IMG/VR virus record: IMGVR_UViG_3300028410_000746
Length of the DNA: 64,000 nt
Reading direction: 5' to 3' (one strand)
Source of the DNA: a virus
Lineage: Duplodnaviria > Caudoviricetes
Positions 1-64,000 of this stretch are shown here, piece by piece; the first letter of the stretch is position 1; each line of letters begins with the position of its first letter. The translations under genes were made by a program, and so were the position numbers. The notes beneath the pieces are model-generated. The model searched no databases and was not told the DNA's origin. It saw nothing but the letters and a program-made list of their open reading frames with translations.

Positions 1-347
1 CCCTCTTCGGACTGCACCGCGCTCACGATGTTCATGGTCCCGATGTCCAGACCCTTGCCAAAGAAGATCTTGGCAGAGGTGGGCGCAGAGGTGGGCGGGA
101 TGAGCGTGGTCTTTCTGTCTTCGGTCATGTCTGTACTCCCAAGTTTCTCGGGGGCCGGAGTGTCATCACCCGGCTCCGCTGTATGGTAGACCTGAGGCTC
201 GGTCAAAAGCTCAAGGTCCCACTCACCCATGCGACGTCGCACAGTTGAGGAGCTGCACCCTAGCACAGCTTGGATCTCTCGTACAGTCATTCCTTGTTTG
301 ACGAGACGCGTCAAGCGTTGTTTGGTGATGTCCAGCTTTTTAGCCAT
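1..347 (-). CDS. HTH domain fused to the start of an actin/MreB/FtsA-like ATPase (runs off the window edge; not in the ORF track)
   Basis: Manual translation from ATG 347: MAKKLDITKQRLTRLVKQGMTVREIQAVLGCSSSTVRRRM (HTH) ... FFGKGLDIGTMNIVSAV (actin-fold phosphate-1 DxGT motif); open to position 3. Confidence 0.6.
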   Translation of the reverse strand, partial: MAKKLDITKQRLTRLVKQGMTVREIQAVLGCSSSTVRRRMGEWDLELLTEPQVYHTAEPGDDTPAPEKLGSTDMTEDRKTTLIPPTSAPTSAKIFFGKGLDIGTMNIVSAVQSEE

Positions 348-390
348 GTCTGCGTCTCGAAGCTCGGTCTGAGTCTACCGACCTCAAGGC

Positions 391-404
391 ATTAAAAGAT
401 CACC
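391..404 (-). promoter_or_regulatory. putative late-promoter motif GGTGATCTTTTAAT
   Basis: Member of a recurrent 14-nt motif family; 44 nt upstream of ATG 347. Confidence 0.45.
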
Positions 405-416
405 ACGGGGGCGCGC

Positions 417-1127
417 TCAATCCTTCCGAGCTTTACGCAGCGCCGCAAGTGCGGCTGCCGCGTCTGCTACCCCCGACGACGACCCCTCCTCCTGCTTGCT
501 GTTCACGGTCCCGGAGAGCTTGGAGCCCGAAGACCGAATCTTGGACGGCAGGTAAATCGGTACCTCATCGTCGTCGTCGTCGTCGTCTTCGTAATCGTCT
601 TTCGCCTTGGTGCGCTTCGGATCAACCACGTGACCGCTCGCCACCGGATTGACCGAGATGCCCTTCTCAAGAAGCTCCTTGAGTTGAGCCAGCATCTCCC
701 CCTGAGAGACCAGAAGCTCTCGGGTCATCTGCTGGAGGTCGTCATTGCGTGTCTGGAGGTCCTCCTGGCGATTCTGAGCGCCTTGAGGTCCCTCACCCGA
801 CTCCGTAGTCGCGTGGGGAGTTGTAGCGGCGCTAACGGGAGAGGAAGAGACAGGACGCGCGGGCGGGCTCGCGGGCGGGCTCGCGCGCCTGTACGTACGC
901 GTGGGCTTGGGCGCGACACGAGAAGACGCCCTCGGCTGGTGCTCAAGCGCGGTCTGAACGCGAACGCGCGTCACGTGACCCTGACGGTACGCGTCCTGGA
1001 GGTCGAGGCTTCTATGAGCCAGGACGCTACTCAACGGAATCTCCGTGTCGTACGGGACGGTAACGCCGAGGTCCTTGATCGTGTGACCCCCCACGACCTC
1101 TCCACGGATGATGATCTGCTGTAGCAT
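417..1127 (-). CDS. hypothetical protein with coiled coil and acidic tract
   Basis: 236 aa ORF, GGAGG RBS, fits the minus-strand operon. Confidence 0.7.
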   Translation of the reverse strand: MLQQIIIRGEVVGGHTIKDLGVTVPYDTEIPLSSVLAHRSLDLQDAYRQGHVTRVRVQTALEHQPRASSRVAPKPTRTYRRASPPASPPARPVSSSPVSAATTPHATTESGEGPQGAQNRQEDLQTRNDDLQQMTRELLVSQGEMLAQLKELLEKGISVNPVASGHVVDPKRTKAKDDYEDDDDDDDEVPIYLPSKIRSSGSKLSGTVNSKQEEGSSSGVADAAAALAALRKARKD

Positions 1128-1137
1128 GTGAGCCTCC

Positions 1138-1638
1138 TCAACGGTTGTACTTCTTACCTACCACGCCAAACCGAGACGCCACACGTTGGCGAGTCATCTC
1201 CAGAGCTTGGGCCGATATGATCTTGAGCGCACGCTGAGCGCCGCGCTCAATGAAATTCTTACCTTCAAAGCCCGGATGTTTCCAGGCTCCTGACCTCATA
1301 GAGGCCTGTGTCGCAGTTCGGAACACCACCTGTCCGTTGTCCGTGACGATCGGGATCGGCCGGCGCGCCTTGGTCAAGTGTGTCATCTGGTACGCCTTGA
1401 CCCCGTTGTTCAGGTAACTCGCAGCGGGGTGTGAGGAACGGATGATGATCTGACCACCACGGACCTCCGACTCGAACGACGACAAGAGGTCGCTTGGTAC
1501 CGACTTGAAGGCGGTACGGCGGATCTCAGCCTTGACCTCCCGGAGGGCCGTGTCGGCGGCCTTCTCCAAGAAGCTCTTCGAGAGGGACGATGTATCGCGC
1601 AGTGGGGCCTCGGGCCTGGAGCGTTCGTTGTCGGGCAC
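1138..1638 (-). CDS. putative neck/tail-completion protein (HK97 gp10-like)
   Basis: C-terminal KHPGFEGKNFIERG motif typical of gp10-like proteins; AGGAGG RBS before GTG. Confidence 0.5.
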   Translation of the reverse strand: MPDNERSRPEAPLRDTSSLSKSFLEKAADTALREVKAEIRRTAFKSVPSDLLSSFESEVRGGQIIIRSSHPAASYLNNGVKAYQMTHLTKARRPIPIVTDNGQVVFRTATQASMRSGAWKHPGFEGKNFIERGAQRALKIISAQALEMTRQRVASRFGVVGKKYNR

Positions 1639-1719
1639 GGGGAGCCTCCTTGACCGTGCCCACTACCCGTGAGTACGCGGCCTGTATGCTTAGTAGGTGT
1701 CGGTACTCAGGAGACTCCA

Positions 1720-2316
1720 TCATCCCAGCTCCGGATACGGGCTCAGGCCCAGCCCTTCACGATGCGCTTGCACCGCACGCAGCAACATCTTGGCGTTGGC
1801 TTTTCCCAGGGACACCTTGACCTCCTGAGTGCCTTCGCACGTCCCATCCGAGATGAAGTTCACCACAGGCACACCCCAGTCTCGAACCTTGTTGTAAGCA
1901 CGCTCCGCATGCGACTCCAAAGTCTCCAGGATGATCACGTCATAATGGCGACCACGCAGACGCTCATCCCAGCTTCGATGCAGTACCGAGGAGAACGTTA
2001 GATTCTGCGTCTCGCTCCCCATGTACGTCGGGATGGCATAGATCGGCGTAGGAGCCACGTAAGCTACCCGAAAGCCCTCTTGAGACAGTTGCCGAGACGC
2101 GTAGCTGTAGCCCGCCCTTCGACCCAACGACACATGCAAGCGTCGTCCTCGGCCGCGCACGTACTCTACGTGGTCTGAGAAGACCGTCTCGCCCCGCGCG
2201 AAGGCTTCCAGGAGCAGCACGAGTCGATCGCCCTGGTTCGGGGTATTAAGCCGAAAACGCAACGTCGGCTCGTGGATACCCTCCAACTCACCTATGACCC
2301 AACGCGGAATAAGCAC
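1720..2316 (-). CDS. degenerate terminase-ATPase-like protein
   Basis: SLGRRAGYS / YVAPT / LRGRHYDVIILET align with TerL of this window (PIGRRSGKS / TVAPT / IRGYANIVVILDE); Walker A Lys and Walker B DE lost. Confidence 0.55.
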   Translation of the reverse strand: MLIPRWVIGELEGIHEPTLRFRLNTPNQGDRLVLLLEAFARGETVFSDHVEYVRGRGRRLHVSLGRRAGYSYASRQLSQEGFRVAYVAPTPIYAIPTYMGSETQNLTFSSVLHRSWDERLRGRHYDVIILETLESHAERAYNKVRDWGVPVVNFISDGTCEGTQEVKVSLGKANAKMLLRAVQAHREGLGLSPYPELG

Positions 2317-2324
2317 TACCTACC

Positions 2325-2621
2325 TCACTTATCGTCGACCAGATCCATGGATTTGGCCACGTCAATGACAATCCTGTTCAGAGCAGGGTACATCTTGTCG
2401 TCTTCCAAGTCGATCTTGCCGCCCAGCTCTTCTTTGAGTTCGGAGCGAACGCGCACGAAGAACAGCTCGGGCGCGTCATCTACGCCGAGCTGCTGAGTCG
2501 TCATCTCTCCAATCATCTTGTCGATGGACTCTTTGGGATCGAACGCGTCGTCGTCCGCAGCGTCGAGGAGGTTGGTGTATGCAGCCGCCACGCGGCGGGC
2601 CAGTCGGATTTGCTTCTTCAT
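2325..2621 (-). CDS. small acidic putative virion protein with RRVAAAY motif
   Basis: 98 aa ORF; N-terminal LARRVAAAY motif shared with other genes. Confidence 0.65.
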   Translation of the reverse strand: MKKQIRLARRVAAAYTNLLDAADDDAFDPKESIDKMIGEMTTQQLGVDDAPELFFVRVRSELKEELGGKIDLEDDKMYPALNRIVIDVAKSMDLVDDK

Positions 2622-2644
2622 CAGTCTCTCAAGGTTGAGGTCAG

Positions 2645-3631
2645 TTAGTGGATCATCAGTTGCGGTTTGGGATGCCAGTTACGCGAGAGTTGATGAGAGC
2701 AGGGAAGCACGGTCTCTAAAAGAATCGACAGGGCCTCCCCGGACTTGATCTCACTACCGCTAAAACGCACCACACTATACCCCCTCGCCAAGAACGACTG
2801 ATCACTCTGAGTGTCTGATGCCGCCTTAATCCGAGGATCTATAAACACAGTATCAAGACCGTGGAAGGCTTCCCCGTCGCACTGAACAACGACCACACGA
2901 CCGGAAGCATCACAGAGCTGTAAATCGGCTTCCCAAATTTGACGGTCGATTCCCGTGCCAAAAGTATACCAAGCGTTTCGTCTCCGAATTGAAACGCCCT
3001 CGCCTGCCAACTGCCCCACCAACAGAGCTTCCAAGCTTGACGGTCCGGTTAACCGTTGGAAGTGTTCCACACGGCCTTCCGTAGACAGCGTGTCCCACCA
3101 CCTACGAAAACCGACGTGGGCGGCTCGAATAGACCGACGATTCCCCCGAGACACAACTGCGCAATAGGCTTCTTCGTCGTAAACGGTCAAAAACAGGGCA
3201 CGGGCTTGGGAGTACCCCAACCCGAACTGAGACATGGCATACCTAACCCCTTCCCGTGATACCACGTCCGCCACCGCGCGAGCAGATAGCGTACCAGGAT
3301 GGAGACCCTCAAAGGTCTCAAAGAGGTACTCGATACTCAAAGGCTTCCAGGCCTCATACGACCTCTTGCTCATCTGGGAGCCTACAGAAACGCAGCGAGG
3401 GCACCTCTTCGCTTGAGAGCCCTTTTTGTCATAGACCTCCCAAACCGATCCACATTTCCGGCAAGTGAGTTGACACCGATACCCCGTCTTCCACGCATCC
3501 CACGACTCTCGCAAAACCACATGCGCCTCGTCAGTGGCGCAACTGATGTGGTTAATCCACGAATACACGCTTTTGACATGAGCGCCACAAGCTCCGCAAG
3601 AAGCGGGGAAGATGTGATAGGTGTTCTGCAT
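2645..3631 (-). CDS. free-standing Vsr/DUF559-like (PD-(D/E)xK) endonuclease, probable homing endonuclease
   Basis: Start MQNTYH at 3631, just after the upstream stop; N-terminal CxxC motifs; C-terminal EADL...VVVQCDGEAFH...D..D..FLARGYSVVRF; visibly lower GC than flanks. Confidence 0.65.
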   Translation of the reverse strand: MQNTYHIFPASCGACGAHVKSVYSWINHISCATDEAHVVLRESWDAWKTGYRCQLTCRKCGSVWEVYDKKGSQAKRCPRCVSVGSQMSKRSYEAWKPLSIEYLFETFEGLHPGTLSARAVADVVSREGVRYAMSQFGLGYSQARALFLTVYDEEAYCAVVSRGNRRSIRAAHVGFRRWWDTLSTEGRVEHFQRLTGPSSLEALLVGQLAGEGVSIRRRNAWYTFGTGIDRQIWEADLQLCDASGRVVVVQCDGEAFHGLDTVFIDPRIKAASDTQSDQSFLARGYSVVRFSGSEIKSGEALSILLETVLPCSHQLSRNWHPKPQLMIH

Positions 3632-3632
3632 A

Positions 3633-4991
3633 TCAATACATGATATTGGACCAGACCGGTGTTCGGCCGCGCTCTTCGATGCCCTCAGGCGGCTCGTCCG
3701 TACAGTCGTCGCCCGTCTTGTCCGTGATCTGCGGGTAACGCACTGCGTCATCCGAGTCATCCCAAAGCCACGGGCGCGTCTCGGGGAAAGCCAGGGCATC
3801 GGTACCCGTCACAGGAACCTTGTACCGGATATCGTGCCGGTCGAGGAGGTTCACAGAGAAGTGCTGCTGGAGCACGTTACCTCGGTTGGTCGGCATACGT
3901 ACCGCTCCAATCGAGTAACGGTCACCGTTGAGCTTGACGAAGAAGTCACGCTGGCTCAAGAGAGGCCGAGGGCCCGTCCAGACGTCATAGCGCATCTCTT
4001 CGTAACGACCACGATCCGTCTGACGGAGCGTACGCTCGGTGTCGGGCGGAACAAGGAGCTGCTCGTAAGGACCCTCGTAACCCCCAAGAATTCCAGTGCC
4101 GAAACAGCCGGGGCAGTTGTTACGAGGATGGGGGTCGTCCGCATCCTGGCGACAGCCGCACGGCACGCCCTGGTACTTGTGGATGAAGAGCTTGACGCGC
4201 TCTCCGCCCTGATCAATCAGCCAGCGGTTGCGACGGATCGCCTCTCGCCAAATGTAGTCCAGATTCTCCATCTGATGGATGTGGCGCGATTCCGTCCACT
4301 CAAGGGGCGTCTCCTTCGTTTGGAGATCCCAGGAGTCCACACCAACTGTCGTGATCCGCCAGAACGCACGCTTGAACAGATCCGTACGCAGGTGGTTGGT
4401 GTTGTAGGTGTAGTCGACCGTCACCGTGGAGCCCGGAAAGGGCAGCACGGGCTCAATGCGCTCATTGGTCCGTACGTCGTAGGTATAGGCCGTCTGAAGC
4501 TGAACCTCACCCGTCTCCCCGAAGACGCGTGCGGGCCGAACCTGCACGCCGTCTATCGTCACGATCACGTCGTCGGAGCTGTTCGCCGGGAGCCGGGGCT
4601 GTCCCGGCTGCATGATTGGGAAGTTAGCCGTCTTGAACGTCCAGTTGTCCGCCTCGTCCCCTCGGGAGAGGAAGCTCCCCGAAACATCCTCGCCCACCAC
4701 CGTCTGCTGCGTCGTCGCGTCCCTGTAGTACGTCGCCCCGATTGGGTTGATGTTGAGACGCTCGAACGGGCCAAACTCGGAGTCGAAGCTCCGGTAGATG
4801 TTGACCCCCAGGATCGTGAATCGGCCGTTGTTCGGCAAGAGCGCGGGCGCATCCCAGTACAGATCCACGGTCGGGAACGCATCATCTGCGTCGAACGCGT
4901 ACTGCACGTTGAAGTTCAACGGCTGTACCGGGAAGTCGGGATTGACCCGCTCCTTAACCGTTGTCCTTCTATCTCGGGGTCCTGCGGCCAT
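3633..4991 (-). CDS. putative head-closure/neck protein with Zn-binding motif
   Basis: 452 aa, typical codon use; CGC...CPGCFGTGILGGY motif; lies among neck genes. Confidence 0.5.
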   Translation of the reverse strand: MAAGPRDRRTTVKERVNPDFPVQPLNFNVQYAFDADDAFPTVDLYWDAPALLPNNGRFTILGVNIYRSFDSEFGPFERLNINPIGATYYRDATTQQTVVGEDVSGSFLSRGDEADNWTFKTANFPIMQPGQPRLPANSSDDVIVTIDGVQVRPARVFGETGEVQLQTAYTYDVRTNERIEPVLPFPGSTVTVDYTYNTNHLRTDLFKRAFWRITTVGVDSWDLQTKETPLEWTESRHIHQMENLDYIWREAIRRNRWLIDQGGERVKLFIHKYQGVPCGCRQDADDPHPRNNCPGCFGTGILGGYEGPYEQLLVPPDTERTLRQTDRGRYEEMRYDVWTGPRPLLSQRDFFVKLNGDRYSIGAVRMPTNRGNVLQQHFSVNLLDRHDIRYKVPVTGTDALAFPETRPWLWDDSDDAVRYPQITDKTGDDCTDEPPEGIEERGRTPVWSNIMY

Positions 4992-5038
4992 GCGCGGTGA
5001 TCTCCAGGTGGGTTGGATCGAACACGACCACCGCGACT

Positions 5039-5052
5039 ATAAAAGGATAACC
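5039..5052 (-). promoter_or_regulatory. putative late-promoter motif GGTTATCCTTTTAT
   Basis: 48 nt upstream of ATG 4991. Confidence 0.5.
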
Positions 5053-5058
5053 ACGCGC

Positions 5059-5448
5059 TTACGCGCTCAGGCACGGCTCCAGGAAGTCCTCCTGAGACAG
5101 GCAGTAGGCGTAGCCGTGAGGATCAACCTGCAAGATGGCACCCACGAAGTGTGCCCCCGCCTCCATGATGAACAGGTCCGGCAAGTGGCTCAGGATGTGC
5201 TCCTGCTCCTCGTAGTCGTTATGAGGCCACACGTAGTGACACTCAGTCCCGTCCTCCTGAACCTCCACGATGAGAACGGTCTTGAGAGAGAACATCTCCT
5301 CCAACCACATGTAGAGGTCCTCAGAAGCACTCGACTCCGAGCGTAGACGCTTCTGCTTGTCCTTACCGATCGGCGTGTAGTGTACCGTGAATTCCGGGTG
5401 GGTTGGGGGTGAGAAACTGTAGAGCGTTTGAGGTCGCATCGTCCACAT
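5059..5448 (-). CDS. hypothetical protein
   Basis: 129 aa ORF with GAGGGG RBS. Confidence 0.6.
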   Translation of the reverse strand: MWTMRPQTLYSFSPPTHPEFTVHYTPIGKDKQKRLRSESSASEDLYMWLEEMFSLKTVLIVEVQEDGTECHYVWPHNDYEEQEHILSHLPDLFIMEAGAHFVGAILQVDPHGYAYCLSQEDFLEPCLSA

Positions 5449-5529
5449 AATCCCCTCGCATTGCTGCTGGTTGCGGGTTGCTTCCGGAAGCTCAAGCTCC
5501 CTGGAACACCTACAGAGAGGATGAGTAGA

Positions 5530-5997
5530 TTAAGGCTCGAAGGCCACAGCATCGACAGGCTGACCCATCTCCTCCAAGCCCTCACACAGGGGGCAGTTGA
5601 TACCGTGCTCCCAGCACACCTTGCCGGCTTGGTGTTTCGGAGAGCCCTCATGGCTACGCGCCGGAGCGGCTGGCCCGGCCGGACGACTCATCCCTACCCA
5701 GGTATCCCCACTCTCTATGCGCAGAAGAGACCAACGCCGACCGCCATAAACGAAAGTCCGACCCGAACGCTCCTGCGACTCCCACCACATCCGAATCGTA
5801 GCCAAGGAGGTGGTCTCCAGGCCCAAGGACTCATTGGCCTCGAACCTGAAATACAAGAACCATCCCGCCTCATAGCCGCTTGACGAGACACGCAGCTCTA
5901 CGACCTCATGCGAGGTAAACAAGGGCGCACCGATGTGAGGTAAAAGCAGCTCCTCCAGGAAGTCTGACGTCCGGCTCACAGCCTCTCGCTCATCCAT
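5530..5997 (-). CDS. hypothetical protein with C-terminal CxxH..CPxC motif
   Basis: 155 aa ORF downstream of a sigma70-like promoter. Confidence 0.6.
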   Translation of the reverse strand: MDEREAVSRTSDFLEELLLPHIGAPLFTSHEVVELRVSSSGYEAGWFLYFRFEANESLGLETTSLATIRMWWESQERSGRTFVYGGRRWSLLRIESGDTWVGMSRPAGPAAPARSHEGSPKHQAGKVCWEHGINCPLCEGLEEMGQPVDAVAFEP

Positions 5998-6032
5998 AAC
6001 ACACCTTCATACCCTTGTAACGTAGTAGACGT

Positions 6033-6066
6033 AAAATACCCCTTGACGCTTGGTAGTGTCAAGGGG
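6033..6066 (-). terminator. intrinsic terminator with an embedded sigma70-like promoter
   Basis: CCCCTTGACACT-ACCA-AGCGTCAAGGGG stem followed by TATTTT; TTGACA (6062-6057), 18 nt, TATTTT (6038-6033). Confidence 0.55.
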
Positions 6067-6091
6067 CATATACGTGGACCTCAAGAGAGAC

Positions 6092-6901
6092 TCAGACCGA
6101 CTCGGCCTCGTAGCGGCCGTTGCCCATGTTGCGAATGACGTCTCGGCTGGTCTGGGGTATCTCGACCAGGATCGAACGAACATAGTTGCTGCGGTTGTAC
6201 TCATCGTCATAGTAGTAGTCGTCGTCAAACGAGCTACGCGCCTCCTTGTAGACGTCGACACGCACGACATCACCCGCCTCAACCCGACGGAGCACCTCTT
6301 CAAGGCCACCGCGACGAACCGAAGGTGCGCCCTTGAGCGCATCCCAGCCTCGGAAGGCCTCAGCCGCATGCGTGTAGTCCGCGCCGCGCAGCTTCTCCTT
6401 CTGGAGAACGTAGTACACGAACTTGGCTGCATGACTCGCACCCGCCATGCGTACAGACGCCTCGCGCCAGCCGTCTCGCGTCTTCTCGATCTTGCCCTTG
6501 CTCGTCATGGGTATTTCGACCGTAATGTTCTGCTTGAGATCACCACGCACCATCTCATCCTCATCCTCATCGTACTCACTGAAGTACACGAACACGTCCA
6601 CCACCGTACCCGGAGAAGCCGAGGTGAGCGCCTCATCCAGGGGCTCAATGTCGGTGATGCCGTTCATAGACGACATGTTACGCTTCCAGGAGTCCCAGTC
6701 CTTGTAGACGATGGCCTCGTGAAGGTACTTCTTGCCCGACGCGCGCTCCTTGCGTAGAGCTTGCCGAACGATCTTGGCTGCGTACGAAGCAGCAGCGGCA
6801 GTACGCGTAGACGCCAGGGAGGCGATCACAGGCTTGAGGTGAGGACGCAGCTCAGGCTTGGTTTTGCCGAGGCGAATGAGACGGGCTTTGAGATCAGACA
6901 T
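6092..6901 (-). CDS. leader-tagged putative virion protein with a tandem internal duplication
   Basis: Starts MSDLKARLIRLGKTKPELRPHLKPVIASL; two similar segments (GTVVDVFVY..NITVEIPMTS / GDVVRVDVY..SILVEIPQTS). Confidence 0.7.
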   Translation of the reverse strand: MSDLKARLIRLGKTKPELRPHLKPVIASLASTRTAAAASYAAKIVRQALRKERASGKKYLHEAIVYKDWDSWKRNMSSMNGITDIEPLDEALTSASPGTVVDVFVYFSEYDEDEDEMVRGDLKQNITVEIPMTSKGKIEKTRDGWREASVRMAGASHAAKFVYYVLQKEKLRGADYTHAAEAFRGWDALKGAPSVRRGGLEEVLRRVEAGDVVRVDVYKEARSSFDDDYYYDDEYNRSNYVRSILVEIPQTSRDVIRNMGNGRYEAESV

Positions 6902-6947
6902 GGCGTACGTGCTCCGGGATAGAAGAAGGTATACACCTTCCCCCTGT

Positions 6948-6961
6948 ATAGACGAGTTACC
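6948..6961 (-). promoter_or_regulatory. putative late-promoter motif GGTAACTCGTCTAT
   Basis: 47 nt upstream of ATG 6901. Confidence 0.4.
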
Positions 6962-6966
6962 GCACA

Positions 6967-7137
6967 TCACCACCGAAAGCGAAGGGTGCCCATGAGATAC
7001 GAATACAGGAGCGGGCTCACGTAACACACCAACGCCAGCCATCGGTCGACCTGGAAGTACGGTGCAAAGCCTACAAACACTACGCCCGATACCAGCATCA
7101 ACACGTACACTGCACGTCGGAGATGAGTAAGAGTCAT
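6967..7137 (-). CDS. small two-TM membrane protein
   Basis: MTLTHLRRAVYVLMLVSGVVFVGFAPYFQVDRWLALVCYVSPLLYSYLMGTLRFRW; GGAGAGG RBS. Confidence 0.5.
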   Translation of the reverse strand: MTLTHLRRAVYVLMLVSGVVFVGFAPYFQVDRWLALVCYVSPLLYSYLMGTLRFRW

Positions 7138-7221
7138 GAAACCTCTCCAGGTAAAGGTAGACGAAACATCCCCGCTTGCGCGAAGAGTTGACACGGGGCA
7201 CACGTTTTGCTGTACCACGCC

Positions 7222-7791
7222 TCACCCCGGAGAGTCGCAACCGTCAAGGGGTTTCGATCTTTGCAGGAGACCCAACACCTGCTGCTCCCTCAAGATCTCC
7301 GCTTCCTCGTCCTCTTCGGGAAGCCCACCCTCCAGGATGCCCACCAGCTCGAAGATGCCATGCGGGTCGAACTCGCCCGTACTTGCGTCGAGGACCCAGG
7401 ACCTACCCCCGAGTAGATTCTCAGGGCATGTATGCTCCTCGACGTAGTAACGCATGTCACTGAGGCGCTCTTCAGCGTTCGCGGCGCGCCCGTAATCCAG
7501 GGTCTCGCGTGCGAGGACGAAATGCCCGGCTCGGATAACCTGCGTCAACTGGGACGCCTTGGTGCCCGTGGTAACCTCGACCACCTCCTCCCCCAGGATC
7601 TTCCCGCTCACGCTTACGAGACAGTTATCGCAGTACCAAGGGCCAAATCGACGCACCTGCGTAGAGTCCGCATCAAAGAGGTGGTCGACCGTACTCATGT
7701 CCTCACCGCAGTCCGGGCAGCACAAGAGCGTGCGAGTGTCTTTTCGTGTGTATGACACAGTGTCTCCGTCATAAAAATACCTCCGTAACAT
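7222..7791 (-). CDS. Zn-ribbon hypothetical protein
   Basis: CPDC...CDNC pair; 189 aa; start uncertain. Confidence 0.6.
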   Translation of the reverse strand: MLRRYFYDGDTVSYTRKDTRTLLCCPDCGEDMSTVDHLFDADSTQVRRFGPWYCDNCLVSVSGKILGEEVVEVTTGTKASQLTQVIRAGHFVLARETLDYGRAANAEERLSDMRYYVEEHTCPENLLGGRSWVLDASTGEFDPHGIFELVGILEGGLPEEDEEAEILREQQVLGLLQRSKPLDGCDSPG

Positions 7792-7800
7792 ACGGAGGTA
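7773..7800 (-). terminator. intrinsic terminator closing the mini-CRISPR transcript
   Basis: Perfect 10-bp stem TACCTCCGTA-TGT-TACGGAGGTA followed by TTTTT. Confidence 0.65.
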
Positions 7801-7804
7801 ACCC

Positions 7805-7834
7805 AGGGTACCACGAGAGAGTGAAGCCCGTCAA
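7805..7834 (-). promoter_or_regulatory. sigma70-like promoter
   Basis: TTGACG-N18-TACCCT with upstream TG (extended -10). Confidence 0.5.
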
Positions 7835-8001
7835 GGGTCCGAAGACCTGACAAGCTCCCGGCGCCGTCTCCCCTACTCCTGAAGGTCACCCCCCACAGGG
7901 ACATCACAGTGTAACTCGCCCGGCTCCATCGAACGCTTATGCCCAAAGGCCACGAAAGGCACGGAGTACATCAGGGTCTCGCCCATCCCATTATAATGAA
8001 T

Positions 8002-8090
8002 GGGACATCCCCGCTCGCGCGGGGAACACTATACAGTGCGTGGAGTGGGCGGCGTCAAGGGCGGGACATCCCCGCTCGCGCGGGGAACAC
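8002..8090 (-). CRISPR. orphan type I-E mini-array (2 repeats, 1 spacer)
   Basis: Two identical 28-nt repeats GTGTTCCCCGCGCGAGCGGGGATGTCCC (8063-8090, 8002-8029), 61-nt period, palindromic CCCCGC/GCGGGG stem; resembles the E. coli-type I-E repeat GTGTTCCCCGCGCCAGCGGGGATAAACCG. Confidence 0.85.
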
Positions 8091-8189
8091 TCTTCAAATG
8101 TTCAAGCCTTCGGAAGTGTACCTAACCCCCTGTATTCGCTCAGGAATCCTGTTGGCATGGGGTGCGCCGTTTTGCTTTACCAACTCTTA
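8091..8189 (-). promoter_or_regulatory. CRISPR leader-like sequence
   Basis: AT-richer non-coding stretch 5' of the first repeat; ends AACATTTGAAGA-repeat; contains GAGTTGGTAAAG, similar to GTTGGTAGA in I-E leaders. Confidence 0.55.
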
Positions 8190-8228
8190 CCCTGTGGTAT
8201 ACCCCTGTGGTATACCCCTGTGGTACAC
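8190..8228. repeat. 3 x 13-bp tandem repeat CCCTGTGGTA(T/C)AC
   Basis: Units 8190-8202, 8203-8215, 8216-8228; contains GGTATACC palindromes. Confidence 0.9.
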
Positions 8229-8248
8229 CTCTCCGACTCATGAGAAGG

Positions 8249-8277
8249 ACCCTACCTCAAGAGAAGGGGGACGTCAA
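8249..8277 (-). promoter_or_regulatory. sigma70-like promoter driving the mini-CRISPR unit
   Basis: TTGACG-N17-TAGGGT pointing toward the leader and array. Confidence 0.55.
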
Positions 8278-8304
8278 GCCTCTGTTGCCAAAAACTCTCC
8301 CAGG

Positions 8305-8329
8305 CGCAGGCGGACGACGCCCGCCTGCG
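8305..8329 (-). terminator. probable terminator after the split neck gene
   Basis: 9-bp stem CGCAGGCGG/CCGCCTGCG; T-run a few nt downstream. Confidence 0.4.
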
Positions 8330-8353
8330 TCTGGATCTCACCCTCCCACAGGG

Positions 8354-9001
8354 TCAGATTCCCATGAATTTACGGGGGGTTAGCGTACCGTTACCTGTAA
8401 TCGGACCAAAACTCGACCTCACGCCCAGGCCATAGCGGCTCTGTTTCAGGCCACGCATGTACTTGACCGTACGAGCCTTGCCGTCGGTCATCATCTTCTC
8501 GAACTGCTGCTCGGCGTTGCCCTTCAAGGACTCGTACTTGGAACTGCGCTCGATGTCCAGATTGATACCGCCAATGGAGTACGAGTTATGCGCCAGGATG
8601 CCGTTGGTGAGTACGAAGTTCTCATCTCCAGGCACACTCAAGTCATAGGTGTATACACGAGCAAGGGCTTCCGTGTGCGCCGTCAAACGAGATCCCGAAG
8701 CCTGAGAAGAACCCTCCACACATACCGCCAAGGCATCCCCTACCTTGAGATCCTGAGCCAAAGCTTCACGTACCGCCCCATCTGGCCGGTACTCAAAGAC
8801 CGAGTGATCCCCCGTACACGTCACAACCCTGCCCTGCGCATCCTCCAGCCGCACCATCGGCTTGTGTGGTGTATGGTGACGCATCACATCAGAGACCCGA
8901 GACCAACGTACACGCCCCGTAGAAGTCTCGACGCTACGAACCTCCAAAGAACCCTCTCGCAAGGCGTTCAGGAGCCACTCTCGCTCATTATCGCTCAACA
9001 T
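8354..9001 (-). CDS. split intein C-fragment (139 aa) plus C-extein (76 aa) of a putative neck protein
   Basis: Block B TCTGDH, block F YDLSVPGDENF, block G LAHN followed by Ser+1 (codon 8582-8584); extein SYSIGGINLDIERSSKY... Confidence 0.85.
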   Translation of the reverse strand: MLSDNEREWLLNALREGSLEVRSVETSTGRVRWSRVSDVMRHHTPHKPMVRLEDAQGRVVTCTGDHSVFEYRPDGAVREALAQDLKVGDALAVCVEGSSQASGSRLTAHTEALARVYTYDLSVPGDENFVLTNGILAHNSYSIGGINLDIERSSKYESLKGNAEQQFEKMMTDGKARTVKYMRGLKQSRYGLGVRSSFGPITGNGTLTPRKFMGI

Positions 9002-9939
9002 ACCTGCACCTTATTGAAGAATCGTATAGCCCGGTCCAAACACCCGTCGTAATCGCGCTGCAACTCATGCTCCCACAGCACCAACACCTCCCAACCACCT
9101 CGCGCAAGGTACGCCAACTTGGCGAGGTCTCTTCTGCGATTGGAGGGAGGCCCCTCCAGACCACATAACAAACAGGAGTGCCAGTATCAGCCATGTATCT
9201 CCAACACCTTGCGCATCTCCGGCTGCACCTCATCACAGGTGTAGTACCCAATAGCGTACTCCGTCTCCAAGTCCTGCACCCCATTGCGAACCAATGCCGC
9301 CTTAAAGTTCAGATGAAGCTGTGAGGTGGCCTGAATAAACGTGCGCGCGTGCGCGGCTGACTGTCGAGACTGCTCCGGGTGTGACGCATGCCAGGACAAG
9401 ACAGCCTCGCGCAAATCACCGCCCTCCTGCCACCGCTCCAGGGATTGAGCGGATACGGCCTGCCGCCGCCCCTCCGTCTGGTTCAATGCGATGAACTCAG
9501 CCCTGCGCGTACCCTCTTGCATCCGCTCCCGCGAAGTCTGAGCAATCCGCAGGCGAGTGTGTACCCCTTCAGGAGACTGAAAATGCTCTAACATGGCCCG
9601 TGACTGGTGAGCCTTCTGTTCTGGGCTCTTCCGTCGACGTACAGTAGTCGTAGCACACGCCAGAGGCGCTTTCGGGTACTTCGTACGATACCCGTCCAAA
9701 TCAAGCGAGGCGCATGCCTGCAAGTGTAGGGATGTAATCGCAGCCACCCAGGCCCCACAACAACGACACACTACGTAATGCGTACCCTCCACCAACGCGT
9801 CTAGCGACGCCACAGACACACACGTTCGGCGCCCGGCCTTACGCGCTTGAACGTCACCGCTCTCGATCAAGGTAACCAAATGCCGTGCGTTCAGTCCATG
9901 CCTGAGTTGCGCCTGTCGTTTTGATATCCACTCACTCAT
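8995..9939 (-). pseudogene. Vsr-like homing endonuclease with an in-frame TGA at 9187-9189 (nonsense, readthrough or Sec)
   Basis: ATG 9939 overlaps the IntN stop; HTH, CxxC Zn finger, then ETEY..CDE..VLEIHG*YWHSC..RRDLAKLAYLARGGWEVLVLWEHE; the frame continues 64 codons to a TGA overlapping the ATG of IntC. Confidence 0.75.
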
Positions 9940-10702
9940 GAGCCTCAGCTTCCACCTGGAGGGCATACAGCTCTTCCATCGACACCTGAATCTCCTGCCC
10001 TCCAGACACACGTACCGTAACCAAGGTCTCCCCGGCAAGCGAGAATTCGTCCGCAACCCAATTGAACGTGAGCGCCATCGCAGCCTGAGCCATGGCCCCC
10101 GTGATGATCCACACGATCCAATTTCGCTGAGCGGACACCATCATGTCCATGCTCAGGTAACCCGTAGCCGGGGGGTAGGAGTTGATGAGCATGGTCGCCT
10201 GATCCATGTACTCAAGCAGCTCCTCGTCCTCCCAGATGTAGGCGAACACGCGATTGAACTGGTTCACGGTCCCCGACGAGGTGGGAGGCCTGAAGTGGTA
10301 GTTGCGGTCAGGGTTGTTGTCCCTCAAACGGATGCGGATGCGGCGGATCATATCGAGCTGCGTCGCCGTGTAACGCGTCGTCAGGAGCTGGGAGGGTTCC
10401 ACGATCTGGAACTCTTGAAGGAGCGTGTTCTCAGGATCACCCGACAGCTCCACGAGGGTCCAACGAATACGATAGAGACCGAACGCTACGAACTCGGGCA
10501 CCTGGAAGTGGGCGTAGTATTGACCCACGCCCACGCGCACGGGCACGTGAGCCGGAGGTCCAATGAGGACCTCGCTGCCCGTCGTGACGTCGTAGAGCGC
10601 GTATGTGATGGAGAACGGGTCGACAGGCACGTCCAAGCTGTCCAGAACCTCGATGGCGAGGTCCGTAGGCGTCGTGATAGACCCTCGTGTCAGCTCAAGC
10701 AT
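9932..10702 (-). CDS. N-extein (220 aa) of a putative neck/head-tail protein plus split intein N-fragment (36 aa)
   Basis: ...FNWVADEF|SLAGETLVTVRVSGGQEIQVSMEELY: intein block A starting with Ser at 10042; joined exteins read ADEF-SYSIGG. Confidence 0.8.
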   Translation of the reverse strand: MLELTRGSITTPTDLAIEVLDSLDVPVDPFSITYALYDVTTGSEVLIGPPAHVPVRVGVGQYYAHFQVPEFVAFGLYRIRWTLVELSGDPENTLLQEFQIVEPSQLLTTRYTATQLDMIRRIRIRLRDNNPDRNYHFRPPTSSGTVNQFNRVFAYIWEDEELLEYMDQATMLINSYPPATGYLSMDMMVSAQRNWIVWIITGAMAQAAMALTFNWVADEFSLAGETLVTVRVSGGQEIQVSMEELYALQVEAEAHE

Positions 10703-10726
10703 GCGAACTCCGGGAAAGAAGGGGAA

Positions 10727-10747
10727 GCCGCCCCCACGGGAGGCGGC
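10727..10747 (-). terminator. possible terminator
   Basis: GCCGCCTCC-CGT-GGGGGCGGC stem followed by TTCCCCTTCTTT. Confidence 0.4.
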
Positions 10748-10761
10748 CCCTCGCGCGGCAC

Positions 10762-11925
10762 TCAGAAGTGCTCACGGAGGAAGTTGGAGAACGTCCACGC
10801 GACCTCTTCAAGATCGGACGGAAGGTCCTCCAGCATACGATAATGTGTACGGTCTTCGAGGCCTTCCACGAGGCTCTCAGCCGTGGAAGCGAGGTCCTCA
10901 CTCATCTTGACAACCTTGGCCAAAGACGACTTGGAGAGGGCGGAGTAGGCTCCGCGACGGAGAAGGTCGAGCCCTCGCATGAGGTCCTTGACGCCATCGA
11001 CATCACGCTCAAGCTTCTTGAGGTCCCGGCCATAAGCCTTCAAGATCCGGACCAAGGTGCCCTCGACGACATCCTCGTACGCGCCCTGAATGCGGGACTC
11101 CTTCTCAGCCTCTACCGATGCCGAGAAGTCGTTCTGCATCAAGGTCTGGATTCGATCGAAGGCGCGCTTGACCTCGGCAGTCTTGGCGACCGCCTTGAGA
11201 GCCTTGGAGGGGTCCGAGAACATGGGGCTGAACTCGCGCGGAGTGCCTCCATCACCGGAACACTCCATGTAGACCTCATAGGAGTACGTGCCCATCTTCT
11301 CCAGCATCTCCTCGACGAAGAGCGGAGCGGACGCGTCCATGTCAACGACGTCAGCCGGCTTGGGAGTCACAGGCACGAGGTCCAGCTCAGGAGCAGCCTG
11401 ATCACGAGGGTTGAGGAGAGCGTCTTCCAGGCCTCGCTGGTTCTGACGCAGGCTCTCAGCGCGATCACGCTGGGCCTGCTGATCCTGCTTCGTGACGAAC
11501 GGATGCCCCTTGAGGTAATAATTGTCCCATGCCACCATGTCCGCATTGGCAGGATCGAGAGCCATCTCACGGAGCACGAGCTGCACGCGGTTGGCGAAAT
11601 CCTGGAAGGCCTGAAGCGTGCTCCGGCTCACGTCCCCCGTGAACCCCTTGCGGTACTCGTCCGGGAAGTTGTTCTGGAACTCCAGGTCGAGGAGACCTTC
11701 CACAAGCTGCCCACTGAGGCCGGGCCCCATATCCCCACGCACGTCTGCGCTGTACGCCACACGAAGCGCTCCGTACGCGCTAGCGTGCAGCCTTCGACGC
11801 TGGGCCGAACGAGTAAGCACCTCCTGACGAGTCACCGTCAGGGAGGCGATCACCGGCTTGAGGTGTGCACGCAGCTTCGGAGTTGAGCTGCCAATGCGAA
11901 TGAGACGTTGCTTTAGAGTGCGCAT
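10762..11925 (-). CDS. leader-tagged putative virion protein
   Basis: Starts MRTLKQRLIRIGSSTPKLRAHLKPVIASL; 387 aa, helical. Confidence 0.75.
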   Translation of the reverse strand: MRTLKQRLIRIGSSTPKLRAHLKPVIASLTVTRQEVLTRSAQRRRLHASAYGALRVAYSADVRGDMGPGLSGQLVEGLLDLEFQNNFPDEYRKGFTGDVSRSTLQAFQDFANRVQLVLREMALDPANADMVAWDNYYLKGHPFVTKQDQQAQRDRAESLRQNQRGLEDALLNPRDQAAPELDLVPVTPKPADVVDMDASAPLFVEEMLEKMGTYSYEVYMECSGDGGTPREFSPMFSDPSKALKAVAKTAEVKRAFDRIQTLMQNDFSASVEAEKESRIQGAYEDVVEGTLVRILKAYGRDLKKLERDVDGVKDLMRGLDLLRRGAYSALSKSSLAKVVKMSEDLASTAESLVEGLEDRTHYRMLEDLPSDLEEVAWTFSNFLREHF

Positions 11926-11937
11926 GTGGGAAATCCT

Positions 11938-12177
11938 TTAGGCTGCGTGACAAAGACGTTTGAGTGTCCGGACTTCGTTGGTCAGCGTCAGTGCGCTGAC
12001 CTGTGCTCGGCCCGAAAAGTAGTCGTTCTTTCGCTCCCGCATATCGCCCTGGTTCGCGAAAACGAAGTAGGTCTTGGACCCCTGACGTACCGCTTCCATG
12101 AACGGAATATCAATGGCCTTGAGGTACGCAGCGAAGTACAGATCGGAGGTTCGGTAATCAAGCAGGACTGACGACAT
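11938..12177 (-). CDS. small protein resembling DUF5659
   Basis: TSDLYFAAYLKA motif; 79 aa. Confidence 0.5.
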   Translation of the reverse strand: MSSVLLDYRTSDLYFAAYLKAIDIPFMEAVRQGSKTYFVFANQGDMRERKNDYFSGRAQVSALTLTNEVRTLKRLCHAA

Positions 12178-12195
12178 TCCACAACTCCTGGACTA

Positions 12196-12657
12196 TCAGA
12201 TGTAGCGTACGGTCAACTTGGAGCCCACGTACTGACGCACGATGGCCTGAATCTCCTCATCGGACACGACCCCAGACACGGGAGCGAATGCGAAGGACTC
12301 GTCCAGGAACACCTTACCATTGTAGGCCGACACCACCCCGGAGTGTATATCATCAGGAGAGACCCTACGCCCGGAAGCACGAGACAACGCCGTCAAGATG
12401 TTGGCCGCCACGCCTCGCAGCTCCCGGCCACGCACGTTCACGAGCTGGTAATCCACCTCCGCGCCAAAGTCATGACGTATGAGCAATGAGACGCTATAGC
12501 CCCCATCACGTGCCGACAGACTACGAGAGAGCGTCAGGGCCGCCGTCGTCGATCCCTGAGCCTGCTTATGCAGGGAGGCGATCACAGGTTTGAGGTCCGC
12601 ACGAAGTTCAGGCTTGGCGGTCCCCATACGAATCAGTTCGGCTTTGAGATCGGACAT
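12196..12657 (-). CDS. leader-tagged putative virion protein
   Basis: Starts MSDLKAELIRMGTAKPELRADLKPVIASL; GAGGG RBS. Confidence 0.75.
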   Translation of the reverse strand: MSDLKAELIRMGTAKPELRADLKPVIASLHKQAQGSTTAALTLSRSLSARDGGYSVSLLIRHDFGAEVDYQLVNVRGRELRGVAANILTALSRASGRRVSPDDIHSGVVSAYNGKVFLDESFAFAPVSGVVSDEEIQAIVRQYVGSKLTVRYI

Positions 12658-12678
12658 GGGCGTAGCCCTCATAGAAGA

Positions 12679-12763
12679 GCCGCGAGGAACCGCTGCGCAG
12701 TACGAAGGCTGGTCCTTTGCAGGACCGTGGCACTCGCCGTAGTCAGGGCGGCTCCTCAGCGGC
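12679..12763 (-). ncRNA. candidate structured RNA (multibranch, GNRA-capped hairpin) in 5' UTR
   Basis: 15-bp closing stem with one bulge and one G-U on the minus strand; internal GGTCCT-GCAA-AGGACC hairpin. Confidence 0.4.
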
Positions 12764-12798
12764 TTTGTTTTGAAAAACGCATCAGACACCGTAAGGCC

Positions 12799-13245
12799 TC
12801 AGAGCATGAAGAGCGCGTCGCCAGCGTCGGTGAAGACCTTGATCCAACCCGCATCGAGGAGGCCCTTGACCACACCACGATCGAACGAGAGCAGGAACTG
12901 ACCCGTCTCGATGAGCGGGTACGAGATGAGAGCCTGGATGGCCTCAGCCTGGGGAACCGTGGTCGCCGCGATGCCAGTCATGGCGTCTGCGGAGGCCTGA
13001 ATGGTCGCCACCGAAATGTCATCCGCGTCAACGGTCGACAAGATGAACACTGCAAGCTCCGCTGCAACAGCGGTGCCTCCGAGACCCTTGAGGTACTCAG
13101 TGAGGTCTCCCGTCGAGTCGACGGGGTTGATGTAGCGCTCCTGGCCCGTGGGGTAAAGAGTCTGCTCGCGCAACGTCTGCTTCTTGGTCAGGTCATTGAG
13201 CAGCACACGCTCAAAAGGGGTACCGACCACTGCGATCTTAGCCAT
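12799..13245 (-). CDS. putative structural protein
   Basis: 148 aa Ala-rich ORF with AGGAG RBS. Confidence 0.7.
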   Translation of the reverse strand: MAKIAVVGTPFERVLLNDLTKKQTLREQTLYPTGQERYINPVDSTGDLTEYLKGLGGTAVAAELAVFILSTVDADDISVATIQASADAMTGIAATTVPQAEAIQALISYPLIETGQFLLSFDRGVVKGLLDAGWIKVFTDAGDALFML

Positions 13246-13273
13246 GATGTTTCTCCTTGCTCGTTTCCGAGTG

Positions 13274-13621
13274 TCAATCGAGGTGGCCGGTACGCTCTAG
13301 CCGTACCAGCTCTTCTAGAATTTTACTCAGGTGCACGAAGACCGTACCCACCTCCCGAAAGAGCATGGCATGGTCTCGTGTCCTGACGCGCCGTATACGC
13401 TCACTGGACAACCGCAACTCTCGCTGCGACGCTTGGATCGAACCCGCTACGGGCAAGCCCGACACGTCCAGATCCACTACCTCCTCTACCAATTCATCCA
13501 CTACCGCAACTACCAGCACCAACACGTTGAGGTCTAGCAGGCGGCGCGGCTCCCAGTTCAAGCCCTTGAAGCCCGAGGCCTGGGAGGCGAGAACTGATCG
13601 AATACCACGTATGTCCGCCAT
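13274..13621 (-). CDS. hypothetical protein
   Basis: 115 aa ORF filling an operon gap. Confidence 0.55.
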   Translation of the reverse strand: MADIRGIRSVLASQASGFKGLNWEPRRLLDLNVLVLVVAVVDELVEEVVDLDVSGLPVAGSIQASQRELRLSSERIRRVRTRDHAMLFREVGTVFVHLSKILEELVRLERTGHLD

Positions 13622-13632
13622 GCCAGGACCTC

Positions 13633-14247
13633 TCAGATCACCGTGACGGCTGCCGTCGCGGTCTTCGTGTTGGAGGTCACCGTGACCGAAGCCACGTTGT
13701 TTGACTCGTCCGTAGCGAACCCATGAAGAGCTGCCGGGATCGTGATGGCGGTGTCCGTGAAGACGCCACCCCCACCAGTGATCTCAGTAGCCGTCAGGGT
13801 CACCGTCGCCGCGTTCGCGGCAGTGACGATCACCGAAGAAACATCGGGAGCAATCGACAGGAACGCCGTACCCGTGATCTCCACGCGGTAGTCGTCGGTG
13901 CCATCGGTAGCGTCAACCGTATCCTGCTCTGCCGTCGCAACAACCGGAGCCACGAGGGTACCCGTCGCGATGTCGATCACAGTGACGAGACCCCCGGCCT
14001 CAAAGCCTGCGATCACGCCGTGGTCACGGCTCAAGAGAACATCATCCGTAGGGATGAGGTCAATGAAGCCGGGCTGAGTGGTGTCAACGTCGACACCCCC
14101 ACCGTTGAAAGACTTGCGGTTGTACGTCACGTAGACGTCCTGCTTGCTGTAGTCGTCGAAAGGACGACGCGGCGTGCCGTCCTCGATGTCGTTGACGAGC
14201 AAGTCGGCAAGCTGCGACTGCGTATGGACAAGGCGAATGAGCGCCAT
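13633..14247 (-). CDS. putative virion protein with a C-terminal Ig-like (IPT) beta domain
   Basis: VEITGTAF...SVIVT...ITIP...VTVT Thr/Val-rich pattern; AGGAGG RBS. Confidence 0.55.
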   Translation of the reverse strand: MALIRLVHTQSQLADLLVNDIEDGTPRRPFDDYSKQDVYVTYNRKSFNGGGVDVDTTQPGFIDLIPTDDVLLSRDHGVIAGFEAGGLVTVIDIATGTLVAPVVATAEQDTVDATDGTDDYRVEITGTAFLSIAPDVSSVIVTAANAATVTLTATEITGGGGVFTDTAITIPAALHGFATDESNNVASVTVTSNTKTATAAVTVI

Positions 14248-14304
14248 GGAAGCCTCCTGTTCAGAGCGGGTGTGGGGTCACACGTGTATCACACGGATGG
14301 ATAT

Positions 14305-14318
14305 ATCGAAACATTATA
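14305..14318 (-). promoter_or_regulatory. variant of the putative late-promoter motif, TATAATGTTTCGAT
   Basis: 58 nt upstream of ATG 14247. Confidence 0.3.
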
Positions 14319-14338
14319 GACTCCAGCACCTATGCTAC

Positions 14339-15286
14339 TCAGAGCATCCTTTGAGCGTTCAACGTCACCGCGATGTCGACCGTGGTAGCGCCTCCATCCC
14401 CACGGAGCGTGATGGTCGAGATGTTGACCCGGTTGTCTCGAATCGACTCTCCAGCAGCCACGGTAAGCTCGGCCGTACCCGCACCGAAGCTCACCAGCAG
14501 ATCCACCCCACCCGTGTTGGTCATCGTATACGAGCTGATCTGACGAGGAAGCTCCAAAGGCAACGCATCAGCAAGGGTCGCACCAGCCGGAGCAGTACCC
14601 ACCAGGGAGAGCATGGTGTGTGACTCCAGGAGCTGCTTCTCGGTCAACAGGATGTTCGTAGAGGAGGTCTCCCCCGCGAACGGGACCGCACCGAACATCG
14701 GGATGAACTTGAAGAACTGTACATCGGCGTCGATCCGGCCGAAGTCCGCCAAGTCAAAGACCACGCGCGTGTACTTACGCAATTGGTTAGCGTTGATACT
14801 CAAGCCATCCAGAGCCCTGCGATCACGCCCCGGCGTCGGGGAGACGAAACCCCGCACCGAAGAGATCTCCTCAACTGAGGTGAACACCGCATCCCAATTG
14901 TCCGCGAACTGCATATCGAAGTGCGTCGGGCCTTCAGGACGAACACGAATCGCGCCCTCCTCATCCGTGGTATCGACCATGGGGTTAATCTGTCCCCCAA
15001 AATGATCGTGACGCAGGCGGAAGGTAGTCGACGTGGAGCCTGCAAAGGCACTTACGGGTACCGAAGAGGCCTGAATGGCGTTGATGAACTCAGTAACTAC
15101 GGCTGCGGAGCTGTCCGCTCCCGGTACCGGGTCCGCCACCACGAACGTCACACCTGCGACCGTCAAGAGGAAGTCCCCACCGCTGACGGTGCCATCCGCG
15201 ATCGTCACGAGCATCCAGTCGTGGCGAGGGATCAGGACCTCCACCAGACGGTTGTAGCGCCGGAGCGTGTAGCTTTGTAGAGTCAT
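14339..15286 (-). CDS. putative structural protein (beta-rich)
   Basis: 315 aa ORF, GGAG RBS, structural-gene context. Confidence 0.6.
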   Translation of the reverse strand: MTLQSYTLRRYNRLVEVLIPRHDWMLVTIADGTVSGGDFLLTVAGVTFVVADPVPGADSSAAVVTEFINAIQASSVPVSAFAGSTSTTFRLRHDHFGGQINPMVDTTDEEGAIRVRPEGPTHFDMQFADNWDAVFTSVEEISSVRGFVSPTPGRDRRALDGLSINANQLRKYTRVVFDLADFGRIDADVQFFKFIPMFGAVPFAGETSSTNILLTEKQLLESHTMLSLVGTAPAGATLADALPLELPRQISSYTMTNTGGVDLLVSFGAGTAELTVAAGESIRDNRVNISTITLRGDGGATTVDIAVTLNAQRML

Positions 15287-15305
15287 GAGTAGGTCTCCTA
15301 TCGGA

Positions 15306-15695
15306 TCACTTGCGCAAGCGGTCGCGCTTGATCAGTCGGTCGTAGGTCTCGGTGATCTTGCCTGCGTCGCGCGCGGCATCGCGTGCGTCCTCCCAGGTGT
15401 CCGCTACCTCCCCCTCAAAGTTGGGGAGCAGCTCCGGAACCTTGTGGTTGGTGCGCATGCGCTGGCCCATGTACTTCGAGCGGTTCTTCCGGTAGGTCTT
15501 CTCTTTGAAGTTCTTGTCCGCCCACGCATCTCCCGCGAACGAGATCTGCGTTCCCTTCGGATTGAACAGAAAGAACGCCCTCTCGCCACACGCGTCGCAT
15601 GGCACTCCGGAAGCCTTGGCCTCCGGGAACGCCTCAACGGACATGCTGCGCTCGCTGACCTGCTCGCACGTCGAACATTTGAAATCGTACTTCAT
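15306..15695 (-). CDS. FmdB-family zinc-ribbon protein
   Basis: MKYDFKCSTC...PCDACG pattern. Confidence 0.7.
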   Translation of the reverse strand: MKYDFKCSTCEQVSERSMSVEAFPEAKASGVPCDACGERAFFLFNPKGTQISFAGDAWADKNFKEKTYRKNRSKYMGQRMRTNHKVPELLPNFEGEVADTWEDARDAARDAGKITETYDRLIKRDRLRK

Positions 15696-16105
15696 GAATC
15701 CCTCGTTTTAGCGGTATAGAGGCCCGCGACGCGGCGAGCCAGGGTACTGGCCGTGTAGACGCCCCGAAGAGGCGACACGACGCTCTTGGACACGTAGGGA
15801 GCATACTGGTCTCCGATCCGAGCTGCCAGCGCTTCGATCCTCTGCTGACACAACATCATCGTAGCGACCAGCTCCACGGCCTCGCGATTGACTCCCGAAT
15901 GAATCTGCTCGACATCACCGAGGCCATCCTCATCAAGGCCCAGCTCACTCGCGAGCATAGGGAGGTCATTGCACCGGGACATCACGTTCTTGAGCAGATC
16001 CGTGGTCGCCTTGTACTGAGACGCGCACAGATCAAGGGACTGACGCATCTCCCGAGCCTTGTTGGCAAACGTCGAGATGGTGCCGGCTTTACGTGTATCA
16101 GACAT
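15692..16105 (-). CDS. helical hypothetical protein with a C-terminal RRVAGLY motif
   Basis: GAGGAG RBS; ATGA coupling to the next gene. Confidence 0.65.
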   Translation of the reverse strand: MSDTRKAGTISTFANKAREMRQSLDLCASQYKATTDLLKNVMSRCNDLPMLASELGLDEDGLGDVEQIHSGVNREAVELVATMMLCQQRIEALAARIGDQYAPYVSKSVVSPLRGVYTASTLARRVAGLYTAKTRDS

Positions 16106-16107
16106 GA

Positions 16108-16488
16108 TCACTCCTCAAGCTGAGACAAGACCGCTGCGGCGTGCTTACACACCCGATGGCGGCCTTCCGGGTCTCGCGTGGTTGGACGTACTGCGGTACC
16201 TCTTGGAGATCCCAGGAGGTAGCCCTCACGAGACGCGTGGTACTCAGGACCCTGGTAAACCCAGAAGTCACAGGAGCACGACAGGCGGACGTTGGACTCC
16301 CCCCTCTCCAGACGTACATCATACTCACCAACACGCCAGGACCCCTCTCTCACGAGACGAGGACGCAGCGAGCGCGAACGCTCCAGGAGAGACCTGTCCA
16401 ATCCCTGGAGGATCTCCCCCCGACTCGCACCAAGGCGCGTGCTATGTATACGAGCTACCCGGAGGGCGAGGCTCTCCAGCGTGCTCAT
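16108..16488 (-). CDS. SWIM zinc-finger protein
   Basis: LSCSC...VCKH motif. Confidence 0.7.
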   Translation of the reverse strand: MSTLESLALRVARIHSTRLGASRGEILQGLDRSLLERSRSLRPRLVREGSWRVGEYDVRLERGESNVRLSCSCDFWVYQGPEYHASREGYLLGSPRGTAVRPTTRDPEGRHRVCKHAAAVLSQLEE

Positions 16489-17051
16489 GGTACATCGTCC
16501 TGCTTGACATCAGGCTTGGTCAGGTAGGTCGAGAAGGCCGAGTAATCCACGACGTCACGACGAGACGGAGAGCGCTTGGCGAAATCGTCAGCCCGCTCCA
16601 CATCGTAGATCGACTCCTCGTCTGCGCGAGTCTTATCAATAGCAGGAGGAACATCCTGGACGTACGTTGGGAGACCCTGGAGCGTCGCGGGGTCCGTGAT
16701 CTTGGACTCCATCAAACGATCCAGGGTCTTACGCGCCGCAGGTTGGATGTCTTGGGCCGAGGAAGAGGCGGCCATGTGGTTGACCACATAGCTCACCTCG
16801 GCCACGTTTGACCGGATATCGGTGATCGAAGACTGGACACGAGTGATCATGTCACCCGCCTCCCGGTAGATGTGATCCCGATGAGTCGAGGCTTCAATGA
16901 GGCGCACCCCACGATCCACCATCTCCTCCAGGGTGTCGAGCTGCACACGCGCACTGGACAAGTTCACCTGCATCTGATCACGCAGGGTCTTGCTCAGGTA
17001 CTTTTGAGCGACCTTGGCCGCCAGTCGTCTGTGTCGCGTGTGCATGCTCAT
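16485..17051 (-). CDS. hypothetical putative virion protein (KVAQKY motif)
   Basis: 188 aa coupled ORF. Confidence 0.65.
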   Translation of the reverse strand: MSMHTRHRRLAAKVAQKYLSKTLRDQMQVNLSSARVQLDTLEEMVDRGVRLIEASTHRDHIYREAGDMITRVQSSITDIRSNVAEVSYVVNHMAASSSAQDIQPAARKTLDRLMESKITDPATLQGLPTYVQDVPPAIDKTRADEESIYDVERADDFAKRSPSRRDVVDYSAFSTYLTKPDVKQDDVP

Positions 17052-17052
17052 C

Positions 17053-18033
17053 TCATCCGAGGTTGTACTGGGGGAAGGTCTTGGAGATCTGAGCCTTCAT
17101 CTTCGCCGTCTCAACCGCGTAGGCTGCGAAGATGAAGACCGGGCTGGCCTCGTCCTTGAGAAGCTTGAGCTTGCTGCGCCAGTTCATGTCAAAGTCCCAC
17201 TCGAACGTGGGGAGCATCTGACGGGCGAGAGCCAAACGAGCTTCCTTGTCCTCAATGACATCCTCGGCGGAGACCTTGACCGCCACGGGGCGACCAATCG
17301 TACCGACCACCTCATGACCCTGGCTACCCTCGCCGTCCCACAGCTCCATCTCCGGAGCGAGGTCTGTCACATCATGCTGCACGACACCGGGACCCGGACG
17401 AAACTGAACTCCCTCGCGGGTGGGCGCGCGACGTGAGGAGATGCCCTGCTCGGCGCGCATCTCCGCAATGGCCTTCTGTGCTCGACGAGCCTCGCTCTTC
17501 TCGAACTCTGCAAGCTTCTGACGAGCCGAGGTCTCCTCCAAGGCTACCGTGGACGTGGACGTCATCGACGACACGTCTACCGCAGTAGCCTCTCCCGCTG
17601 CGCCCTTGCGAAACGCCTTCACGCCGAAGCCCGAGCCCACGACCCTGCCGTCCTGAGCCTCCACGACCGGAACCTGGGAGTGGTTGTTGGCTCGGATACC
17701 CTGGATGGTACCCATGTCCCGCTCCTCCTCGCTCACAGCCATCTGAGCCTTGACTGTATCCTGCTCAGGTGTGGCGCCTCGCATGGAGATGTCCGCGCTT
17801 GCCGTCGTCGGTGGCACGTAGTCTTCGCCGTACAGCTCGGCCGCCGTGACCAGCCACTTGGCCTTGATAGCCGACCGAAGATTGGGGAGGGTGTATTCAA
17901 CCCCATCAATCGTCGCCTTGCGGCCGTCATACTCCACAGTGGTCCCCTTCTGGAGAATGATCTGGTTGGAATTCAGGTCTCCGTGGAGACCCAGTGACAC
18001 CTTCATGACCGCGACGTACGTTTGTACCTGCAT
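17053..18033 (-). CDS. hypothetical protein
   Basis: 326 aa ORF, GAGGAG RBS. Confidence 0.7.
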   Translation of the reverse strand: MQVQTYVAVMKVSLGLHGDLNSNQIILQKGTTVEYDGRKATIDGVEYTLPNLRSAIKAKWLVTAAELYGEDYVPPTTASADISMRGATPEQDTVKAQMAVSEEERDMGTIQGIRANNHSQVPVVEAQDGRVVGSGFGVKAFRKGAAGEATAVDVSSMTSTSTVALEETSARQKLAEFEKSEARRAQKAIAEMRAEQGISSRRAPTREGVQFRPGPGVVQHDVTDLAPEMELWDGEGSQGHEVVGTIGRPVAVKVSAEDVIEDKEARLALARQMLPTFEWDFDMNWRSKLKLLKDEASPVFIFAAYAVETAKMKAQISKTFPQYNLG

Positions 18034-18101
18034 TACTCACACTCCTCTATAGTCAGCCAAGGCCGGGGGCACCACGCGCCCAGCCTACATAAGCTCAGAC
18101 T

Positions 18102-18115
18102 ACAAGAAGATTATT
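18102..18115 (-). promoter_or_regulatory. variant of the putative late-promoter motif, AATAATCTTCTTGT
   Basis: 69 nt upstream of ATG 18033; near match to 24432-24445. Confidence 0.3.
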
Positions 18116-19094
18116 CAGCAGCCAACATCGCGGCCGCTCTTGAGACCTTGGCTGCCGGGGTCTCTTCACCCAGCGCAACCAGAAGCTCCGCGACCTGCTC
18201 AAGCACCGCGACGAAGGCTTCGTGCGTCACCAGATCCTCCGCCAACCTGACGTCGAGGGCCACGGACAACTGGAAGAGCCGGGTGAGGGCGGGCATCATC
18301 TGGGGATACGGAACGTGGGCGCGCTTACGGGTATCCTGAGCCGCGAAGACCATCGCCTCGCGCACCAGCGTCCCCTCATCGTAGAAGTGCATGGAGTCCA
18401 GGTAGTTGAGCAGAACCGACATGTACCCCGTATGAAACAGCGAGAGCGCGCCAGCCGGGAACCCTCTCTTCTGAGCCACCATACGGCTCATCTGGACCAC
18501 TTCACCCACCAACCGCATGTCCGAGCCAGAACACGCACGCTTGGCCATCCCAGCGGTAAGCGTACCCATGTCCGGAGCATGAGGCGTGAAGGGCCTCACG
18601 AGACGATTGCCTCCAAGGAAGTCACCGTCCAGGTACTCAATCCAGCCAAACGTCTTGGAGGCGTCCGACAGCATCGAATCCTCCCAGGACTCCTGCGTGA
18701 ACTTCGAGTGGCTCATGCCGATCCCATTGGTGAATCCCGCGTTGACGTCAATGCGGATCACGCCGTCCACATCATGCGCCGAAGGCGCCACGGTAAAGGT
18801 CGCCCACAAGCGGGGGGCCATCGGCTCCGAGTTGGCGCGCAGTACGATGTAGCGCACCGTGACTGTGTAATGAGCCGAAGACGACTTCGAGACGTCAACC
18901 TCCTCGAAGTCGACCTTGCGACCCAGGGCTTGGTACAGGTAACGCTCATACTCCGCACGCAGTCCTCGGAGGGTAGAGCCAAGGCTATCGGCTCGTTGGG
19001 AGACCTTCTGAGCCTTGGCGCGCTCCTCAGGGCCCAAACCAAGCATGGAAGCCCGGCGCACCGTCTGGACAATCAGCTCTCTCGTAGACATCAC
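18111..19094 (-). CDS. hypothetical protein
   Basis: 327 aa coupled ORF. Confidence 0.65.
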   Translation of the reverse strand: MMSTRELIVQTVRRASMLGLGPEERAKAQKVSQRADSLGSTLRGLRAEYERYLYQALGRKVDFEEVDVSKSSSAHYTVTVRYIVLRANSEPMAPRLWATFTVAPSAHDVDGVIRIDVNAGFTNGIGMSHSKFTQESWEDSMLSDASKTFGWIEYLDGDFLGGNRLVRPFTPHAPDMGTLTAGMAKRACSGSDMRLVGEVVQMSRMVAQKRGFPAGALSLFHTGYMSVLLNYLDSMHFYDEGTLVREAMVFAAQDTRKRAHVPYPQMMPALTRLFQLSVALDVRLAEDLVTHEAFVAVLEQVAELLVALGEETPAAKVSRAAAMLAAE

Positions 19095-19921
19095 GCCGAC
19101 ACTCCCGCAACGCCCTTGAGACGCTGACCCAGCAAATAGAGGTGAGTCTCGTGCGTAGACGAGACAGCTCCCAAGAGATCCTCCATGCCCATCGACATAC
19201 GATCTCCCAGAGCATCCCGAACCGCATTGATATGCTCGATCACGACCATCTCTGCGATAAAAGATCGCTCCGGGTATCCAAGGCGAGCCTGCGACTCCAG
19301 GAAGGTGACAAAGCCTGCCACACGTTGAGCCTGATCAACCGAGTCAATCTCCAGGCCATACACGCCCATCAACTTCTCTGCGAGCGCGTCAATCTCAGGA
19401 CCTACGGCCTCATACATACGCTCAAAGAGCAGGTGATCCTGATACGACGTGTCTCCCGATGAACCCCAATGCGCGTTTTGGTGAAGCTGTTGGACCGCCC
19501 GCACCAATGCGAGGAGGTCCAACAGCAATCGGTGAGGCTCCTGTTCTGAGACGTTCGCACGTCGGATGTTCTTGGCCGTGACGTACGCAGCCACCGCCCG
19601 ATCAATGTCATTGCCCGGTGCCTGCGACAGCTCCTTGGACAGAGAAGCACTCACCCGCGAGGGGAGACCTCGGAAGGAATACGTCACACCGCTCGACGGA
19701 GCCATCGGCCCCTCGTAAGAAGTCACCTGACCTCTGGTCGTGTGCGACTCAACAGCACCTTCGGGCCCTCGAACCTCCACCACCGCATCAAACGTCGCGG
19801 TGAGGGCGTAGGAATGACGACGGTGCAGCTCTCCGAGGTACGTGTACTCAGCATTACGGACCGACACGTCCTGGATCGTATACAGCGTGCCCAATTGAGA
19901 GCGGGAGATGAAGGTGCGCAT
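19091..19921 (-). CDS. protein with a C-terminal Dps/ferritin-like domain
   Basis: HQNAHW...DHLLFERMYE...EIDALAEK ferroxidase pattern; C-terminal ETHLYLL. Confidence 0.75.
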   Translation of the reverse strand: MRTFISRSQLGTLYTIQDVSVRNAEYTYLGELHRRHSYALTATFDAVVEVRGPEGAVESHTTRGQVTSYEGPMAPSSGVTYSFRGLPSRVSASLSKELSQAPGNDIDRAVAAYVTAKNIRRANVSEQEPHRLLLDLLALVRAVQQLHQNAHWGSSGDTSYQDHLLFERMYEAVGPEIDALAEKLMGVYGLEIDSVDQAQRVAGFVTFLESQARLGYPERSFIAEMVVIEHINAVRDALGDRMSMGMEDLLGAVSSTHETHLYLLGQRLKGVAGVSA

Positions 19922-19960
19922 GTGGTTCCTCGCGTAAAATGGTTCTGTACCCTAGAGATT

Positions 19961-19974
19961 ATAAAGGCATCACC
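19961..19974 (-). promoter_or_regulatory. putative late-promoter motif GGTGATGCCTTTAT
   Basis: 40 nt upstream of ATG 19921. Confidence 0.5.
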
Positions 19975-19986
19975 AGCTCCCACGGA

Positions 19987-20015
19987 TTTACGATTGTACC
20001 GTACTGTGGTATACA
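19987..20015 (+). promoter_or_regulatory. sigma70-like promoter for the plus-strand gene
   Basis: TTTACG-N17-TATACA with TG extension; CTGTGGTATAC also matches the 13-bp repeats. Confidence 0.4.
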
Positions 20016-20045
20016 GACTCCGTACCCTCAAGAAAGGAGCTACCC

Positions 20046-20813
20046 ATGACAAGAAGCCTCGAAGCCCGACAGGTCTTTGACCGACTGACACGAAAGAGAG
20101 ACGAGCTGGAGACGTTGAGGAGAGACGTCCAGCGCAAGGCCTCAGACCTCCACATCCACAATCAAGATCTGGAGGTCCTCGACCTGTCCACATTCCCCGA
20201 CCCTCTTGAAAGCGCCCTCAAGGGTCTCCGGGATGCGTGGCGAAAGACATATCCCCGGAGGAAGACGGCGCCCTTTACGGAAGCCATCACGCTCCAGGTC
20301 AAGGACTTCACACAGACCCAGGGCGCGTTCAACGTATGGCACGAAGGCCTCCAGGCTCAAATCGAGCTACTGGAGGAGCAGAGAGCCAAAATGGCTCCCC
20401 AGTGCCCGGTCCAACACGACCCAGACAATCTGATAGAGCTGGAACCCGGTCGAGCCTCCCACATGCCACCACACAGCTACCAAGACGGCAGCGACGCCCG
20501 CATCCAGGCAGCCGGGTTCGTACGCGCGGGGGTACCTGGAGTTGGAGCCTACCACGCCGGAGGTCACCGACTGGGTGGAGGACCCACCCGAAGGGTTCGG
20601 CACCATACAGGCTACGCCCTCTACGCTGAGGTCGCTGCCGACGATGTGGAGTTGGCCCGGCTCAAGAGAAAAGAGGTCTCGGTTGTCGAGGTCACCGCCT
20701 ACCAAATGAAGCAGGGGCACGAGCCTCACAGACCCTTCGAGAGCCCACAGGAGCGCGAGGTGCTCATGCAGGCCGCGCGTGATGGCTCCTGGGACTTCTC
20801 CGACGTACCGTGA
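20046..20813 (+). CDS. hypothetical protein (only supportable plus-strand gene)
   Basis: AAAGGAG RBS; fills the gap between two minus-strand genes without overlap; N-terminal coiled coil. Confidence 0.7.
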   Translation: MTRSLEARQVFDRLTRKRDELETLRRDVQRKASDLHIHNQDLEVLDLSTFPDPLESALKGLRDAWRKTYPRRKTAPFTEAITLQVKDFTQTQGAFNVWHEGLQAQIELLEEQRAKMAPQCPVQHDPDNLIELEPGRASHMPPHSYQDGSDARIQAAGFVRAGVPGVGAYHAGGHRLGGGPTRRVRHHTGYALYAEVAADDVELARLKRKEVSVVEVTAYQMKQGHEPHRPFESPQEREVLMQAARDGSWDFSDVP

Positions 20814-20814
20814 G

Positions 20815-21123
20815 TCAGATCGACGTGAGGACGCTCTTGAGGCCTCGCATCTCACTGCTCAAGTTGGCGTACTCCTCATTGAGTGAGCGAATGCCCTGGT
20901 CACGGGCACGATCCGTCGTCGCACGTGCGATCGTGACCTGAGCACGGTAGATCGCACTGGCGATGTCCTTGAGTGCGTCAGGGATCAACTCCAGGCGCTC
21001 CATAGGGTCGCCGTAAGCGATACGCGTATCAGACGCCAGAGAGGCGATCACGGGCTTAAGATGGGGGCGCAGCTCCGGCTTGGCGTTGCCGAGACGGATA
21101 AGACGGGCTTTGAGATCAGACAT
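20815..21123 (-). CDS. leader-tagged small helical protein
   Basis: Starts MSDLKARLIRLGNAKPELRPHLKPVIASL; directly downstream of the MCP. Confidence 0.75.
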   Translation of the reverse strand: MSDLKARLIRLGNAKPELRPHLKPVIASLASDTRIAYGDPMERLELIPDALKDIASAIYRAQVTIARATTDRARDQGIRSLNEEYANLSSEMRGLKSVLTSI

Positions 21124-21160
21124 GAGTTGGGCTCCTGAAGTCGGGTTTGACGTACAAAGG

Positions 21161-21202
21161 AGAAGAGCCCCCTCCCCTCAATCGCGGGTAGGGGGCTCTT
21201 CT
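21161..21202 (-). terminator. terminator after the major capsid gene
   Basis: 13-bp perfect stem AGAAGAGCCCCCT/AGGGGGCTCTTCT. Confidence 0.7.
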
Positions 21203-21239
21203 GTGCGATCAGTTCATGACGGTTAGGTCATGCCTGTGC

Positions 21240-22118
21240 TCAGCGGCGCACGACCAGACGGACAAGTCCGCGCGGGTTGTGGCAGCCAATGCCCAGGTTC
21301 TCGAAGATCGAGAAGCCGATCTGGCGGGCAGCGGGGTTATCCGCCGAGAGAACCGTCAGCTCAGTGCGAACGGGGATGCGGCCGAACATCTCGGGCTCGG
21401 TGCAGAGGTACACGAAGCCAGCCGGGACGAGACGCGAGACGATGATCTGCGCGCCCCAGAGGGTGGACTGGAGACCCGTGTTCAGAAGGACAGCCTGCGA
21501 CTCGATGTCGAGGATCTCGCGACCGAACTTACGGATGTCCGAGTAGTCCTTGGCGTTCATGTAGATGCGCGCCACGCGAAGGTCATGCTTCTCGATCTCG
21601 GAGAACGCGTCCGCGAGGACGGCCTGCGAGATGGGAGCCACGACCTGGAGGTCGGGGTTGACCGTACCGGGAACCGAATCGAACCCGTTCTGAGCCACAG
21701 CGTCGAGGATAGCGAAGACGCGCTCGTCCTCGGCAGCCTGGATCTGGCTCTTACCGAGCTGCTGGGCACGCTCGATGAGGTCGAAGCGGCGCTCCTTGAT
21801 CTGCGTGATCGGGATGGTCGGAAGCGACGCGATCTCGAACAGGGGGATGATCACACGACGAGGCTTCTGGACAGCCTGGATGTTCTCACCCTCCTCGCCT
21901 ACGACGTACGCGGTGACATCCGGGTCCTTGTCGTAGATGGGAAGTGCGCCGTCGGGAAGCTGCTCGACGAGGAAGGTCTTTCGACCGACCGACGAGTAGT
22001 CGCGACGAAGGCGGAGGGGCTGAATCATCGAGTTGGCGAGACGCGCGCGTCCTGCCGCAGTCTTGATGAATCGGCCGATGAGCTGCGACTTGGCAGCGGG
22101 GCTGAGCTGGTTGGACAT
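21240..22118 (-). CDS. major capsid protein (HK97 fold)
   Basis: 292 aa from MSNQLS; position after protease, scaffold and decoration genes; RLANSMIQPL..LFEIASLP..AEDERVF pattern resembles (from memory, unverified) Bxz1-type myovirus MCPs. Confidence 0.85.
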   Translation of the reverse strand: MSNQLSPAAKSQLIGRFIKTAAGRARLANSMIQPLRLRRDYSSVGRKTFLVEQLPDGALPIYDKDPDVTAYVVGEEGENIQAVQKPRRVIIPLFEIASLPTIPITQIKERRFDLIERAQQLGKSQIQAAEDERVFAILDAVAQNGFDSVPGTVNPDLQVVAPISQAVLADAFSEIEKHDLRVARIYMNAKDYSDIRKFGREILDIESQAVLLNTGLQSTLWGAQIIVSRLVPAGFVYLCTEPEMFGRIPVRTELTVLSADNPAARQIGFSIFENLGIGCHNPRGLVRLVVRR

Positions 22119-22177
22119 TTTTTTATGTCTCCTGTTTGGCGTTTCAGTGGGCAATCGGGCCCTGAACCTGCGAAGGC

Positions 22178-22843
22178 TCAGATGCGCTGGTCGATCACGA
22201 GTTCAGCGTGGACAGCATCGGGCACGATCGTGATCACGCCGATTCGAGTAGCTCCCGCGAGAACCTCGTCGCCGTTGGCGACCTCGTGAATGTCCGCATC
22301 CTCACTACCCGCAGCCGAAACCGCCGAGGTGAGGTACCCGTTGACACTCGCGTAAACCCACAGGCCGTTCTCGTAGATCAGCGGATCGCCCGCCGCCCCC
22401 GAGGTGGTGCCGGCAAGGCCGGGCGCCAGAACAGCGGTCTCGTAGAGACGGAGACCCATGGTGCCCTGAGCCGACACGTAGGTGCCCTTGCCCGAAGCCA
22501 CCGCAGGGGTGTTCTCGTAGGCGCTGCCCGCTGCGTCGTTGACGAAGAGTCCAACGGGACGGATCGCACCAGCGGCCGCCGCTGCGCCCGTGGGGCCGCC
22601 AACGAAGCCGTTACCGGCTGCCGGACGCGTGAACGCTATCGAACCGCCGAGGACGCCGCGCTTGGGCGCGGGGGGAAGAGTGGTCGAAACCGTACCCGCC
22701 GCCGAAACGATGGGGGGGTTCTGCTGCTGGAACGCATCCAAGGTCAGCTCGGCCGCAAACGTGTTGCGGATACCGACGTAAAGAATGCGAAGGGCGGAAG
22801 ACGACTCGGTGAAGTCGCCGCTTGCCTGTCCGGGGAGTGCCAT
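22178..22843 (-). CDS. capsid decoration/cement protein
   Basis: Gly/Ala-rich, PVGLFVNDAAG..YEN..GKGTYVSAQG; lies between scaffold and MCP. Confidence 0.65.
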   Translation of the reverse strand: MALPGQASGDFTESSSALRILYVGIRNTFAAELTLDAFQQQNPPIVSAAGTVSTTLPPAPKRGVLGGSIAFTRPAAGNGFVGGPTGAAAAAGAIRPVGLFVNDAAGSAYENTPAVASGKGTYVSAQGTMGLRLYETAVLAPGLAGTTSGAAGDPLIYENGLWVYASVNGYLTSAVSAAGSEDADIHEVANGDEVLAGATRIGVITIVPDAVHAELVIDQRI

Positions 22844-22926
22844 GATCTTTCTCCTATCGAGAAAAGTGGGTTAGTTGCTACACTTACGCTATATATGTGA
22901 AGTCGGTTACGTACTTCCGGCCGATC

Positions 22927-24345
<1,419 letters not shown>

Positions 24346-24431
24346 TGATGCCTCCTGCGCAGGGGGTTCTTCGGTTTCGTAAATCCGGTAGCTGACCCCT
24401 TGCACAGAGGCAGCTTGCAAACACCGGTGGT

Positions 24432-24445
24432 ACAAGTAGATTACT
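24432..24445 (-). promoter_or_regulatory. variant of the putative late-promoter motif, AGTAATCTACTTGT
   Basis: 87 nt upstream of the scaffold ATG in an AT-rich intergenic region. Confidence 0.3.
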
Positions 24446-24504
24446 TAAAAATTTGTTGACTTTTCTCGAAGACCTGAGATAAACAGGCCTTTAAAGAGGG
24501 GTAG

Positions 24505-26028
24505 TCAATTAAGAAAACGAGAGTGGGACAGAGCAGCGGCAGCCTCTGGTCGAGTCGGAACCCTTCCGTGCTGCTTGGTGAAGGTCTTGAGGTACTCCAT
24601 ATTGGAGCCGTATCGGCAAATACCACCAACCTTGATGAGCGTGGCGTAGAAGTCCATCGGAAGCATCTCACGATCCGAGCCTTCACGATCAGCAAGGATC
24701 AGGGCCCCCACGATGTCCGTGTTGGCGAAGCGAGGCTTGAGGGTCTCGTAGTGCTCGGGCTTGTCCATCGTATAGAGCAGCGCGAAGATTCGGCGGCGAC
24801 GGTTGATGTCCGACAGCTCTCGTGCGTAGCGACGAGAGAAGATCGCATACGCCGTACGCGCGATCGAGGAGTGCTGGATGGAGTCGTTAGGAGCCATCTC
24901 CCCCTCAGGCATGTCCTTGGTCTCGGGAGCGTCGCGAAGGTCATCACGCAGTTCGCGCATGGCCTTGTCTTTGACCTTCTCCTTGAACTGCTCTACCGCC
25001 TCGTCGACCGGGTTCTTGGGAGCCTCTTCCTCCTCACCGCCTTCCTCATCCTCATCGAAGCCGAACGCCAGCTTGAGCTGCGAGTTGACCTCCTCCCTGG
25101 CAATACGTGCCGAGAGAGCTGCGGTCTTGCGGAACATGTCCGTCCACTCCGCCTGGATACCAGCAGGAACCGTATAAGCGTGCTGAATGCGAGCCTCAAG
25201 GTCCGTGGTCTCATACCGAGAAGGAGTATGCGTCGTAGGACCTCCGGGAAGCACCGACCTCAACACGGCGCCCTTGAACGCGGGATTGCCCACCCACGAG
25301 CCCTCGATGAAGCTCACCGAGTCTGGATCAGTGTGGTGACCACAAAGCTCCGCCACGACGTGAATCGCTCCATCGGGACCGACGAACTTGTTGCCCTTCT
25401 CATACTTGACGTGACGACACAGCTCCGCGTCATCCTTGGCGCGGTTGCCGCACTTGGTGCACGTCGAATAGGCGATGGTGCAGCCCATGGACAGCGTGTT
25501 CAGCTCACCGCTCTCAATGCGTGCGATGAGATCGCGGTGCTTGCGGTCCGTCGCCACCAGGATGTCTACGTAAACCGTATCACCCAGATCACGCGCCACT
25601 GCGTCAATGATCTTGCCCTTGGACAGCTCCGGGATCTGGATATGCTCGACGTAGTTCTCGGCTCCCACGAACGTCTGATACGTCGCCATGAGGAGCTTAC
25701 GCTCCCAGGCGTCGCCGTTGGCGTTGATGTACTTGGAGCACCCAGGAGTGATCAGATAGTCCGAGTACGGACGGTTGATGCTCTCACCATCATCGTTCTG
25801 GACGCTGGCTCCCGTCTTGACGTTAGGAGCCTCATCCACGTCTACCGATGCGATGATCGTGCAGTGCGTCAGGAGGTACTTGTCGGGGCTAAACTTGCCC
25901 AGAAGGTCCGACGCCGTACGGCTGCGATGCGCGCCCGCAGTCACAGCGTTGGCACGCGTCACGTTCCACTGGTCCACGCCAATGATTGGATGCTGTACCA
26001 CAGCGTTTGCAATACGAATCATGGCCAT
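24505..26028 (-). CDS. prohead (capsid maturation) protease with a Zn-binding insert
   Basis: ENY..H...SKGKIIDA; LSMGC...STCTKCGN...CRH; FIEGSWVGNPAF..A; head-module position. Confidence 0.75.
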   Translation of the reverse strand: MAMIRIANAVVQHPIIGVDQWNVTRANAVTAGAHRSRTASDLLGKFSPDKYLLTHCTIIASVDVDEAPNVKTGASVQNDDGESINRPYSDYLITPGCSKYINANGDAWERKLLMATYQTFVGAENYVEHIQIPELSKGKIIDAVARDLGDTVYVDILVATDRKHRDLIARIESGELNTLSMGCTIAYSTCTKCGNRAKDDAELCRHVKYEKGNKFVGPDGAIHVVAELCGHHTDPDSVSFIEGSWVGNPAFKGAVLRSVLPGGPTTHTPSRYETTDLEARIQHAYTVPAGIQAEWTDMFRKTAALSARIAREEVNSQLKLAFGFDEDEEGGEEEEAPKNPVDEAVEQFKEKVKDKAMRELRDDLRDAPETKDMPEGEMAPNDSIQHSSIARTAYAIFSRRYARELSDINRRRRIFALLYTMDKPEHYETLKPRFANTDIVGALILADREGSDREMLPMDFYATLIKVGGICRYGSNMEYLKTFTKQHGRVPTRPEAAAALSHSRFLN

Positions 26029-26031
26029 GGG

Positions 26032-26325
26032 TCACTCCGGGGGGGCTACGTGCGTTAGCAGGGGAAGAAGATGGGGACGAAGTTCAGGACGCTCAAACGC
26101 CAACTCTACGAGATCCTCGAAGAGCGTAGACGGAGCCTCCGTACGGCTCGGCGCCTGACTCAACAGATTCAACAGCCTCAACCCCGCACCATGCTGAGCA
26201 GAAGAAGGAGAGCCCATGGACGCCTGGAGGCCACGGCCAAAGTAGGCACGCACCGCGTCCGCGAGGGCCCCATCCTGTCCACCCCGTTCCCGGAGAGCCT
26301 CCATGATCGCGTCTTGACTGGTCAT
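26032..26325 (-). CDS. small protein carrying a leader-like motif at its C-terminus
   Basis: TLFEDLVELAFERPELRPHLLPLL at the C-terminal end. Confidence 0.6.
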   Translation of the reverse strand: MTSQDAIMEALRERGGQDGALADAVRAYFGRGLQASMGSPSSAQHGAGLRLLNLLSQAPSRTEAPSTLFEDLVELAFERPELRPHLLPLLTHVAPPE

Positions 26326-26735
26326 CGTACGTGATCCGAAAGCTTCTGGTTGATGCGCCCGAACAGGTCGTCGAGAGACTCGTGCTGTCCGGTCTCCCAT
26401 TTGTGGAACTGAGCATCCTGGAAGCTCGTACCCACGTGAAGCATGGTCTCGATGTCGTAGCCGTCGCCTTTGTGAACGATGTCAAACTTGACCCGCCACT
26501 GGATTTGGGAGAGCTGCCCCTCCAGGTAACCCGGCTCACGCTTGGTGATCGAAGTCGAGTAGGTACAAGACGTGGCGAAAGCCTCCGTCAGCTCCGCCAG
26601 AAAGTGATTGCGCACGAAGTCGAAGATGGACACGTCCAACGTCGACAACCCCGCTCGTTTGAGCACAGGACCCAACGCGTCCCGGAGACCGGGGCGCGCC
26701 AAGGCGAGTCCAATGAGTTGTTCATGCAGCGCCAT
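26322..26735 (-). CDS. leader-variant-tagged hypothetical protein
   Basis: Starts MALHEQLIGLALARPGLRDALGPVL. Confidence 0.65.
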   Translation of the reverse strand: MALHEQLIGLALARPGLRDALGPVLKRAGLSTLDVSIFDFVRNHFLAELTEAFATSCTYSTSITKREPGYLEGQLSQIQWRVKFDIVHKGDGYDIETMLHVGTSFQDAQFHKWETGQHESLDDLFGRINQKLSDHVR

Positions 26736-26761
26736 ATGGTAGGCCTTTCGAGAGTCTGAAC

Positions 26762-27511
26762 TCAGATCCAGTCGTTGAGGACCGAATTCGAGTCGCTGAA
26801 GCTAAGCCCGTCGTCCTCGCAGTCCCCGGTATCCGACGCTGGGTCATTCGGGTCTACGAGATCACACGGCTGAATCAGAAACAGGCACTCGGGGCACGCA
26901 TACAACTTGGTGCGCTTTTGGTAGATGGTGCGACCCATCTGAGTCTTGCACCTGGGACATCCCAGATTGCCAGACTCACGCTCGGCCTGGGTCGTCACGT
27001 ACTGACGCCCCTTCTGCTTCCAGTAGATGGCCACGCGTCGAGACGGCTCGTAAACAAACGAAATCGCCTCACGAACAGGACCATCTCCCAGAGTGTCGGA
27101 GAACGTCGCCGCCATCTTGAGGTACGCGTCCATCTCCTGGATGCCAGCCTCGCGCATGCGCCAAGCGGTCTCCTTGAGATGAGCCGTATGATTGGAGTAC
27201 GCACTGGCCACGCGCTCAATCGGCTCAGTCCCATAACCACCCTTGCGACGGTCATAAGAATCGAGGAAGTCGCCCGCTACTGCCGGGCTCTTGTTGACGC
27301 GTACCAGGAGGTCTGGGCTCATCCGATCAGTTCCCCACGGGAACGCAACGTCAACGAAGCCGATGCCCTTGAGCACCGCTTCTACGCGACCTTCGAGGAA
27401 GTTAGCGAACTCCTTTCCCCGCACCGCGTCCACCTTGCGCACGAACTCACCCACAGTAAACTGGGCTGCGAGCGCTTGGTGGTCGATGTAGCTATTCTTG
27501 TGGTGACTCAT
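26762..27511 (-). CDS. putative virion protein with an SH3-like N-terminus and a Zn ribbon
   Basis: FTVGEFVRK..GRVEAV; RVASAY; CPRC...CPEC. Confidence 0.65.
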   Translation of the reverse strand: MSHHKNSYIDHQALAAQFTVGEFVRKVDAVRGKEFANFLEGRVEAVLKGIGFVDVAFPWGTDRMSPDLLVRVNKSPAVAGDFLDSYDRRKGGYGTEPIERVASAYSNHTAHLKETAWRMREAGIQEMDAYLKMAATFSDTLGDGPVREAISFVYEPSRRVAIYWKQKGRQYVTTQAERESGNLGCPRCKTQMGRTIYQKRTKLYACPECLFLIQPCDLVDPNDPASDTGDCEDDGLSFSDSNSVLNDWI

Positions 27512-27527
27512 TAGAGGCCCCTCCTGA

Positions 27528-27962
27528 TCACCAGTTGCGCCAATCGGTGTCCGCGTCCGAGGCATCCATCTCCCACCAGTTGTCCGAGGAATCAACCTCG
27601 TTGCTGGAGTCCTCGCCACCGGGGGTCGAGTTGCCGGGCGTCAGCTCCGGGTGGTCAATGAGCTGGTCGAACGTGTCGTCGCGGAAGTGATCCATGTAGG
27701 GCTCATCCGAGTCCATCTGGTTGTCCACGGGGCCCGCGTCGTCGAACGTGGACATGTAGTCCTCGTCCTTCTCGTGCTCGACCACATCAGCGTCACGACC
27801 GACCATGCGCTCAAGGCGATCCGACGACTGGTCCAGGGAGAGGGCGATCTCATACCCCTGAGCTGCCGTCATCCCGTACTGCGCGGGGTTCGACTGCACG
27901 GCGGTCGCCATACGGTCCATGTACTGCGTCAAGCGCTTAACGTCGGCCTTCTTGATGAACAT
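27528..27962 (-). CDS. acidic hypothetical protein
   Basis: 144 aa ORF, GAGG RBS. Confidence 0.7.
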   Translation of the reverse strand: MFIKKADVKRLTQYMDRMATAVQSNPAQYGMTAAQGYEIALSLDQSSDRLERMVGRDADVVEHEKDEDYMSTFDDAGPVDNQMDSDEPYMDHFRDDTFDQLIDHPELTPGNSTPGGEDSSNEVDSSDNWWEMDASDADTDWRNW

Positions 27963-28027
27963 TTCTTACCTCTTCGGAGGGTGTTAGTGGCGGCGACACA
28001 CCTGAGGCGTGCTCCCCGACCGGAAGT

Positions 28028-28041
28028 ATCAAAGGATTATT
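28028..28041 (-). promoter_or_regulatory. putative late-promoter motif AATAATCCTTTGAT
   Basis: 66 nt upstream of ATG 27962. Confidence 0.4.
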
Positions 28042-28045
28042 ACTG

Positions 28046-30145
28046 TCAAGTCGTGATACGCTTTAGGATCGTCAACAGGCGATCGTAGGTGGGCGCGTCG
28101 ATCATGCCTGCGTAGCGGTAGCCGCTGGCAGTCAGGATACCGAGGTCCAGGGCTGTGCCATAGAGAGAGTCCTCAGAAGCTCCCGGCATATCCCGCACAA
28201 ACGAGAGGCGATCCGTCTCCAGCCAAACCTTGGCCTCCGACAGGATCTCCGCGTAATCCTCGTTGAGCAGCGACATCGAACCCGACGGGAGCGTCCAGTT
28301 CGGAGACGGCGGCCTCTCCGAAACCGGCAAGCGACCGGGAAGGCCTCTGTACTGAGCCACGCGGTTGCGTCGAGAGAGTGCACGGGTGAAGCCGTCGGAG
28401 AAGGCCTGAGCTGTTTTGTTTGACTTCATGAGGTCCTCCAAGAGAGACGTAAAGAACGCAGCAAACGACGAGTCTACCGCCTCGGGGGTCTTGGTACTCT
28501 CCTGATCCTTCTTGCGGCGCGTCAAGTAGACCTTGACCTGCACCGGATCAAATACACGCGCTCGGCCCGGCTCCTCCGGAGAGAGGCGGAGCTGCTCAAA
28601 GTAACCCTTGGTCAAGAAGTCCGCTGTCAGCTCGTCCATAAGACGCTGCTTGAACGCGGGCTCCAGGATAGCCGTCGCAGCCTGAGTGTTCGGACCGATA
28701 TCGAGAGCCATACGGTAACCGGGTTCGTCCTTGACAAGCTCCACAAGGTCTTTATCGGATAGCTTGCGGATCTTCTCCACGAAATCAGATACCTGAGCCT
28801 CATCCGTAAAGTCGACCTCGGAGGGTTTCAGCCCATCTCCGCTCGCAGCCTCCAGACGAGACAGCACACGCCCATAGGTCGTCGTCTCATCCGGAGCCTT
28901 CTTGCGCGACAAGGATACAAGGGGCTCCTTCAGCTCCGTGTAATACTTCTGCGCGGAGGAGCCCTTCTCCGAGTCCTTGATGAGCGCATCAAGCTGGGCC
29001 ACACCTGCGTCCACATCCTTCTGAGAGGAGAAGAGGGCCGCCTGATACAGCTTGGGGCTATCGTAGTTGAGCTGGCGAACCAAGCCACGATCACTCAACG
29101 CGTTCAAGGCCTTCTTGTCGGGCAAGAGAGACTCAAGCGTGTTCTCCTCTCCCAGAGACGGGAGGTTACGCAGGCGAGCGCGCGCGCCCTCGAAGACTGA
29201 CTTCACCTGCTCGTAGTACATGCGCTGGACAGGGTTGTTCTCGAACCCGGCCTGCGTCAGCTTCTCGGAGACGTCCTGGAGCGCTGAATCGTGATCGTAC
29301 ACGTCCCAGTTGCTCGCATGGTCTTCCAGGACCTTCTTTGTGTCCGCGTCCAGCTCCCCACGAAACCCCTCAGGCATCTCGTCCATACCCTTGGGGTAGG
29401 AGGCCTTCTGCTCCATCATCACGCGCTGTGCAGCCTGAGCCTGCACCGAGTCCGGGTCATCCGAGACGCCCACATCATACAGGTCATCATAGGACGCACC
29501 TGAATCACGAAAGGCCTGCGCCTGTGTATCAATGAGCACCTGCCGCTGCTCTCCACGGGAGTCGTCGATATTATCTGGGACCACCTCCTCGCCAGAGACC
29601 TCCGGAACGTTGTCACGCATCTCGTTTAGAAGCTCTCGCTCCATGTCCGTGATCGCGTCATCGTCCTCCCCCTCTTCTCCTGCGTCACCGGACGCAGCCT
29701 CCGCGCTCTCTTCACCGGCATCAGCCTCCTCCGGCTCTTCACGGATCTTGAGCTGGCGAGGGTTCTTGGGCTTCTCCGCCTCACCCTCGGAGTCCTTTGC
29801 AGACTCATCCTCCTCGGAGCCGCCCTCCTCCGAGTCTTTGACCACGTGATCCTTACGGTCCGCACCTGGATGAGCCTCCTGATACGTGTCCCAGGCCTCC
29901 TCGGTGGCGAACTCAGCCCCCATGAACAGACGTGAGACACGCTGGGCGAGAGTCTCCCCACCAATGTCTTTGTAGTTGAGCGAGAGGTCCCTGTCCTTGC
30001 CGTCCGTGTCCTTGTCCTTGGGCTGGATGCGGCCGCGCTCCTTGTCCCGGCGAGGAGGCTTGTTCTTGGGAGAGGGACGCACCAAGCGCTCCGCCTCCTC
30101 TTGCTCGCGCTCCGCGTCGCTCTTCGTGGCTTTACGGTGTGTCAT
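28046..30145 (-). CDS. large putative head-associated protein
   Basis: About 700 aa directly downstream of the portal; basic N-terminus, acidic linker, RVSRLF and RVAQY motifs. Confidence 0.7.
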   Translation of the reverse strand: MTHRKATKSDAEREQEEAERLVRPSPKNKPPRRDKERGRIQPKDKDTDGKDRDLSLNYKDIGGETLAQRVSRLFMGAEFATEEAWDTYQEAHPGADRKDHVVKDSEEGGSEEDESAKDSEGEAEKPKNPRQLKIREEPEEADAGEESAEAASGDAGEEGEDDDAITDMERELLNEMRDNVPEVSGEEVVPDNIDDSRGEQRQVLIDTQAQAFRDSGASYDDLYDVGVSDDPDSVQAQAAQRVMMEQKASYPKGMDEMPEGFRGELDADTKKVLEDHASNWDVYDHDSALQDVSEKLTQAGFENNPVQRMYYEQVKSVFEGARARLRNLPSLGEENTLESLLPDKKALNALSDRGLVRQLNYDSPKLYQAALFSSQKDVDAGVAQLDALIKDSEKGSSAQKYYTELKEPLVSLSRKKAPDETTTYGRVLSRLEAASGDGLKPSEVDFTDEAQVSDFVEKIRKLSDKDLVELVKDEPGYRMALDIGPNTQAATAILEPAFKQRLMDELTADFLTKGYFEQLRLSPEEPGRARVFDPVQVKVYLTRRKKDQESTKTPEAVDSSFAAFFTSLLEDLMKSNKTAQAFSDGFTRALSRRNRVAQYRGLPGRLPVSERPPSPNWTLPSGSMSLLNEDYAEILSEAKVWLETDRLSFVRDMPGASEDSLYGTALDLGILTASGYRYAGMIDAPTYDRLLTILKRITT

Positions 30146-32084
30146 CGGTCTTGTCCTCGCGTTGCGTGTGAGATGCACTCATCATACGGCGCACCTGTTC
30201 CCCAAGCTGGGGATTCGACTGCAAGGCTCCTGTAATGTACGACGCCAGATCCTGGACGCTCGACGGGATAACCCCCGGCGACGGCTGCGAACCCTGTACC
30301 GACCCGAAGCGCGAGTTGGTGTCCTTGGGAGGGCTGTAGGACAGCTTGAGGTAGTCCGCAGTACGCTCCAGGAGATCGGTCTGCTCCGGAAGCGCGCGAC
30401 CAACCTCCGAGTAGGAGGACCTCAGGATCTCGTTGAAGAGCGAGTCGTTCATCGTCAAGAAGTCCTGACGCAGACGCTCCTCGACAGCCTGAGGGTCCAG
30501 GTTGAACAGCTCCAGGATGTACCCCACGCTCAAGCTGCCCTTCTGATACAGGTTGAACATCGCATCGAACGTGTCCCTGTTGTCTCGAAGGGCCAGACGC
30601 GTAAAGCTCAGCTCGGGGTAGAGCACCACCAAGTTGCCAAACTCGTCCACCTCCGTGTAGCCCTTCTTGATGGCCACGGGACGGAACAGGTTCTCCTCCA
30701 CGTACTGCTGGATACGCTCGCGATAGAGCATGTAGCGCGTGTTGATCACCTCGATGTTGATACGCTCGCCCGAGTAGCTCGACTCACCCGTGAGCATCGA
30801 CTGAGTGACACCCAGACCGGCAAAGAGCTGACGATCCGTAATGTCGTACTCACCCGCCAAGTCCAGGAGCCTGTCTCGGGCCGAGATCTCCTCCCAGGTG
30901 ACCTGGAAGTTGGTGATCAGCGAGTAATCCGGGTCCATGAGCAGGAGGTCAACCTGCTCGCGCAGATCCTCCACGTCCGCCAGGGACATGTCCTCCGCAT
31001 ACACGAGCCTCTTGGGCGTCATGGCCCTGGACGCAATGGAGGTCTGAGCTTGACGCAGCTTGTCTCGGTACACCAGGGTGCGCATCACCGACTGAAGAAT
31101 CGACTCGCCGTGATCCTTACCCGCTTGACGGTTGCGCGACAAGTGGTATACAAAGGAGCCCTTCTCCGGGTCTGTACCCAGGGGGAGGTTCATATCCTGA
31201 GAGATGTACTCAATGATCTGCTCCGGGACATCCTCCAGCGCCTCAATAGCGGACTCGTCCCCTGCCATGGCAGCCTTGACCAGACCTTGAGTGGCGCCGT
31301 CAGGGATCAGCTCGACCTTGTACTTGTGTGAAAAGGAGTACGTCTCCAGAGAGACCTGATCGGGCGGGAGGATGATCACCCGGTCCCAACCTCGATAGTG
31401 AGCCTGCCGGTACGTCGCGATGGCCTCTTCAGCATCGGACCGACGAACCACGCGCATGGACGTCTCCCCCGTCTCCGTGTCCAGATGGTTGAGGGTCTCG
31501 GTGAAGACGTACTCCGGAACCTCAGGCTCGGTGTCCTCCGCGAACAGGAAGGCCTCCCCGATCACGTAGAACTCTCGGGTCGCATCCACGAGGACGTTGA
31601 GGAGGTCTATCTTCTTGACCATCTCCTCGTAGAACCTCAGGATCTCGCGATTCTTCTTGGCGTCCGTGCCCTTGGGCATGGTCAAACGCAGCTTGGAGAG
31701 CGGCAGCTCCGTGTGGAGGATCACCGCCTGCTGGACGTAGGGATCGTTGTTGTAGAAGAAGCGGTAGTACGACCGCATCTCAGCAAGGTTTTGCGGAAGC
31801 TCCAGGAAGTCCGTAGAGAGCTGCGGGGAGTACACGTTGGTGGCGCTGCCCATCGTCACGCCCGCGCCCCCACCAAAGCCGCCGCCGCCGCCGCCGCCGC
31901 CGCCACCGAAGCCATAACCGTATGAGCCCGATCCCCCGATGTAGTTGGCTGTGCGGTTCAGACGCGACGCAATCCGAGAAGAAGGACGCACCTCGGCCAG
32001 ACCCTGCGACGCGATCACCTTGCGGACGTGGGACACCGAAGAGACAATCTCGGCCTGCTCATTCTGTTCACGCAACGTAGCCAT
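30132..32084 (-). CDS. portal protein
   Basis: 650 aa downstream of TerL; FYNNDPYVQQAVILHTELPLS..., GESILQSVMRTLVY, YPELSFTRLAL features; N-terminal poly-Gly. Confidence 0.8.
   Translation of the reverse strand: MATLREQNEQAEIVSSVSHVRKVIASQGLAEVRPSSRIASRLNRTANYIGGSGSYGYGFGGGGGGGGGGFGGGAGVTMGSATNVYSPQLSTDFLELPQNLAEMRSYYRFFYNNDPYVQQAVILHTELPLSKLRLTMPKGTDAKKNREILRFYEEMVKKIDLLNVLVDATREFYVIGEAFLFAEDTEPEVPEYVFTETLNHLDTETGETSMRVVRRSDAEEAIATYRQAHYRGWDRVIILPPDQVSLETYSFSHKYKVELIPDGATQGLVKAAMAGDESAIEALEDVPEQIIEYISQDMNLPLGTDPEKGSFVYHLSRNRQAGKDHGESILQSVMRTLVYRDKLRQAQTSIASRAMTPKRLVYAEDMSLADVEDLREQVDLLLMDPDYSLITNFQVTWEEISARDRLLDLAGEYDITDRQLFAGLGVTQSMLTGESSYSGERINIEVINTRYMLYRERIQQYVEENLFRPVAIKKGYTEVDEFGNLVVLYPELSFTRLALRDNRDTFDAMFNLYQKGSLSVGYILELFNLDPQAVEERLRQDFLTMNDSLFNEILRSSYSEVGRALPEQTDLLERTADYLKLSYSPPKDTNSRFGSVQGSQPSPGVIPSSVQDLASYITGALQSNPQLGEQVRRMMSASHTQREDKTDDTP
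31878..31904. repeat. (GCC)9 tract encoding poly-Gly in the portal N-terminus
   Basis: Seen directly. Confidence 0.9.
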
Positions 32085-32098
32085 TTAAAACTCTCCCT

Positions 32099-32479
32099 TC
32101 ACTGATTCAAAAACCGGCTCAGAATGCGCTCCAGGTCAAACTCAATCGTGTTTGCCTGTTCTGCCAACTTCCGGCTGTCCTGCTGCTGACGCTCACTACG
32201 ACGTGATCGACGCTCTTGCGCTCTTGTCCGAGCGCCAACGATCCGCCTCTTGAGACTGCGTACCATGCCCGCACCTTCAAGGCTTGAAGTCATTGATACA
32301 AAATTGCGAGCTTCCCGACGAACTTGACCCGACAGGTCTCGATCCTCTCGAACCATCTCATTGAGGTCCATGGTCATACGAGCAAGCGTGCGTGCTTCCC
32401 GAAGCATCGCAGCCTCTACACGCTCCATCTCACGCACGTGCGACTCGATCGCGTCAAAGTCTTCCTGGTCCATACTCAT
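32099..32479 (-). CDS. coiled-coil hypothetical protein
   Basis: 126 aa coupled ORF. Confidence 0.65.
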   Translation of the reverse strand: MSMDQEDFDAIESHVREMERVEAAMLREARTLARMTMDLNEMVREDRDLSGQVRREARNFVSMTSSLEGAGMVRSLKRRIVGARTRAQERRSRRSERQQQDSRKLAEQANTIEFDLERILSRFLNQ

Positions 32480-32703
32480 TTGCGTCCCTTGGACTTTTTC
32501 TCACTCAGGTACGCCCGGCAGCACTTCTTGAGCACCGTCCACGCCTCCGGATCACCCTTGGCCAACGCCTCCCAGGTTCCCCCCGCCTGCTCGTATAGCT
32601 CGACGACCTCATCGTACATGGCCTCCTCGCGAGACCCTACGCCCATCTTACGAAGAGCTTCGTCCACGCTCATGTGGCAAAAACGGTCATGCTGCTTGGG
32701 CAT
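32476..32703 (-). CDS. small hypothetical protein
   Basis: 75 aa ORF between TerL and portal. Confidence 0.55.
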   Translation of the reverse strand: MPKQHDRFCHMSVDEALRKMGVGSREEAMYDEVVELYEQAGGTWEALAKGDPEAWTVLKKCCRAYLSEKKSKGRK

Positions 32704-32706
32704 TGT

Positions 32707-34692
32707 TCATCTCCTGCGTCGGTTCCAGCGCTCGATCTGCTTCAAGCGACCTCCCCGCTGATCGGTGTAGTTGTTGTGCCGACTCTTTCGACGCTGATAG
32801 GAAGCCACCGACGTGGGACCCGAGGGCCGGTCATCCGAACCTCCCCGCGCGCCGCGACCCGCGATGGCCGTCTGTTTCCCCGTAGCCATGGCGCTGAGCC
32901 AGACCGAGCGAACCAGAGCATCCGAAAAGTCATCGTGCTTCCCATCGGTTTGGGGAGCCTCTACCTCGATGATCTTCTTGGACTTGCGCGTCGCCCGAAG
33001 CTCCAACAGCTCCGTGATGTAGGGAGCATTCTTGGCATCTCCGGCGTCGAGGACCGAGGAAGCGGTGTCGTTGTCGTCCTCCGTGTTCACGTCACGCATC
33101 ATGTAGTCGTACAGCTCAAGTTTACCATGATACATCAGGGCCTTGAATGCGTCGAACATCTGGGACGTGTGATCCTTGGTGAACTGCTTGGACTTGATCT
33201 GCTCCAGCCCCATCTTGTCCAGGGTCTGCTGGAAGCTCAGACCCTGCCACTGGTCGAACAGGCCTTCTCGGACGTAAAACTTGCGCGAGACCTCCTTGAC
33301 CCAGGCGGCCATCTCATCGAAGTCGAGCATGTCCACGTGGACGATCTCCCGCGCGTACGGGACCATCGGAGCCTGCAAGTGGGGGTTGAGGTCGTACCAG
33401 TCATGACCTGCCTGCCACTCCTCGTGGTAGATGAGGCGGATACCATCAGCTTCGGGACGGGTGAGCACGAGCGACGTACGGTCCGAGACCACAGCGAGGT
33501 CGAGCCCCATGTAGTGCGCCTGACGCGCGCGGCCACGAATCTCAGGCTTGAGGTCCTTGAGCACGCACACCATGAGGTCTCGCTTACGCTCGATCCACGA
33601 GCTAACACGGTCCGTGAACTCCGCACCAAACTCCGTCGCAAAGACCGTCGGATCGTTGGCCTGGAAGTCCTCCAGGAAGGAGATGGGGACCTGCGGGTTG
33701 ACCTCCCACGTCGGCGCCTGAATCATGAGGAGATCGCGAGCAGGTGGACCACCAGCCTTGGACTGCGAATACGAGTTGTAGAAGAGACCCGACTTCGCAG
33801 AAGGCGAAGAGATCATGATCACACGGCCCTCAGAATGCGACGTGAGGTTCGTCTGAGACTGATTGGGGTCCGAGGGCCCGAACGTAGCTACCGAGGGCGT
33901 GACGGCGCTGTAAACGGACTGAGCAGACGACCCGCCCTTGTCCTTGAAGAAGGCGACCTCATCCAGAATGACGACGATGTTGGCGTAACCACGGATACCT
34001 GAGCTGGACGAGGAGAAGAACCTGATCTGACAGCTCGCCCGGCCATCATCACGCGCCGAACCCGTCTCCTCGATGTCGTGAGGAGTCTGGAACCTCATGA
34101 ACGACTGCGTGTCGTGTGACAGAAAGGGCGTGAAGAAGTCACAGTTGACGAAGTGGTTGCGAATAGCGTTGTAGAGGATCTGAGACTGATCCTTGGTCGG
34201 AGCGACCGTGGACAGGGTGATCTCAGCACCCTCAGCCATCCCGTAGTACCGCTGCGGGTCAAACTTGCGCAGGAGCCGGTAGATCTCGTAAGCCCCGATG
34301 ATCGACGAGATGAAGGACTTGCCAGAACGTCGACCAATAGGGAGGATCAGTCGGTGCCGCTCGTGATCTGGCTCCCGGATGTTGCATCGGCCCTCATTGA
34401 AGAGGTAGCCCATGTACTCGGCTTCGGTGAAGTTGTGGAAATGCTCCGCCTTGGCCGAGTCTCCATCGCGCCAGTTCTTGGGGATGCGAATCGTACGCTC
34501 GGAGCTGTTCAGCTCCAGGTTGTAATAGCACTTGAGGATGAACTGCTGCACCGGGAACAAGCGGATACGCTCACTAGGACCCATGTTCAACCCAAACGGG
34601 CTCTCCACGAACTCCTGGATGTTCATGGCCGAAGGGGTTTCGTCGGCCGTACTACGGCGTCCGGCTCGGCTAAATAGGGTTGAAAGATCCAT
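32707..34692 (-). CDS. terL: terminase large subunit
   Basis: Walker A GRRSGKS, Walker B VVILDEVAF, motif III MISSP, nuclease YMGLDLA and KHDDFSDA. Confidence 0.92.
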   Translation of the reverse strand: MDLSTLFSRAGRRSTADETPSAMNIQEFVESPFGLNMGPSERIRLFPVQQFILKCYYNLELNSSERTIRIPKNWRDGDSAKAEHFHNFTEAEYMGYLFNEGRCNIREPDHERHRLILPIGRRSGKSFISSIIGAYEIYRLLRKFDPQRYYGMAEGAEITLSTVAPTKDQSQILYNAIRNHFVNCDFFTPFLSHDTQSFMRFQTPHDIEETGSARDDGRASCQIRFFSSSSSGIRGYANIVVILDEVAFFKDKGGSSAQSVYSAVTPSVATFGPSDPNQSQTNLTSHSEGRVIMISSPSAKSGLFYNSYSQSKAGGPPARDLLMIQAPTWEVNPQVPISFLEDFQANDPTVFATEFGAEFTDRVSSWIERKRDLMVCVLKDLKPEIRGRARQAHYMGLDLAVVSDRTSLVLTRPEADGIRLIYHEEWQAGHDWYDLNPHLQAPMVPYAREIVHVDMLDFDEMAAWVKEVSRKFYVREGLFDQWQGLSFQQTLDKMGLEQIKSKQFTKDHTSQMFDAFKALMYHGKLELYDYMMRDVNTEDDNDTASSVLDAGDAKNAPYITELLELRATRKSKKIIEVEAPQTDGKHDDFSDALVRSVWLSAMATGKQTAIAGRGARGGSDDRPSGPTSVASYQRRKSRHNNYTDQRGGRLKQIERWNRRRR

Positions 34693-34716
34693 AGCAAGTC
34701 ACTCCGTTTGGGGGGG

Positions 34717-35268
34717 TCAGTCCGAGTCTCCCCCGGACTTGACGTACTTCAACGCCTCACGCTCCCACCCCTCGAAAAGCTCCTGCATGACGTCGAAAAA
34801 GCGCTGGCGCATCTCGTCTTTCATTTCGACCTCATCACAAGCCGCTGAGATCTTGTCGACCCAGAACTTGAAGAGGAGTTGGAACGTGTTTGAGCTGAAG
34901 TCAAGAGACTCGCTCATAACCGTCTCGCGCTTCTTGAAGTAGGTGTCGATCACCGCCTTGATGGACGTGATCTTCTTGGCGCTGATGGTGGTGGTATCCT
35001 TGCCCTTGCGCTCGGCCTCTTGCCGCTCGAAGTCCAGGCTCCCCGCCTCCTTGGCCAGCTCCACCATGGCCACGTCCAGGACGTCCATGCTGTCTGGAGC
35101 CTCAATGAGCTGAGTGACCAGAGCGTCGTCGCGCAGATGGCGCTTCTTGTTGCGCATGAGCTGCGCGACGACCTCATCTACCGGCTCAATCGGGATCTTG
35201 GGAGGACGACCCCTGGGGCGCTTCTTATCAACCCGCTCCAGCGTCACAACCTGCAATTTGCTTCCCAT
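34717..35268 (-). CDS. putative terminase small subunit with an AT-hook
   Basis: Directly upstream of TerL; KRPRGRPPK AT-hook; helical; AGGAGG RBS. Confidence 0.5.
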   Translation of the reverse strand: MGSKLQVVTLERVDKKRPRGRPPKIPIEPVDEVVAQLMRNKKRHLRDDALVTQLIEAPDSMDVLDVAMVELAKEAGSLDFERQEAERKGKDTTTISAKKITSIKAVIDTYFKKRETVMSESLDFSSNTFQLLFKFWVDKISAACDEVEMKDEMRQRFFDVMQELFEGWEREALKYVKSGGDSD

Positions 35269-35298
35269 AACCAACCTCCTAAACAAAGAAAACGCAGC

Positions 35299-35622
35299 TC
35301 AGCGCAACGACGCCGCGACGCGCTTGAGAAGAGTCGCCTCTTCCTTGCGACCCAGGACCGAGAACATGACGCCCATCGCGTAGGTCATGAGGTAGGCCTG
35401 ACGACGCATCTCATCCGAATCCTGCTTGGTGACCGCGACAACAAACTTCGAGCCGCCCGCCTTGAGCTGGCTGCCCAACTCGCGAATCTTGCCCATCGCA
35501 TTGGCCTTCTTATCGGTCACCATATCCTCGCCCGAAGCGAGATGTGCGATCACGGGCTTGAGGTCCGCGCGAAGCTCGGGATGAGCGTTGCCGAGGTCGA
35601 TGAGTGCTTGCTTGGTGTTCAT
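35299..35622 (-). CDS. leader-tagged small protein
   Basis: Starts MNTKQALIDLGNAHPELRADLKPVIAHL. Confidence 0.7.
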   Translation of the reverse strand: MNTKQALIDLGNAHPELRADLKPVIAHLASGEDMVTDKKANAMGKIRELGSQLKAGGSKFVVAVTKQDSDEMRRQAYLMTYAMGVMFSVLGRKEEATLLKRVAASLR

Positions 35623-35643
35623 ATCAGGTCTCCAGTTGGGGAA

Positions 35644-38592
35644 TCAGTCGAGGATGAAATCCCCGTCAAGGGTGATGTCGAAAGAATCTTCAGAACCTTC
35701 TGCATTCAACTCGAAGTCAAGGCTACCTCCAGCGGGTGCCATCTCGAACTCTCCCATGAGCACGTGTGCCGTCGGAGCTGCCGAACTGGTATCCCGAGCG
35801 GTCTCCAATGCAGTCCGCGCCGCACGTGAAGCCTCTGCCTTGGCGTCCAGGCTCTTTTGAGCCTTCTGAACATCCACAGCAGGCTTGAAGAGGTCCCCGT
35901 AGTGACCCTGGTACAGGCCGTCATGCGAGGCCTCAACCTTCGGAGTGCGTGTGTGCGCGAGCATGGTGCGGGTCTTGGCGTTGCCAGACTGAGCACGAAG
36001 GGTCTCGGCCTGCCTACGCGTCAACTCACCCGCCTGCACACGATGGCCAATGGCCCGGTCGACGGTCGAGTCGTCGTAAACCGGCTGAGCCACGAGCGGC
36101 TTGCGATAGGCCTTGCACGAGCCCTGACGGTTGAACTGACACCCGACACACTTCGCGGACTTGACCACCTGTGTCACGGTTGAAGCCGTTCGGGCGGCGC
36201 CCTGGTGGCAGTCGTCATACGCATCTGCGACCACGTACACGCGGCCGTAGAGGCCTTCCTCCTCACGCATCGCGAGCACGACCGGAGCCGAATCCACCAG
36301 GGACTCGGTGTCCATGGCACGCTTGATGTCCCGAGACAGACGCGCGCCATGCGCTCCTGACATGAGACGATCACGCATGAACCGCCCCGCCTTGCTCTTG
36401 AAGAACGCCGAAAGAGGCGGGACCGAACCGCGAGCCACGAAAGACGGGTCCGTCGCAGCCTTGATGATGGAGCTGGCCTTGCGCAACCCATCACGTGAGC
36501 TTGCAACGCGACTCGACGCTTTGCCGTCCTGCTCCGAGAGGTACACCTCCCCGAGCACATCCAGACCCACACGATGAGACAACCGGTCGAGGATCACATC
36601 CCCACCAGGAGCCTTGAGGTGGTCCTCCAGAGTCGCGAACACGCGCTTACGCGGCGTGGCCGCGAGCTGGGCGACGAAACCACGCATCTGCTCGTTGCTC
36701 ACGAACTCCGGGCGCCACTGGCGATACGGAGAGTCGTGGGTCGCAACGCGAGAAGCCACGGGACGCGCGTAGGCCTCCAGTGCGAGCTTGCGCACACCCT
36801 CACCCGAGAGCTTGGCCAGACGCGTAACGGTCTGACGCAGGTAGCCATCCATCTTGTCCGCGCGTACGCCCGCGTGCGCGGCCATGCGACGCGCGAGGGG
36901 CGCGTGCGCGTACGGGCTCGTGAAGAATGTCTCCCGGTTCTCCGGAGTGAGACGGGGGAGATCGTTGAGACCCTCCCGTCCAGCCTTCTTGAGCAGCGCG
37001 GGAGACACGAGCGACGTGTCGACGTAGAGCTGACCCAGCAGGTGCAAGTGCGGCTTGAGACTGGCCAGCTTGGGGTCAGCCTCCAACAGGGTCGCAACGC
37101 GAGCGCTGTGATCACCACGGAGCATGGCCACCACAATGTCCTCGCGGTTGGAGACCTCGCGCGGGTTGGCGGTCGTAATACGCTCAGGGCTGTAGGCCTT
37201 GAACGCCTCGACAGCCTGCTTGAAGTTTACACCCTTGGTCGGGTTGTAAATGTACGGAGCATCGTACATCGCAGTCTTGGTGGAGACCGTCTTCGACCAG
37301 ATACGACGAGCGACCTCAAGAGCCGCCTCCCGATCTTGCGAGGACACCTGAGCCCACATCGAGTCAAAGACCGACTGGGACTGAGAGGCCTGACGGTCCG
37401 AGGGGCCTTGAGTCAGCTCAAGGTAACGGTTGAGCGTTGCGCGCAGAGGTACGGGGTGACGCACATCCGCAACAGGACCCTGCACCAAGTCGGTGCGAAG
37501 CTCCGTCTCGGAGTACGGCATGCCCACGACGTGTGCAGGGCGCTCGGGGAGGGCCTCGATAAACGCCGACGCCTCCTTGTAGGTGGGGAAGAACGAGATG
37601 TCGGCGTACACGGGACCCAGGAGGTGCAAGTGCGACTTGAACACCGCGAGGTCCGCGTCATGAGCCACGCGCTCCTGAAGGACCTTGCCATGAGGGTTCG
37701 ACATCATGATCTTGGCCCAACGAAGCTGCTTGCGCTGAAGGCGGACGTTGCCCACGACCTCCTGCATGCCCTCATGCGCCATGAGCTGACGTGCGGCGTC
37801 CTGAGCCGAAATCGCATCGCCCACGTTGGCGACCACCGGCTTGTGCTCCTGAACCGTCTCCGAGAGGCGAGCCTTGCGCAACATGGCCGTCTGGACACGA
37901 GCACGCACGGGCATGTCCTCAAGATCACTGACGTCCTTGTCGAGCAGGCGATCCTGAAGGCCGTCCCAGAGGCTCTCGCTGTAGTCGACCTCGAACGTCA
38001 GATCCTTGTGGAAGACCCCACAGCGTCCTTCTCGATTGTGTACGCAGCCCACACACGCGCTCTTGGCCAGCAGGAGCGTCGCCGCGCGGTTGCGCGCAGT
38101 GAGGCCCCGCTGAACGCCTCCGTTGGCGCAGCGAGGAAACAGACGCGCATCCAGGTACACCTCACCAAGGAGGCCACGCTCCTCCAGGACGGCGCGAACG
38201 CGATCACGCGACGCAGCGAGCGTCTTGGGCCCGAACTTGGTCTGGAGGTTGGAGATCACAGTACGAGCTTTCACGCCCGCCTGGACCTGAGCACGGGTGA
38301 AGTGCTCGACCAGGGCCACGACGTCCTCGTCTTCGAGGCGACCAAAGTGCGGACGCTCCGACCAAAACGGAGTCGTCGGCTTGGCGGGCTCTCGGTTCTG
38401 AGGCAAGAGGTGGAACGCCTGTGCGTCACTCAGATCCTTGAGATGCGCTTGCAGCTCCGGGATAGAGTCGAGGTTCTGCTCGGGGAGAGCCTCCATGTGT
38501 TCACGGTACTCCTCCTTGTCAACGTCGAGCCAATCCAGATCTGCTACTGGCTCCTCGTCAAGAAAAGTCCCAAGGTCTCCGAGATCAGCCAT
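35644..38592 (-). CDS. large (982 aa) repeat-domain putative virion protein
   Basis: Start MADLGDL; five (G/H)LLG.VY.D-like repeats; two CVGC..N..G.C motifs. Confidence 0.75.
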   Translation of the reverse strand: MADLGDLGTFLDEEPVADLDWLDVDKEEYREHMEALPEQNLDSIPELQAHLKDLSDAQAFHLLPQNREPAKPTTPFWSERPHFGRLEDEDVVALVEHFTRAQVQAGVKARTVISNLQTKFGPKTLAASRDRVRAVLEERGLLGEVYLDARLFPRCANGGVQRGLTARNRAATLLLAKSACVGCVHNREGRCGVFHKDLTFEVDYSESLWDGLQDRLLDKDVSDLEDMPVRARVQTAMLRKARLSETVQEHKPVVANVGDAISAQDAARQLMAHEGMQEVVGNVRLQRKQLRWAKIMMSNPHGKVLQERVAHDADLAVFKSHLHLLGPVYADISFFPTYKEASAFIEALPERPAHVVGMPYSETELRTDLVQGPVADVRHPVPLRATLNRYLELTQGPSDRQASQSQSVFDSMWAQVSSQDREAALEVARRIWSKTVSTKTAMYDAPYIYNPTKGVNFKQAVEAFKAYSPERITTANPREVSNREDIVVAMLRGDHSARVATLLEADPKLASLKPHLHLLGQLYVDTSLVSPALLKKAGREGLNDLPRLTPENRETFFTSPYAHAPLARRMAAHAGVRADKMDGYLRQTVTRLAKLSGEGVRKLALEAYARPVASRVATHDSPYRQWRPEFVSNEQMRGFVAQLAATPRKRVFATLEDHLKAPGGDVILDRLSHRVGLDVLGEVYLSEQDGKASSRVASSRDGLRKASSIIKAATDPSFVARGSVPPLSAFFKSKAGRFMRDRLMSGAHGARLSRDIKRAMDTESLVDSAPVVLAMREEEGLYGRVYVVADAYDDCHQGAARTASTVTQVVKSAKCVGCQFNRQGSCKAYRKPLVAQPVYDDSTVDRAIGHRVQAGELTRRQAETLRAQSGNAKTRTMLAHTRTPKVEASHDGLYQGHYGDLFKPAVDVQKAQKSLDAKAEASRAARTALETARDTSSAAPTAHVLMGEFEMAPAGGSLDFELNAEGSEDSFDITLDGDFILD

Positions 38593-39154
38593 TGTGCGCT
38601 CCATGGTATCGGACGCTCGCCTGCTTGACGACATCCTCCTTGTACTCTCGCTCGACAAACGCGTCCGGGTTGAGACTGATCTCATCGGACTCATCAAGCA
38701 TCTGCTCCGCTTCCGCCTCCTCGCTCGCCGGGATCGACAAGGTTTTGGCGTCCCAATGCGGAGCACGAAGCTCGTCATAGAGAGTGTCTTGCAATGCGGA
38801 CAGCGCCTCAATGGACTCGTTCATCGACTTGCGCATCTCTTTGATGTCCTGAATGAATCCCGAACCTCCGAGCTTACCGTCCGGAGAGATCGAGACCGCC
38901 TTGATCTTGGTGAACGTCCCGTGCGCGCTAATGAGGTGCCCCAGGGCCACGGAGGTGGACCACAGGACCTTGGCCAGAGGCTTCTTGGCCTTGGGGTTGT
39001 ACTTGTACTCGTCGGGAAGCACGCGGCCGTCTGGGCCCGTGTCCTTGATGAAGCGGATCTCACCGGCAGACTTGACCCTCCCGGACGCCAAAAGGTGACG
39101 GCGGGCTACGTCCTGAGCCAGACGTCGTTCGCGTTTAAGGTCTCGGGAGTTCAT
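38585..39154 (-). CDS. hypothetical protein
   Basis: 189 aa coupled ORF; DVARRH motif. Confidence 0.7.
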   Translation of the reverse strand: MNSRDLKRERRLAQDVARRHLLASGRVKSAGEIRFIKDTGPDGRVLPDEYKYNPKAKKPLAKVLWSTSVALGHLISAHGTFTKIKAVSISPDGKLGGSGFIQDIKEMRKSMNESIEALSALQDTLYDELRAPHWDAKTLSIPASEEAEAEQMLDESDEISLNPDAFVEREYKEDVVKQASVRYHGAHNG

Positions 39155-39157
39155 AGG

Positions 39158-39460
39158 TCATCCAGCCTTCAGGGGGTTGCCATCTGCATCAAAGAGACGC
39201 TCGACCTCCCAGCCTCCGCCCTCTCGCTCGCGCAGCTTCCAGAGATCATGCTCGGACTTGCGGATCAGCGTATCGTTGGCCACGCGCCGAAAGCCCGACA
39301 GATCACGCAGGTTCGCCACGCGAATCGTGTTCGGAACCTCCGGGACAGACGGATCACGGAAATCAATGGTGGCCTTTGGCGAGTCGTCAAAGAACGCGTC
39401 GATGCCCGTATCAGGAGCCGTCAAGGCGGACAGGTCGAAGTCGGTATAGTCGTCAGACAT
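39158..39460 (-). CDS. small hypothetical protein
   Basis: 100 aa ORF with GGAG RBS. Confidence 0.7.
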   Translation of the reverse strand: MSDDYTDFDLSALTAPDTGIDAFFDDSPKATIDFRDPSVPEVPNTIRVANLRDLSGFRRVANDTLIRKSEHDLWKLREREGGGWEVERLFDADGNPLKAG

Positions 39461-39484
39461 GAAGAAGTCTCCGGGTAGAGGGGT

Positions 39485-39802
39485 TCAAAAACCGGTCATC
39501 GTCAGGCCGTCCTTAGACGCACGATCTGCAATGAGGCCCGCAACTCGGCGGTCCTCCGACAGAAACGTCAGGTAGTCGAACCCACGCGTACACTGTACGC
39601 CCGAGTGCTTCGACTTGACCCCTTGCTCAAAAGCAACAAGCTGACGCTCATCACTGAAGTAAACCGTAATCGTCGACGTGACTTGCCCTACGTTGTCCAG
39701 GTAGGCCTGAGCAACGCGTTTTGACATCACCACGTGTTTGATTGAGTTCTTCATGGCCGTCAGGGTCCGAAGGGAGGCGTTAGATGGTGGTACCATTACC
39801 AC
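39485..39802 (-). CDS. small hypothetical protein (RVAQAY motif); start uncertain (39754 or 39802)
   Basis: First gene of the structural block. Confidence 0.6.
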   Translation of the reverse strand: MVMVPPSNASLRTLTAMKNSIKHVVMSKRVAQAYLDNVGQVTSTITVYFSDERQLVAFEQGVKSKHSGVQCTRGFDYLTFLSEDRRVAGLIADRASKDGLTMTGF

Positions 39803-39817
39803 TCAGTGCCCCGGACC

Positions 39818-39831
39818 ATAAACGGATTACC
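39818..39831 (-). promoter_or_regulatory. putative late-promoter motif GGTAATCCGTTTAT
   Basis: At the boundary between the replication and structural blocks. Confidence 0.55.
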
Positions 39832-39872
39832 GACCGCGAGCGCAGCCGGACTTGACTAGAGAGGACCTCTTG

Positions 39873-40685
39873 TCAGACGAGAGTGCGAGTCGGACGCTTG
39901 GTCCATTTCGGGAGGCGAATCTCGCGCAGAATGTTGAAGTTGTATCGGATGATCAGGAACGTGCGGTAGTAGTCCGCCATGATCATGAGCTTGGGAGGGA
40001 TGTCCTCGCTCTCCACGCCACGCAAAGCCGCAACCAGATGATAGAGGCCGTCATGTTCGGGAGCTGTGATCTCACGTGCGGTACCCTCGACGCGAGCGTC
40101 CAGGTAATCCTCCAAGCCGTCACAAACCTCCCAAAGGTCCTCCGCGAGGTCTTCGTTCTCATCCCGAGCCAACACAGCGTCCGACCAGTTCTCCAGCTCC
40201 GTGACCAAGTGCTCTCCCAGGCGGGCGAGGTTGGCGATGAAGCGATGGCGGACGCGACCTTGAGAGATCTTCAGGATCTGCGCGACCTCAGACTGACACG
40301 TGGAGATGAACATCTCCGAGAAGATCCGGGCGTCCAGCTCGCTCATGAGCCCGTTGAGGTCCTTGAAGATCTGCTCTTTGGTGACATCCGGGATCTCGAC
40401 CAGGAAGCGAATGCGCTTGATCGCGCGCTGGAGCCTGTACGACACCGCCGCCTGCGTAATCTGGAAAATCTCCGCGATGTCCACCTGCCTCTTGCCCCTG
40501 AAGTAATAGAGACGGATGAGGTCCGCCTCGCGAGAGGGGAGCCGATCCATCACCGCATTGATCTTGTCAATGTGCAGGTCCTTCCAGGCCGTGTCCGTCT
40601 CGGGAAGCGGCTCCAGGCCATCGCCCTGCGAAAAGCGCGCGGCGATCTCCTGAGGGTCCAACGGTTGGATGTAATAGCGACTCAT
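39873..40685 (-). CDS. tandem sigma-70 region-4 HTH regulator
   Basis: LPSREADLIRLYYFRGKRQVDIAEIFQITQAAVSYRL and ELDARIF..TCQSEVAQILKISQGRVRHR; no recognisable region 2. Confidence 0.7.
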   Translation of the reverse strand: MSRYYIQPLDPQEIAARFSQGDGLEPLPETDTAWKDLHIDKINAVMDRLPSREADLIRLYYFRGKRQVDIAEIFQITQAAVSYRLQRAIKRIRFLVEIPDVTKEQIFKDLNGLMSELDARIFSEMFISTCQSEVAQILKISQGRVRHRFIANLARLGEHLVTELENWSDAVLARDENEDLAEDLWEVCDGLEDYLDARVEGTAREITAPEHDGLYHLVAALRGVESEDIPPKLMIMADYYRTFLIIRYNFNILREIRLPKWTKRPTRTLV

Positions 40686-41617
40686 AGCAGCTCTCCTGTG
40701 CGGTAGAAGCCCTTGGGCTCCTCAATCATCCCAACCAGCGGCTCGACCATGGAGGACATCTCCAGGATCTCACAGGCCGCTCGCACGCGATCGGGGTCCC
40801 CAGCACCCTCCAAGAGTTTGGGCTCGTCCGGGGTCTGGAAGCGCATGACCGCCTCATTGACCAGGGCTTGAGATGCGAACGCAGTCAACGTCTTACGCTG
40901 ATACGCGGTCAGGTCTGCAAAGCCTGCTTTATAAATAGAATCCAAAGACCCCTCATGCTCGGTCACCAGACGAGCGATGATCTTGCGAGGGACGCGCTTG
41001 AGTCCGGGGAGGCCGTCCGACGAGTCTCCCGAGAGCGCTCGAAAGGGCAGCAGGTTCGAGGGACCGATGCCGTGGAACTGCTCTCGGACAGAGGAAGCAT
41101 CATGGGACTTCTTGCCGTCCGGAGACATGACCACCACACGATCCGTCACGAGCTGCAAGAGGTCACGATCCGTCGACACGAGAACGCGGACATCATCAGG
41201 AGACCCATAGACATCCTCCCCAGACGCCGGAGCTTCCCGCGTGAGCCACGCGATGATGTCGTCCGCCTCGTACCCCTGTGCCTGGACTTGGTAGACCCTG
41301 AGCGCGGAGAGAATTGGCTTGAGAAGGTCGAGCTGAACAGAGAGGCCATCCCCAAGGGCTCCTCCGCGACCTTCCTTGTACGAGGCATGAAGCGCACGAC
41401 GGCTCTCGACGTGTGCGCCATTCTGCTCCTCGTCACCCTCCCACGCTACCCAGAAACGCGCGCGAGGATGCTTCTTGCGCCAGGACACCAGCGAGCGAAG
41501 CATACCGTAGATGGCTCCTGTTGGAATCCCAGCCTCAGTGGAGAGGCCCGCCCTCACGTCGTAAACGAAGTGGGAGCGACACAACAGGTTCATGCCATCA
41601 AAAATCACGTGCTTCAA
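40682..41617 (-). CDS. 5'-3' exonuclease / flap endonuclease (PolI N-terminal family)
   Basis: IFDGMNL, YKEGR, YEADDII, STDRDLLQL, LSGDSSDGLPG. Confidence 0.9.
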   Translation of the reverse strand: MKHVIFDGMNLLCRSHFVYDVRAGLSTEAGIPTGAIYGMLRSLVSWRKKHPRARFWVAWEGDEEQNGAHVESRRALHASYKEGRGGALGDGLSVQLDLLKPILSALRVYQVQAQGYEADDIIAWLTREAPASGEDVYGSPDDVRVLVSTDRDLLQLVTDRVVVMSPDGKKSHDASSVREQFHGIGPSNLLPFRALSGDSSDGLPGLKRVPRKIIARLVTEHEGSLDSIYKAGFADLTAYQRKTLTAFASQALVNEAVMRFQTPDEPKLLEGAGDPDRVRAACEILEMSSMVEPLVGMIEEPKGFYRTGELL

Positions 41618-42180
41618 GGGGACTCCTCGTCATCATCATGAGCCCCACCTTGAGGCTCCAGGAACTGATAGGGCAACTCAACAATGACCTCCATCGACTC
41701 CAGATCCGTGACGTGAACCGTCGCGGCATCTCGATCCGGCCACACGTGCAACACCTCTCCGAGGAGTTGAGAGTAGGAGCCCTCAATAATCTGCACCAAG
41801 TCTCCTACCTCGATCTTGCGCGCGGCGAGCACCTGAAGCTGACGTTCGAGGTCCGCGATCGTCTGCTGTGGGACGTAACAAAGGTACCGACCAGAGTTCT
41901 CGGTCTTGGAAAGCACCCGAGCCACGTAGGACGACTCCTCCAGGTCAAAGTAACGATCCGTAGATAGACCTGCCTCCACGAAGGCATAACCTTCCATGAC
42001 GTACAGGGTCACCCGCGTATCTCGACGGGTGAAGGTCAGCGCAGGCACGAACACCTCGACACCTCCTCCAAGAGCCTGCCCCAAGAGGGTGCGGATGTCC
42101 GAAGGCGTACGCTTCTCTCCCTGGTGGCTCAACTCCACCACGACCCATTGGCGAGACATCTTGTTTGTACCTTGGGTCAT
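41614..42180 (-). CDS. nusG: NusG-family transcription factor (NGN plus KOW)
   Basis: WVVV..., VFVP..., EGYAFVE; KOW GDLVQIIEGSYSQLLGEV. Confidence 0.8.
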   Translation of the reverse strand: MTQGTNKMSRQWVVVELSHQGEKRTPSDIRTLLGQALGGGVEVFVPALTFTRRDTRVTLYVMEGYAFVEAGLSTDRYFDLEESSYVARVLSKTENSGRYLCYVPQQTIADLERQLQVLAARKIEVGDLVQIIEGSYSQLLGEVLHVWPDRDAATVHVTDLESMEVIVELPYQFLEPQGGAHDDDEESP

Positions 42181-43547
42181 GTCTCCTCGTCAAGCAAAAC
42201 ACTCAAAGAACGTTGAATGCCTTTGGAGGTCGCAACGCGCGTCCTCGGCATGTCAAAACGCTTCTGCACTTGATCTTCATGAGCATCCTTGACCGGCAGC
42301 CCCCTGGAGGCCTTGGCACCGTGCTTCATGACCTGACCCGCCCATTTTCGATTGTCGACTTCGGCATGCTGGGCGGAGCCCTTCGAGCTTGGAGACGGGC
42401 TCTTACGTTGAGAGGCCGGAACCTCCGCAGCCGCCGCTTGAATCACCACCATTTGACCTCCAGTCTGTCCGAGTGTACCAATCAGAAGGGCTTGACGCAA
42501 ATAGAGCAGCTCACACATCAAGCTGGTGTCGTCGGTGACCGGGTTCTTCAGGAGGTGCCGGGCGAGGTGCAACAAGGTCTCTCCCTCATAGGTCTGAGAC
42601 ACTCGCTTGAGTGAGCGACGGTCCATGACACCCAAACCAGTAGTGATACCATTCGCGAGCCGATACGCAGCCATCCCAACGTCGAGGACCCCTGCATGCA
42701 CGCTGGCAGCAGAAGACGTTGCCAACGCCGCCTCGACGGCCGTGTTGATCGCCGTCGCGTCCTGCGACAGGGACTCCAAGACCGCGCAGTGGTGATCCAA
42801 CATGCCCAAGCCGAGCTGATCACGCACCGTCGCAGAAGTCACCGCGCCGGCATACGACACGCGCTCCAACGCCGTCACCATGTCCCGCATGTGGCCCCTG
42901 CCAAACTCAAAGATCGTCCCAAGGGCCTCCGGGTCAAAGTCCAGGCCCTCTTGCGTGCATATGTGCGCCAACCGCGTCACGGCTTCATCACGCGTCGGAG
43001 ACAGGACAGAGAAGACCATGGATCGGCCCTTGATCGTGTCGCGCAGCTTGTGCGGCTCCGTCGTACAGAAGAGGCCCACCAAGCGTTTGTCACGCGTACC
43101 GGGGATCGTATCCTCCATCGGCTTGAGCAGCGCATCCATAGCCTGTGCGCTCAAGCGGTGAGCCTCGTCGATCAGGTAGACGATGCGATCACCGGCTCCG
43201 AAGACGTGGTAACCAAGAGCTGCCACGAGCTGACGCACGTTGTCTGCTCCCGAGTGATTGGCGGCGTCCATCTCGCGGAAAGACGGCACATCCGCCTCCG
43301 AGAGCATCGCCTTACAGCTTGAACACGTATCACAAGGAGCTGAGCCCTTGCCGAGCTGCTCACACAACATGGCGCGGGCGAGGATACGCGCCATGGTGGT
43401 CTTACCCGTCCCCGAAGGACCAGCGAACACATAGCTACGCTCGAACACGCCCCCTGACGAGAGCAACGCCTCCAACACCTGGATCGTATTCTTCTGGCCT
43501 GCGACCTCCTCGAAGGTTCTTGGCCGATAGGTGGTGTCAAATCCCAT
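42177..43547 (-). CDS. dnaX: DNA polymerase III gamma/tau clamp loader
   Basis: YRPRTFEEVAGQ, GPSGTGKTT, C..PCDTCSSC, EMDAA, IDEAH. Confidence 0.92.
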   Translation of the reverse strand: MGFDTTYRPRTFEEVAGQKNTIQVLEALLSSGGVFERSYVFAGPSGTGKTTMARILARAMLCEQLGKGSAPCDTCSSCKAMLSEADVPSFREMDAANHSGADNVRQLVAALGYHVFGAGDRIVYLIDEAHRLSAQAMDALLKPMEDTIPGTRDKRLVGLFCTTEPHKLRDTIKGRSMVFSVLSPTRDEAVTRLAHICTQEGLDFDPEALGTIFEFGRGHMRDMVTALERVSYAGAVTSATVRDQLGLGMLDHHCAVLESLSQDATAINTAVEAALATSSAASVHAGVLDVGMAAYRLANGITTGLGVMDRRSLKRVSQTYEGETLLHLARHLLKNPVTDDTSLMCELLYLRQALLIGTLGQTGGQMVVIQAAAAEVPASQRKSPSPSSKGSAQHAEVDNRKWAGQVMKHGAKASRGLPVKDAHEDQVQKRFDMPRTRVATSKGIQRSLSVLLDEET

Positions 43548-43650
43548 AGAGTCGTGCTCACTGGTGCGACCTGCTCAAGAGGAGCTGGCCAGATAAGGTC
43601 TGGTAGCTGAAACGTCGAGAGGCGCGGTGTAATGTCCGTAGAACCTACGA

Positions 43651-43679
43651 GATATACACCACGCCTCCCAAGACGTCAA
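43651..43679 (-). promoter_or_regulatory. sigma70-like promoter
   Basis: TTGACG-N17-TATATC upstream of dnaX. Confidence 0.35.
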
Positions 43680-43702
43680 CGAACGGGGTCGGAGGGTCCG
43701 CC

Positions 43703-44224
43703 TCAGGAAGAGGTCGTATCCACCTCGGCAACCTCCGCCACGGCAGGCGAACGAAGGACCGGCTCCGTCGCAGTCGCGTTCTGCCTCAGGTTGAGCGTGC
43801 TCAAGCGGTTGACGCCTGCGTCCCATCCGGTGCCGTGGCGGTTGAGAATGACCGGGAACGCACGGACGGAGGGCTTGCGCATCTTCCACTTGATGTCGCC
43901 GTTCTTATCCTCCTCGCCGTAGCAGCACTCCAGACAGTGATCAACCCAGGCCGCCTTCTGAGCCGAATTCAGCTCCTGCCACGCGTCCGCTCCAATCTCG
44001 ATGATGAAATCGTAGCCCACATCACCCGAGACCGTCTCCTCCATCAAACACTTGTACCGGTCCGGAACCTTCATGGCCTTACCCACGATCGGCTCGCCAT
44101 CGCTCATCGAGGCCTTGGTCTTGAAGATGTAGGCGATGTTCGCCCCGATGAGATCAGGGTGCATGCCGAGGTAGCCGCGAGCGATCTCAGCAACGTCGTC
44201 AGCCTTCCAGTATTCAGTAGCCAT
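43703..44224 (-). CDS. phage metallopeptidase-like protein with a degenerate HExxH
   Basis: IAYIF..GKA...YDFIIEI..DAW..L...Q..AWVDHCLEC; HELxH replaced by HCLEC. Confidence 0.65.
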   Translation of the reverse strand: MATEYWKADDVAEIARGYLGMHPDLIGANIAYIFKTKASMSDGEPIVGKAMKVPDRYKCLMEETVSGDVGYDFIIEIGADAWQELNSAQKAAWVDHCLECCYGEEDKNGDIKWKMRKPSVRAFPVILNRHGTGWDAGVNRLSTLNLRQNATATEPVLRSPAVAEVAEVDTTSS

Positions 44225-44276
44225 GTGTCTCTCTCCATCGTAATAGTTCGTAACAGACCTTCACGGCCTTCGGATC

Positions 44277-44306
44277 ACAGTAGACCAATCGAGCCCACGA
44301 CGTCAA
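44277..44306 (-). promoter_or_regulatory. sigma70-like promoter
   Basis: TTGACG-N18-TACTGT. Confidence 0.4.
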
Positions 44307-44315
44307 GCGTAATGC

Positions 44316-45017
44316 CTACAGGCCACCACGACGCGTCAACTCCTGCCGGAACGCCTCCTCCCCCAGACGCTCCCACAGCTCTCCAGGGTCCTTGGCCGGC
44401 AAGACCAACCTCCAAATACGGTCAAAGGACGACCCGTGTTTCTCCTGGAACTCCCGCCAGAAGCGATCACCGCCCCAGTCCGTATCAAACACCACGCACA
44501 CCGTATCCACGTAGCGTCGAAGGAACTCGATTTGCTTGACCGACACATTCGCCGTGCCCGTACAAAGGGCGTTCGGGAACACGCGCATCAGAGGAGGCAA
44601 GTCGAAAAGGCCCTCACACAGGTACACCTCGCGGGTCTTCCAGATGCTCGGCATGGCCAAGTGAGTGCCAAAGAAGAGCGCATCCACACCCGACTGATTC
44701 AGGTAGAACTTGGAGTAGTCCTTGACGTCGGGGTCCGGGCTGCGCACCTGAAGCCCACGGACCATCCCCGAAGCGTTGGTGATCGGGAAGACGATCTTGT
44801 TCTTGAGGCGCCAGCCCTTGCGGGACCAATCCTGCCACCGCTGCACGTCCTCCGAATCTCCTGCCACTTTGGGAGGCCAGATATGCTCTGGGAAGTATCC
44901 GAGACCCAACGCGCGCGCCTGCTCCATCGGGACTCCCCGCTTAGACAGGTATCCTACGGCCTTGGGGTGGTCGAGGTGTGTGCGGCTCACCTCCAGGATT
45001 TGATCGAGGAACCCCAA
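44316..45017 (-). CDS. dnaG: DNA primase catalytic core (TOPRIM) lacking a Zn-binding domain
   Basis: AVGYLSKRG, IVFPI, YLCEGLFD, VFDTDWGG. Confidence 0.85.
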   Translation of the reverse strand: MGFLDQILEVSRTHLDHPKAVGYLSKRGVPMEQARALGLGYFPEHIWPPKVAGDSEDVQRWQDWSRKGWRLKNKIVFPITNASGMVRGLQVRSPDPDVKDYSKFYLNQSGVDALFFGTHLAMPSIWKTREVYLCEGLFDLPPLMRVFPNALCTGTANVSVKQIEFLRRYVDTVCVVFDTDWGGDRFWREFQEKHGSSFDRIWRLVLPAKDPGELWERLGEEAFRQELTRRGGL

Positions 45018-45018
45018 G

Positions 45019-45828
45019 TCACTCCTCCTCAGTCTCGTCTCCGAACCCTTCCAGCGGGATACGCATGCTCACGACACCCCGCTCCGGGTTATGAACCAGG
45101 AGCGCCACTCGGTCTGCCACACGCCACAGGTGACCGACCGCATCCGGGGACGCCGTAAAAGCCAAGTCCAGCAGCAGGTAGGGATTATAGTACACCGGAA
45201 GCCGTGAGGGAGTCTCCTCTTCCTGCGCACCTTCCGTCACAGGGAGAGCGACCCAACCCACACAGTCATGCGTCGACATCCACCCTCGGAACGTCTCGTC
45301 GGTAAGCTCCTCATCGGAGACCTCCTCCGGCAACTCCAGACTCCCACCCGTCAACAGCGCCGTGATGCCCACGACACCGGCGAAGACCTGAAAAGGCTCC
45401 AAGGCCGATGCGTCAAAGTAGCTCGCCACCTGTGCGACGTCCTCCAGACTCACCGAATGGGTAGTACCGACCCCTCCCCAGCCTGCCTTGACACGGTACT
45501 CATAGAGATACTTCAAAAGAGAAGCGTGGGCGCGCTCTTCTTCATCGGAGGGAGGCCGCTGCTCCAGCGCCACCTCTTCCTCGGTATCTCTATCGAGGTC
45601 CTCATCCAACGAGGCCGCCGATTCCGGCATCAACACGAACCCGGTCCTCGTAGGACGGTCAGGCTTGACGCGTACCATACGAAACTCGGTCGACCGAAGG
45701 CTGATACAGACAACTTCCAGGGCGGGAGAGAGACTGATCTGCATGATCGCGGGCGTCTTGATATGCCCATCCTGGTCCATCTGAGTCCGGCCATGCTCAA
45801 GCTGCAACATTCGAGTCAAGCTCGACAT
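45019..45828 (-). CDS. hypothetical protein, possibly a partial sliding-clamp fold
   Basis: C-terminal VYYNPYLLLDL...SMRIPL resembles the beta-clamp FN..YL.D...MP end. Confidence 0.45.
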   Translation of the reverse strand: MSSLTRMLQLEHGRTQMDQDGHIKTPAIMQISLSPALEVVCISLRSTEFRMVRVKPDRPTRTGFVLMPESAASLDEDLDRDTEEEVALEQRPPSDEEERAHASLLKYLYEYRVKAGWGGVGTTHSVSLEDVAQVASYFDASALEPFQVFAGVVGITALLTGGSLELPEEVSDEELTDETFRGWMSTHDCVGWVALPVTEGAQEEETPSRLPVYYNPYLLLDLAFTASPDAVGHLWRVADRVALLVHNPERGVVSMRIPLEGFGDETEEE

Positions 45829-45853
45829 AAAGGCTCCTTCTACTGGCCATCGG

Positions 45854-46354
45854 TCAGGTGACCGAGGCCTTCAATTCTGACTCCAACTCCAACTCCGACT
45901 CCAGCAAAGGAGGGCCCTCGTCTTCGGGAACCGTAGGCCCTCGGAGCCACTCCACCAGCCGCTCGTACCAGGGGAGGATAGGCTCAGAAGCCTCCAGGAC
46001 CCACTGAAGCGTCACCAGCTCCGGATAGACCTCCACGCCTTCATCAGACTGGAGCGTGTTCTCCAGGCCCTCCAGCACGCTCTCACGCGTATGTCTAGGA
46101 TCGAAGAAGGGACATGAGCGTGCGTTCTCCGTCGTATCACACAGGTTGCCCGGCCAGTTCTGAATGTCCTCAGCGCCCAGCATGCAATAGCGAACCGAGA
46201 TGTCCTTGCCCGCCTCGTTCTCCGTGATCTCCAGCAGGTTATGCGTGCAGTTGCACGGCTCAACCGCCAGACTCTCCCGGAGAAGATCCCTCCTCAACTC
46301 ATACCGCAAGGCGCGGTACCTCTTGTGAACTTCCGACTCAGTGCGCATGACCAT
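45854..46354 (-). CDS. Cys-rich hypothetical protein
   Basis: PCNC..YC..LC..SCPFF; 166 aa. Confidence 0.65.
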   Translation of the reverse strand: MVMRTESEVHKRYRALRYELRRDLLRESLAVEPCNCTHNLLEITENEAGKDISVRYCMLGAEDIQNWPGNLCDTTENARSCPFFDPRHTRESVLEGLENTLQSDEGVEVYPELVTLQWVLEASEPILPWYERLVEWLRGPTVPEDEGPPLLESELELESELKASVT

Positions 46355-46991
46355 CCTTAATTCTATCCAGCTTCAGTCGACCGTTGGACCCCATCCGGCC
46401 CTTGTAGGCTACCGTCGCGTGCTCCAGGAAGCCGTCGTTATGTGTCACCAGCAGCACGTTGACGTCGAAACGCTCGCACAACTTACGCAAGAATTCTCCA
46501 CAGGTGTCCACGTACTCGACGCTAAGCGCTGCGAGAGACTCGTCCAGGAAGAGGTAGCGAGCCATGCCCGTCTTCAGGAGCACCAGGATGCGCAACAGCA
46601 AGCTCTCCACCGACGCGACCCCACCACCAAACGACTGGAGCGGATCTCCATCACGGCCCGCTTGACTGGTCAGGAACGACACGTCGACCTTCCCCCTCTT
46701 CTGGCCAACTACGATATCAAACGCTACGTCTTGGTCGTGGTAGATCGCCTGTAGACCCTCAGTCACGAGGGCCGAGAAGTTGTCCGCGTACGCGTTGACG
46801 TGCCGCTCCACGAGGTGCTTGAACAGTTCGGAGACCTTATCCAGGACCTTGAGGTCCGTCTCAAGGTGCTCCAGCTCCTCCGTCAGACTCACCTCGCGCT
46901 CACCCAGGAGCGTGTGGCGCGCCTGCACGCGCGCGACGCGATCAGACAGGGTAGCCATCCGGGAGCCGAATTGGTCTTCAAGGAGCATCAT
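46338..46991 (-). CDS. sbcC: SbcC/Rad50 C-terminal half (signature, Walker B, H-loop)
   Basis: LQSFGGG, LFLDESLAAL, LLVTH; no Walker A. Confidence 0.85.
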   Translation of the reverse strand: MMLLEDQFGSRMATLSDRVARVQARHTLLGEREVSLTEELEHLETDLKVLDKVSELFKHLVERHVNAYADNFSALVTEGLQAIYHDQDVAFDIVVGQKRGKVDVSFLTSQAGRDGDPLQSFGGGVASVESLLLRILVLLKTGMARYLFLDESLAALSVEYVDTCGEFLRKLCERFDVNVLLVTHNDGFLEHATVAYKGRMGSNGRLKLDRIKDGHAH

Positions 46992-48220
46992 ACCACGCTC
47001 CTCAGACCCACGAGCATCGTCTGGTCGTGGTACGAATCCCCTACCTCATTGAGCTGGTGGAGCTTGATGTACTTGGTCCGACCTAGCGAGAGACCCAAGG
47101 AGAGGCCCCCTCGCGAGAACTTCGAGATCGCCATACGCAGCCAGTCCACATGAACCGTCAGGTGGACTGGAGTTTTGCGCTCCGTAGCCTGACACGACAT
47201 CGGGACGCGCACCGTGCAGGTGGACTTGCCTCGTACATCCTGCACGGAGAACACCACCTCGGCGGGCTCTTCGAGGACACCTGCCGGGAACTCCAGGGTG
47301 AGCTGGCAGTCTTGCGCGGCTCTCATGGCGTCGAGCGCCCCGAGAGCGCCCTTGATGTCCTCCGGCTCCACGCTCCATACCTCGGTCTCCAAGATCTTGG
47401 GGCTGAGGTCCGGGATAGAGGCCAGCTCAAACGAGGGGACGGCGAACGCCAGGAGCGAGCCGTCATCACCCATGATCACGTACTGCGTGGCGGTCTTGAT
47501 ACACGTGAACGTGTCGACCGAAGACAGGGACAGGAACCGTAGCACCTTGGGCACCTCGGCCTTGCTCATCTTAAGGCCCGTGACGGGGCCATAGGTCACG
47601 CCCGGCTGCTCCCCGAGGTTATACAGCGCGATCACGTGCGTGTCCGAGGCAAAGAACTGCCCGGCGCTGAACTTCGAGATCTGATACTGATTGGCGCGCT
47701 CATTGTTCGACGTCTCCGTCCCGATGGCGACGCGCACGAAGCTCAAGCCCTGAGTGAAAGGCTCCACCGGGCCCGTGAGAACCAACCCAGGATGATCCTC
47801 CAGCACCGCGCCATCCTCAAGGCCCTCAAAGACCTCGAACGAAGGGAACAGGTCCGCGTCAAACACCTGGAACACACCCTCCGCGCGCCCGCAGGAGACC
47901 TCCAGGCCTTCATCTGTGATCTCCAGAGAGACCACGCCGTCGTCCACATTGCCCAACCACGCCTGAAGCCTCTTGGCCTCCACGGCGAAGTCGCCGCTAC
48001 CCTGAGCCGACGAGACGCCGATAGGGACGCGCGTGAGCAGGATGTTGTCCGTGCTCGTGAGATAGAAGAGCTGGACAGCCTCCGTCTCCGTGGAGGGGCC
48101 TCGCGAGAACCGCACGAGCGTCGTGACGAGACCGTCCTTGGGCTTGTTGGACACCGCCAGCATGGCGATCTCCAGGCCCTTCTCCAGCACTACCTTGTCT
48201 GCCTCAAACCGCATGCTCAC
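46988..48220 (-). CDS. dnaN: DNA polymerase III beta sliding clamp
   Basis: 410 aa; LTSTDN, FAVEAKRL, DLFPSF, FFASDTH pattern. Confidence 0.7.
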   Translation of the reverse strand: MSMRFEADKVVLEKGLEIAMLAVSNKPKDGLVTTLVRFSRGPSTETEAVQLFYLTSTDNILLTRVPIGVSSAQGSGDFAVEAKRLQAWLGNVDDGVVSLEITDEGLEVSCGRAEGVFQVFDADLFPSFEVFEGLEDGAVLEDHPGLVLTGPVEPFTQGLSFVRVAIGTETSNNERANQYQISKFSAGQFFASDTHVIALYNLGEQPGVTYGPVTGLKMSKAEVPKVLRFLSLSSVDTFTCIKTATQYVIMGDDGSLLAFAVPSFELASIPDLSPKILETEVWSVEPEDIKGALGALDAMRAAQDCQLTLEFPAGVLEEPAEVVFSVQDVRGKSTCTVRVPMSCQATERKTPVHLTVHVDWLRMAISKFSRGGLSLGLSLGRTKYIKLHQLNEVGDSYHDQTMLVGLRSVV

Positions 48221-48498
48221 ACCTCATACCGCTCAAGATGGGTCTCAGCTTCTTCCAGGGCCTCCTCGAAGAGCGCGACCTCGGCGTTGAGCTTGCGCTT
48301 CTTTTCTGCCAGGAGGTTGGGAAGCTCTTTGAGGTCCCAACCGTGCTCCTCCGCTTCGGCTCGCAGCCGGCGCAGCTCATCCTGACTCGAATGAAGCCTC
48401 GCCACATGGGAGGCCTTCCGGTCCACGAGCTTGTCGCGGCGAGCGCGCAGCTTCGAGATGCGCGCCTCCAGCTCCTGTCTATTGATCTCATCACTCAT
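48217..48498 (-). CDS. small coiled-coil protein (possible third SbcC fragment)
   Basis: 93 aa, heptad-rich throughout. Confidence 0.65.
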   Translation of the reverse strand: MSDEINRQELEARISKLRARRDKLVDRKASHVARLHSSQDELRRLRAEAEEHGWDLKELPNLLAEKKRKLNAEVALFEEALEEAETHLERYEV

Positions 48499-48546
48499 GC
48501 CACGTACCTCCTCGTACTGTATTCGTAAGTCCCGGTGCGGGCCTGA

Positions 48547-49458
48547 TCACTCTACGACCTTACCTCCGAACCCAATCGACGCCGAAGCGTTCTTGGTCTC
48601 GGGGACAACCTCGACGCCCTTCTCAATCTTGTTCCAGCGACGCTTCTGGCGCGTTGCTTTAAGCTCCGCCTGACGCTCCTCACACATGTTCTCGAACTCG
48701 CAGTATTTGCACGCCTTGCCCGAAGGGGTCGCACGGAAATACTTGCGCTGGATGTTCGTGAACGTGTCCACGAGCTTGACCCGCATCTCGGCCATACGCT
48801 CCTCGGACAGCTCAATCCAGTCGAAGGCCTGCTCCGGATCATCCGCGAAGTGGAAGAAGAAGAACCCCACCTTGTCTGGGAAGCTACCATGACGGATCTC
48901 AAACGCCAAGGCATAGAACAGGAGCTGGTCAGGATCGACGTACTTCTCCCGATGCTTCGAGGCCTTGCCGTCAATGAGGAGGACCGTCCCGTCGGACTTG
49001 CGGATGATGAAATCCACGTAGCCGAAGAGAAAGAAATTCTTCATGAGGTGAGCGCGCAGCTTGATCTCGGACTGAGCGTAAGGGCCCAGTAGGCCGTGAT
49101 CCTTGATCCCCTGGAGAACCTTCGGGACCATCACCTCGCACTTCTCCAGGCACTCCTCGCGCGTGAAGTTGCAGCGCACGTCACTGAAGTCGACGTATTC
49201 CTTGTCCAGGAACTCGTAGAAATACTTGGGCACCAGATCCAACAGGGTCTGGCTGGTCTCCGAGCCCTTACGCCACAGCTCAAGGTTGTAGAAATCCTCG
49301 AAGACCCGTTGCACGACGCTCCCCACGACGGCGTTGTGCTTGGAGTCCTTGACCGGAGGCTCGATCTTGTCGACCTTGCGCAAACGGTAGCGTTTGGGAC
49401 ACTCGTTGTAGAGCTTGTAGCTCGAATACGACATCCAGAATTCTTTACGGGTTCCCAT
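48547..49458 (-). CDS. PD-(D/E)xK exonuclease of the Cas4/AddB type with a 4Fe-4S motif
   Basis: SYSS...ECPKRY; GYVDFI..LIDGKAS; QLLFYAL; CKYCEFENMC. Confidence 0.85.
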   Translation of the reverse strand: MGTRKEFWMSYSSYKLYNECPKRYRLRKVDKIEPPVKDSKHNAVVGSVVQRVFEDFYNLELWRKGSETSQTLLDLVPKYFYEFLDKEYVDFSDVRCNFTREECLEKCEVMVPKVLQGIKDHGLLGPYAQSEIKLRAHLMKNFFLFGYVDFIIRKSDGTVLLIDGKASKHREKYVDPDQLLFYALAFEIRHGSFPDKVGFFFFHFADDPEQAFDWIELSEERMAEMRVKLVDTFTNIQRKYFRATPSGKACKYCEFENMCEERQAELKATRQKRRWNKIEKGVEVVPETKNASASIGFGGKVVE

Positions 49459-49477
49459 GGGCGCCTCCTTGTGGCAT

Positions 49478-50464
49478 CTAGTCGCTCGCTGCACTCAGGT
49501 AGCGCAAGGCTCTCTCGCGTACCTCATCCTCAAACCCAGCCAAGCCGCGTACCGCCGTGGCCATGTCATCTACCTGCGCATCCACAGTCTGGAGTGCGAG
49601 ATTATCGAGGAACTGGTCAATGTCCCGCTGCTCCTGCTGGAGCCGCTCATGCTTCACGAGGTCGAACACCTCAGAGGCGGGACGAACCTTCAACGGGAGT
49701 GCCTCGGTGTTCACCGTGATCTCCCCTGTGATCTCGTCCTTCAAGATCTCCAACCAACCCACCCTCGGCGTTCGCTCCAGGTTGTCGTCGGTCAGGCTCC
49801 CGCGCGTCATTGACCCAAGGTTGAAGAACAGCTTGCCCCGGACGTCCTGGATACCCTGATCCAGGTGCAGGTGCCCAAAGATGAAGATGTCGGGGCTGCA
49901 TTCAGCCAGCTCCGAGTAGGACTGAACCTTCTCCTTACCGTACCACTGATTGCCCTCCGGCGTCGCGTACGTGTGCGCGCATACGATGAGGATGTCCTCG
50001 TCTCCTCGCTCCAGATCCCACTCCTCCACCTCGAACACGACCTTGTACGGGAAGCCTACGACGCGAACCTTGAGAGGGTCCTCAGCCGGGCCTGCCTCGA
50101 AGACGTGATCCGTCATGCGGTCAAAGACGCCCGTAGAGAACAGCACGCCTAGCGGCTGCTGGTGTACGTAGTCCACGTTGGCGTACGGGAAATCGTGGTT
50201 GCCGGGGTTACACCAGACACGGCAGGGGTAGGTGTTGTGGAGGTCGGAGACTCGACGCACGAGGAGGTGCGAGTTACGAGAGGCCGATTTGTTGTGGAAG
50301 AAGTCGCCGTTGTCGAGCACCGCAGTGGCCTCACGCTCGCGCGCGATCTCACCGATCTGGGAGAGCTTCTCCAGACAGCTTTGCGTGTAGTCGTCGCACC
50401 GGGACTCCGGAGGACGATCCGAGATGTGCACGTCCGTACGGACCACAAACGATACCCTGGACAT
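49478..50464 (-). CDS. sbcD: SbcD/Mre11 metallophosphoesterase
   Basis: TDVH, NGDFF, PGNHD, CAH, GHLH. Confidence 0.88.
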   Translation of the reverse strand: MSRVSFVVRTDVHISDRPPESRCDDYTQSCLEKLSQIGEIAREREATAVLDNGDFFHNKSASRNSHLLVRRVSDLHNTYPCRVWCNPGNHDFPYANVDYVHQQPLGVLFSTGVFDRMTDHVFEAGPAEDPLKVRVVGFPYKVVFEVEEWDLERGDEDILIVCAHTYATPEGNQWYGKEKVQSYSELAECSPDIFIFGHLHLDQGIQDVRGKLFFNLGSMTRGSLTDDNLERTPRVGWLEILKDEITGEITVNTEALPLKVRPASEVFDLVKHERLQQEQRDIDQFLDNLALQTVDAQVDDMATAVRGLAGFEDEVRERALRYLSAASD

Positions 50465-51663
50465 TAATGGACCTCCTGAGCACACGTCGGACAGATGCCC
50501 GCTTCATGCAAGAGGTCGTGAAGCTCTTTGTCCAACGCCTCCATCTCCTCGGAAGACTGGGCCACACCGAGCTTGGAATCGCGACCCGTGGTCGCATACT
50601 CCTTGAGCCGGCCGACCATCATCTCAAGGCTCCTGATCTCTTCGGTCGCCGCCGACACGTCGAGAGAGTCCGGAATGTCGAACTCCTCCACGTCTCGAAA
50701 CGCTTTCACGGTCCGAACGCCATAGCGAGCACGATCGAGCAGATCTTGAGCCTGCTCCATCTCCCTGAGCGCCGTCTGGACCGTCTCCGGGACTTCAGGG
50801 ACCAACACGTCCCCTATGTCGCGATAACGCCCCACAGCGTCCAGCGTGCGAACAGCGCCGCCCTGGAGACGCTCCAGCTCCGTGATCTCGCGCAAAGAGG
50901 CCTCACACGACTGCACATCCTCCGAAGACGCCACCGAAACGTTCTCGACGCCCTCCAGGAGGTCCACCACGTCCTGGTAATGGGTGCGACCCTCCACGAG
51001 CCTCCCCACCAGCGTGATCTCCCGCTCCAGGCCCAGCGCGCGATCCCACCGGGAGCGCATCTCCTTAAACTGCCTCATGTCTTCCTCGTACGTCTCGAAC
51101 TTCGCGCGCTCGGCCTGGAGATCACTCAGGTCCCGCGTACGAACCTTGCGTGTGGCCTTGTGCTCTCGACGGTCACGGTCACACGACCGCAGCGCCTCTT
51201 GAACCTCGGCCAGACGGTCCACGTCCGAGATCGCCTCCGCCGCCACAGCTCCGGAGATGTCCAGGAGGAAGAGCGGAGAGAACTGGTCGGCTACCTGTAC
51301 GGCGACGGACTTGTTGCCAATCTCCAGCTCCCGGAAACCGGCGTGAGCCACCTCGGAAGGCGCACCACGACCAACCAGCTCCAGATCCACCCCGTCAATC
51401 ACGTAGTCGTTGTGTGATCCGCCCTTGCGCCAGATCAGATCCAGCGGCGGCGTGCCCTCCGTGGCGGGCACAGTGAGATGGACCTCACTGTGGGTGGCCC
51501 CTTCCGTCACGAAGTCATTGCCCTGCCGGTTCGACAGAGCGCCCGAGACCGCACGAATGACCGCAGACTTGCCAATGTTTGACTTGCCCACAATCACCGT
51601 GAGGCCCCGGACCTCCAGCGTCGCATGCTCAATGGACTGGAAGTTGGTGATCTCAACCTCCAT
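50464..51663 (-). CDS. sbcC: SbcC/Rad50 N-terminal half ending at the Zn hook
   Basis: ITNFQSI, Walker A GKSNIGKS, coiled coil, terminal CPTCAQ. Confidence 0.88.
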   Translation of the reverse strand: MEVEITNFQSIEHATLEVRGLTVIVGKSNIGKSAVIRAVSGALSNRQGNDFVTEGATHSEVHLTVPATEGTPPLDLIWRKGGSHNDYVIDGVDLELVGRGAPSEVAHAGFRELEIGNKSVAVQVADQFSPLFLLDISGAVAAEAISDVDRLAEVQEALRSCDRDRREHKATRKVRTRDLSDLQAERAKFETYEEDMRQFKEMRSRWDRALGLEREITLVGRLVEGRTHYQDVVDLLEGVENVSVASSEDVQSCEASLREITELERLQGGAVRTLDAVGRYRDIGDVLVPEVPETVQTALREMEQAQDLLDRARYGVRTVKAFRDVEEFDIPDSLDVSAATEEIRSLEMMVGRLKEYATTGRDSKLGVAQSSEEMEALDKELHDLLHEAGICPTCAQEVH

Positions 51664-52201
51664 GGAGCACATCTAACGTATGATTCATCAGAGCGGTGTA
51701 GCCGGTCTTGAGCACCTTCAGAGACCACACGTCCCCAGCCACAACAGGCTGCAACGTTAGATACGAATAGTACCGAAGCGCCTTACTCACACAAGCACCC
51801 TCTCGGTAACCCACTGCCACATGTGCAGTGTCCAGGTGAGACGCCACATACTCAAGCAACTCTTCCCAATTGCCAGAAAGAGAGGGGGCTCCCTCCAACC
51901 ACGCATCAGGTTCTTCCCAAACCACCAAATCCTGGGAAGAAAACACCGCCGCATCCAACTCCAATACAGCGGCCAAGGACTCCGCCAAGAGGTATTGATC
52001 CGGTGCTACCCCTACAGGACGCTCCCGAGTGGTCACCCATAAAGCCTGACCACCGTCCGCATGACACCTCTTCACAGCCTCCAGCGCCAAGGAACGCCCT
52101 ACCTCCGTATCCTTCGTGCGAATCCAAGACCACTTGCCACAAGGATACCCTTTCAACCTGGCATCCAGGGTTGAGTACCCCATACTCTTAAACACTGCCA
52201 T
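51653..52201 (-). CDS. degenerate RecA-like paralog
   Basis: SMGYSTLD..GYPCG..SLALEAVKRC..GG..ALRYYS parallels the adjacent RecA; Walker A GPYGSGKT replaced by TKDTEVGR. Confidence 0.6.
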   Translation of the reverse strand: MAVFKSMGYSTLDARLKGYPCGKWSWIRTKDTEVGRSLALEAVKRCHADGGQALWVTTRERPVGVAPDQYLLAESLAAVLELDAAVFSSQDLVVWEEPDAWLEGAPSLSGNWEELLEYVASHLDTAHVAVGYREGACVSKALRYYSYLTLQPVVAGDVWSLKVLKTGYTALMNHTLDVLHGG

Positions 52202-52204
52202 GAC

Positions 52205-53317
52205 TCACTCCTCCTCGTCGTGCGCCGTGAGGGCGTTCTCATCATCGGCGGTAAGGTCACCGAGCTGCGACAGGAGGTGGAGGTAATCCTCCTCATTCTC
52301 AACGAGGTGGGTTCTCAGCGCCTCCTTACCCTGGAAGGTCAACTCCTCGCCCACGCCATCGAAATACTTGAGCCAGGAGCCAGACTTACGAATGATCTTG
52401 CGCGCCTCGCAGATGTCCATGATCGAGCGCACCGAGTCAATCCCCTCACCAAAGCGGATCACGATGTCCGACGAGTGGTTTTGGTGTGCGCTCACCTTCG
52501 TCTTGGTGATCGTAGCGCGCGTGATGCGAGCGATGGGCTGCTTCTCTTCCTCGCCCGTCAGCTCGTTGATGTGCTTGGTATCGTACTCCGTCTTGAGCGG
52601 CTTCAAGCTCATGCGCAGCGACGAGTAATACTTGAGCGCCACGCCTCCCGACGTATCCTCATCAGGGCCCGGATCGTACTTGCTCGTCTTGATACGGCTA
52701 CGGAGCTGGTTGAGGTAGATGATCGAGGTGCCCGTACGACGCAAGAGAGGGACGAGACGTCGCAGGAAGCCCGACTGGAGACGCGCGAGGAGACCGATCT
52801 GACCCTGCTCGCTCATGCCTTTCTCGTGGAGGTGCTTGGGGACCATCGCGCTCACGGAGTCAACGATGATGAGATCCACCCCTGCCTCCGCCAGCGTCGA
52901 GATGATCTCAGCACCCTCCTCCCAGGTCGTCGGACAGTACAGGTCCCAGCACTCCTCGGAGAAGTCGACTCCCAGAGACTGCGTGTAGGAGGGGTCCAGC
53001 GCGTTCTCGAAGTCGAGGAAACACACGGTGCCTCCCTCCTCCTGACACTGCACCGCCGTCTCCAACGCCACGGTGGTCTTGCCCGACCCATACGGGCCGT
53101 AGATCTCAATGATGCGACCCCTGGGGATGCCAGGACACTGACGCTGACCTGACGCTACCCGGTTACCTCCGATGAGGTAGTCGAGGAGCGGCGAACCCGT
53201 CGAGATGTACTTGTGGATCGGGGCGTTCTTGGGATCAAGAACAAGGCGGTTGTTCTTGAAGTCGATGTTCTTGTTCTTCTTGAGAGAGGCTCGGGCTTTT
53301 TCCAGAGTCGTGGACAT
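52205..53317 (-). CDS. recA: RecA recombinase
   Basis: ISTGS..LD, GIPRGRIIEIYGPYGSGKTT, IIVDSV, NQLR, SGGVALKYYSS. Confidence 0.95.
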   Translation of the reverse strand: MSTTLEKARASLKKNKNIDFKNNRLVLDPKNAPIHKYISTGSPLLDYLIGGNRVASGQRQCPGIPRGRIIEIYGPYGSGKTTVALETAVQCQEEGGTVCFLDFENALDPSYTQSLGVDFSEECWDLYCPTTWEEGAEIISTLAEAGVDLIIVDSVSAMVPKHLHEKGMSEQGQIGLLARLQSGFLRRLVPLLRRTGTSIIYLNQLRSRIKTSKYDPGPDEDTSGGVALKYYSSLRMSLKPLKTEYDTKHINELTGEEEKQPIARITRATITKTKVSAHQNHSSDIVIRFGEGIDSVRSIMDICEARKIIRKSGSWLKYFDGVGEELTFQGKEALRTHLVENEEDYLHLLSQLGDLTADDENALTAHDEEE

Positions 53318-53425
53318 TCGTTGTGTCTCCATGTCGTATGGCCGCGCTGTGGCGACCAAGTAGTGTGCCTTCGTTGCACGTCGTAAATGCGGTGAATCGT
53401 TCCCGCTCGTAAGTAGCCAGTCCCC

Positions 53426-54088
53426 TCACTCCTCTTCCGTGGCGTAGATCACGTCGTACTTCGAGTCGGGGTAGTCGAAGTATTTGCCCTTGGTGTTCTC
53501 GCCTTCGTTACGGAGATGCCCGGTCTTGCCGTGGTACATATCCTTTTCGTAGTCAAGCAGGTCATCCTCCGTGATCTCGCCACGAAGGAGCTGAGCAAAG
53601 CGACCCGCCATGAACCCACATACACCCGCGTCCGCCTCGTTGTTGTTGAAGCGTCCAGGGTTCCCGTAGAGCATACAGAACAGGTCTTTCATGTCCTGCT
53701 TGCTCATCTTGCCCGTCTCATCCAGGACACGGCGAGCGTACGCCTTGAGCTGAGGAGGCAAGTAGCAGACAAAGGGAAGCCTCCAGTCCAGGAGGATGTG
53801 CCAGATGTCCATGTAGAGGGCGTACAGGCCCGCCGAGTAGCTGCCCTTGAACGGCGGGTGCTCTATCCCCACGAAGTCAATGACACCTCCATCCTCGTGC
53901 GCACGAACCAACAGGGCCTTGAGGCTCTCCTGGTGGCTAAGGTATCGCCACGGCATGGGTGTCCTCTTGGTGGTCTTGAACGTACCTCGGTCTTCCAGAA
54001 CACCAGTGAAATCTTTGGGATCGTCACTGGTGCGATGGATCGTCCACCCAAATCCAGTCAAGGAGGGGTCCAGACCGAGAATACGCAT
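53426..54088 (-). CDS. ruvC: RuvC-like Holliday junction resolvase
   Basis: ILGLDPSLTGFG, VGIE, K.DMK, NEADA. Confidence 0.85.
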   Translation of the reverse strand: MRILGLDPSLTGFGWTIHRTSDDPKDFTGVLEDRGTFKTTKRTPMPWRYLSHQESLKALLVRAHEDGGVIDFVGIEHPPFKGSYSAGLYALYMDIWHILLDWRLPFVCYLPPQLKAYARRVLDETGKMSKQDMKDLFCMLYGNPGRFNNNEADAGVCGFMAGRFAQLLRGEITEDDLLDYEKDMYHGKTGHLRNEGENTKGKYFDYPDSKYDVIYATEEE

Positions 54089-54130
54089 ACCAAAATCTCC
54101 AAGTTGAAGTGCTACGCGAGAGCAGAAGGA

Positions 54131-54183
54131 GCGTCATGAGTGAGACCTCATGACGCCCCTTCTGGCCTCGAAAAACCAGAAGG
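54131..54183 (-). terminator. two tandem hairpins between SSB and RuvC
   Basis: CCTTCTGG/CCAGAAGG (54158-54183) and GCGTCATGAG/CTCATGACGC (54131-54156). Confidence 0.5.
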
Positions 54184-54221
54184 CGGCCGCCGTGATCAGA
54201 GGCAGCCGCCGAGACTTCGAG

Positions 54222-54893
54222 TCAGCCGATGTTGGACATCAGGTCGTCGAAGTCGTCCTCGCTGTCCGTGGACGAGACGATCTCGACCTGCTCGCCCAGC
54301 TTGGACTTGATCTCGTCGATGGAGACCTGACGCGCGAGCTGGATGGTGCCGTGGTTGACGATCGCGTCCAGGATCTCCTTACGGACCTTCTCGTTGCGAC
54401 GCCACAGGGCCTCACCCGCACAGGCCGTGAACGTGAGCTTTTGGTACTGCTCGCCGTTGCAGTTGACCTTCAGGTCGTGGAAGGACAGAGGGAACTCCTC
54501 GTGGATGGCCGCGAGGTCCTCGAACTTCCGGGGACCGAACTGCCACTCCATGATCTCCCACTCCAGGCCGTCGCCCTTGTCCTGGGGCTTGCCGCTGCGG
54601 TCGGTGCGGTACTTGACCAAGTACGTCCCGAGACGGATCTTGGGCGCGCCGTACTTCTGAACGGTGTACTCGCCCACAGGCTCGATGTACCCCAGACCGT
54701 CCGCGTAGTGGCACGAGGACTTGGCGAAACGAGGCGTGTCGTTCTCGCTCATCTGATAGGAACCGTCCTCATTCTTGAAGAACCAGACCAGCGCGATGCG
54801 GTCCGTCTGGTTCTCCTTGCCCTTGTAGCGCTCCAGGCGACCGTTGTTGAGCACTTCCTTGTCGCCGCGACCGAAACCGATGAAATCTGACAT
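54222..54893 (-). CDS. putative single-stranded DNA-binding protein
   Basis: Aromatic-rich OB-like core, acidic tail DSEDDFDDLM; next to ruvC and recA. Confidence 0.6.
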   Translation of the reverse strand: MSDFIGFGRGDKEVLNNGRLERYKGKENQTDRIALVWFFKNEDGSYQMSENDTPRFAKSSCHYADGLGYIEPVGEYTVQKYGAPKIRLGTYLVKYRTDRSGKPQDKGDGLEWEIMEWQFGPRKFEDLAAIHEEFPLSFHDLKVNCNGEQYQKLTFTACAGEALWRRNEKVRKEILDAIVNHGTIQLARQVSIDEIKSKLGEQVEIVSSTDSEDDFDDLMSNIG

Positions 54894-54906
54894 TGTACGT
54901 CTCCTT

Positions 54907-54935
54907 GGACGTTGGGAGCACTGCGGACGTTGGGA
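54907..54935. repeat. 11-bp direct repeat GGACGTTGGGA x2 upstream of the SSB RBS
   Basis: Copies at 54907-54917 and 54925-54935. Confidence 0.8.
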
Positions 54936-55082
54936 CCTCTCGTCAAGACATCCACACAGCACTCAGGATTGTAGTCCCCCTGCTTTGAGGGGGCGAAACG
55001 GTGTTGTAGGTCCTCACAACACAAGAGGTATTTAACTACCTAGCTCTACGCCGACTCAACGAGCCAACGCTTGAGGACGTGA

Positions 55083-55349
55083 TCAGGAAGCGCTGTCGCC
55101 GCCATCGTCCTCGCTGTCCGAGGAAGCCCCGGACTCAGGGAGGGGGAACGCGGACACGAGATCGCTCGTGTCCAGATCACCCTTCTTGATCGAAAGGAGG
55201 TCGTCGCGCACCGCGCGAACCTCAGTCTTGGACATCTCCAGGAGCGCCGAACGTGCTCGGGTCGCGGCGGCCTTGTTGCCACCATAGCCCTTGATCACGT
55301 CGTCTTCGGCGGCCTTGAGAGCCTCAATCATCTTTGCGTAAGCGCTCAT
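55083..55349 (-). CDS. histone H1-like (Hc1-family) nucleoid protein
   Basis: GNKAAATRAR..LLE...VR motif. Confidence 0.65.
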   Translation of the reverse strand: MSAYAKMIEALKAAEDDVIKGYGGNKAAATRARSALLEMSKTEVRAVRDDLLSIKKGDLDTSDLVSAFPLPESGASSDSEDDGGDSAS

Positions 55350-55425
55350 TAGCGTCTCCGTTCGTAGGACCACATCGCCTCCAGGGAACCCACATGGTAC
55401 CCGCGTCAGGCTGTGATCGGAAAAG

Positions 55426-56316
55426 TCAGGACAGTCCTTGCAGCACGCTATCGAAGTCCTCGATGTCCGTGATTTGACTGCTCAGCATGAAGTCCTCGTC
55501 CGTGATCGGGTCGAGGTCCTCCGGGTCCGAGGGTACGGTACTTCCCGTGCTTCTGAAAGTCAACACCGCATTTGAACTGTCTACAGCGTTTTCGGTCGTA
55601 TTACGACCATACTTGGCCTTCAGGTCTTTCTTCGACGTGCTCTTGTCCGAAGCGCTCTTGAAGAGCGCGTCAAGGTCGAGGTCGTCGTCAGAGAGCTTGG
55701 GGTTGACGTACTCTTCACGAGGCTTGGGCTCCGAGAGCGCCTCAATCAGAGAGGCCTCAGACGGCTCCTTCTGGGTAGAGGCCGGAGCGGCCGCGTGATC
55801 GTGGTGCTTGTTGGAGTCTGAACCCTCAGTGCCCCAGTACGAGCCCACCTCGATCTCGGCCTTGATGAGGTCGCGCTGGAGGCGAATTGCACTCATCGTA
55901 TCACGCAGCTCTTTGAGCTTGTCCGAGATCACCGTCTCCACGTGCTTGGCGTCCGTCAAGTCACGCTCCAGGCGCATGATCTCGGTGCGCTCCTCGGAGA
56001 GCTTCGAGGACACGGCGGCCTCTCGGTCTACCCTGGAGTATTTGCGCATCGCCAGGATCTCGGGGTCGTTGGCGAGCAGGTCGTTGTAAGACAGCTCGTA
56101 GTCAGCCTCGCCGCGACGAAGCTGGGCCTCAACCGTGCGGATGTAGCGCTGACACTCACGCACGTAGGTCTGCACCTCGTTGGTGAAGTTACGGCAATTG
56201 GCCACCTGATTGGTCAGGAACTTTGGGCCCCGAACCAGGGGGTCGTAGTCGAGATCCACGCGGATCTCTTCGAGGCGTTCAAACACCTCTTCAATGCGGT
56301 CGTCTTTCATATTCAT
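55426..56316 (-). CDS. coiled-coil protein with an acidic tail (possible recombination/replication mediator)
   Basis: 296 aa; long heptad region; acidic C-terminus. Confidence 0.6.
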   Translation of the reverse strand: MNMKDDRIEEVFERLEEIRVDLDYDPLVRGPKFLTNQVANCRNFTNEVQTYVRECQRYIRTVEAQLRRGEADYELSYNDLLANDPEILAMRKYSRVDREAAVSSKLSEERTEIMRLERDLTDAKHVETVISDKLKELRDTMSAIRLQRDLIKAEIEVGSYWGTEGSDSNKHHDHAAAPASTQKEPSEASLIEALSEPKPREEYVNPKLSDDDLDLDALFKSASDKSTSKKDLKAKYGRNTTENAVDSSNAVLTFRSTGSTVPSDPEDLDPITDEDFMLSSQITDIEDFDSVLQGLS

Positions 56317-56416
56317 CTCGTATTCGTAGGGGACACCGACACAGACACAGACCCGAAACCGCTGTGATCAACAGGCTCCAGGTAGACGTGATCTTAGCGG
56401 GATGAGACTCGACAGG

Positions 56417-57025
56417 TCAAGCGTCTTTGTCCTTAATGTCCTTAAAAGCCACATCCTTGAACGTGCGAGCCACTTCGAGCAGCTCCTTGATCGGCATGCC
56501 GACACGGCGAACGGGCATCCTCATGTCCGGGTCCAGGACGACGCAAGCCGCCCATCGGTGGTGACCGTCCATAATGTAGTGGTCCGAAGACACGATCACG
56601 GGAACCTTGGTCAGGAACGCATCGTCACCGCTGCGGGCGCTGGACACCATCCCCTCTACCTTTTTCGAGCTGATCTCACGCTGAGTCGCGCGGAGATCCC
56701 CTACCGGGAGGCGACCCGACCGGACAACCACTCCCCGGTCACGAAGCATGGCGACGAACACGGGCACACGGCGGGCGTCTATCTGGGGCATCTCCGAACG
56801 GGGAATCCCCAGATGAGCGCGGCAGTGGCCAGTCTCCTCGCACCAGTCTTCCGACGCCGCCATCAAGACGCGCTGCAAGGCTACTGCGCTGGTCCGAACA
56901 CCCTGGACGGACAGATTGGCGTGCGTCACCTCGGTAGGAACCACCGAGGCAATACGAGCGATGTGAGATGTCAGCTCAGGGCGCTGAAGGGCAAGGTTCA
57001 CGAGCTGCTCGTACAAGGTAGGCAT
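56417..57025 (-). CDS. leader-variant-tagged ParB/Srx-like domain protein
   Basis: Starts MPTLYEQLVNLALQRPELTSHI; L.ATQ.EI...PVIVS.D.YIMDGHHRW. Confidence 0.75.
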   Translation of the reverse strand: MPTLYEQLVNLALQRPELTSHIARIASVVPTEVTHANLSVQGVRTSAVALQRVLMAASEDWCEETGHCRAHLGIPRSEMPQIDARRVPVFVAMLRDRGVVVRSGRLPVGDLRATQREISSKKVEGMVSSARSGDDAFLTKVPVIVSSDHYIMDGHHRWAACVVLDPDMRMPVRRVGMPIKELLEVARTFKDVAFKDIKDKDA

Positions 57026-57067
57026 GGTATTCCTTCTCCGGATAGTAGTGGACATACCACGCTCCAT

Positions 57068-57081
57068 ATCGACTGATTAAC
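57068..57081 (-). promoter_or_regulatory. variant of the putative late-promoter motif, GTTAATCAGTCGAT
   Basis: 43 nt upstream of the ParB-like gene. Confidence 0.35.
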
Positions 57082-59245
57082 CCACAAGGTCTCGCAGGCG
57101 CTTGGCGAACTGCGTGTTGCGTCGGGTGACCTCGTTGTTACTGACGGCCTTGACCACGCTCGACCAGTCTCCCAGCATCACTACCTTCGTCTTGGCCCTC
57201 GTGATCGCCGTGTAGAGCAGGTTGCGTTGAAGCTGCACCGAGTAGGAGTCCACGAAGGGCAAGATCACGTAGTCAAACTCCTGACCCTGTGACTTGTGGA
57301 TGGTGATGCAGAAGGCCAGCTTGAGCATCTTGTGCGTCTCTCCGAACTTGACCGGCACGACCTTGGTGTAGCCGTCACGGATGCGGATCATGACCTCCTT
57401 GTTCTTGCCGTCGATGTCCGTGATCGTCCCCTGCTCCCCGTTGTAGACGCCGAGGTCGTAGTCGTTGTTGGTCACGATCACGCGGTCGCCCACGCGCCAC
57501 GTCACCCCCTTACCAACCGAAGCCGTCTTCTGCCCCGTGTCCGGGTTGAGCACCTCTCGGATCGCCTCATTGAGCCTCGTCACCCCCAGCTCTCCCGCCC
57601 ATCGAGGAGACAGCACCTGGAAGGTCTCCCCCCGCTCCGTTGTCCGCTGAAGCTCCTCCACGAGCTTCTTGATCTGGACCTTGATGCGAGCATCCGAGGA
57701 GACCTCACGAAACTCGAAGTCCTTGTGGGACCTCGCAGGGGGCTCCCCCTTGTTGATCCGGTGCGCTCCCAGGATGATGCCCGAGGTCTCACCCTGCCTG
57801 AAGATGCGCGTGAGGTTGACCTGAGGGACGACACCCGAGCGAATCAGCTCGTGAAGGACGTTGCCGGCTCCCACGCTGGGGAGCTGTGCGTGATCCCCCA
57901 CGCAAACCAGGACCGTGCCCGGCTTGAGCGCTCCCAGGAGGCGATAGAGCAGCTCCTGGTCCACCATCGAAAACTCATCCACGAGGACCGCATCCACACT
58001 CAAGGGGTTGTTCGGTCCGTGGGTCCAGGAGTCACCCCGGTACCCAAGGGCCCGGTGAATCGTCGAGGCCGAGAACCCCACCACGGTAGAGAGCTTCTTG
58101 GCCGCGATGCCCGTGGGACTGAGCAACTCTACCCGAAGGTCCGCATCTCGAAAGAGCTTGACGATGGCGCGCGACACGGTGGTCTTACCCGTACCAGGGA
58201 GACCCGTGACCAGCACCACAGGGTGCTCAGCTATCCGCGTCACAGCCTCACGCTGCTGCTCCGAGAGGTTGATCCCCTGGATGCGCTCGTAGTCGTCCAG
58301 AAAGCTCACCGTGTCCACGGACGCCAGGGGAGAGTTCGCCTTGAGCATCTGAACCATGCGATCAGCCGCCTGCGTCTCCACACGGTACAGGTGGCTCAGG
58401 TAGAGACGGGAGCCATCCAGCTCAACGCGTCCTCGACCCTGTAGCTCCTTGATCCCCATGGCCAGCTCCGTCTTGGTGATCGGCCTCCCAAAACCAACGA
58501 GCTTGTCCGCGTGCATGGCCTTGCCCAACTGCGTCTTGATCAGCTCATTGAGCGTCAGGTAGAGGTGACCCTCCGTCTGCGCGACGCGCTCCAGCACGTA
58601 CTCGAAGAGGCCCGCGAGACGAATCGAAGCGCACGGGTCCACACCCATCTGCAACGCCAGACGATCCGCAAGCTGGAACCCCGCGTACGGGACCTCCATG
58701 ATCACGTACGGGTTGGCCTTGAGTCTGTCCAGGGTCTTGGCTCCCCAGAGGTCGTACGCCCCCTTGATCACCTTCTTGGGGATGTCCTTCTGGAGCAGCT
58801 CCACAGCCACGCGACGGTAGTAACGCTGCTCCTGCCAGTTCTCCACCAGCTCCTCGCGCGCGCGCTGCGAGAGTCGAGCAACCTCAACCAACCGCTCGGG
58901 CTCCTCGTCCAAAACACGCAGCGTCTCCCCTCCAAACGTCTCCACCAATCGCTTTGAGAGCACCGGACCGATGAACTGCACGTGCGATTGCAGGTACTCC
59001 ATGAGGCCTCGATCCGTGGTCGGGAGCGACACAGACAGTGACGCCGCCGCAAACGTTGGGCCCCACTTCGTATCCTCCCAGGCACCCTCCAGAGTGACGA
59101 CCTGTCCAGGAGCCGGCGTGTCCACCACGAACGTCCCCTTGACCTTCTTGTTGCGGTGATCGGAGGAGTCCTCCAACAAGAAGATGAAGAAGGTCCCATC
59201 CTCGCTGCGGAAGATGAGCTTCTTGATGAGCCCGGTGAGTTCCAT
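57077..59245 (-). CDS. recD2: RecD2-like SF1B helicase
   Basis: GLPGTGKTT, VDEFSM, GDHAQLPSV, IFRQ, AFCITIHKSQGQE, LLYTAITRAK. Confidence 0.93.
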   Translation of the reverse strand: MELTGLIKKLIFRSEDGTFFIFLLEDSSDHRNKKVKGTFVVDTPAPGQVVTLEGAWEDTKWGPTFAAASLSVSLPTTDRGLMEYLQSHVQFIGPVLSKRLVETFGGETLRVLDEEPERLVEVARLSQRAREELVENWQEQRYYRRVAVELLQKDIPKKVIKGAYDLWGAKTLDRLKANPYVIMEVPYAGFQLADRLALQMGVDPCASIRLAGLFEYVLERVAQTEGHLYLTLNELIKTQLGKAMHADKLVGFGRPITKTELAMGIKELQGRGRVELDGSRLYLSHLYRVETQAADRMVQMLKANSPLASVDTVSFLDDYERIQGINLSEQQREAVTRIAEHPVVLVTGLPGTGKTTVSRAIVKLFRDADLRVELLSPTGIAAKKLSTVVGFSASTIHRALGYRGDSWTHGPNNPLSVDAVLVDEFSMVDQELLYRLLGALKPGTVLVCVGDHAQLPSVGAGNVLHELIRSGVVPQVNLTRIFRQGETSGIILGAHRINKGEPPARSHKDFEFREVSSDARIKVQIKKLVEELQRTTERGETFQVLSPRWAGELGVTRLNEAIREVLNPDTGQKTASVGKGVTWRVGDRVIVTNNDYDLGVYNGEQGTITDIDGKNKEVMIRIRDGYTKVVPVKFGETHKMLKLAFCITIHKSQGQEFDYVILPFVDSYSVQLQRNLLYTAITRAKTKVVMLGDWSSVVKAVSNNEVTRRNTQFAKRLRDLVG

Positions 59246-59285
59246 GTGTAGTCCTTGATTCGTATATCAGTCGTAAGGTCGAGCG

Positions 59286-59903
59286 TCAGTCAAAGCTCAG
59301 GTAGAGCATATCACTCCGATCCGCGCGAAGGTCCAAGCCTACCATAAGACCCGTGAGGGGGACCACAGAAGCGAGCCGCATATCCTCTCGCATTTCGTCC
59401 CACGGACCCAGCCCCTCTTCCGGAAGGACATAGGGGAGGCTATGTGCTGCGACCCCCAGGCCTGCGGATTTGAGCCACCAGAAGACCTCCCGCCTCTTGA
59501 GGTCGGGCATCTCCGAGGCCTCGTGTGCCCAAAAGACGAGGTGACGGCATACGCTCGCCTCCGCTCGGTCCTGAATCGAGAGAAGCCTACGTAGCGTACC
59601 CTCCACCGACTCGCCCTCACTCCTCAGGCGAGCACTGAGACCCACCCGACCCGTCACCACCCCCGTGTACGTCGCTCCGGCACCCGAGAGCTGCCTCGCA
59701 ATGCCCCGAGCCAATACGGCATTCGGAGTCACTACCTGAGACACCGCACCCTGGAGCACGATGGACTTGAGCGCGCCGCTTTCGTAGCGCACGGACATCT
59801 CCAGCCCCTCAATGACGTATACATGCAACAGGGAGCGGCCACGAAGACCGCCCCCCTTGACCACCCACTCCATGAGCTTCTGCTGTACCTGATCTGGCTC
59901 CAT
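59286..59903 (-). CDS. degenerate NAD-dependent DNA ligase adenylation domain
   Basis: VIEGLEMSVRYESGAL aligns with KxDGLAVSLxYENGxL but lacks the catalytic Lys; motif IV LTGLMVG; no OB or BRCT; AGGAGG RBS. Confidence 0.6.
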   Translation of the reverse strand: MEPDQVQQKLMEWVVKGGGLRGRSLLHVYVIEGLEMSVRYESGALKSIVLQGAVSQVVTPNAVLARGIARQLSGAGATYTGVVTGRVGLSARLRSEGESVEGTLRRLLSIQDRAEASVCRHLVFWAHEASEMPDLKRREVFWWLKSAGLGVAAHSLPYVLPEEGLGPWDEMREDMRLASVVPLTGLMVGLDLRADRSDMLYLSFD

Positions 59904-59956
59904 GCGACCTCCTGTGGGGCGTGATCTTACCACAGAGGAGGTCACCGGTCCAGGCA

Positions 59957-60319
59957 CTAAGCCCTCAAGTAGATGTAATCCGGGTCAAGATAGAAGACCT
60001 TGATCTCCTGGACGGCATCAAGCAGCTCCTCCTCGTGATGTGTCAGCCGACCCAAGAGCCCCTCCTCACGAAGATGGCCCGCGTCATAGTCACTGGCGAC
60101 GGTCTGGAGAGCCAGGAGAGGAGTCAGGACACGCGCGCGCGCTTTGGAGAGCGCTGCGTCGGAGAGGTCCAGGGGACCAAACATCTTCGTCAAGAGAGAC
60201 ATGGCGTTGTCCAGGAGCATCCCGAAGTGCCGACCATCTGCGTCAGACCTTCCTCTCAAGACGTCTTGAGCGCGGCGGTGCGCTTGAGCGACCAGGGCAT
60301 CGAAAGCTGGGAGACTCAT
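59957..60319 (-). CDS. helical hypothetical protein
   Basis: 120 aa coupled ORF. Confidence 0.6.
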   Translation of the reverse strand: MSLPAFDALVAQAHRRAQDVLRGRSDADGRHFGMLLDNAMSLLTKMFGPLDLSDAALSKARARVLTPLLALQTVASDYDAGHLREEGLLGRLTHHEEELLDAVQEIKVFYLDPDYIYLRA

Positions 60320-60519
60320 TCCGAACCTTTCGTGTGCGTGGGGATGAGCGAGGACGCGTCCAGGAGGTCCACACAGGTCAACCGAACCTCTCGGTTCTTG
60401 AAGCGGTCCAGCAGCGTCTCCAGGGGGACGAGCCGGCCATCCTGCTCCACGTACCAGTGTCCCTTGGCATTCTTACGCAGAACACCCTCTTCCAGGAACG
60501 AAATCTCCAACAGGTTCAC
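60316..60519 (-). CDS. small hypothetical protein
   Basis: 67 aa coupled ORF. Confidence 0.6.
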   Translation of the reverse strand: MNLLEISFLEEGVLRKNAKGHWYVEQDGRLVPLETLLDRFKNREVRLTCVDLLDASSLIPTHTKGSE

Positions 60520-60522
60520 AGC

Positions 60523-60732
60523 CTACTCCTCTTGTTGGGCTTGGCGCCTCTCCACCACACGCTTGTAGTGCGCGCACTCACGAGAGTCCGGAGCACGCCT
60601 ACACTCGGACTTGTGCTGGATATGATACCACGCATCACACGACGCCGCATGACGATGTGGACACCGGCGCGCATAAGAAGGCGTCGTACACGAGAAGGCC
60701 GCGAGAGCTATGACGGGTATCAGAAACCTCAT
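60523..60732 (-). CDS. small Cys-rich exported/lipoprotein-like peptide
   Basis: MRFLIPVIALAAFSC signal-like N-terminus; four more Cys. Confidence 0.5.
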   Translation of the reverse strand: MRFLIPVIALAAFSCTTPSYARRCPHRHAASCDAWYHIQHKSECRRAPDSRECAHYKRVVERRQAQQEE

Positions 60733-61164
60733 TCAGACCCTTTCGCGGTTCCGCTCAATGGTCTTGGCGAGATCCAGCGCGAGGTGACCGGCGCGGGGGA
60801 ACGGCACGCTTAGGATCTTGTCATAGAAGTTCCCCATGACGACCGTGCCCAGAAGCATACCCTTCTCCTCCTCGAAAGTGACCTCGCAGCGTAGCGAACG
60901 TGGCGAACCGCTACTAAACTCCAGGCGAATCACACAGTAATCAGGTCGCACCTCAATCTTGGGCCGGCTCAACATGCCCTTCACGTTGAGCGCATTGAGT
61001 AGAATACTCGGAAGCTCCGCATAGAGCGCCTCAAGAGCCTTCTCCCAGGGACGGTCGAGTTTCCCCGAAGTCTTGGAGAGGCTGGCAATCACAGGCTTCA
61101 AGTGCGGACGAAGCTCGGGGTTAGATGTACCAAGGCGAATGAGCTGCGTGGCGATGTCAGACAT
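60733..61164 (-). CDS. leader-tagged hypothetical protein
   Basis: Starts MSDIATQLIRLGTSNPELRPHLKPVIASL. Confidence 0.75.
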   Translation of the reverse strand: MSDIATQLIRLGTSNPELRPHLKPVIASLSKTSGKLDRPWEKALEALYAELPSILLNALNVKGMLSRPKIEVRPDYCVIRLEFSSGSPRSLRCEVTFEEEKGMLLGTVVMGNFYDKILSVPFPRAGHLALDLAKTIERNRERV

Positions 61165-61176
61165 GTTCAGGGCTCC

Positions 61177-61219
61177 AAAGAACAAAGAGGGTGATGCGAG
61201 AAATGCCGCATCACCCTCT
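61177..61219 (-). terminator. intrinsic terminator after the RNR gene
   Basis: 13-bp stem AGAGGGTGATGCG/CGCATCACCCTCT (61186-61219) followed by TTGTTCTTT. Confidence 0.65.
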
Positions 61220-61223
61220 CATT

Positions 61224-61237
61224 ATTGATAAATTACC
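61224..61237 (-). promoter_or_regulatory. putative late-promoter motif GGTAATTTATCAAT
   Basis: 60 nt upstream of a leader-tagged gene inside the replication block. Confidence 0.45.
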
Positions 61238-61252
61238 GCCAGGAACCGTACG

Positions 61253-64000
61253 TCAGCCACAGCCCGAGTTGCCACAGTCACGGCAGGTGGAGCACCCAGA
61301 CTCATAGACGACGTTCTCCGAGCCACACGCAGGACAGGAAGCTCCGACCGCCTTGGCACCGTCTGCGATGTGCTCCGAGAGGAACTTTCGCACGGCCGTG
61401 AGCGTGGTCGAGATGTAGTCTCCGTCCACGTCCGACATCGCAGCCACGACGGCCGGAAGGCCCACACCGTGTCGAAGGCCCATCGAGATCAGCTTGCCCA
61501 GCTTGACGTGGTACGCGTCGCTGTGGAGCTTCTCCACCTGATCCAGCACCAAGTCGTGATCCAACCCCGACGCCAGCAGGAGCTTGTTCACGCTCCGGAA
61601 GGCTCGATTGAGCGTCACGTACTCGCCCTTGGAGTAGTCGTTGCTGTGAATCCAGAACGCGATGGGGTTGAGGACATCACACGGCAGGTAGCTCAGGTGG
61701 AAGTAGAACTTCGAGCCCTCGCGCTTGACCTGATGCGTCGGACCATTGCTGAAGACCTCCGGGAGCTTGACGTCGCGAATGATCACACCGTCCTCAGTCA
61801 ACGGAGCATCCTCAGAGGTGCAACCCGCGTGAATGAGAGAGCGCACGAGGTTCCCGTGCTCCGGGACGAACGGACCCTCCTCGCCCTCCTCATCGCTCAC
61901 GACCGCGAGAACCGCCTCCATCGTACCCGCACGGTACGTCGTGAAGCCGTTAAGGCCTCGCTCCCATGCCGACAGGTAGAGGTCCTGGAAGTCCTCGAAG
62001 GGGTAGTCGTTGGGGAGGTTACACGTCTTCGACACGGACTGGTTGAGGTACTTCTGGACCACCGCCTGGACATCCACGTGCGTGGACACGGGGAGATCCT
62101 GAGCGGTCACCATGTAAGGCGCGTTGACCTCCTCAGGGTAATGCTCCAGAACCCAGCCGTAGCCGTAATCGCGCACGGGCTCAATGAAGCACAAGCCTCG
62201 GTTGTGAGGCTCGTAGTACCACGTACGACCGTCGTACTCTCCGCGCCACACGGTCGCGTCACCTGCCAACGTGCTCGGGAGGAGATCCCGGACGTTATCC
62301 ACGTTGAGACCCTCGGGCCATTTGTCCGTGATCACGGTACGCTCGAACCCGTGAGAGAACACCGGCTCGATGCCGTTGCTCACCATGTCACAGATAACGC
62401 TGGAGTTGCCCAGCGGGGGGTTCGTCGTCGTCTTGAGGTTACGCAAGCCATGCTCGACCATGAGCGCGCGCACGTCGTCATCCAGGTCCGCGAACTCCGT
62501 CCACCACGGCGTGTTGAAGAACTGCTCCGCGTCAAAGGCCGGTGCCGGCCCACGCTCGGCAGCCAGCAGCGCGCTAGACTTCCAGGTGAGGTTCTCCTTG
62601 CGGCGATTGATCTCCCGGACAAAGGCCAGAGACTCCTCGGAGCCGTACGTCATGCCCAGCATGTAGTGCACCGAGCCCAAACCGTTGATGCCCATGCCGT
62701 ACTGACGCACGTTCTCCAGGGCCCAGCGGTACTCATCAAGAGGCACGTTGCCGATGTCGTTGACGTTCTCCAGCATGCGAGCGAACGTCTGAATGTCACG
62801 CTCATACTCCTCGAAGTTGAACGTGCGGTCCTCGTTGACGTACTGCACGAGGTTGAGCGAGCCCAACAGGCACACCGTCGTCGTGTAGGGGTTACCACCG
62901 ATCTCGCCGCAGGGGTTCGTGGCGTTGTTCCGACCCATGTAGAGGATCGGGTTGGTGTGGTTCATGTTGCCTTCGTACAGGATGCCCGGCTCGTTGCGGG
63001 TGTACGTCGACGCCATGATGAGGTCGTACAGATCACGCGCCTTCACGCGCTTGTAGACCGTACCCTCGAAGCTCAGGTCATACATCGTGTCGTTCTGAAC
63101 CGCGTTCATGAACGCGTCGTCGACCACCACGGAGATGTTGAACTTGGTCAGCTTGCCCTTGGTCTGCTTGGACCGGACGAACTCCTCGATGTCGGGGTGC
63201 GAGATGCTCAGGCACCCCATCTGCGCGCCCTTACGGGGCATCGCCTTCTCCATCGCTCCCAGGAGATCCTCCGACTGAGGCAGGTGGTTCGTGATCGAAT
63301 CGTTGTAACCGTCCGTGTCCCCACGCACGATCATGTCGGCCACCTTGTCCCAGACCTCCATGTACGCGATCACGCCAGGGTGGCGCACGCCGGTTCCCTT
63401 GATAAGGGAGCCACGGGGACGGATGAAGTCAAAGTTGATCCCGTAGCCGCCCTCATTGGCCAGCGTACGCGCCTGCGCCGTGAGCGCGACCATGATGTTG
63501 GTCAGGTCATCGGGCGTGTCATGAGAGCCCTCAAGCTCCACAGGGATCACATACTTGCCGTCCGGGGTGGACTTCTCATACGAAATCTTGGCTCCCGTGA
63601 TTCCGCCCTGAATAAAGCAGTTGAGGAGGGTCGCGTTGCGGTACGAGGTGCCCGCGTTGGCCGTGATCCGACCACCCGTGGTGGCCTTGAGACCAATCGC
63701 CTTCCACAGGACCCCCTCCGGGTCCACGTACCAGTCCTCCGGGACACCCGAATCCTCAGCCTTCTCGTACAGCCCCACCTGAGCGTGTGCCTCCTCACCC
63801 TTCGCAAGGTACTCGAAGCGCACCATCGTCTTGAGGAACTCGTCCGCGTAGCGTGTGATCTGGTCCGGGGTCGCACCGTAATTGGCTTCAACCTCAGCCA
63901 ACGCGCGCGTCACGCGTCGGAAGGTCCCGAGCGGGGTCTCGCCGTTGTACTGGTACTTGGACGCCCAGTTCTCCCTGGCGAGGCTCGTCGTAAAAATCAT
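61253..64000 (-). CDS. nrdJ: class II (B12-dependent) ribonucleotide reductase with C-terminal TSCPD/Zn ribbon; start at or beyond the window edge
   Basis: GGRI..N, LLNCF, NEGGYG, NPCGEI, CLLGSLNL, PLGNSS, SNGIEP, FTTYRAGT (no YY pair), terminal CPACG..GCSTC..CG. Confidence 0.9.
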   Translation of the reverse strand: MIFTTSLARENWASKYQYNGETPLGTFRRVTRALAEVEANYGATPDQITRYADEFLKTMVRFEYLAKGEEAHAQVGLYEKAEDSGVPEDWYVDPEGVLWKAIGLKATTGGRITANAGTSYRNATLLNCFIQGGITGAKISYEKSTPDGKYVIPVELEGSHDTPDDLTNIMVALTAQARTLANEGGYGINFDFIRPRGSLIKGTGVRHPGVIAYMEVWDKVADMIVRGDTDGYNDSITNHLPQSEDLLGAMEKAMPRKGAQMGCLSISHPDIEEFVRSKQTKGKLTKFNISVVVDDAFMNAVQNDTMYDLSFEGTVYKRVKARDLYDLIMASTYTRNEPGILYEGNMNHTNPILYMGRNNATNPCGEIGGNPYTTTVCLLGSLNLVQYVNEDRTFNFEEYERDIQTFARMLENVNDIGNVPLDEYRWALENVRQYGMGINGLGSVHYMLGMTYGSEESLAFVREINRRKENLTWKSSALLAAERGPAPAFDAEQFFNTPWWTEFADLDDDVRALMVEHGLRNLKTTTNPPLGNSSVICDMVSNGIEPVFSHGFERTVITDKWPEGLNVDNVRDLLPSTLAGDATVWRGEYDGRTWYYEPHNRGLCFIEPVRDYGYGWVLEHYPEEVNAPYMVTAQDLPVSTHVDVQAVVQKYLNQSVSKTCNLPNDYPFEDFQDLYLSAWERGLNGFTTYRAGTMEAVLAVVSDEEGEEGPFVPEHGNLVRSLIHAGCTSEDAPLTEDGVIIRDVKLPEVFSNGPTHQVKREGSKFYFHLSYLPCDVLNPIAFWIHSNDYSKGEYVTLNRAFRSVNKLLLASGLDHDLVLDQVEKLHSDAYHVKLGKLISMGLRHGVGLPAVVAAMSDVDGDYISTTLTAVRKFLSEHIADGAKAVGASCPACGSENVVYESGCSTCRDCGNSGCG

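Follow-up and report, generated by a model that had tools for sequence, protein, structure and literature searches.

A portable terminal peptide on unrelated proteins of an uncultured huge-phage clade: a candidate docking tag for head assembly

The window, by which we mean the whole 64,000-nt stretch of viral DNA analysed here (IMGVR_UViG_3300028410_000746), contains six minus-strand genes that open with a common 29-residue peptide, with starts at positions 6901, 11925, 12657, 21123, 35622 and 61164 (six-frame motif and profile searches). These six copies had been proposed in an initial annotation, and all were recovered at exactly those N-termini on the minus strand, with E values of 1e-11 to 1e-23 in profile searches covering 2,817 open frames of a 127.7-kb record. 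Tag A (6812..6901, profile E 5e-14) forms the N-terminus of a 269-aa gene (6092-6901), tag B (11836..11925, E 1e-11) that of a 387-aa gene (10762-11925) and tag C (12568..12657, E 1e-12) that of a 153-aa gene (12196-12657). Tag D (21034..21123, E 1.5e-15) opens a 102-aa gene (20815-21123) directly downstream of the major capsid gene, tag E (35536..35622, E 2e-11), which is one residue shorter, a 107-aa gene (35299-35622) two genes upstream of the large terminase, and tag F (61075..61164, E 6e-14) a 143-aa gene (60733-61164) directly downstream of a ribonucleotide reductase gene. The ATG start of each N-terminal copy is preceded by a GGAG-like Shine-Dalgarno sequence at -11 to -14. A C-terminal copy of the canonical type (…PELRPHLLPLL…), likewise predicted in the initial annotation, is real: it lies at 26047..26130 on the minus strand (E 1e-8), on a 97-aa gene (26032-26325) directly upstream of the prohead protease, and the L082 orthologue of this gene is also tagged at its C-terminus. 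A further C-terminal copy is found beyond the window (G000 7727-7810, E 5e-13). Two more divergent variants had been suggested. The one at 26735 holds: the conserved 137-aa head-module gene 26322-26735 carries a degenerate N-terminal tag (26649..26729, minus strand) whose E value of 0.003 is weak alone, and its orthologues in relatives bear clearer tags than the window copy. The other, at the N-terminus of a ParB-like nuclease gene (56972..57025, minus strand), is tag-like but marginal (E 0.19, not significant).

Many of these genes lie in or near a head module, bounded by the portal (30132-32084) and the large terminase (32707-34692), both on the minus strand. The module includes, also on the minus strand, a 507-aa prohead maturation protease (24505..26028; phrog_18299, 4e-14), a highly acidic, scaffold-like protein (22927..24345) that repeats the motif K-[ED]-A-S and occupies the place of gp22 in T4, and a 292-aa HK97-type major capsid protein (21240..22118). 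A 221-aa gene (22178-22843) upstream of the capsid gene is placed like that of the decoration protein in phage G. The gene order is portal, 710 aa, 144 aa, N-tagged 137 aa, C-tagged 97 aa, protease, acidic scaffold, decoration, capsid and N-tagged 102 aa, which we take to resemble that of T4 genes 20-67-68-21-22-23. PHROGs and Pfam searches with all tagged proteins and about 30 neighbouring window genes gave almost no annotation. Seven of the nine tags in the window fall within 6.9-35.6 kb, and in the nearest complete relative, the 437-kb genome G001, 13 of 17 tags surround the capsid gene between 216.7 and 246.1 kb (binomial p ~1e-12), so that tagged genes in both phages are concentrated in the head and structural gene block, in line with the head-loading idea of the initial annotation. 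Other members of the clade have small tagged or double-tagged genes placed between the protease, scaffold and capsid genes. The clustering by head genes is strong in this subclade only: in a 485-kb relative (LR745208.1) just 2 of 11 tagged genes have the capsid gene within 10 kb, and a tag inside ~6 kb is present at only 15 of 80 capsid loci.

Two tagged genes of the window are located among replication genes, and such placements, tag F beside the ribonucleotide reductase gene included, would suit a partner that is not part of the virion, for example a phage or host chaperone, a protease (with the tag as a degron), a polymerase, a clamp, or a membrane or secretion factor. Placement at either terminus is typical of degrons and chaperone tags, and one double-tag protein gene adjoins a phage chaperonin gene, although this neighbourhood is a single anecdotal case. 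The strong structural-block clustering in G001 would be unexpected for a non-virion partner, and the tag has no Sec- or Tat-like hydrophobic core; as read from its sequence, it contains neither an h-region of 7-15 hydrophobic residues, charged residues breaking up every such stretch, nor an RR-x-F-L-K motif. We consider this explanation quite unlikely.

The tag is an exactly delimited, portable module that is selected at the protein level. Its consensus in the wider clade is LRSKLIRLAHxNPELRPHLLPLLKxA (~26-30 residues), and the window phage and its nearest relatives carry the subtype LKARLIRLGxAKPELRPHLKPVIASL. Similarity among the window copies stops at 29 codons, and the 60 nt flanking the tags on either side are ~25% identical in any pair, which is the random level. 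Selection on the peptide had been proposed initially from the copies at 6901 and 21123, and their comparison bears this out, the 12 nucleotide differences comprising 10 synonymous codons and 2 non-synonymous changes. Synonymous differences between tag copies reach 16 of 29 codons. The saturated synonymous sites and random flanks exclude gene conversion or repeated DNA as the source of tag similarity.

The tag family is very large and yet without a name. Counted by profile, as had been suggested when the peptide was first noted, it comprises 4,375 protein clusters at E<=1e-3, 681 of them at <=1e-10, among 1.84 billion representatives, and belongs to a single clade of uncultured huge phages whose HK97 capsid protein is phage-G-like and highly conserved; tag-bearing contigs encode capsid proteins 75-92% identical to that of the window. 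A scan of IMG/VR with a canonical-subtype pattern gave 64 loci, many on contigs of 100-536 kb, and a scan of the same kind over 185,579 species genomes matched only 2 small MAG contigs. The tag is phage-specific and nearly missing from cellular genomes. Scanning IMG/VR with the window's own subtype pattern gave no confirmable locus. No cultured phage bears the tag. Of the cultured relatives, Tunturi_5 (capsid protein 47% identical) and phage G (39%) lack it, and their head loci contain no homologues of the tagged proteins. A full-text literature search with motif strings returned nothing relevant. No above-threshold Pfam match to the tag was obtained in ~90 proteins scanned, helix-turn-helix and repeat families included, and the peptide is not the known standalone domain that the initial annotation had entertained as an alternative.

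Tag copies are mostly N-terminal, but some are C-terminal and some disordered proteins bear two to five, so that the original label of an N-terminal leader describes most copies and not the family as a whole. Among the top 171 family members most have 2-5 tags, with charged linkers of low complexity in between, and 44 are tagged at both ends; the short extra motifs of these multi-tag proteins (MRDNC and PYMKG types) are absent from G000. At the small extreme, P0134 (63 aa) and P0104 (86 aa) are scarcely more than two tags and a linker. AlphaFold2 (AF2) predicts four helices for P0134 (H6-16/H18-29 and H37-50/H52-62; pLDDT 78, pTM 0.57, from 14 aligned rows), and for the 26735 protein two low-confidence helices (H3-13/H17-27) ahead of a confident alpha/beta body. 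In the latter model the tag forms two helices apart from the cargo fold, at lower confidence than the cargo. The tag is predicted to be a small amphipathic helix-turn-helix, unable to form a domain by itself. This shape, several conserved basic residues, the tandem tags of some proteins and a sub-threshold LRV_2 match on the C-terminal copy alone (E 0.0075, 16.7 bits vs a cut-off of 27) could be taken to indicate a minimal DNA-binding helix-turn-helix or a single LRV/HEAT-like repeat unit with no targeting role. However, 26 residues with a proline-kinked second helix are too small for a standalone DNA-binding domain, and the Pfam scan found no such family at threshold, making this reading very improbable.

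The multi-tag architectures raise the question as to whether the tag is a self-associating "sticker", whose hairpins would bundle together so that multi-tag disordered proteins form a network or condensate (a viral factory or core aggregate) with single-tag proteins as clients. The abundance of multiply and doubly tagged proteins with charged linkers and the existence of two-tag mini-proteins would fit, and the four-helix model of P0134 is compatible with two hairpins packing together; self-association could moreover coexist with head loading, as in the cargo cores of microcompartments. On the other hand, a pTM of 0.57 is weak for a 63-residue helical protein modelled from so few rows, and Foldseek searches of the PDB with the P0134 and 26735 models gave no structural analogue at E<=0.001. 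In addition, six copies in one genome retain the subtype-specific second helix despite saturated synonymous change, and this fits a specific shared receptor at least equally well. Self-association is unlikely in our view, while keeping a real chance.

The proteins behind the tag are unrelated, as claimed initially: BLASTP finds no similarity between the cargo parts (best E 0.065). The cargo of tag A is an internal tandem duplication. The tag B gene has a G001 orthologue that is 47% identical; for the tag C gene the match to G001 is restricted to the tag, and in the tag D gene and its G001 orthologue the tag is 72% and the cargo 29% identical. In G001 the cargo of A and C has been swapped out with the tags retained at the same loci. 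Cargo, in other words, turns over beneath a constant tag. A Pfam domain is present in only 4 of 54 tagged proteins, and a word-indexed homologue search limited to the tag region yielded only 19 proteins, which between them have one Pfam domain. Recognisable cargo includes an ART-PolyVal ADP-ribosyltransferase (L044; 47.6 bits vs a cut-off of 31.2), a WGR domain (L052) and, behind the marginal tag of window gene 56417-57025, a ParB-like nuclease (phrog_2859, 4e-29). ADP-ribosyltransferases of the "polyvalent protein" type and ParB-like nucleases are domain types known from proteins delivered with phage DNA, and ART-PolyVal and ParB-like nuclease domains are reportedly part of the polyvalent-protein repertoire of delivered effectors set out by Iyer et al. 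in 2017. Because almost all cargo is without assigned function, this effector flavour rests on few cases. The same proteins bear on the possibility that the tag anchors its cargo externally on the virion, at the capsid surface, neck or tail, like the conserved N-terminal adaptor peptides of receptor-binding and decoration proteins. Tagged genes do belong to the structural block, where they are flanked by the capsid gene and, downstream, by genes that look structural, and the gene A cargo has weak beta-sandwich/Fn3-like structural neighbours. Those Fn3-like matches have TM <0.4, however, in an ESM Atlas structural search that gave nothing usable for cargo A or cargo B, and ADP-ribosyltransferase, ParB-like nuclease and WGR cargo is atypical for surface fibres, as are the lysine/glutamate-rich disordered multi-tag proteins. 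An outer anchor is, to our mind, decidedly improbable.

The junction between tag and cargo may carry a protease motif. The initial annotation had remarked on a short R/K-x-A after the leader, and indeed [KR]-x-[AS] occurs 3-14 residues past the tag in all six window copies; in the wider family K-x-A-A follows the tag immediately. The related pattern K[EDKQT][AS][SA] is tenfold enriched in nine scaffold orthologues (38 occurrences vs 3.8 expected) and also brackets the tags of multi-tag proteins. The canonical L-K-E↓A agrees with the (L/I)-x-E rule of T4. The position ahead of the putative cut varies (E in ~21%, otherwise K, S, Q or T), and the window tags are not followed by K-E-A, their [KR]-x-[AS] having no Glu of a T4-like site. 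The flanking K-x-A-(S/A) common to tag and scaffold might represent candidate prohead-protease sites. C-terminal and internal copies make the tag a poor fit to a simple removable N-terminal propeptide. The tag also shows no similarity to the C-terminal tail of the prohead protease, the comparison giving negative scores throughout.

The reading we favour, tentatively and at somewhat less than an even chance, is that the peptide is an undescribed, portable docking tag recruiting cargo into the assembling head. We infer a binding peptide with the head interior as its destination: the tag would bind one common head-assembly partner, be it the scaffold core of the prohead or the shell's inner face, and via this binding unrelated client proteins would be brought into the head as it assembles. 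Disordered proteins with several tags would serve as core material or as multivalent linkers. Two phages with different second helices in their tags have capsid proteins that are 76% identical, which does not favour the capsid protein as the co-evolving receptor. A bolder variant, which we regard as something of a long shot, is a sticker-and-spacer system in which disordered proteins with 2-5 tags and dozens of single-tag clients build up a dedicated phase of protein, as the inner core of a giant capsid or as an assembly body in the cytoplasm, with the tags later excised at the flanking K-x-A-S sites shared with the scaffold; if true, this would be a new programmable cargo-loading principle spanning thousands of protein families in a globally distributed huge-phage clade. 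Were the docking tag indeed an address for head loading or assembly, the proteins that are packaged, and possibly injected, could be listed from sequence alone for an uncultured clade of 300-600-kb phages in which hardly any gene is otherwise annotated. The tag would further give a clue to the inside organisation of very large capsids, via the multi-tag disordered linkers, and foreign proteins could be loaded into large capsids by means of a natural handle of 28 residues. Whatever its destination, a phage-only, position-independent module of 4,375 clusters that is nameless in Pfam is an annotation gap worth closing.

Several known systems resemble the proposed docking tag in part. The encapsulation peptides of bacterial microcompartments and the cargo-loading peptides of encapsulins are short amphipathic helical tags at either terminus, joined to the cargo by a linker, and CsoS2-type disordered scaffolds with repeated short motifs organise a protein shell in multivalent fashion. 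The HK97 fold is common to encapsulin shells and the capsid protein of the window. These are cellular compartments, however, with unrelated sequences, and the phage tag is only a candidate shell binder. In the scaffolding protein of phage P22, a C-terminal basic helix-turn-helix is the coat-binding domain; the AF2 models of P0134 and the 26735 protein suggest a similarly small, terminal, basic helix-turn-helix of ~30 residues, but the P22 domain belongs to one scaffold protein, in contrast to a portable tag on many. For phage P1 DarB, ~30 N-terminal residues suffice for capsid entry (PMC9024508), a signal of comparable length that is known from one protein, not from a family, and has no known sequence relation to the tag. 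[quoted passage not shown] In both cases a short terminal peptide is the sole common part of diverse, fast-turning-over proteins, and the genes are partly tied to a head module with a prohead protease and an acidic scaffold; the possible protease motif at the tag/cargo junction of the huge-phage proteins may be a further likeness. The T4-like leader analogy drawn in the initial annotation therefore stands for a short N-terminal peptide on unrelated proteins and fails at the level of sequence, where the MKTYQEFIAE-like T4 peptide has no resemblance to the predicted helix-turn-helix of 26-30 residues; the huge-phage tag can also be C-terminal or present in 2-5 copies per protein, and its window subtype lacks the Glu. 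Different as it is from the T4 CTS in sequence and architecture, the tag would, on the reading we favour, be a functional analogue of that signal, of the P1 DarB signal and of microcompartment encapsulation peptides.

All six N-terminal leaders proposed by the initial annotation are present where it placed them, at the starts of six minus-strand genes (6901, 11925, 12657, 21123, 35622 and 61164; genes A to F), and each start is preceded by a GGAG-type ribosome-binding site. A profile made from these six tags, as we call the shared peptide, recovers its six copies at E 1e-20 to 1e-23, and the rest of the record gives nothing comparable. Similarity ends exactly at the borders of 29 codons: the 60 nt up- or downstream are ~25% identical for any pair, and the remaining parts of the proteins (the cargo) show no mutual likeness by BLASTP, as the annotation had held. 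Among differing codons, 10 are synonymous and 2 non-synonymous between the copies at 6901 and 21123, and 16 and 7, respectively, between those at 21123 and 61164. The predominance of synonymous differences, earlier claimed for the first pair and extending to the second, means that selection acts on the peptide and that the peptide, not the DNA, is the conserved thing; recent gene conversion as the cause of the likeness is excluded by the codon differences. When searched with a broader family profile, the proposed C-terminal copy within 26032-26325 is significant (E 1e-8). The two proposed variants fared less evenly: the N-terminus at 26735 is weak (E 0.003) but has orthologues with clearer tags in relatives, whereas that at 57025 is marginal (E 0.19). 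One more C-terminal copy lies in the record outside the window.

In AF2 models the tag forms two short helices with a conserved N-P or K-P turn between them. In a tagged 137-aa protein of the head module, pLDDT is 52-60 for the tag versus about 80-87 for the alpha/beta body, which in this model gives the tag the look of an appendage set apart from the body. The tag matches no Pfam family, and a full-text literature search for its motif strings returned nothing relevant. The closest phage record, that of the uncultured 485-kb phage LR745208.1 (terminase 42% and capsid protein 76% identical to those of the window), contains a related peptide 11 times, with M-T-T-L-R-S-K-L-I-R-L-A-H as its start, and a pattern scan of IMG/VR with this version yielded 64 loci, many of them on contigs of 100-536 kb. 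In 54 distinct IMG/VR proteins the tag is mostly at the very N-terminus, with a few at the C-terminus or behind another domain. A 59-tag profile run against 1.84 billion representative proteins matched 4,375 clusters at E<=1e-3 and 681 at <=1e-10; those looked up are all metagenomic and without names, and their genomic contexts are huge-phage contigs. One genome from each of 185,579 prokaryotic species was scanned with a pattern of the same kind, with two matches, each on a small MAG contig. In the profile search, the clusters that scored best are proteins bearing 2-5 tags, frequently one per end, separated by lysine/glutamate-rich, low-complexity linkers with other recurrent short motifs. Further short motifs, among them C-x10-C (…CEKLPEG.MRDNC…), …DEPYMKG.FT… and …ADPTKNMSPED…, are common to the disordered, metagenomic multi-tag family proteins P0001, P0005, P0007, P0028, P0036 and P0104, and are absent from the 127.7-kb record. 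On the 51-kb ENA contig of another family protein, P0017, a phage chaperonin (Cpn60) gene is directly followed by the gene for a 258-aa protein tagged at both ends.

Too short to fold by itself, the tag prefers protein termini, is independent of position and is selected as a peptide, and its subtype-specific form is kept at six paralogous positions of one genome; we therefore consider it, with good support, probably a shared protein-binding module. Its partner could be another copy of itself: in a reading that rivals head loading but may coexist with it, tags would self-associate.

The window makes up the second half of an IMG/VR record of 127.7 kb, rated ~29% complete by CheckV. Its capsid protein is also found, identical, on a 373-kb contig, which marks the record as a fragment of a huge-phage genome. 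GC content is ~60%, and the minus strand carries nearly all genes. Recognisable among them are those for ribonucleotide reductase (61253-64000), a RecD/Dda-like helicase (57077-59245), a clamp loader (42177-43547), the large terminase (32707-34692), the portal (30132-32084), the prohead protease (24505-26028) and a 292-aa HK97-type major capsid protein without delta domain (21240-22118, minus strand); most other window genes have no family assigned. The capsid protein is unusually conserved, at 75-92% identity over 539 IMG/VR loci and 2,022 protein clusters, whereas the terminase and protease of the same relatives are only about 40-68% identical, and tag-bearing contigs recur among the capsid-protein matches. 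The cultured phages closest in capsid protein, Tunturiibacter phage Tunturi_5 (47%) and Bacillus phage G (39%), have the same protease-scaffold-decoration-capsid gene order as the window. Neither has a tag at E<=1 in a search that detects 17 in G001, a complete relative, and 11 in LR745208.1, which makes the tag, to judge from these genomes, an invention of the uncultured huge-phage clade. Homologues of the tagged proteins were sought in the head loci of both cultured phages in order to borrow a virion proteome, and none was found.

G001 is 437 kb long, with direct terminal repeats and a capsid protein 92% identical to that of the window. Of its 17 tags, 13 fall within 216.7-246.1 kb (binomial p about 1e-12), a block comprising terminase, portal, protease, scaffold, capsid and downstream structural-looking genes. 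The window is collinear with this head/structural block, and seven of its nine tags lie between 6.9 and 35.6 kb. A tag on structural genes could also be an external virion anchor, which we regard as another rival to head loading. The head module itself runs portal, 710 aa, 144 aa, N-tagged 137 aa, C-tagged 97 aa, protease, acidic scaffold-like protein, 221 aa (positioned like the decoration protein of phage G), capsid and N-tagged 102 aa. We take this order to mirror T4 genes 20, 67, 68, 21, 22 and 23, of which 67 and 68 encode small proteins of the prohead core. Similar placements recur in other clade members, in a 134-aa tagged gene between the scaffold and decoration genes of LR745208.1 and, between protease and scaffold, in a 105-aa tagged gene of L083 and a 127-aa gene of L098 with a tag at each end. 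As a counterweight, a tag occurs within about 6 kb in only 15 of 80 capsid loci, and only 2 of 11 tagged genes of LR745208.1 lie <=10 kb from the capsid gene. A third rival has the tag binding a common partner unrelated to the virion. Some clade members, L098 (626-3433) and L107 (697-3561), have prohead protease genes of about 940-955 codons; as 505 is usual, a fusion or a large insertion is suggested by this near doubling. Three genes downstream of the window's capsid gene, an untagged 276-aa protein (19091-19921, minus strand) resembles Dps/starvation-inducible DNA-binding proteins over residues 132-201 (phrog_3636 1e-5, phrog_858 3e-4).

Between the window and G001, genes A and C have had their cargo replaced, while the tags stay in place between conserved flanking genes, and at one place a single tagged gene of the window corresponds to four in G001. 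The latter difference is part of a variable island (window 5000-9900, G001 216.3-219.3 kb) between conserved genes 3633-4991 and 9932-10702, which in the window holds one tagged gene, a 189-aa gene and a repeat unit. This mini-CRISPR-like unit consists of two 34-nt direct repeats (8002-8096, plus coordinates; 94% identical, 61-nt spacing) within the island where cargo genes differ from G001. Among orthologous pairs of the two genomes, the tag is far better kept than the cargo in one (gene D, 72% vs 29%) and equally kept in three. In gene A (6092-6901, minus strand) the cargo consists of two tandem copies of a ~115-aa unit (36% identity, E 7e-16) and has weak, beta-sandwich-like structural neighbours. 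The turnover of cargo between the two genomes is comparable to that of T-even internal proteins (PMC3012670). Pfam domains occur in only 4 of the 54 tagged IMG/VR proteins, namely ART-PolyVal (L044), WGR (L052), DUF7007 and DUF7717, and a ParB-like nuclease domain follows the marginal 57025 tag. ADP-ribosyltransferases, such as the packaged T4 Alt, and ParB-like nucleases are domain types characteristic of proteins that are delivered along with phage DNA, and both are found in 'polyvalent proteins'. The cargo domains are therefore suggestive of such delivery, although few in number.

The flanks of the tag carry short motifs, G-K-x-A-S ahead of internal and C-terminal copies and K-x-A-A after tags. 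In nine scaffold orthologues, K[EDKQT][AS][SA] was found 38 times against 3.8 expected from shuffles, and within the 127.7-kb record the scaffold alone has two or more. The window's scaffold-like protein (22927-24345, minus strand) is extremely acidic, with repeated short amphipathic helices between Asp/Glu runs; each helix is introduced by K-[ED]-A-S, tenfold enriched in the nine orthologues despite their fast-diverging low-complexity parts. Since T4 and phiKZ-like giants have a prohead-protease cleavage motif common to scaffold, core and internal proteins (PMC5694885), a cleavable tag would be expected to have flanks that share a motif with the scaffold, as they do here. K-x-A-(S/A) might just as well be a helix-capping box in linkers rich in lysine and glutamate. 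Glu occupies the would-be P1 position in only about one case in five. The tag and the prohead-protease tail, when compared, had no likeness.

The best single reading of the tag's destination, if a tentative one, is the assembling head, given the gene position in the window's subclade, the restriction to one head type, a cargo turnover of the T-even internal-protein kind and a few effector-like cargo domains. The initial idea of a capsid-import tag is thus supported in part. Membership of the T4 capsid-targeting sequence (CTS) family fails on sequence and length, and the analogy to T4 is therefore one of function only.

Follow-up and report, generated by a model that had tools for sequence, protein, structure and literature searches.

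A single-spacer type I-E CRISPR unit in a lake-water phage whose genome also encodes a type I-E interference module

The minus strand of the window, that is the whole 64,000-nucleotide stretch of IMG/VR record IMGVR_UViG_3300028410_000746 that was analysed, carries a real type I-E CRISPR unit with a single spacer, a leader, a promoter of its own and flanking terminators. All of the type I-E interference genes lie with it on one longer contig of the same genome, together with an array directly after cas8e to which the leader and repeat of the unit are homologous. The unit is probably a satellite crRNA gene, copied from this cas-adjacent leader and repeat and serving the phage's own, apparently adaptation-less, type I-E Cascade-Cas3 system. 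From the sequence comparisons, the mini-array would most likely supply one extra crRNA to the Cascade-Cas3 of the phage and not to a borrowed host complex.

The unit and its surroundings are organized as follows (window coordinates, all on the minus strand).

8284-8334, minus strand: upstream intrinsic terminator, with hairpin arms at 8300-8316 and 8318-8334 and a U-run at 8290-8294
8249-8277, minus strand: predicted promoter, TTGACG (8272-8277), 17 nt, TAGGGT (8249-8254)
8190-8232, minus strand: tandem of three 13-bp copies (GGTRTACCACAGG) that separates the promoter from the conserved leader
8091-8202, minus strand: conserved CRISPR leader, which aligns with the leader of the cas-adjacent array
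8062-8090, minus strand: CRISPR repeat 1, 29 nt, type I-E class
8030-8061, minus strand: spacer, 32 nt
8001-8029, minus strand: CRISPR repeat 2, 29 nt, last base A
7801-8000, minus strand: trailer of about 200 nt, containing the promoter of the next gene
7829-7834 (TTGACG) and 7805-7810 (TACCCT), minus strand: predicted promoter of the next gene, of the same motif class, in the trailer
7773-7800, minus strand: downstream intrinsic terminator found by a terminator scan, a 10-bp stem at 7778-7800 followed by UUUUU at 7773-7777
7162-7190, minus strand: hairpin resembling a decayed solitary repeat, found by a loose repeat scan between the gene at 7222-7758 and a 56-amino-acid membrane ORF (6967-7137)

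Every element of the layout first proposed from the letters alone (terminator, promoter, three 13-bp copies, leader, repeat-spacer-repeat, trailer and terminator in minus-strand order) is present, with minor shifts in coordinates. The upstream terminator is among them, but the span of 8305-8329 given for it was too narrow for its two arms. The 61-nt period, measured from repeat start to repeat start, is confirmed, and the spacer is exactly the sequence that had been reported. The two repeats are the same over 28 nt and differ solely in the last base, which is G in repeat 1 and A in repeat 2; a 28-mer is expected to be duplicated by chance in 64 kb only about 1e-8 times. The 32-nt spacer and 61-nt period are the spacing of type I-E arrays. 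Folded alone (-15.1 kcal/mol), each repeat forms a 7-bp stem that is closed by a 4-nt loop and followed by an 8-nt tail, a stable hairpin of the type that serves as a Cas6e substrate, and in folding of the 481-nt predicted transcript the repeat hairpins form there as well. The near-identical repeats, the canonical spacer length and the hairpins predicted within the transcript are signs of upkeep.

Of the two ORFs that overlap with the unit, a plus-strand one at 7939-8367 and a minus-strand one at 7695-7946, neither belongs to a Pfam or PHROG family, and both are treated as spurious. There is no support for a decayed third repeat in the trailer. The trailer has no homology to the 437-kb relative described below or to the trailer of the cas-adjacent array.

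The promoter call at 8249-8277 depends on the motif class to which it belongs. A strict E. coli-type sigma-70 scan of positions 6900-8500 calls no promoter, and the -10 element at 8249-8254 matches at only three of six positions; that the element is weak by E. coli rules is a point against the satellite reading. In the 127.7-kb IMG/VR record the pattern TTGACR-N16-18-TANNNT nonetheless has 13 occurrences on the minus (coding) strand and none on the plus strand, against 1.2 +/- 1.0 in shuffled sequences, and ten of the 13 minus-strand sites lie outside the interior of long ORFs. It is because of this strand-specific enrichment that the call is retained despite the strict scan.

Both terminators are strong by folding. 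The upstream hairpin (-29.5 kcal/mol, z = -4.1) ends the gene at 8354-9001 and shields the CRISPR unit from read-through, and the downstream one (-14.9 kcal/mol, z = -4.1) is predicted to end the CRISPR transcript. The predicted start of the next promoter falls inside the 5' arm of the downstream terminator, so that only RNA reading through from upstream would form the 7778-7800 hairpin; such RNA would terminate there, and the next gene's own RNA would not.

The record from which the window is taken is a 127.7-kb 'provirus' excerpt with a CheckV completeness of 29%. A 373,477-bp ENA contig, ena:ERZ27315555:k141_181878, which is a phage genome from lake water, matches the window collinearly at 100% identity. 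Among the sequencing runs listed with this DNA, two other lake runs share part of the region and none is an RNA run. Three window proteins, one of them 452 amino acids long, map from 3633-4991, 8354-9001 and 57077-59245 to this contig with one constant offset of +89,243, and contig DNA is 100% identical to window positions 1633-6991 and 5854-11501, the latter including the mini-array. At about 296.7-304.7 kb the contig carries cas3-cas7-cas6e-cas5e-cas8e, encoding proteins of 876 (Cas3), 448 (Cas7), 243 (Cas6e), 236 (Cas5e) and 735 (Cas8e) amino acids, all five of which are confirmed by a Pfam scan (E-values of 1.6e-18 to 5.6e-58). Since the 735-residue Cas8e aligns end to end with a Cse1+Cse2 fusion of the 437-kb relative, Cas11 is inferred to form its C-terminal part. 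An array of eight repeats follows cas8e directly.

The sequence-only reading had noted that no cas gene is present in the window, and this holds for the window and for the whole 127.7-kb record; it does not hold for the 373,477-bp genome contig. Its description of the unit as an orphan is contradicted by the cas operon and the adjacent array with matching leader and repeat on that contig. Cas1 and Cas2 were found neither in the 127.7-kb record nor in the 22.6 kb around the cas genes, nor in the complete 437-kb relative. Some 199 kb of the contig separate the mini-array from the cas operon, a distance that would shrink to about 166 kb in a circular genome, and so large a separation weighs against the satellite reading.

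The relationship between the mini-array and the cas-adjacent array is close. Their repeats are the same outside the hairpin loop, and the last repeat of the cas-adjacent array ends in A, as does repeat 2 of the mini-array. The leaders align over about 110 nt at 94%, with some 92 of 98 aligned columns the same and about six mismatches. This homology ends exactly where the mini-array's own promoter and 13-bp tandem begin, and the last copy of the tandem aligns with GTACCGCAGGG, the start of the cas-adjacent leader. Because leader and repeat are homologous and on one contig, we regard the mini-array as a relocated paralogue of the phage's cas-adjacent array. The tandem is unique in both phage genomes; by its sequence it looks like a triplicated distal end of the ancestral leader, and it could be an operator. 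The 5' handle is ATGTCCC or ATGTTCC in all examined arrays of this genome, and the 5' parts of the repeats vary.

The relative is a complete phage genome of 437,490 bp with terminal repeats and the only complete relative found in IMG/VR. The 127.7-kb record is collinear with its bases 132-277 kb. The relative carries Cas8e fused to Cas11, Cas5e, Cas6e, Cas7 and Cas3, and its cas region lies outside the stretch that corresponds to the record, so that a lack of cas genes in the window or record is uninformative as to the genome. The relative also has at least 11 small arrays and, besides these, solitary repeats; they occupy a single strand, and their positions range from between the cas genes to sites over 100 kb distant. 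The stems of the repeats across the family show compensatory changes from G-C to A-U on both sides. The spot in the relative that is syntenic with the mini-array has no array, and the relatives' loci found through the upstream gene have none at that position either.

The Cas systems of the two phages are well separated. A search with the relative's Cas3 recovers the Cas3 of k141_181878 at 49% identity; a word-based search with its Cas7 misses the Cas7 of this genome, and therefore the two systems are divergent. Contigs of three lake-water runs compared with the cas7-cas3 region of the relative at 80% likeness gave no match, a threshold to be read against Cas3 proteins that are only 49% identical. 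In the relative the arrays have ATGGTCC as their handle, and its Cas6e shares only 39% identity with that of this genome. This pattern fits a handle that has evolved together with the Cas proteins of the phage itself, since one handle type is shared within this genome and another accompanies a divergent Cas6e in the relative.

Five arrays of the relative carry the leader type of the mini-array, and the last 13 nt before the repeat are identical. The leader-repeat junction is thus conserved at 13 of 13 positions between phages whose Cas proteins are 27-49% identical. The junction pattern is found in no JGI metagenome contig, and in IMG/VR only in the 437-kb relative. In E. coli the leader-repeat junction is the region needed for adaptation.

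These observations bear on a second explanation, in which the mini-array is functionally cas-less, feeds the type I-E Cascade of a host for use against competitors and gains its spacers through host Cas1-Cas2. Near-identical bacterial repeats exist, Cas1 and Cas2 are missing from the parts searched and from the complete relative, and the junction is kept although the Cas proteins have diverged; such conservation is compatible with spacer uptake via host Cas1-Cas2. The phage, however, encodes the interference module in full and has beside it an array with matching leader and repeat, for which reason a host Cascade is not needed, and the proposal that the unit borrows one loses its support with the finding of cas3-cas7-cas6e-cas5e-cas8e upstream of that array. 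Moreover, a phage could draw on host Cas1-Cas2 and still use its own Cascade. As the main explanation dependence on a host Cascade is quite improbable; host-Cascade use as an addition is possible.

The repeat itself falls solidly in the type I-E class. Its match to bacterial type I-E arrays is found: the 21-nt core recurs unchanged in the repeats of more than 120 bacterial loci, of which many are arrays of several repeats spaced at a 61-nt period, and over its full length the repeat is one or two mismatches from many bacterial I-E repeats. The loci are from Actinomycetota, Pseudomonadota (Alpha-, Beta- and Gammaproteobacteria), Myxococcota, Gemmatimonadota, Acidobacteriota and others. The repeat of Pseudoclavibacter has a single mismatch and that of Roseomonas oleicola is the same outside the loop. 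Multi-repeat arrays in Streptomyces, Roseomonas and Candidatus Azophilus have the handle variant ATGTCCC in their consensus, and single matches to it occur in many other taxa. It had been suggested that the repeat points to the host lineage; because near-identical repeats occur across many phyla it names no host, and its best match is in the phage's own arrays. The exact 28-nt repeat is absent from 185,579 GTDB species genomes, and so occurs in no host array among them, which further counts against dependence on a host Cascade, and it is absent from every other IMG/VR contig. A search of the window with Rfam gives no family at the gathering score, and the best permissive match is CRISPR-DR28 with 18.9 bits against a cut-off of 35. 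We note also that a host type I-E complex with a compatible handle, such as one using a repeat like that of Roseomonas oleicola, could load the same RNA, which is a point against exclusive service to the phage's own complex.

Comparison of the spacer with viral and host databases, by which a target might have been recognized, yields no protospacer. There is no exact match in IMG/VR, no match in IMG/VR, JGI metagenomes or GTDB genomes when every sixth position is made degenerate, and only a 17-nt chance match by blastn against INPHARED. No protospacer is present in the 127.7-kb record of the phage itself, in the 437-kb relative or in the 22.6-kb cas region, where the best alignment is 19 of 32 positions, which is the chance level, besides generic 9-nt promoter seeds. 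The spacers of the other arrays likewise have no match in INPHARED. The spacer begins with CCCTTGACG, the -35 context of the phage's own promoter class, and ends with TGTATA, and through its start it shares seeds of 9-10 nt, and nothing longer, with several phage promoters. This hints, and nothing more, that the protospacer may be a promoter of a related phage.

The same promoter-like ends and seeds could be read as those of an RNA anti-CRISPR or a regulatory crRNA-like RNA of the Racr, Cracr or CreR type, which would titrate Cas proteins or steer Cascade to repress a promoter; solitary viral repeats and Cracr arrays directed against type I-E systems are documented (PMC10651486; 10.1101/2024.10.29.618823). 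Racrs are solitary repeats, however, and the pseudo-spacers of I-E Cracrs are 21-24 nt long between degenerate repeats, whereas here two perfect repeats enclose a 32-nt spacer and the genome carries matching cas genes. Nor is there, in the phage cas region or ahead of it, a longer partial match to the spacer such as a Cracr has to a cas or toxin promoter, and a decoy would poison the very Cascade that the phage encodes. With a canonical 32-nt spacer in place of a solitary repeat or a short pseudo-spacer, a role as RNA anti-CRISPR is less likely than one as a guide, and we consider this explanation, in either its decoy or its regulatory form, very improbable.

A further alternative is that the unit is a neutral relic of intragenomic duplication or recombination that is no longer used. 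The spacer is without a protospacer match and the syntenic spot in the relative is without an array; decayed or empty copies occur elsewhere in the genome, one being a leader followed by just one repeat, which starts on the minus strand at base 15,207 of the IMG/VR record, in the part that precedes the window, and another the possible decayed repeat at 7162-7190. Against this, a relic is expected to drift, as the neighbouring solitary copy has, but the two repeats here are identical apart from the final base, the leader is 94% conserved, and the unit, which lies between two strong terminators, has gained a promoter of the class found in the phage itself. A neutral relic is unlikely.

The probable scenario for a satellite crRNA gene of the phage's own system is that the leader and repeat of the array after cas8e were copied and placed roughly 166-200 kb away, where the relocated copy would have come to have its own sigma-70-type promoter, the triplicated 13-bp element and flanking terminators. 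By homology with canonical type I-E systems, a pre-crRNA would be transcribed from near 8242 to the hairpin at 7778-7800, and the phage Cas6e would cut at the 3' base of each repeat hairpin. The product would be one 61-nt crRNA consisting of the 8-nt handle AUGUCCCG, the 32-nt guide and a 21-nt hairpin handle, on which the phage Cas8e-Cas11, Cas7 and Cas5e would assemble. Cas3 would then degrade matching DNA, most likely that of a competing phage or other mobile element, or else a host locus.

This scenario can be extended to join several of the features above, although the combination is doubtful. Autonomous leader-repeat cassettes with their own promoters might let single guides run under separate and possibly timed or repressor-controlled regimes, with the three 13-bp copies as operator. 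The promoter-like guide (CCCTTGACG ... TATA) might be aimed at the promoter of a close competitor, and the leader-repeat junction might be kept because host Cas1-Cas2 and IHF still load spacers in trans.

Compared with a canonical type I-E array such as those of E. coli K-12 or of the Thermus type, the mini-array has the same 29-nt repeat with a 7-bp GC stem, 4-nt loop and 8-nt 5' handle, the same 32-nt spacers and 61-nt period, and a leader that is richer in A and T beside the first repeat. It differs in having a single spacer, in being viral, in lying far from the cas genes with no Cas1-Cas2 found in the parts searched, and in scoring below the Rfam CRISPR-DR thresholds.

CRISPR-Cas systems devoid of Cas1, Cas2 and Cas4 have been described in huge phages (Al-Shayeb et al. 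2020, PMC7162821). As those systems are presented in the relevant passages of that study, the phage here resembles them in its size of over 200 kb, its origin in an environmental metagenome, its interference genes without Cas1 or Cas2 being found and its compact arrays. It differs from the accounts given in those passages in having a complete type I-E system with Cas3 and a Cas8e-Cas11 fusion, and in distributing its guides over many separately promoted small arrays, among them this single-spacer unit far from cas. The passages concerned describe type I-C variants and class 2 systems, and a scattered-array layout is not mentioned in them.

Virus-borne mini-CRISPR arrays without cas genes are known from SPV1 and SPV2 of Sulfolobales (Medvedeva et al. 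2019, PMC6858448). These are similar to the present unit in their one or two spacers, their promoter-bearing leaders that resemble those of full-size arrays, their intergenic position and their proposed role in conflicts between related viruses. SPV1 and SPV2 rely on their hosts (PMC6858448), whereas this phage has its own Cascade and Cas3, with the full interference operon on the contig, and the leader of its mini-array matches the phage's own array and not a host array. RNA anti-CRISPRs and Cracrs also share with it the arrangement of promoter-driven repeat RNAs on phage genomes away from cas, including type I-E examples (PMC10651486; 10.1101/2024.10.29.618823). They are solitary repeats or carry 21-24-nt pseudo-spacers that match host cas promoters, and differ from the mini-array, in which spacer and repeats are canonical and the matching Cas proteins are encoded by the same element.

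The unit illustrates how readily an array on a viral contig without nearby cas genes is taken to be 'orphan' or 'host-dependent' although the contig is no more than a 29% excerpt from the genome of a huge phage with a Cascade and Cas3 of its own. It also provides a context for understanding how guides are organized in such phages, in which copies of leader-repeat units come to lie at scattered genomic sites with promoters and terminators of their own, and it bears on how phage CRISPR systems without adaptation genes diversify and regulate their guide repertoire. Adaptation-less CRISPR-Cas in huge phages, to judge from the passages of PMC7162821 that deal with it, and virus-borne mini-arrays with leaders (PMC6858448) were already known. 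New here is a clear case in which a leader-repeat cassette has been copied to a site far from cas and has regulatory signals of its own; as a single locus, it is a modest addition to the picture of huge-phage CRISPR-Cas.

Among the other features near the unit, we note that the downstream gene at 7222-7758 has no relatives in IMG/VR. The hairpin beyond it, at 7162-7190, is matched by the terminator scan as well as by the loose repeat scan, and its fold is no better than those of shuffled sequences (z = -1.1). It may be a decayed repeat or, equally, a plain terminator.

The 127.7-kb IMG/VR record (IMGVR_UViG_3300028410_000746) is labelled as a 'provirus' with a completeness of 29%. In an ENA assembly, this DNA forms part of a contig of 373 kb (k141_181878) that is collinear with a terminally redundant 437-kb phage, and the provirus label is probably an artefact of trimming.

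The Cas8e proteins of the phage under study and of its 437-kb relative are located as follows:

L273 (bases 292,026-314,656 of k141_181878) 15750-17957, Cas8e of the phage under study
L177 (bases 12,001-32,000 of the relative) 1651-3828, Cas8e of the 437-kb relative

The two are only 27% identical. A putative Cas8e-Cas11 fusion is pointed to in both phages, because each of these 725-735 aa proteins has a Cse2 (Cas11)-like C-terminal part. In addition to the array that follows cas8e, k141_181878 has two further arrays upstream of cas3, which provide two additional repeat variants:

L273 8787-9260, cas strand, array upstream of cas3
L273 6260-6857, opposite to the cas strand, array upstream of cas3

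A small zinc-ribbon protein is also encoded before cas3 in this region.

Arrays split up the cas genes of the 437-kb relative (L177, and L178, its bases 402,001-412,000): they separate cas7 from cas6e and cas6e from cas5e, and are also present after cas8e. Within a single array of this phage the repeats vary in both loop and stem with compensatory changes, an uncommon pattern where array growth proceeds by duplication of the first repeat. Two spacers are close variants of each other although they belong to separate arrays, whose repeats begin at bases 28,933 and 25,977 of the relative.

Further repeat loci of the phage under study are present in the 127.7-kb record upstream of the window:

10,650-11,166 of the record, array of nine repeats and eight spacers
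15,179-15,347 of the record, separate leader with a single repeat

The 9-repeat array differs from the mini-array (the type I-E repeat-spacer-repeat at window 8001-8090) in the 5' part of its repeat (CCCCTCCCC...) and shares its 5' crRNA handle. Its leader recurs as a near-copy about 4 kb away, followed by one repeat only, and TTGACA-N18-TACCRT promoters are found at both sites.

A repeat-like hairpin is seen downstream of the mini-array:

window 7162-7190, minus strand, hairpin matching 16 of 17 repeat-core positions, with tail ATGTTTCG

It lies in an 85-nt gap, flanked by a gene (7222-7758) on one side and a membrane ORF of 56 aa (6967-7137) on the other, and an upstream GGTACAGCAAAACG element is similar to part of the mini-array leader. 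The hairpin folds no more stably than shuffled sequences (z = -1.1) and is also picked up by the terminator scan, so that either a solitary repeat in decay or just a terminator could be present here.

Repeats with the ATGTCCC handle of the mini-array occur on seven unrelated IMG/VR viral contigs (L179-L185; GC content 49% in one and 65-71% in six), either in short I-E-like repeat runs or next to degenerate repeat-like hairpins, with no obvious cas genes nearby within these stretches.

A promoter-like class, (c)cTTGACR-N16-18-TANNNT, is about tenfold more frequent than in shuffles across the 127.7-kb record, with 13 sites on the coding strand and none on the other, and these are probably host-polymerase promoters of the phage. 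Examples are:

window 44306, coding strand
window 8277, coding strand
window 7834, coding strand
window 6062, coding strand

In window 8354-10702, the gene directly upstream of the mini-array (8354-9001) has a Pfam hit to the intein splicing domain (E = 5e-14), and its match to the intact homologue in the 437-kb relative is confined to the last ~80 residues (about 133-215).

Follow-up and report, generated by a model that had tools for sequence, protein, structure and literature searches.

A probable fractured head-to-tail adaptor gene with an atypically split Ser1/Ser+1 intein and a stop-interrupted endonuclease gene in a huge phage

Described fractured genes and atypically split inteins

Fractured genes have been described by Dassa et al. 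(2009; PMC2677866), e.g. the Lake Gatun 'Terminase' locus, the source of the GOS-TerL intein. They consist of two host-protein ORFs on the same strand with split-intein sequences at their ends and a free-standing nuclease ORF between them. The same layout, likewise of phage origin, occurs at positions 8354-10702 of the window, the 64,000-nt stretch of the IMG/VR virus record IMGVR_UViG_3300028410_000746 (Caudoviricetes) that was analysed. The middle nucleases of the Dassa loci are Vsr-like or of the GIY-YIG type, and that of the window is probably Vsr-like. The 3′ end of the nuclease gene overlaps the downstream ORF by 6-69 bp in the Dassa loci and by 7 bp in the window. In the relatives L001, L002 and L087, it overlaps the start of the C-terminal intein part (IntC) by 8-17 bp. 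All hosts of Dassa et al. are enzymes of DNA synthesis, repair or packaging, whereas the host protein in the window is a probable non-enzymatic virion adaptor. Unlike those loci, the window carries a Ser1/Ser+1 intein and a nuclease gene with a helix-turn-helix (HTH), a MucR-like finger and a nonsense codon.

The PolB16 OarG intein (Pasch et al., 2023; PMC10189870) resembles the window intein in being metagenome-derived, naturally and atypically split, and of class 1 with Ser1 and Ser+1. Both inteins carry the His of the NX motif after an Arg or Lys, and the IntC of each contains two non-catalytic cysteines, of which one is located in block B. PolB16 OarG combines an N-terminal part (IntN) of 15 aa with an IntC of 168 aa and resides in a PolB DNA polymerase; the fragments in the window measure 36 and 139 aa. 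Sequence similarity between the two is weak (PDB 8cpo, E 0.018). In PolB16 OarG, the block B His is dispensable (PMC10189870). Cysteine-independent inteins with short fragments have been described as rare and as sought-after tools for labelling proteins and for semisynthesis (PMC10189870, PMC11923092). A literature search for inteins in head-tail adaptor or neck proteins, or in structural proteins of huge phages, found none, with thin coverage of subscription journals.

The window locus is a new example of a known arrangement, a fractured gene with an atypically split, cysteine-independent intein. Very probably, it is a fractured adaptor gene in which a nuclease-split mini-intein restores a 296-aa protein, while the nuclease itself has decayed. 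A class 1 Ser1/Ser+1 mini-intein would interrupt the single-copy adaptor gene of a huge lake-water phage, and a free-standing Vsr-like homing-endonuclease gene would then have cut this intein in two after block A. The first ORF would yield the N-extein with IntN, the third ORF IntC with the C-extein. The two intein pieces would assemble into one HINT domain, and protein trans-splicing via oxyester intermediates would release the adaptor.

The split intein and its alleles at the same site

All features of the locus lie on the minus strand. ORF1 (9932-10702) encodes 256 aa and ends with a TGA at 9932-9934. Its first 220 aa form the N-extein (10043..10702), which comprises an N-terminal Ig-like sandwich and most of the helical adaptor domain and ends with NWVADEF. 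The remaining 36 aa are the IntN (9935..10042; SLAGETLVTV...MEELY...). ORF3 (8354-9001, 215 aa, stop TGA at 8354-8356) joins the 139-aa IntC (8585..9001) to the C-extein (8354..8584), the 76 C-terminal residues of the adaptor-like protein (SYSIGGINLD...). Between them lies the free-standing endonuclease gene (8995..9939) of 314 codons, which contains one in-frame stop. Its start overlaps the stop of ORF1 (ATGAGTGA, 9939-9932), and the ORF3 start overlaps the end of the endonuclease frame (ATGTTGA, 9001-8995). A GGAG is located 6 nt ahead of the ORF1 ATG (10702), and an SD-like AAGGTG box 5 nt ahead of the ORF3 ATG (9001). A GC-rich hairpin with a T-rich tail (10724..10750, 12-pair stem with 9 GC) stands between ORF1 and the upstream gene, which ends at 10762, as a 5′ bracket of the three-gene unit. 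An independent Logan assembly of one DNA run, probably the source sample, is identical to 8300-10760 at a depth of about 17. The search of sequencing runs found the locus in this one DNA run, available as contigs, and in no RNA run. A blastn search of 8300-10760 against the phage collection yielded no match.

The first-pass annotation of this DNA had proposed a Ser-initiated IntN of 36 aa and an IntC of 139 aa with TxxH, an F block and HN/S. Both proposals were borne out. The IntC match to the Pfam profile Intein_splicing (PF14890) lies far beyond chance, with an E-value of 5e-14 and a score of 52.8 bits (cut-off 35.8); a genome scan also picked up this splicing domain. Among solved mini-inteins, IntC matches the Pho VMA intein (3e-8), a PolB intein (7e-7), CDC21, TFIIB and PolB16. 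Residues 36-165 of the PolB intein 9hth align to IntC residues 3-138. The class 1 nucleophile is a Ser (10040-10042) right after ADEF. In IntC, the NX motif R41-H42 lies upstream of block B (N3), T63-G-D-H66. Block F reads YDLSVPG (Y119-D120...P124-G125), and block G (A137-H138-N139, ending ILAHN) provides the penultimate His and the terminal Asn directly before Ser+1 (S-Y-S-I-G-G).

The catalytic columns are conserved beyond the window. H42, T63, D65, H66, Y119, D120, H138, N139 and Ser/Thr+1 are invariant even with the distant allele L088 in the alignment, and T63, D65 and H66 are invariant in alignments of split and cis alleles. The residue before the NX His is Arg or Lys in the window, L001, L002, L088, P0122 and P0125, Gln in L087, and Glu in P0121 and P0132. 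According to PMC10189870, this R-H pair is a specific feature of Ser1 inteins. The cut lies before block B, leaving IntN with block A/N2 only and IntC with NX, B, F and G. These residues support the assignment to a class 1 Ser1/Ser+1 HINT domain split after block A. A complex prediction of IntN with IntC reached an ipSAE of 0.81, compared to 0.01 for the best control; the applied mark is attained by 51 out of 78 complexes of solved structure and by 2 out of 108 mismatched pairs. The prediction runs have at least 91% of the contacts in common, with a partner pLDDT of at least 81 and an interface that includes block B and NX residues. The two halves are thus predicted to fold into one HINT domain, a result that may reflect likeness to, or memory of, the many solved inteins. 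We infer that the ORF1 and ORF3 products are joined by trans-splicing.

It is highly improbable that the halves splice no more and hold the adaptor fragments together non-covalently. Such a rescue has been reported for the fragmented NrdA of phage Aeh1, which is assembled by mobile-element-derived domains (PMC3045599). A dimerisation module would not need catalytic residues, so the conservation of Ser1, H42, T63/H66, H138/N139 and Ser/Thr+1 across the split alleles disfavours a purely non-covalent role. A retained domain of 175 aa at the conserved beta-hairpin start would also be hard to fit in a 12-fold ring. Trans-splicing, the preferred reading, would remove this domain and leave a product of 220 + 76 = 296 aa. 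Both this length and the junction ADEF-SYSIGG had been anticipated by the annotation; the intein-less homolog P0004, with 296 aa, reads ADEFSYSIGG uninterrupted. Intein-less homologs had been named as a check on the contiguity of the exteins, and at least 128 of them, about 296 aa in length, read ADEF[S/D]YSIGG. The N-extein shares 75-79% identity with residues 1-220 of the intein-less P0001, P0002 and P0004 (296/297 aa). The C-extein shares 86% identity with its counterpart in L001 and can be aligned to the C-termini of the intein-less homologs. The insertion point, NWxADEF/SYSIGG at the start of a beta-hairpin, lies within the most conserved motif of the host protein.

Ten homologs (P0121, P0122, P0125, P0131, P0132, P0134, P0146, P0150, P0166, P0243) carry a contiguous mini-intein of 157-196 aa at this exact site. 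All have Ser1, TxDH and a terminal HN followed by Ser or Thr. They share with the window the insertion point (xDEF/S ... HN/S or T-YSIGG), the Ser1 chemistry and 43-48% identity across IntC and C-extein; the IntN of the window aligns with their first ~35 residues. In contrast to the split alleles, they are without a nuclease gene and possess a linker of variable length at the place where the split alleles are cut. These cis mini-inteins likely represent the ancestral state and the target of the nuclease. IMG/VR loci with matches of ~1.25-1.33 kb, considered as further cis-intein alleles, turned out to represent not inteins but a paralog, located upstream, of the Ig-like domain.

Split N-halves were found in 35 homologs, with an IntN of 29-45 aa and Ser1 throughout (35/35), and IntC identity among split alleles is 33-54%. 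The three-gene layout recurs in L001, L002 and L087, which encode intact DUF559/Vsr-like ORFs of 313-319 aa. In L088, the two halves are separated by 5.9 kb of DNA with five unrelated ORFs but without a nuclease gene. Mapped onto a tree with 172 host proteins, the intein state requires 28 changes, compared to a shuffled mean of 34 and a minimum possible of 2. The distribution among these sequences appears very patchy, which bears only indirectly on homing. The claim of a new short-IntN intein stands as far as the atypical split with a 36-aa IntN is concerned. It falls short on uniqueness: judged by alignment, the window intein is one of a large natural family with split, cis and empty alleles at one site.

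The endonuclease gene and its nonsense codon

The encoded domains are arranged in the order HTH, MucR-like zinc finger and Vsr-like/DUF559 nuclease. The corresponding Pfam matches (HTH_17, ROS_MUCR, DUF559, Vsr) are weak. The window protein stays under the cut-offs of DUF559 (16.1 vs 20.6 bits) and Vsr (12.7 vs 27 bits), while its relatives from L087 (27.1) and L001 (21.8) pass that of DUF559. A match to phrog_13076, 'endonuclease', was obtained at 1.6e-8. A profile of three members retrieved I-Bth0305I (3r3p; 8e-4) and Vsr (3e-3). At the corresponding position, L001 and L002 carry intact ORFs of 319 aa, with which the window endonuclease shares 42% and 39% identity, respectively. A protein homologue search with the read-through nuclease yielded none at E <= 0.001 though relatives exist, probably owing to a word-index limit, and an IMG/VR locus search with the nuclease alignment confirmed nothing.

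The I-Bth0305I/Vsr-like (EDxHD) homing endonucleases (PMC3239194; PDB 3r3p) and E. coli Vsr are the best matches of solved structure, albeit weak ones. The motif ...D-E...E-x-x-G-C-Y/F-W-H...D... aligns with Asp51, Cys66, Phe67, Trp68, His69 and Asp97 of Vsr. Differences from these enzymes are another N-terminal DNA-binding part and the truncation by a TGA before the His. By these Pfam, PHROG and profile matches, the gene in the middle of the locus probably encodes a Vsr-like nuclease of the Dassa kind, as annotated.

The in-frame TGA (9187..9189, minus strand; context LEIHG-stop-YWHSC) is located 186 nt ahead of the ORF3 start. It occupies the position of an invariant Cys (GCYWHSC in L001 and L002, HGCFWH in Vsr). 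D236 and E247 are encoded before the TGA, Y252, W253, H254 and D271 only after it. The truncated product does not contain the full set of the catalytic Asp/His/Asp and the intercalating aromatic pair. All conserved residues 3′ of the TGA are still encoded in frame. Two assemblies, probably of one sample, back the TGA, as the Logan assembly has the same letters; an intact nuclease allele may be present as a minority in the sample. The nuclease is probably dead in this genome, because the stop replaces the invariant Cys, with the catalytic His and Asp following shortly after. A change of TGY to TGA would have removed a conserved Cys that acts as zinc ligand and is immediately followed by the DNA-intercalating YW and the catalytic residues. 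With its nuclease inactive, the homing cycle would have entered its decay phase here.

The nonsense codon also bears on translational coupling, which the annotation had assumed for all three ORFs. Both overlaps of stop and start codons are present, but the endonuclease gene is not one open ORF. Coupling of ORF3 to the nuclease is probably broken due to the in-frame TGA, and ORF3 would presumably be translated from its own AAGGTG box. Coupling would be restored if the nuclease were still made by readthrough or recoding of the TGA (leaky opal, suppressor tRNA or selenocysteine), perhaps keeping its levels low. A TGA in place of a Cys codon is the classic Sec/Cys position, the conserved residues behind it are intact and in frame, and the phage encodes an amber-suppressor-type tRNA and therefore does tamper with stop codons. 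Nevertheless, such recoding is very unlikely. Most long ORFs of this genome (98/143) terminate with TGA, and so do ORF1 and ORF3. No tRNA of the opal-suppressor (anticodon UCA) or Sec type was found within 127.7 kb of the genome. The RNA downstream folds no better than shuffled sequences (z -1.15), and its hairpin starts ~27 nt away from the TGA, unlike a bacterial SECIS; selenocysteine insertion was considered unlikely on these grounds. The intact nuclease relatives use an ordinary Cys codon at this position. Loss of the nuclease in this genome is the preferred reading.

The adaptor-like host protein and a possible fixed split

The annotation had regarded the host as a structural neck protein. 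Model comparison and gene location agree with this view. An AF2 model of the intein-less P0004 (pLDDT 83.6) matches, over residues 113-272, about 15 phage adaptor or neck chains with Z 7.3-11.0. The best match is Pa223 (9nwi_A; Z 11.0, rmsd 3.0, 109 aligned residues), and further matches comprise T4 gp13/14 (Z 10.1), KHP30 (Z 10.1), SU10, GP4, the 812 neck and the Mu neck. The helical core with its beta-hairpin superposes on adaptors of the T4 gp13/gp14 neck and the P22 gp4/T7 gp11 type (9lu4, 9nwi, 7wmp, 7z47, 8q01, 5ydn) over ~100-118 residues. Values of Z 8-11 for helical folds are suggestive, as common arrangements reach this range. The host protein is only 5-17% identical to these adaptors, has no sequence-family match with them and differs from them by an extra N-terminal Ig/macroglobulin-like domain (residues 1-106). 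P0002 matches phrog_17327, 'head-tail connector', weakly (1.2e-3). Pfam and PHROGs assigned no families to the N-half in the window and the neighbouring ORFs. Foldseek against the PDB returned Ig-like matches only, plus one weak adaptor match. Matches in BFVD are almost all unnamed, the best named one being Gp165 of phage G.

The gene is located in a head-neck-tail module. The genes for TerL (32707-34692), portal (30132-32084) and prohead protease (24505-26028) are located upstream on the same minus strand as ORF1. The host protein is probably a head-to-tail adaptor of the neck, as far as modelling and location can tell. A second adaptor copy was absent from the 127.7 kb searched, about a third of a phage genome estimated at ~373-440 kb. 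This scope, together with one of three ORFs already broken, would leave room for a decaying pseudogene whose halves are relics and whose adaptor is supplied by another gene. We regard that as extremely improbable. Neither extein half contains a frameshift or a stop, and both retain their full length and share 75-86% identity with close relatives. Many distant phages have preserved the split layout. A functional fractured adaptor gene is preferred, with the split intein kept under selection because the phage would need the joined adaptor.

From this family, dozens of diverse natural split inteins of the Ser1/Ser+1 type, with an IntN of 29-45 aa, are available. At one site, the family comprises empty and cis alleles, split alleles with a nuclease, a split allele with a dead nuclease (this genome) and a split-and-separated allele (L088). 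As the stages of the gene-breaking model of Dassa et al. all occur in one protein family, the model becomes testable by comparison. A fixed split, possibly co-opted as a step of neck assembly in this clade of huge phages, is conceivable but rather unlikely. If it were true, decay of the nuclease, as here, or its loss and a drift apart of the halves, as in L088, would leave the adaptor permanently dependent on two separately expressed polypeptides. Such dependence could control when, or in what quantity, the protein sealing the DNA-filled head becomes available. If splicing and the adaptor role hold, the locus would extend protein trans-splicing from enzymes of replication and packaging to a structural part of the virion. 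Neck construction in each infectious particle of these huge phages would then require a post-translational ligation.

Anatomy of the split putative adaptor gene

ORF1 (9932-10702, minus strand, 256 aa, stop TGA at 9932-9934) reads through ...NWVADEF into 36 residues from SLAGETLVTV, a tail (IntN) that resembles intein block A. The middle frame extends on the same strand from an ATG at 9939, 5 bases before the end of the ORF1 stop, to the TGA at 8995-8997, and its end overlaps the ATG of ORF3 (9001) by 7 bases. ORF3 (8354-9001, minus strand, 215 aa) encodes a 139-aa IntC, followed up to the stop by the 76 residues (SYSIGGINLD...) of the C-extein. IntC carries R41-H42, block B (T63-G-D-H66), block F (Y119-D120...P-G) and block G (...ILAHN). 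The Pfam profile Intein_splicing recognises it at 52.8 bits (cut-off 35.8; E 5e-14), and its sequence matches the solved mini-inteins Pho VMA (3e-8), a PolB intein (7e-7), CDC21, TFIIB, RadA and PolB16. Coordinates and residue counts of the first-pass annotation were exact. Right after the ORF3 stop, in the gap to the next gene (8001-8332), lies a GC-rich inverted repeat, GCAGGCGG...CCGCCTGC (about 8305-8330).

A protein homology search yielded 931 relatives of the N-extein. The closest (P0001, P0002 and P0004; 75-79% identity) are intein-less adaptor-like proteins of 296-297 aa with an uninterrupted ...NW[VIT]ADEF[D/S]YSIGG.... The exteins add up to 296 residues (220 + 76), and the exact ADEFSYSIGG is present in P0004. 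A joined product of about 296 aa with the junction ADEF-SYSIGG had been predicted, with intein-less homologs proposed as a check; in these three the exteins are contiguous, rather than always apart.

Ser1 and Ser+1 make this a predicted cysteine-independent class 1 intein. R41-H42 matches the NX motif, described by Pasch et al. (2023; PMC10189870) as a His after Arg/Lys, conserved in Ser1 inteins only and critical in three; neither alignment shows any variation at the His. IntC contains two non-catalytic Cys, C96 and, within block B, C62, and PolB16 is similar in this respect. Natural atypically split inteins have already been characterised, including the Ser1/Ser+1 PolB16 with a 15-aa IntN. 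In an ESMFold2 complex prediction, IntN and IntC, each with 5 extein residues, had an ipSAE of 0.81 (best control 0.01). In the reference sets, 51 of 78 solved complexes but 2 of 108 mismatched pairs attain the mark, and this predicted pass shows likeness to the many solved inteins rather than binding of the pair. At least 91% of contacts were common to the runs, with a partner pLDDT of at least 81. The predicted interface includes IntC 38-42 (NX) and 60-66 (block B), and chain residues 4-19 of IntN, which include Ser1.

The interrupted endonuclease frame

The three-gene layout is a 'fractured gene' as defined by Dassa et al. (PMC2677866). This reading of the first-pass annotation, including the split intein, is supported, with one factual correction. 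The putative Vsr-like endonuclease had been taken as one open, coupled ORF, but an in-frame TGA at 9187-9189 (LEIHG*YWHSC) interrupts it. The TGA column holds an invariant Cys (GCYWHSC) in the alignment with the intact 319-aa ORFs of two relatives at the same position, and corresponds to the Cys of HGCFWH in the Vsr alignment. Its neighbours in Vsr, according to Dassa et al. (PMC2677866), are Phe67/Trp68, which intercalate, and His69, which is catalytic. The predicted product stops after residue 250, without Y252, W253, H254 and D271. A single, probably recent nonsense change is indicated, because all conserved nuclease residues downstream are still encoded in the same frame.

Only one run contains this DNA; it comes from lake water of 2017 and probably from the source sample. 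In Logan's independent assembly of that run, 8300-10760 shows no difference from the window (depth about 17). TGA is the commonest stop codon of this genome's long ORFs. No UCA (opal-suppressor) tRNA was found in the 127.7 kb searched, and the RNA following the TGA folds no better than shuffled sequences. Together with the position at an invariant Cys, these results are the grounds on which the nuclease is read as inactivated; it is probably inactive in this phage. One of ten phage tRNAs detected by ARAGORN in the 127.7-kb record has the anticodon CTA (amber-suppressor type; G000:C1:13973-14046, outside the window). An AAGGTG box lies 5 nt upstream of the ORF3 ATG, and with the nuclease inactivated, ORF3 would be translated from this box.

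Alleles and locus layouts in relatives

Of 269 retrieved homologs, at least 128 have no insertion at the intein site. N-halves account for 35 (IntN of 29-45 aa, Ser first in all), and 10 carry a contiguous mini-intein at the same point (157-196 aa; Ser1, TxDH, HN|S/T). The cut region of the split alleles aligns with a linker of variable length in the cis alleles. A quick FastTree tree of 172 N-exteins, sampled with a bias from the way of collection, requires 28 changes of intein state, against a mean of 34 after shuffling and a possible minimum of 2. The well-supported clade of the window's protein (5 members) contains 3 empty and 2 split alleles. This patchy distribution fits a mobile element. 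A second intein site, LRDN|C...N|SPDRNYHF, is occupied by Cys1 mini-inteins in the adaptor homologs P0123 and P0127, the latter bearing both a cis intein there and a split IntN at the ADEF site. About 1.1 kb downstream of the intein-less adaptor gene of locus L018, a fragment (5993-6208) is similar to the Vsr-like nuclease (30% identity), perhaps a homing endonuclease, free-standing or relic, beside an empty allele.

The phage loci L001 (397-kb contig), L002 and L087 are ordered N-half, DUF559/Vsr-like ORF (313-319 aa) and C-half. In these loci the nuclease ORF and the start of IntC share 8-17 nt, a type of overlap that Dassa et al. stress for their fractured genes (6-69 bp between nuclease and downstream ORF). 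At locus L088 (4958-12243), 5.9 kb lie between the halves, and this interval holds a gene for a 1255-aa SNF2-like helicase and four small ORFs; none of the five is Vsr-like. The L088 IntC retains H42, T63, D65, H66, Y119, D120, H138, N139 and Ser+1. Catalytic residues conserved without a nuclease, in halves that are not co-translatable, are the strongest comparative argument for activity in trans, and the split inteins of the adaptor family probably work in this way. L084 is perhaps similar: after its N-half comes an ORF that reaches at least 421 aa where the contig ends. The nonsense codon is specific to the window's genome and places it as an intermediate, with the loci that have a nuclease on one side and L088, separated and nuclease-free, on the other.

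The host protein as a putative adaptor

Pfam and PHROGs returned nothing for the host-protein half encoded in the window, while P0002 showed a weak 'head-tail connector' PHROGs match (1.2e-3). In the AF2 model of P0004 (60 homologs, pLDDT 83.6), residues 1-106 form an Ig/macroglobulin-like sandwich, followed by a helical domain in which a long helix (193-218) leads into a beta-hairpin (221-230). The intein position lies exactly between the two, within the motif that is best conserved across the family (W215, F220, Y222, S223, G226). About 15 phage adaptor or neck proteins top the structural search against representatives for residues 113-272. Among them are Pa223 (Z 11.0, rmsd 3.0, 109 aligned), T4 gp13/14 (Z 10.1) and KHP30 (Z 10.1), values also possible for helical folds in general. 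Further matches are A4, SU10, GP4, B2, Moo19, VP1, Carin1, DEV, the 812 neck, the PhiM1 adaptor and the Mu neck. Because the matches are uniformly adaptor or neck proteins and the gene follows those for terminase, portal and prohead protease, all on one strand, the modelled protein is probably a head-to-tail adaptor.

In ten IMG/VR huge-phage contigs (L021, L028, L033, L044, L047, L051, L053, L057, L063, L065), a paralog of the N-terminal Ig-like domain (~100 aa, about 300 nt, 26-37% identity) directly precedes the intein-less adaptor gene. Four otherwise different virion-module ORFs of the window (minus strand, starts near 6892, 11916, 12648 and 21114) open with a common leader of ~30 aa, MSDLKAxLIRxGxxKPELRxxLKPVIASL, which might serve as an address or propeptide tag in head loading.

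The hosts of Dassa et al. are all DNA-metabolism or packaging enzymes, whereas the window's host is a putative adaptor. Their nearest case, the Lake Gatun Terminase locus (PMC2677866), is 'fractured at an unusual point', its C-part having every N-terminal motif except N1. In the literature searched, no head-to-tail adaptor with an intein, whether split or whole, was found. The 127.7-kb record (about 29% of the estimated genome) contains no second adaptor copy. The adaptor halves are probably joined by trans-splicing, and the virion would depend on this reaction.
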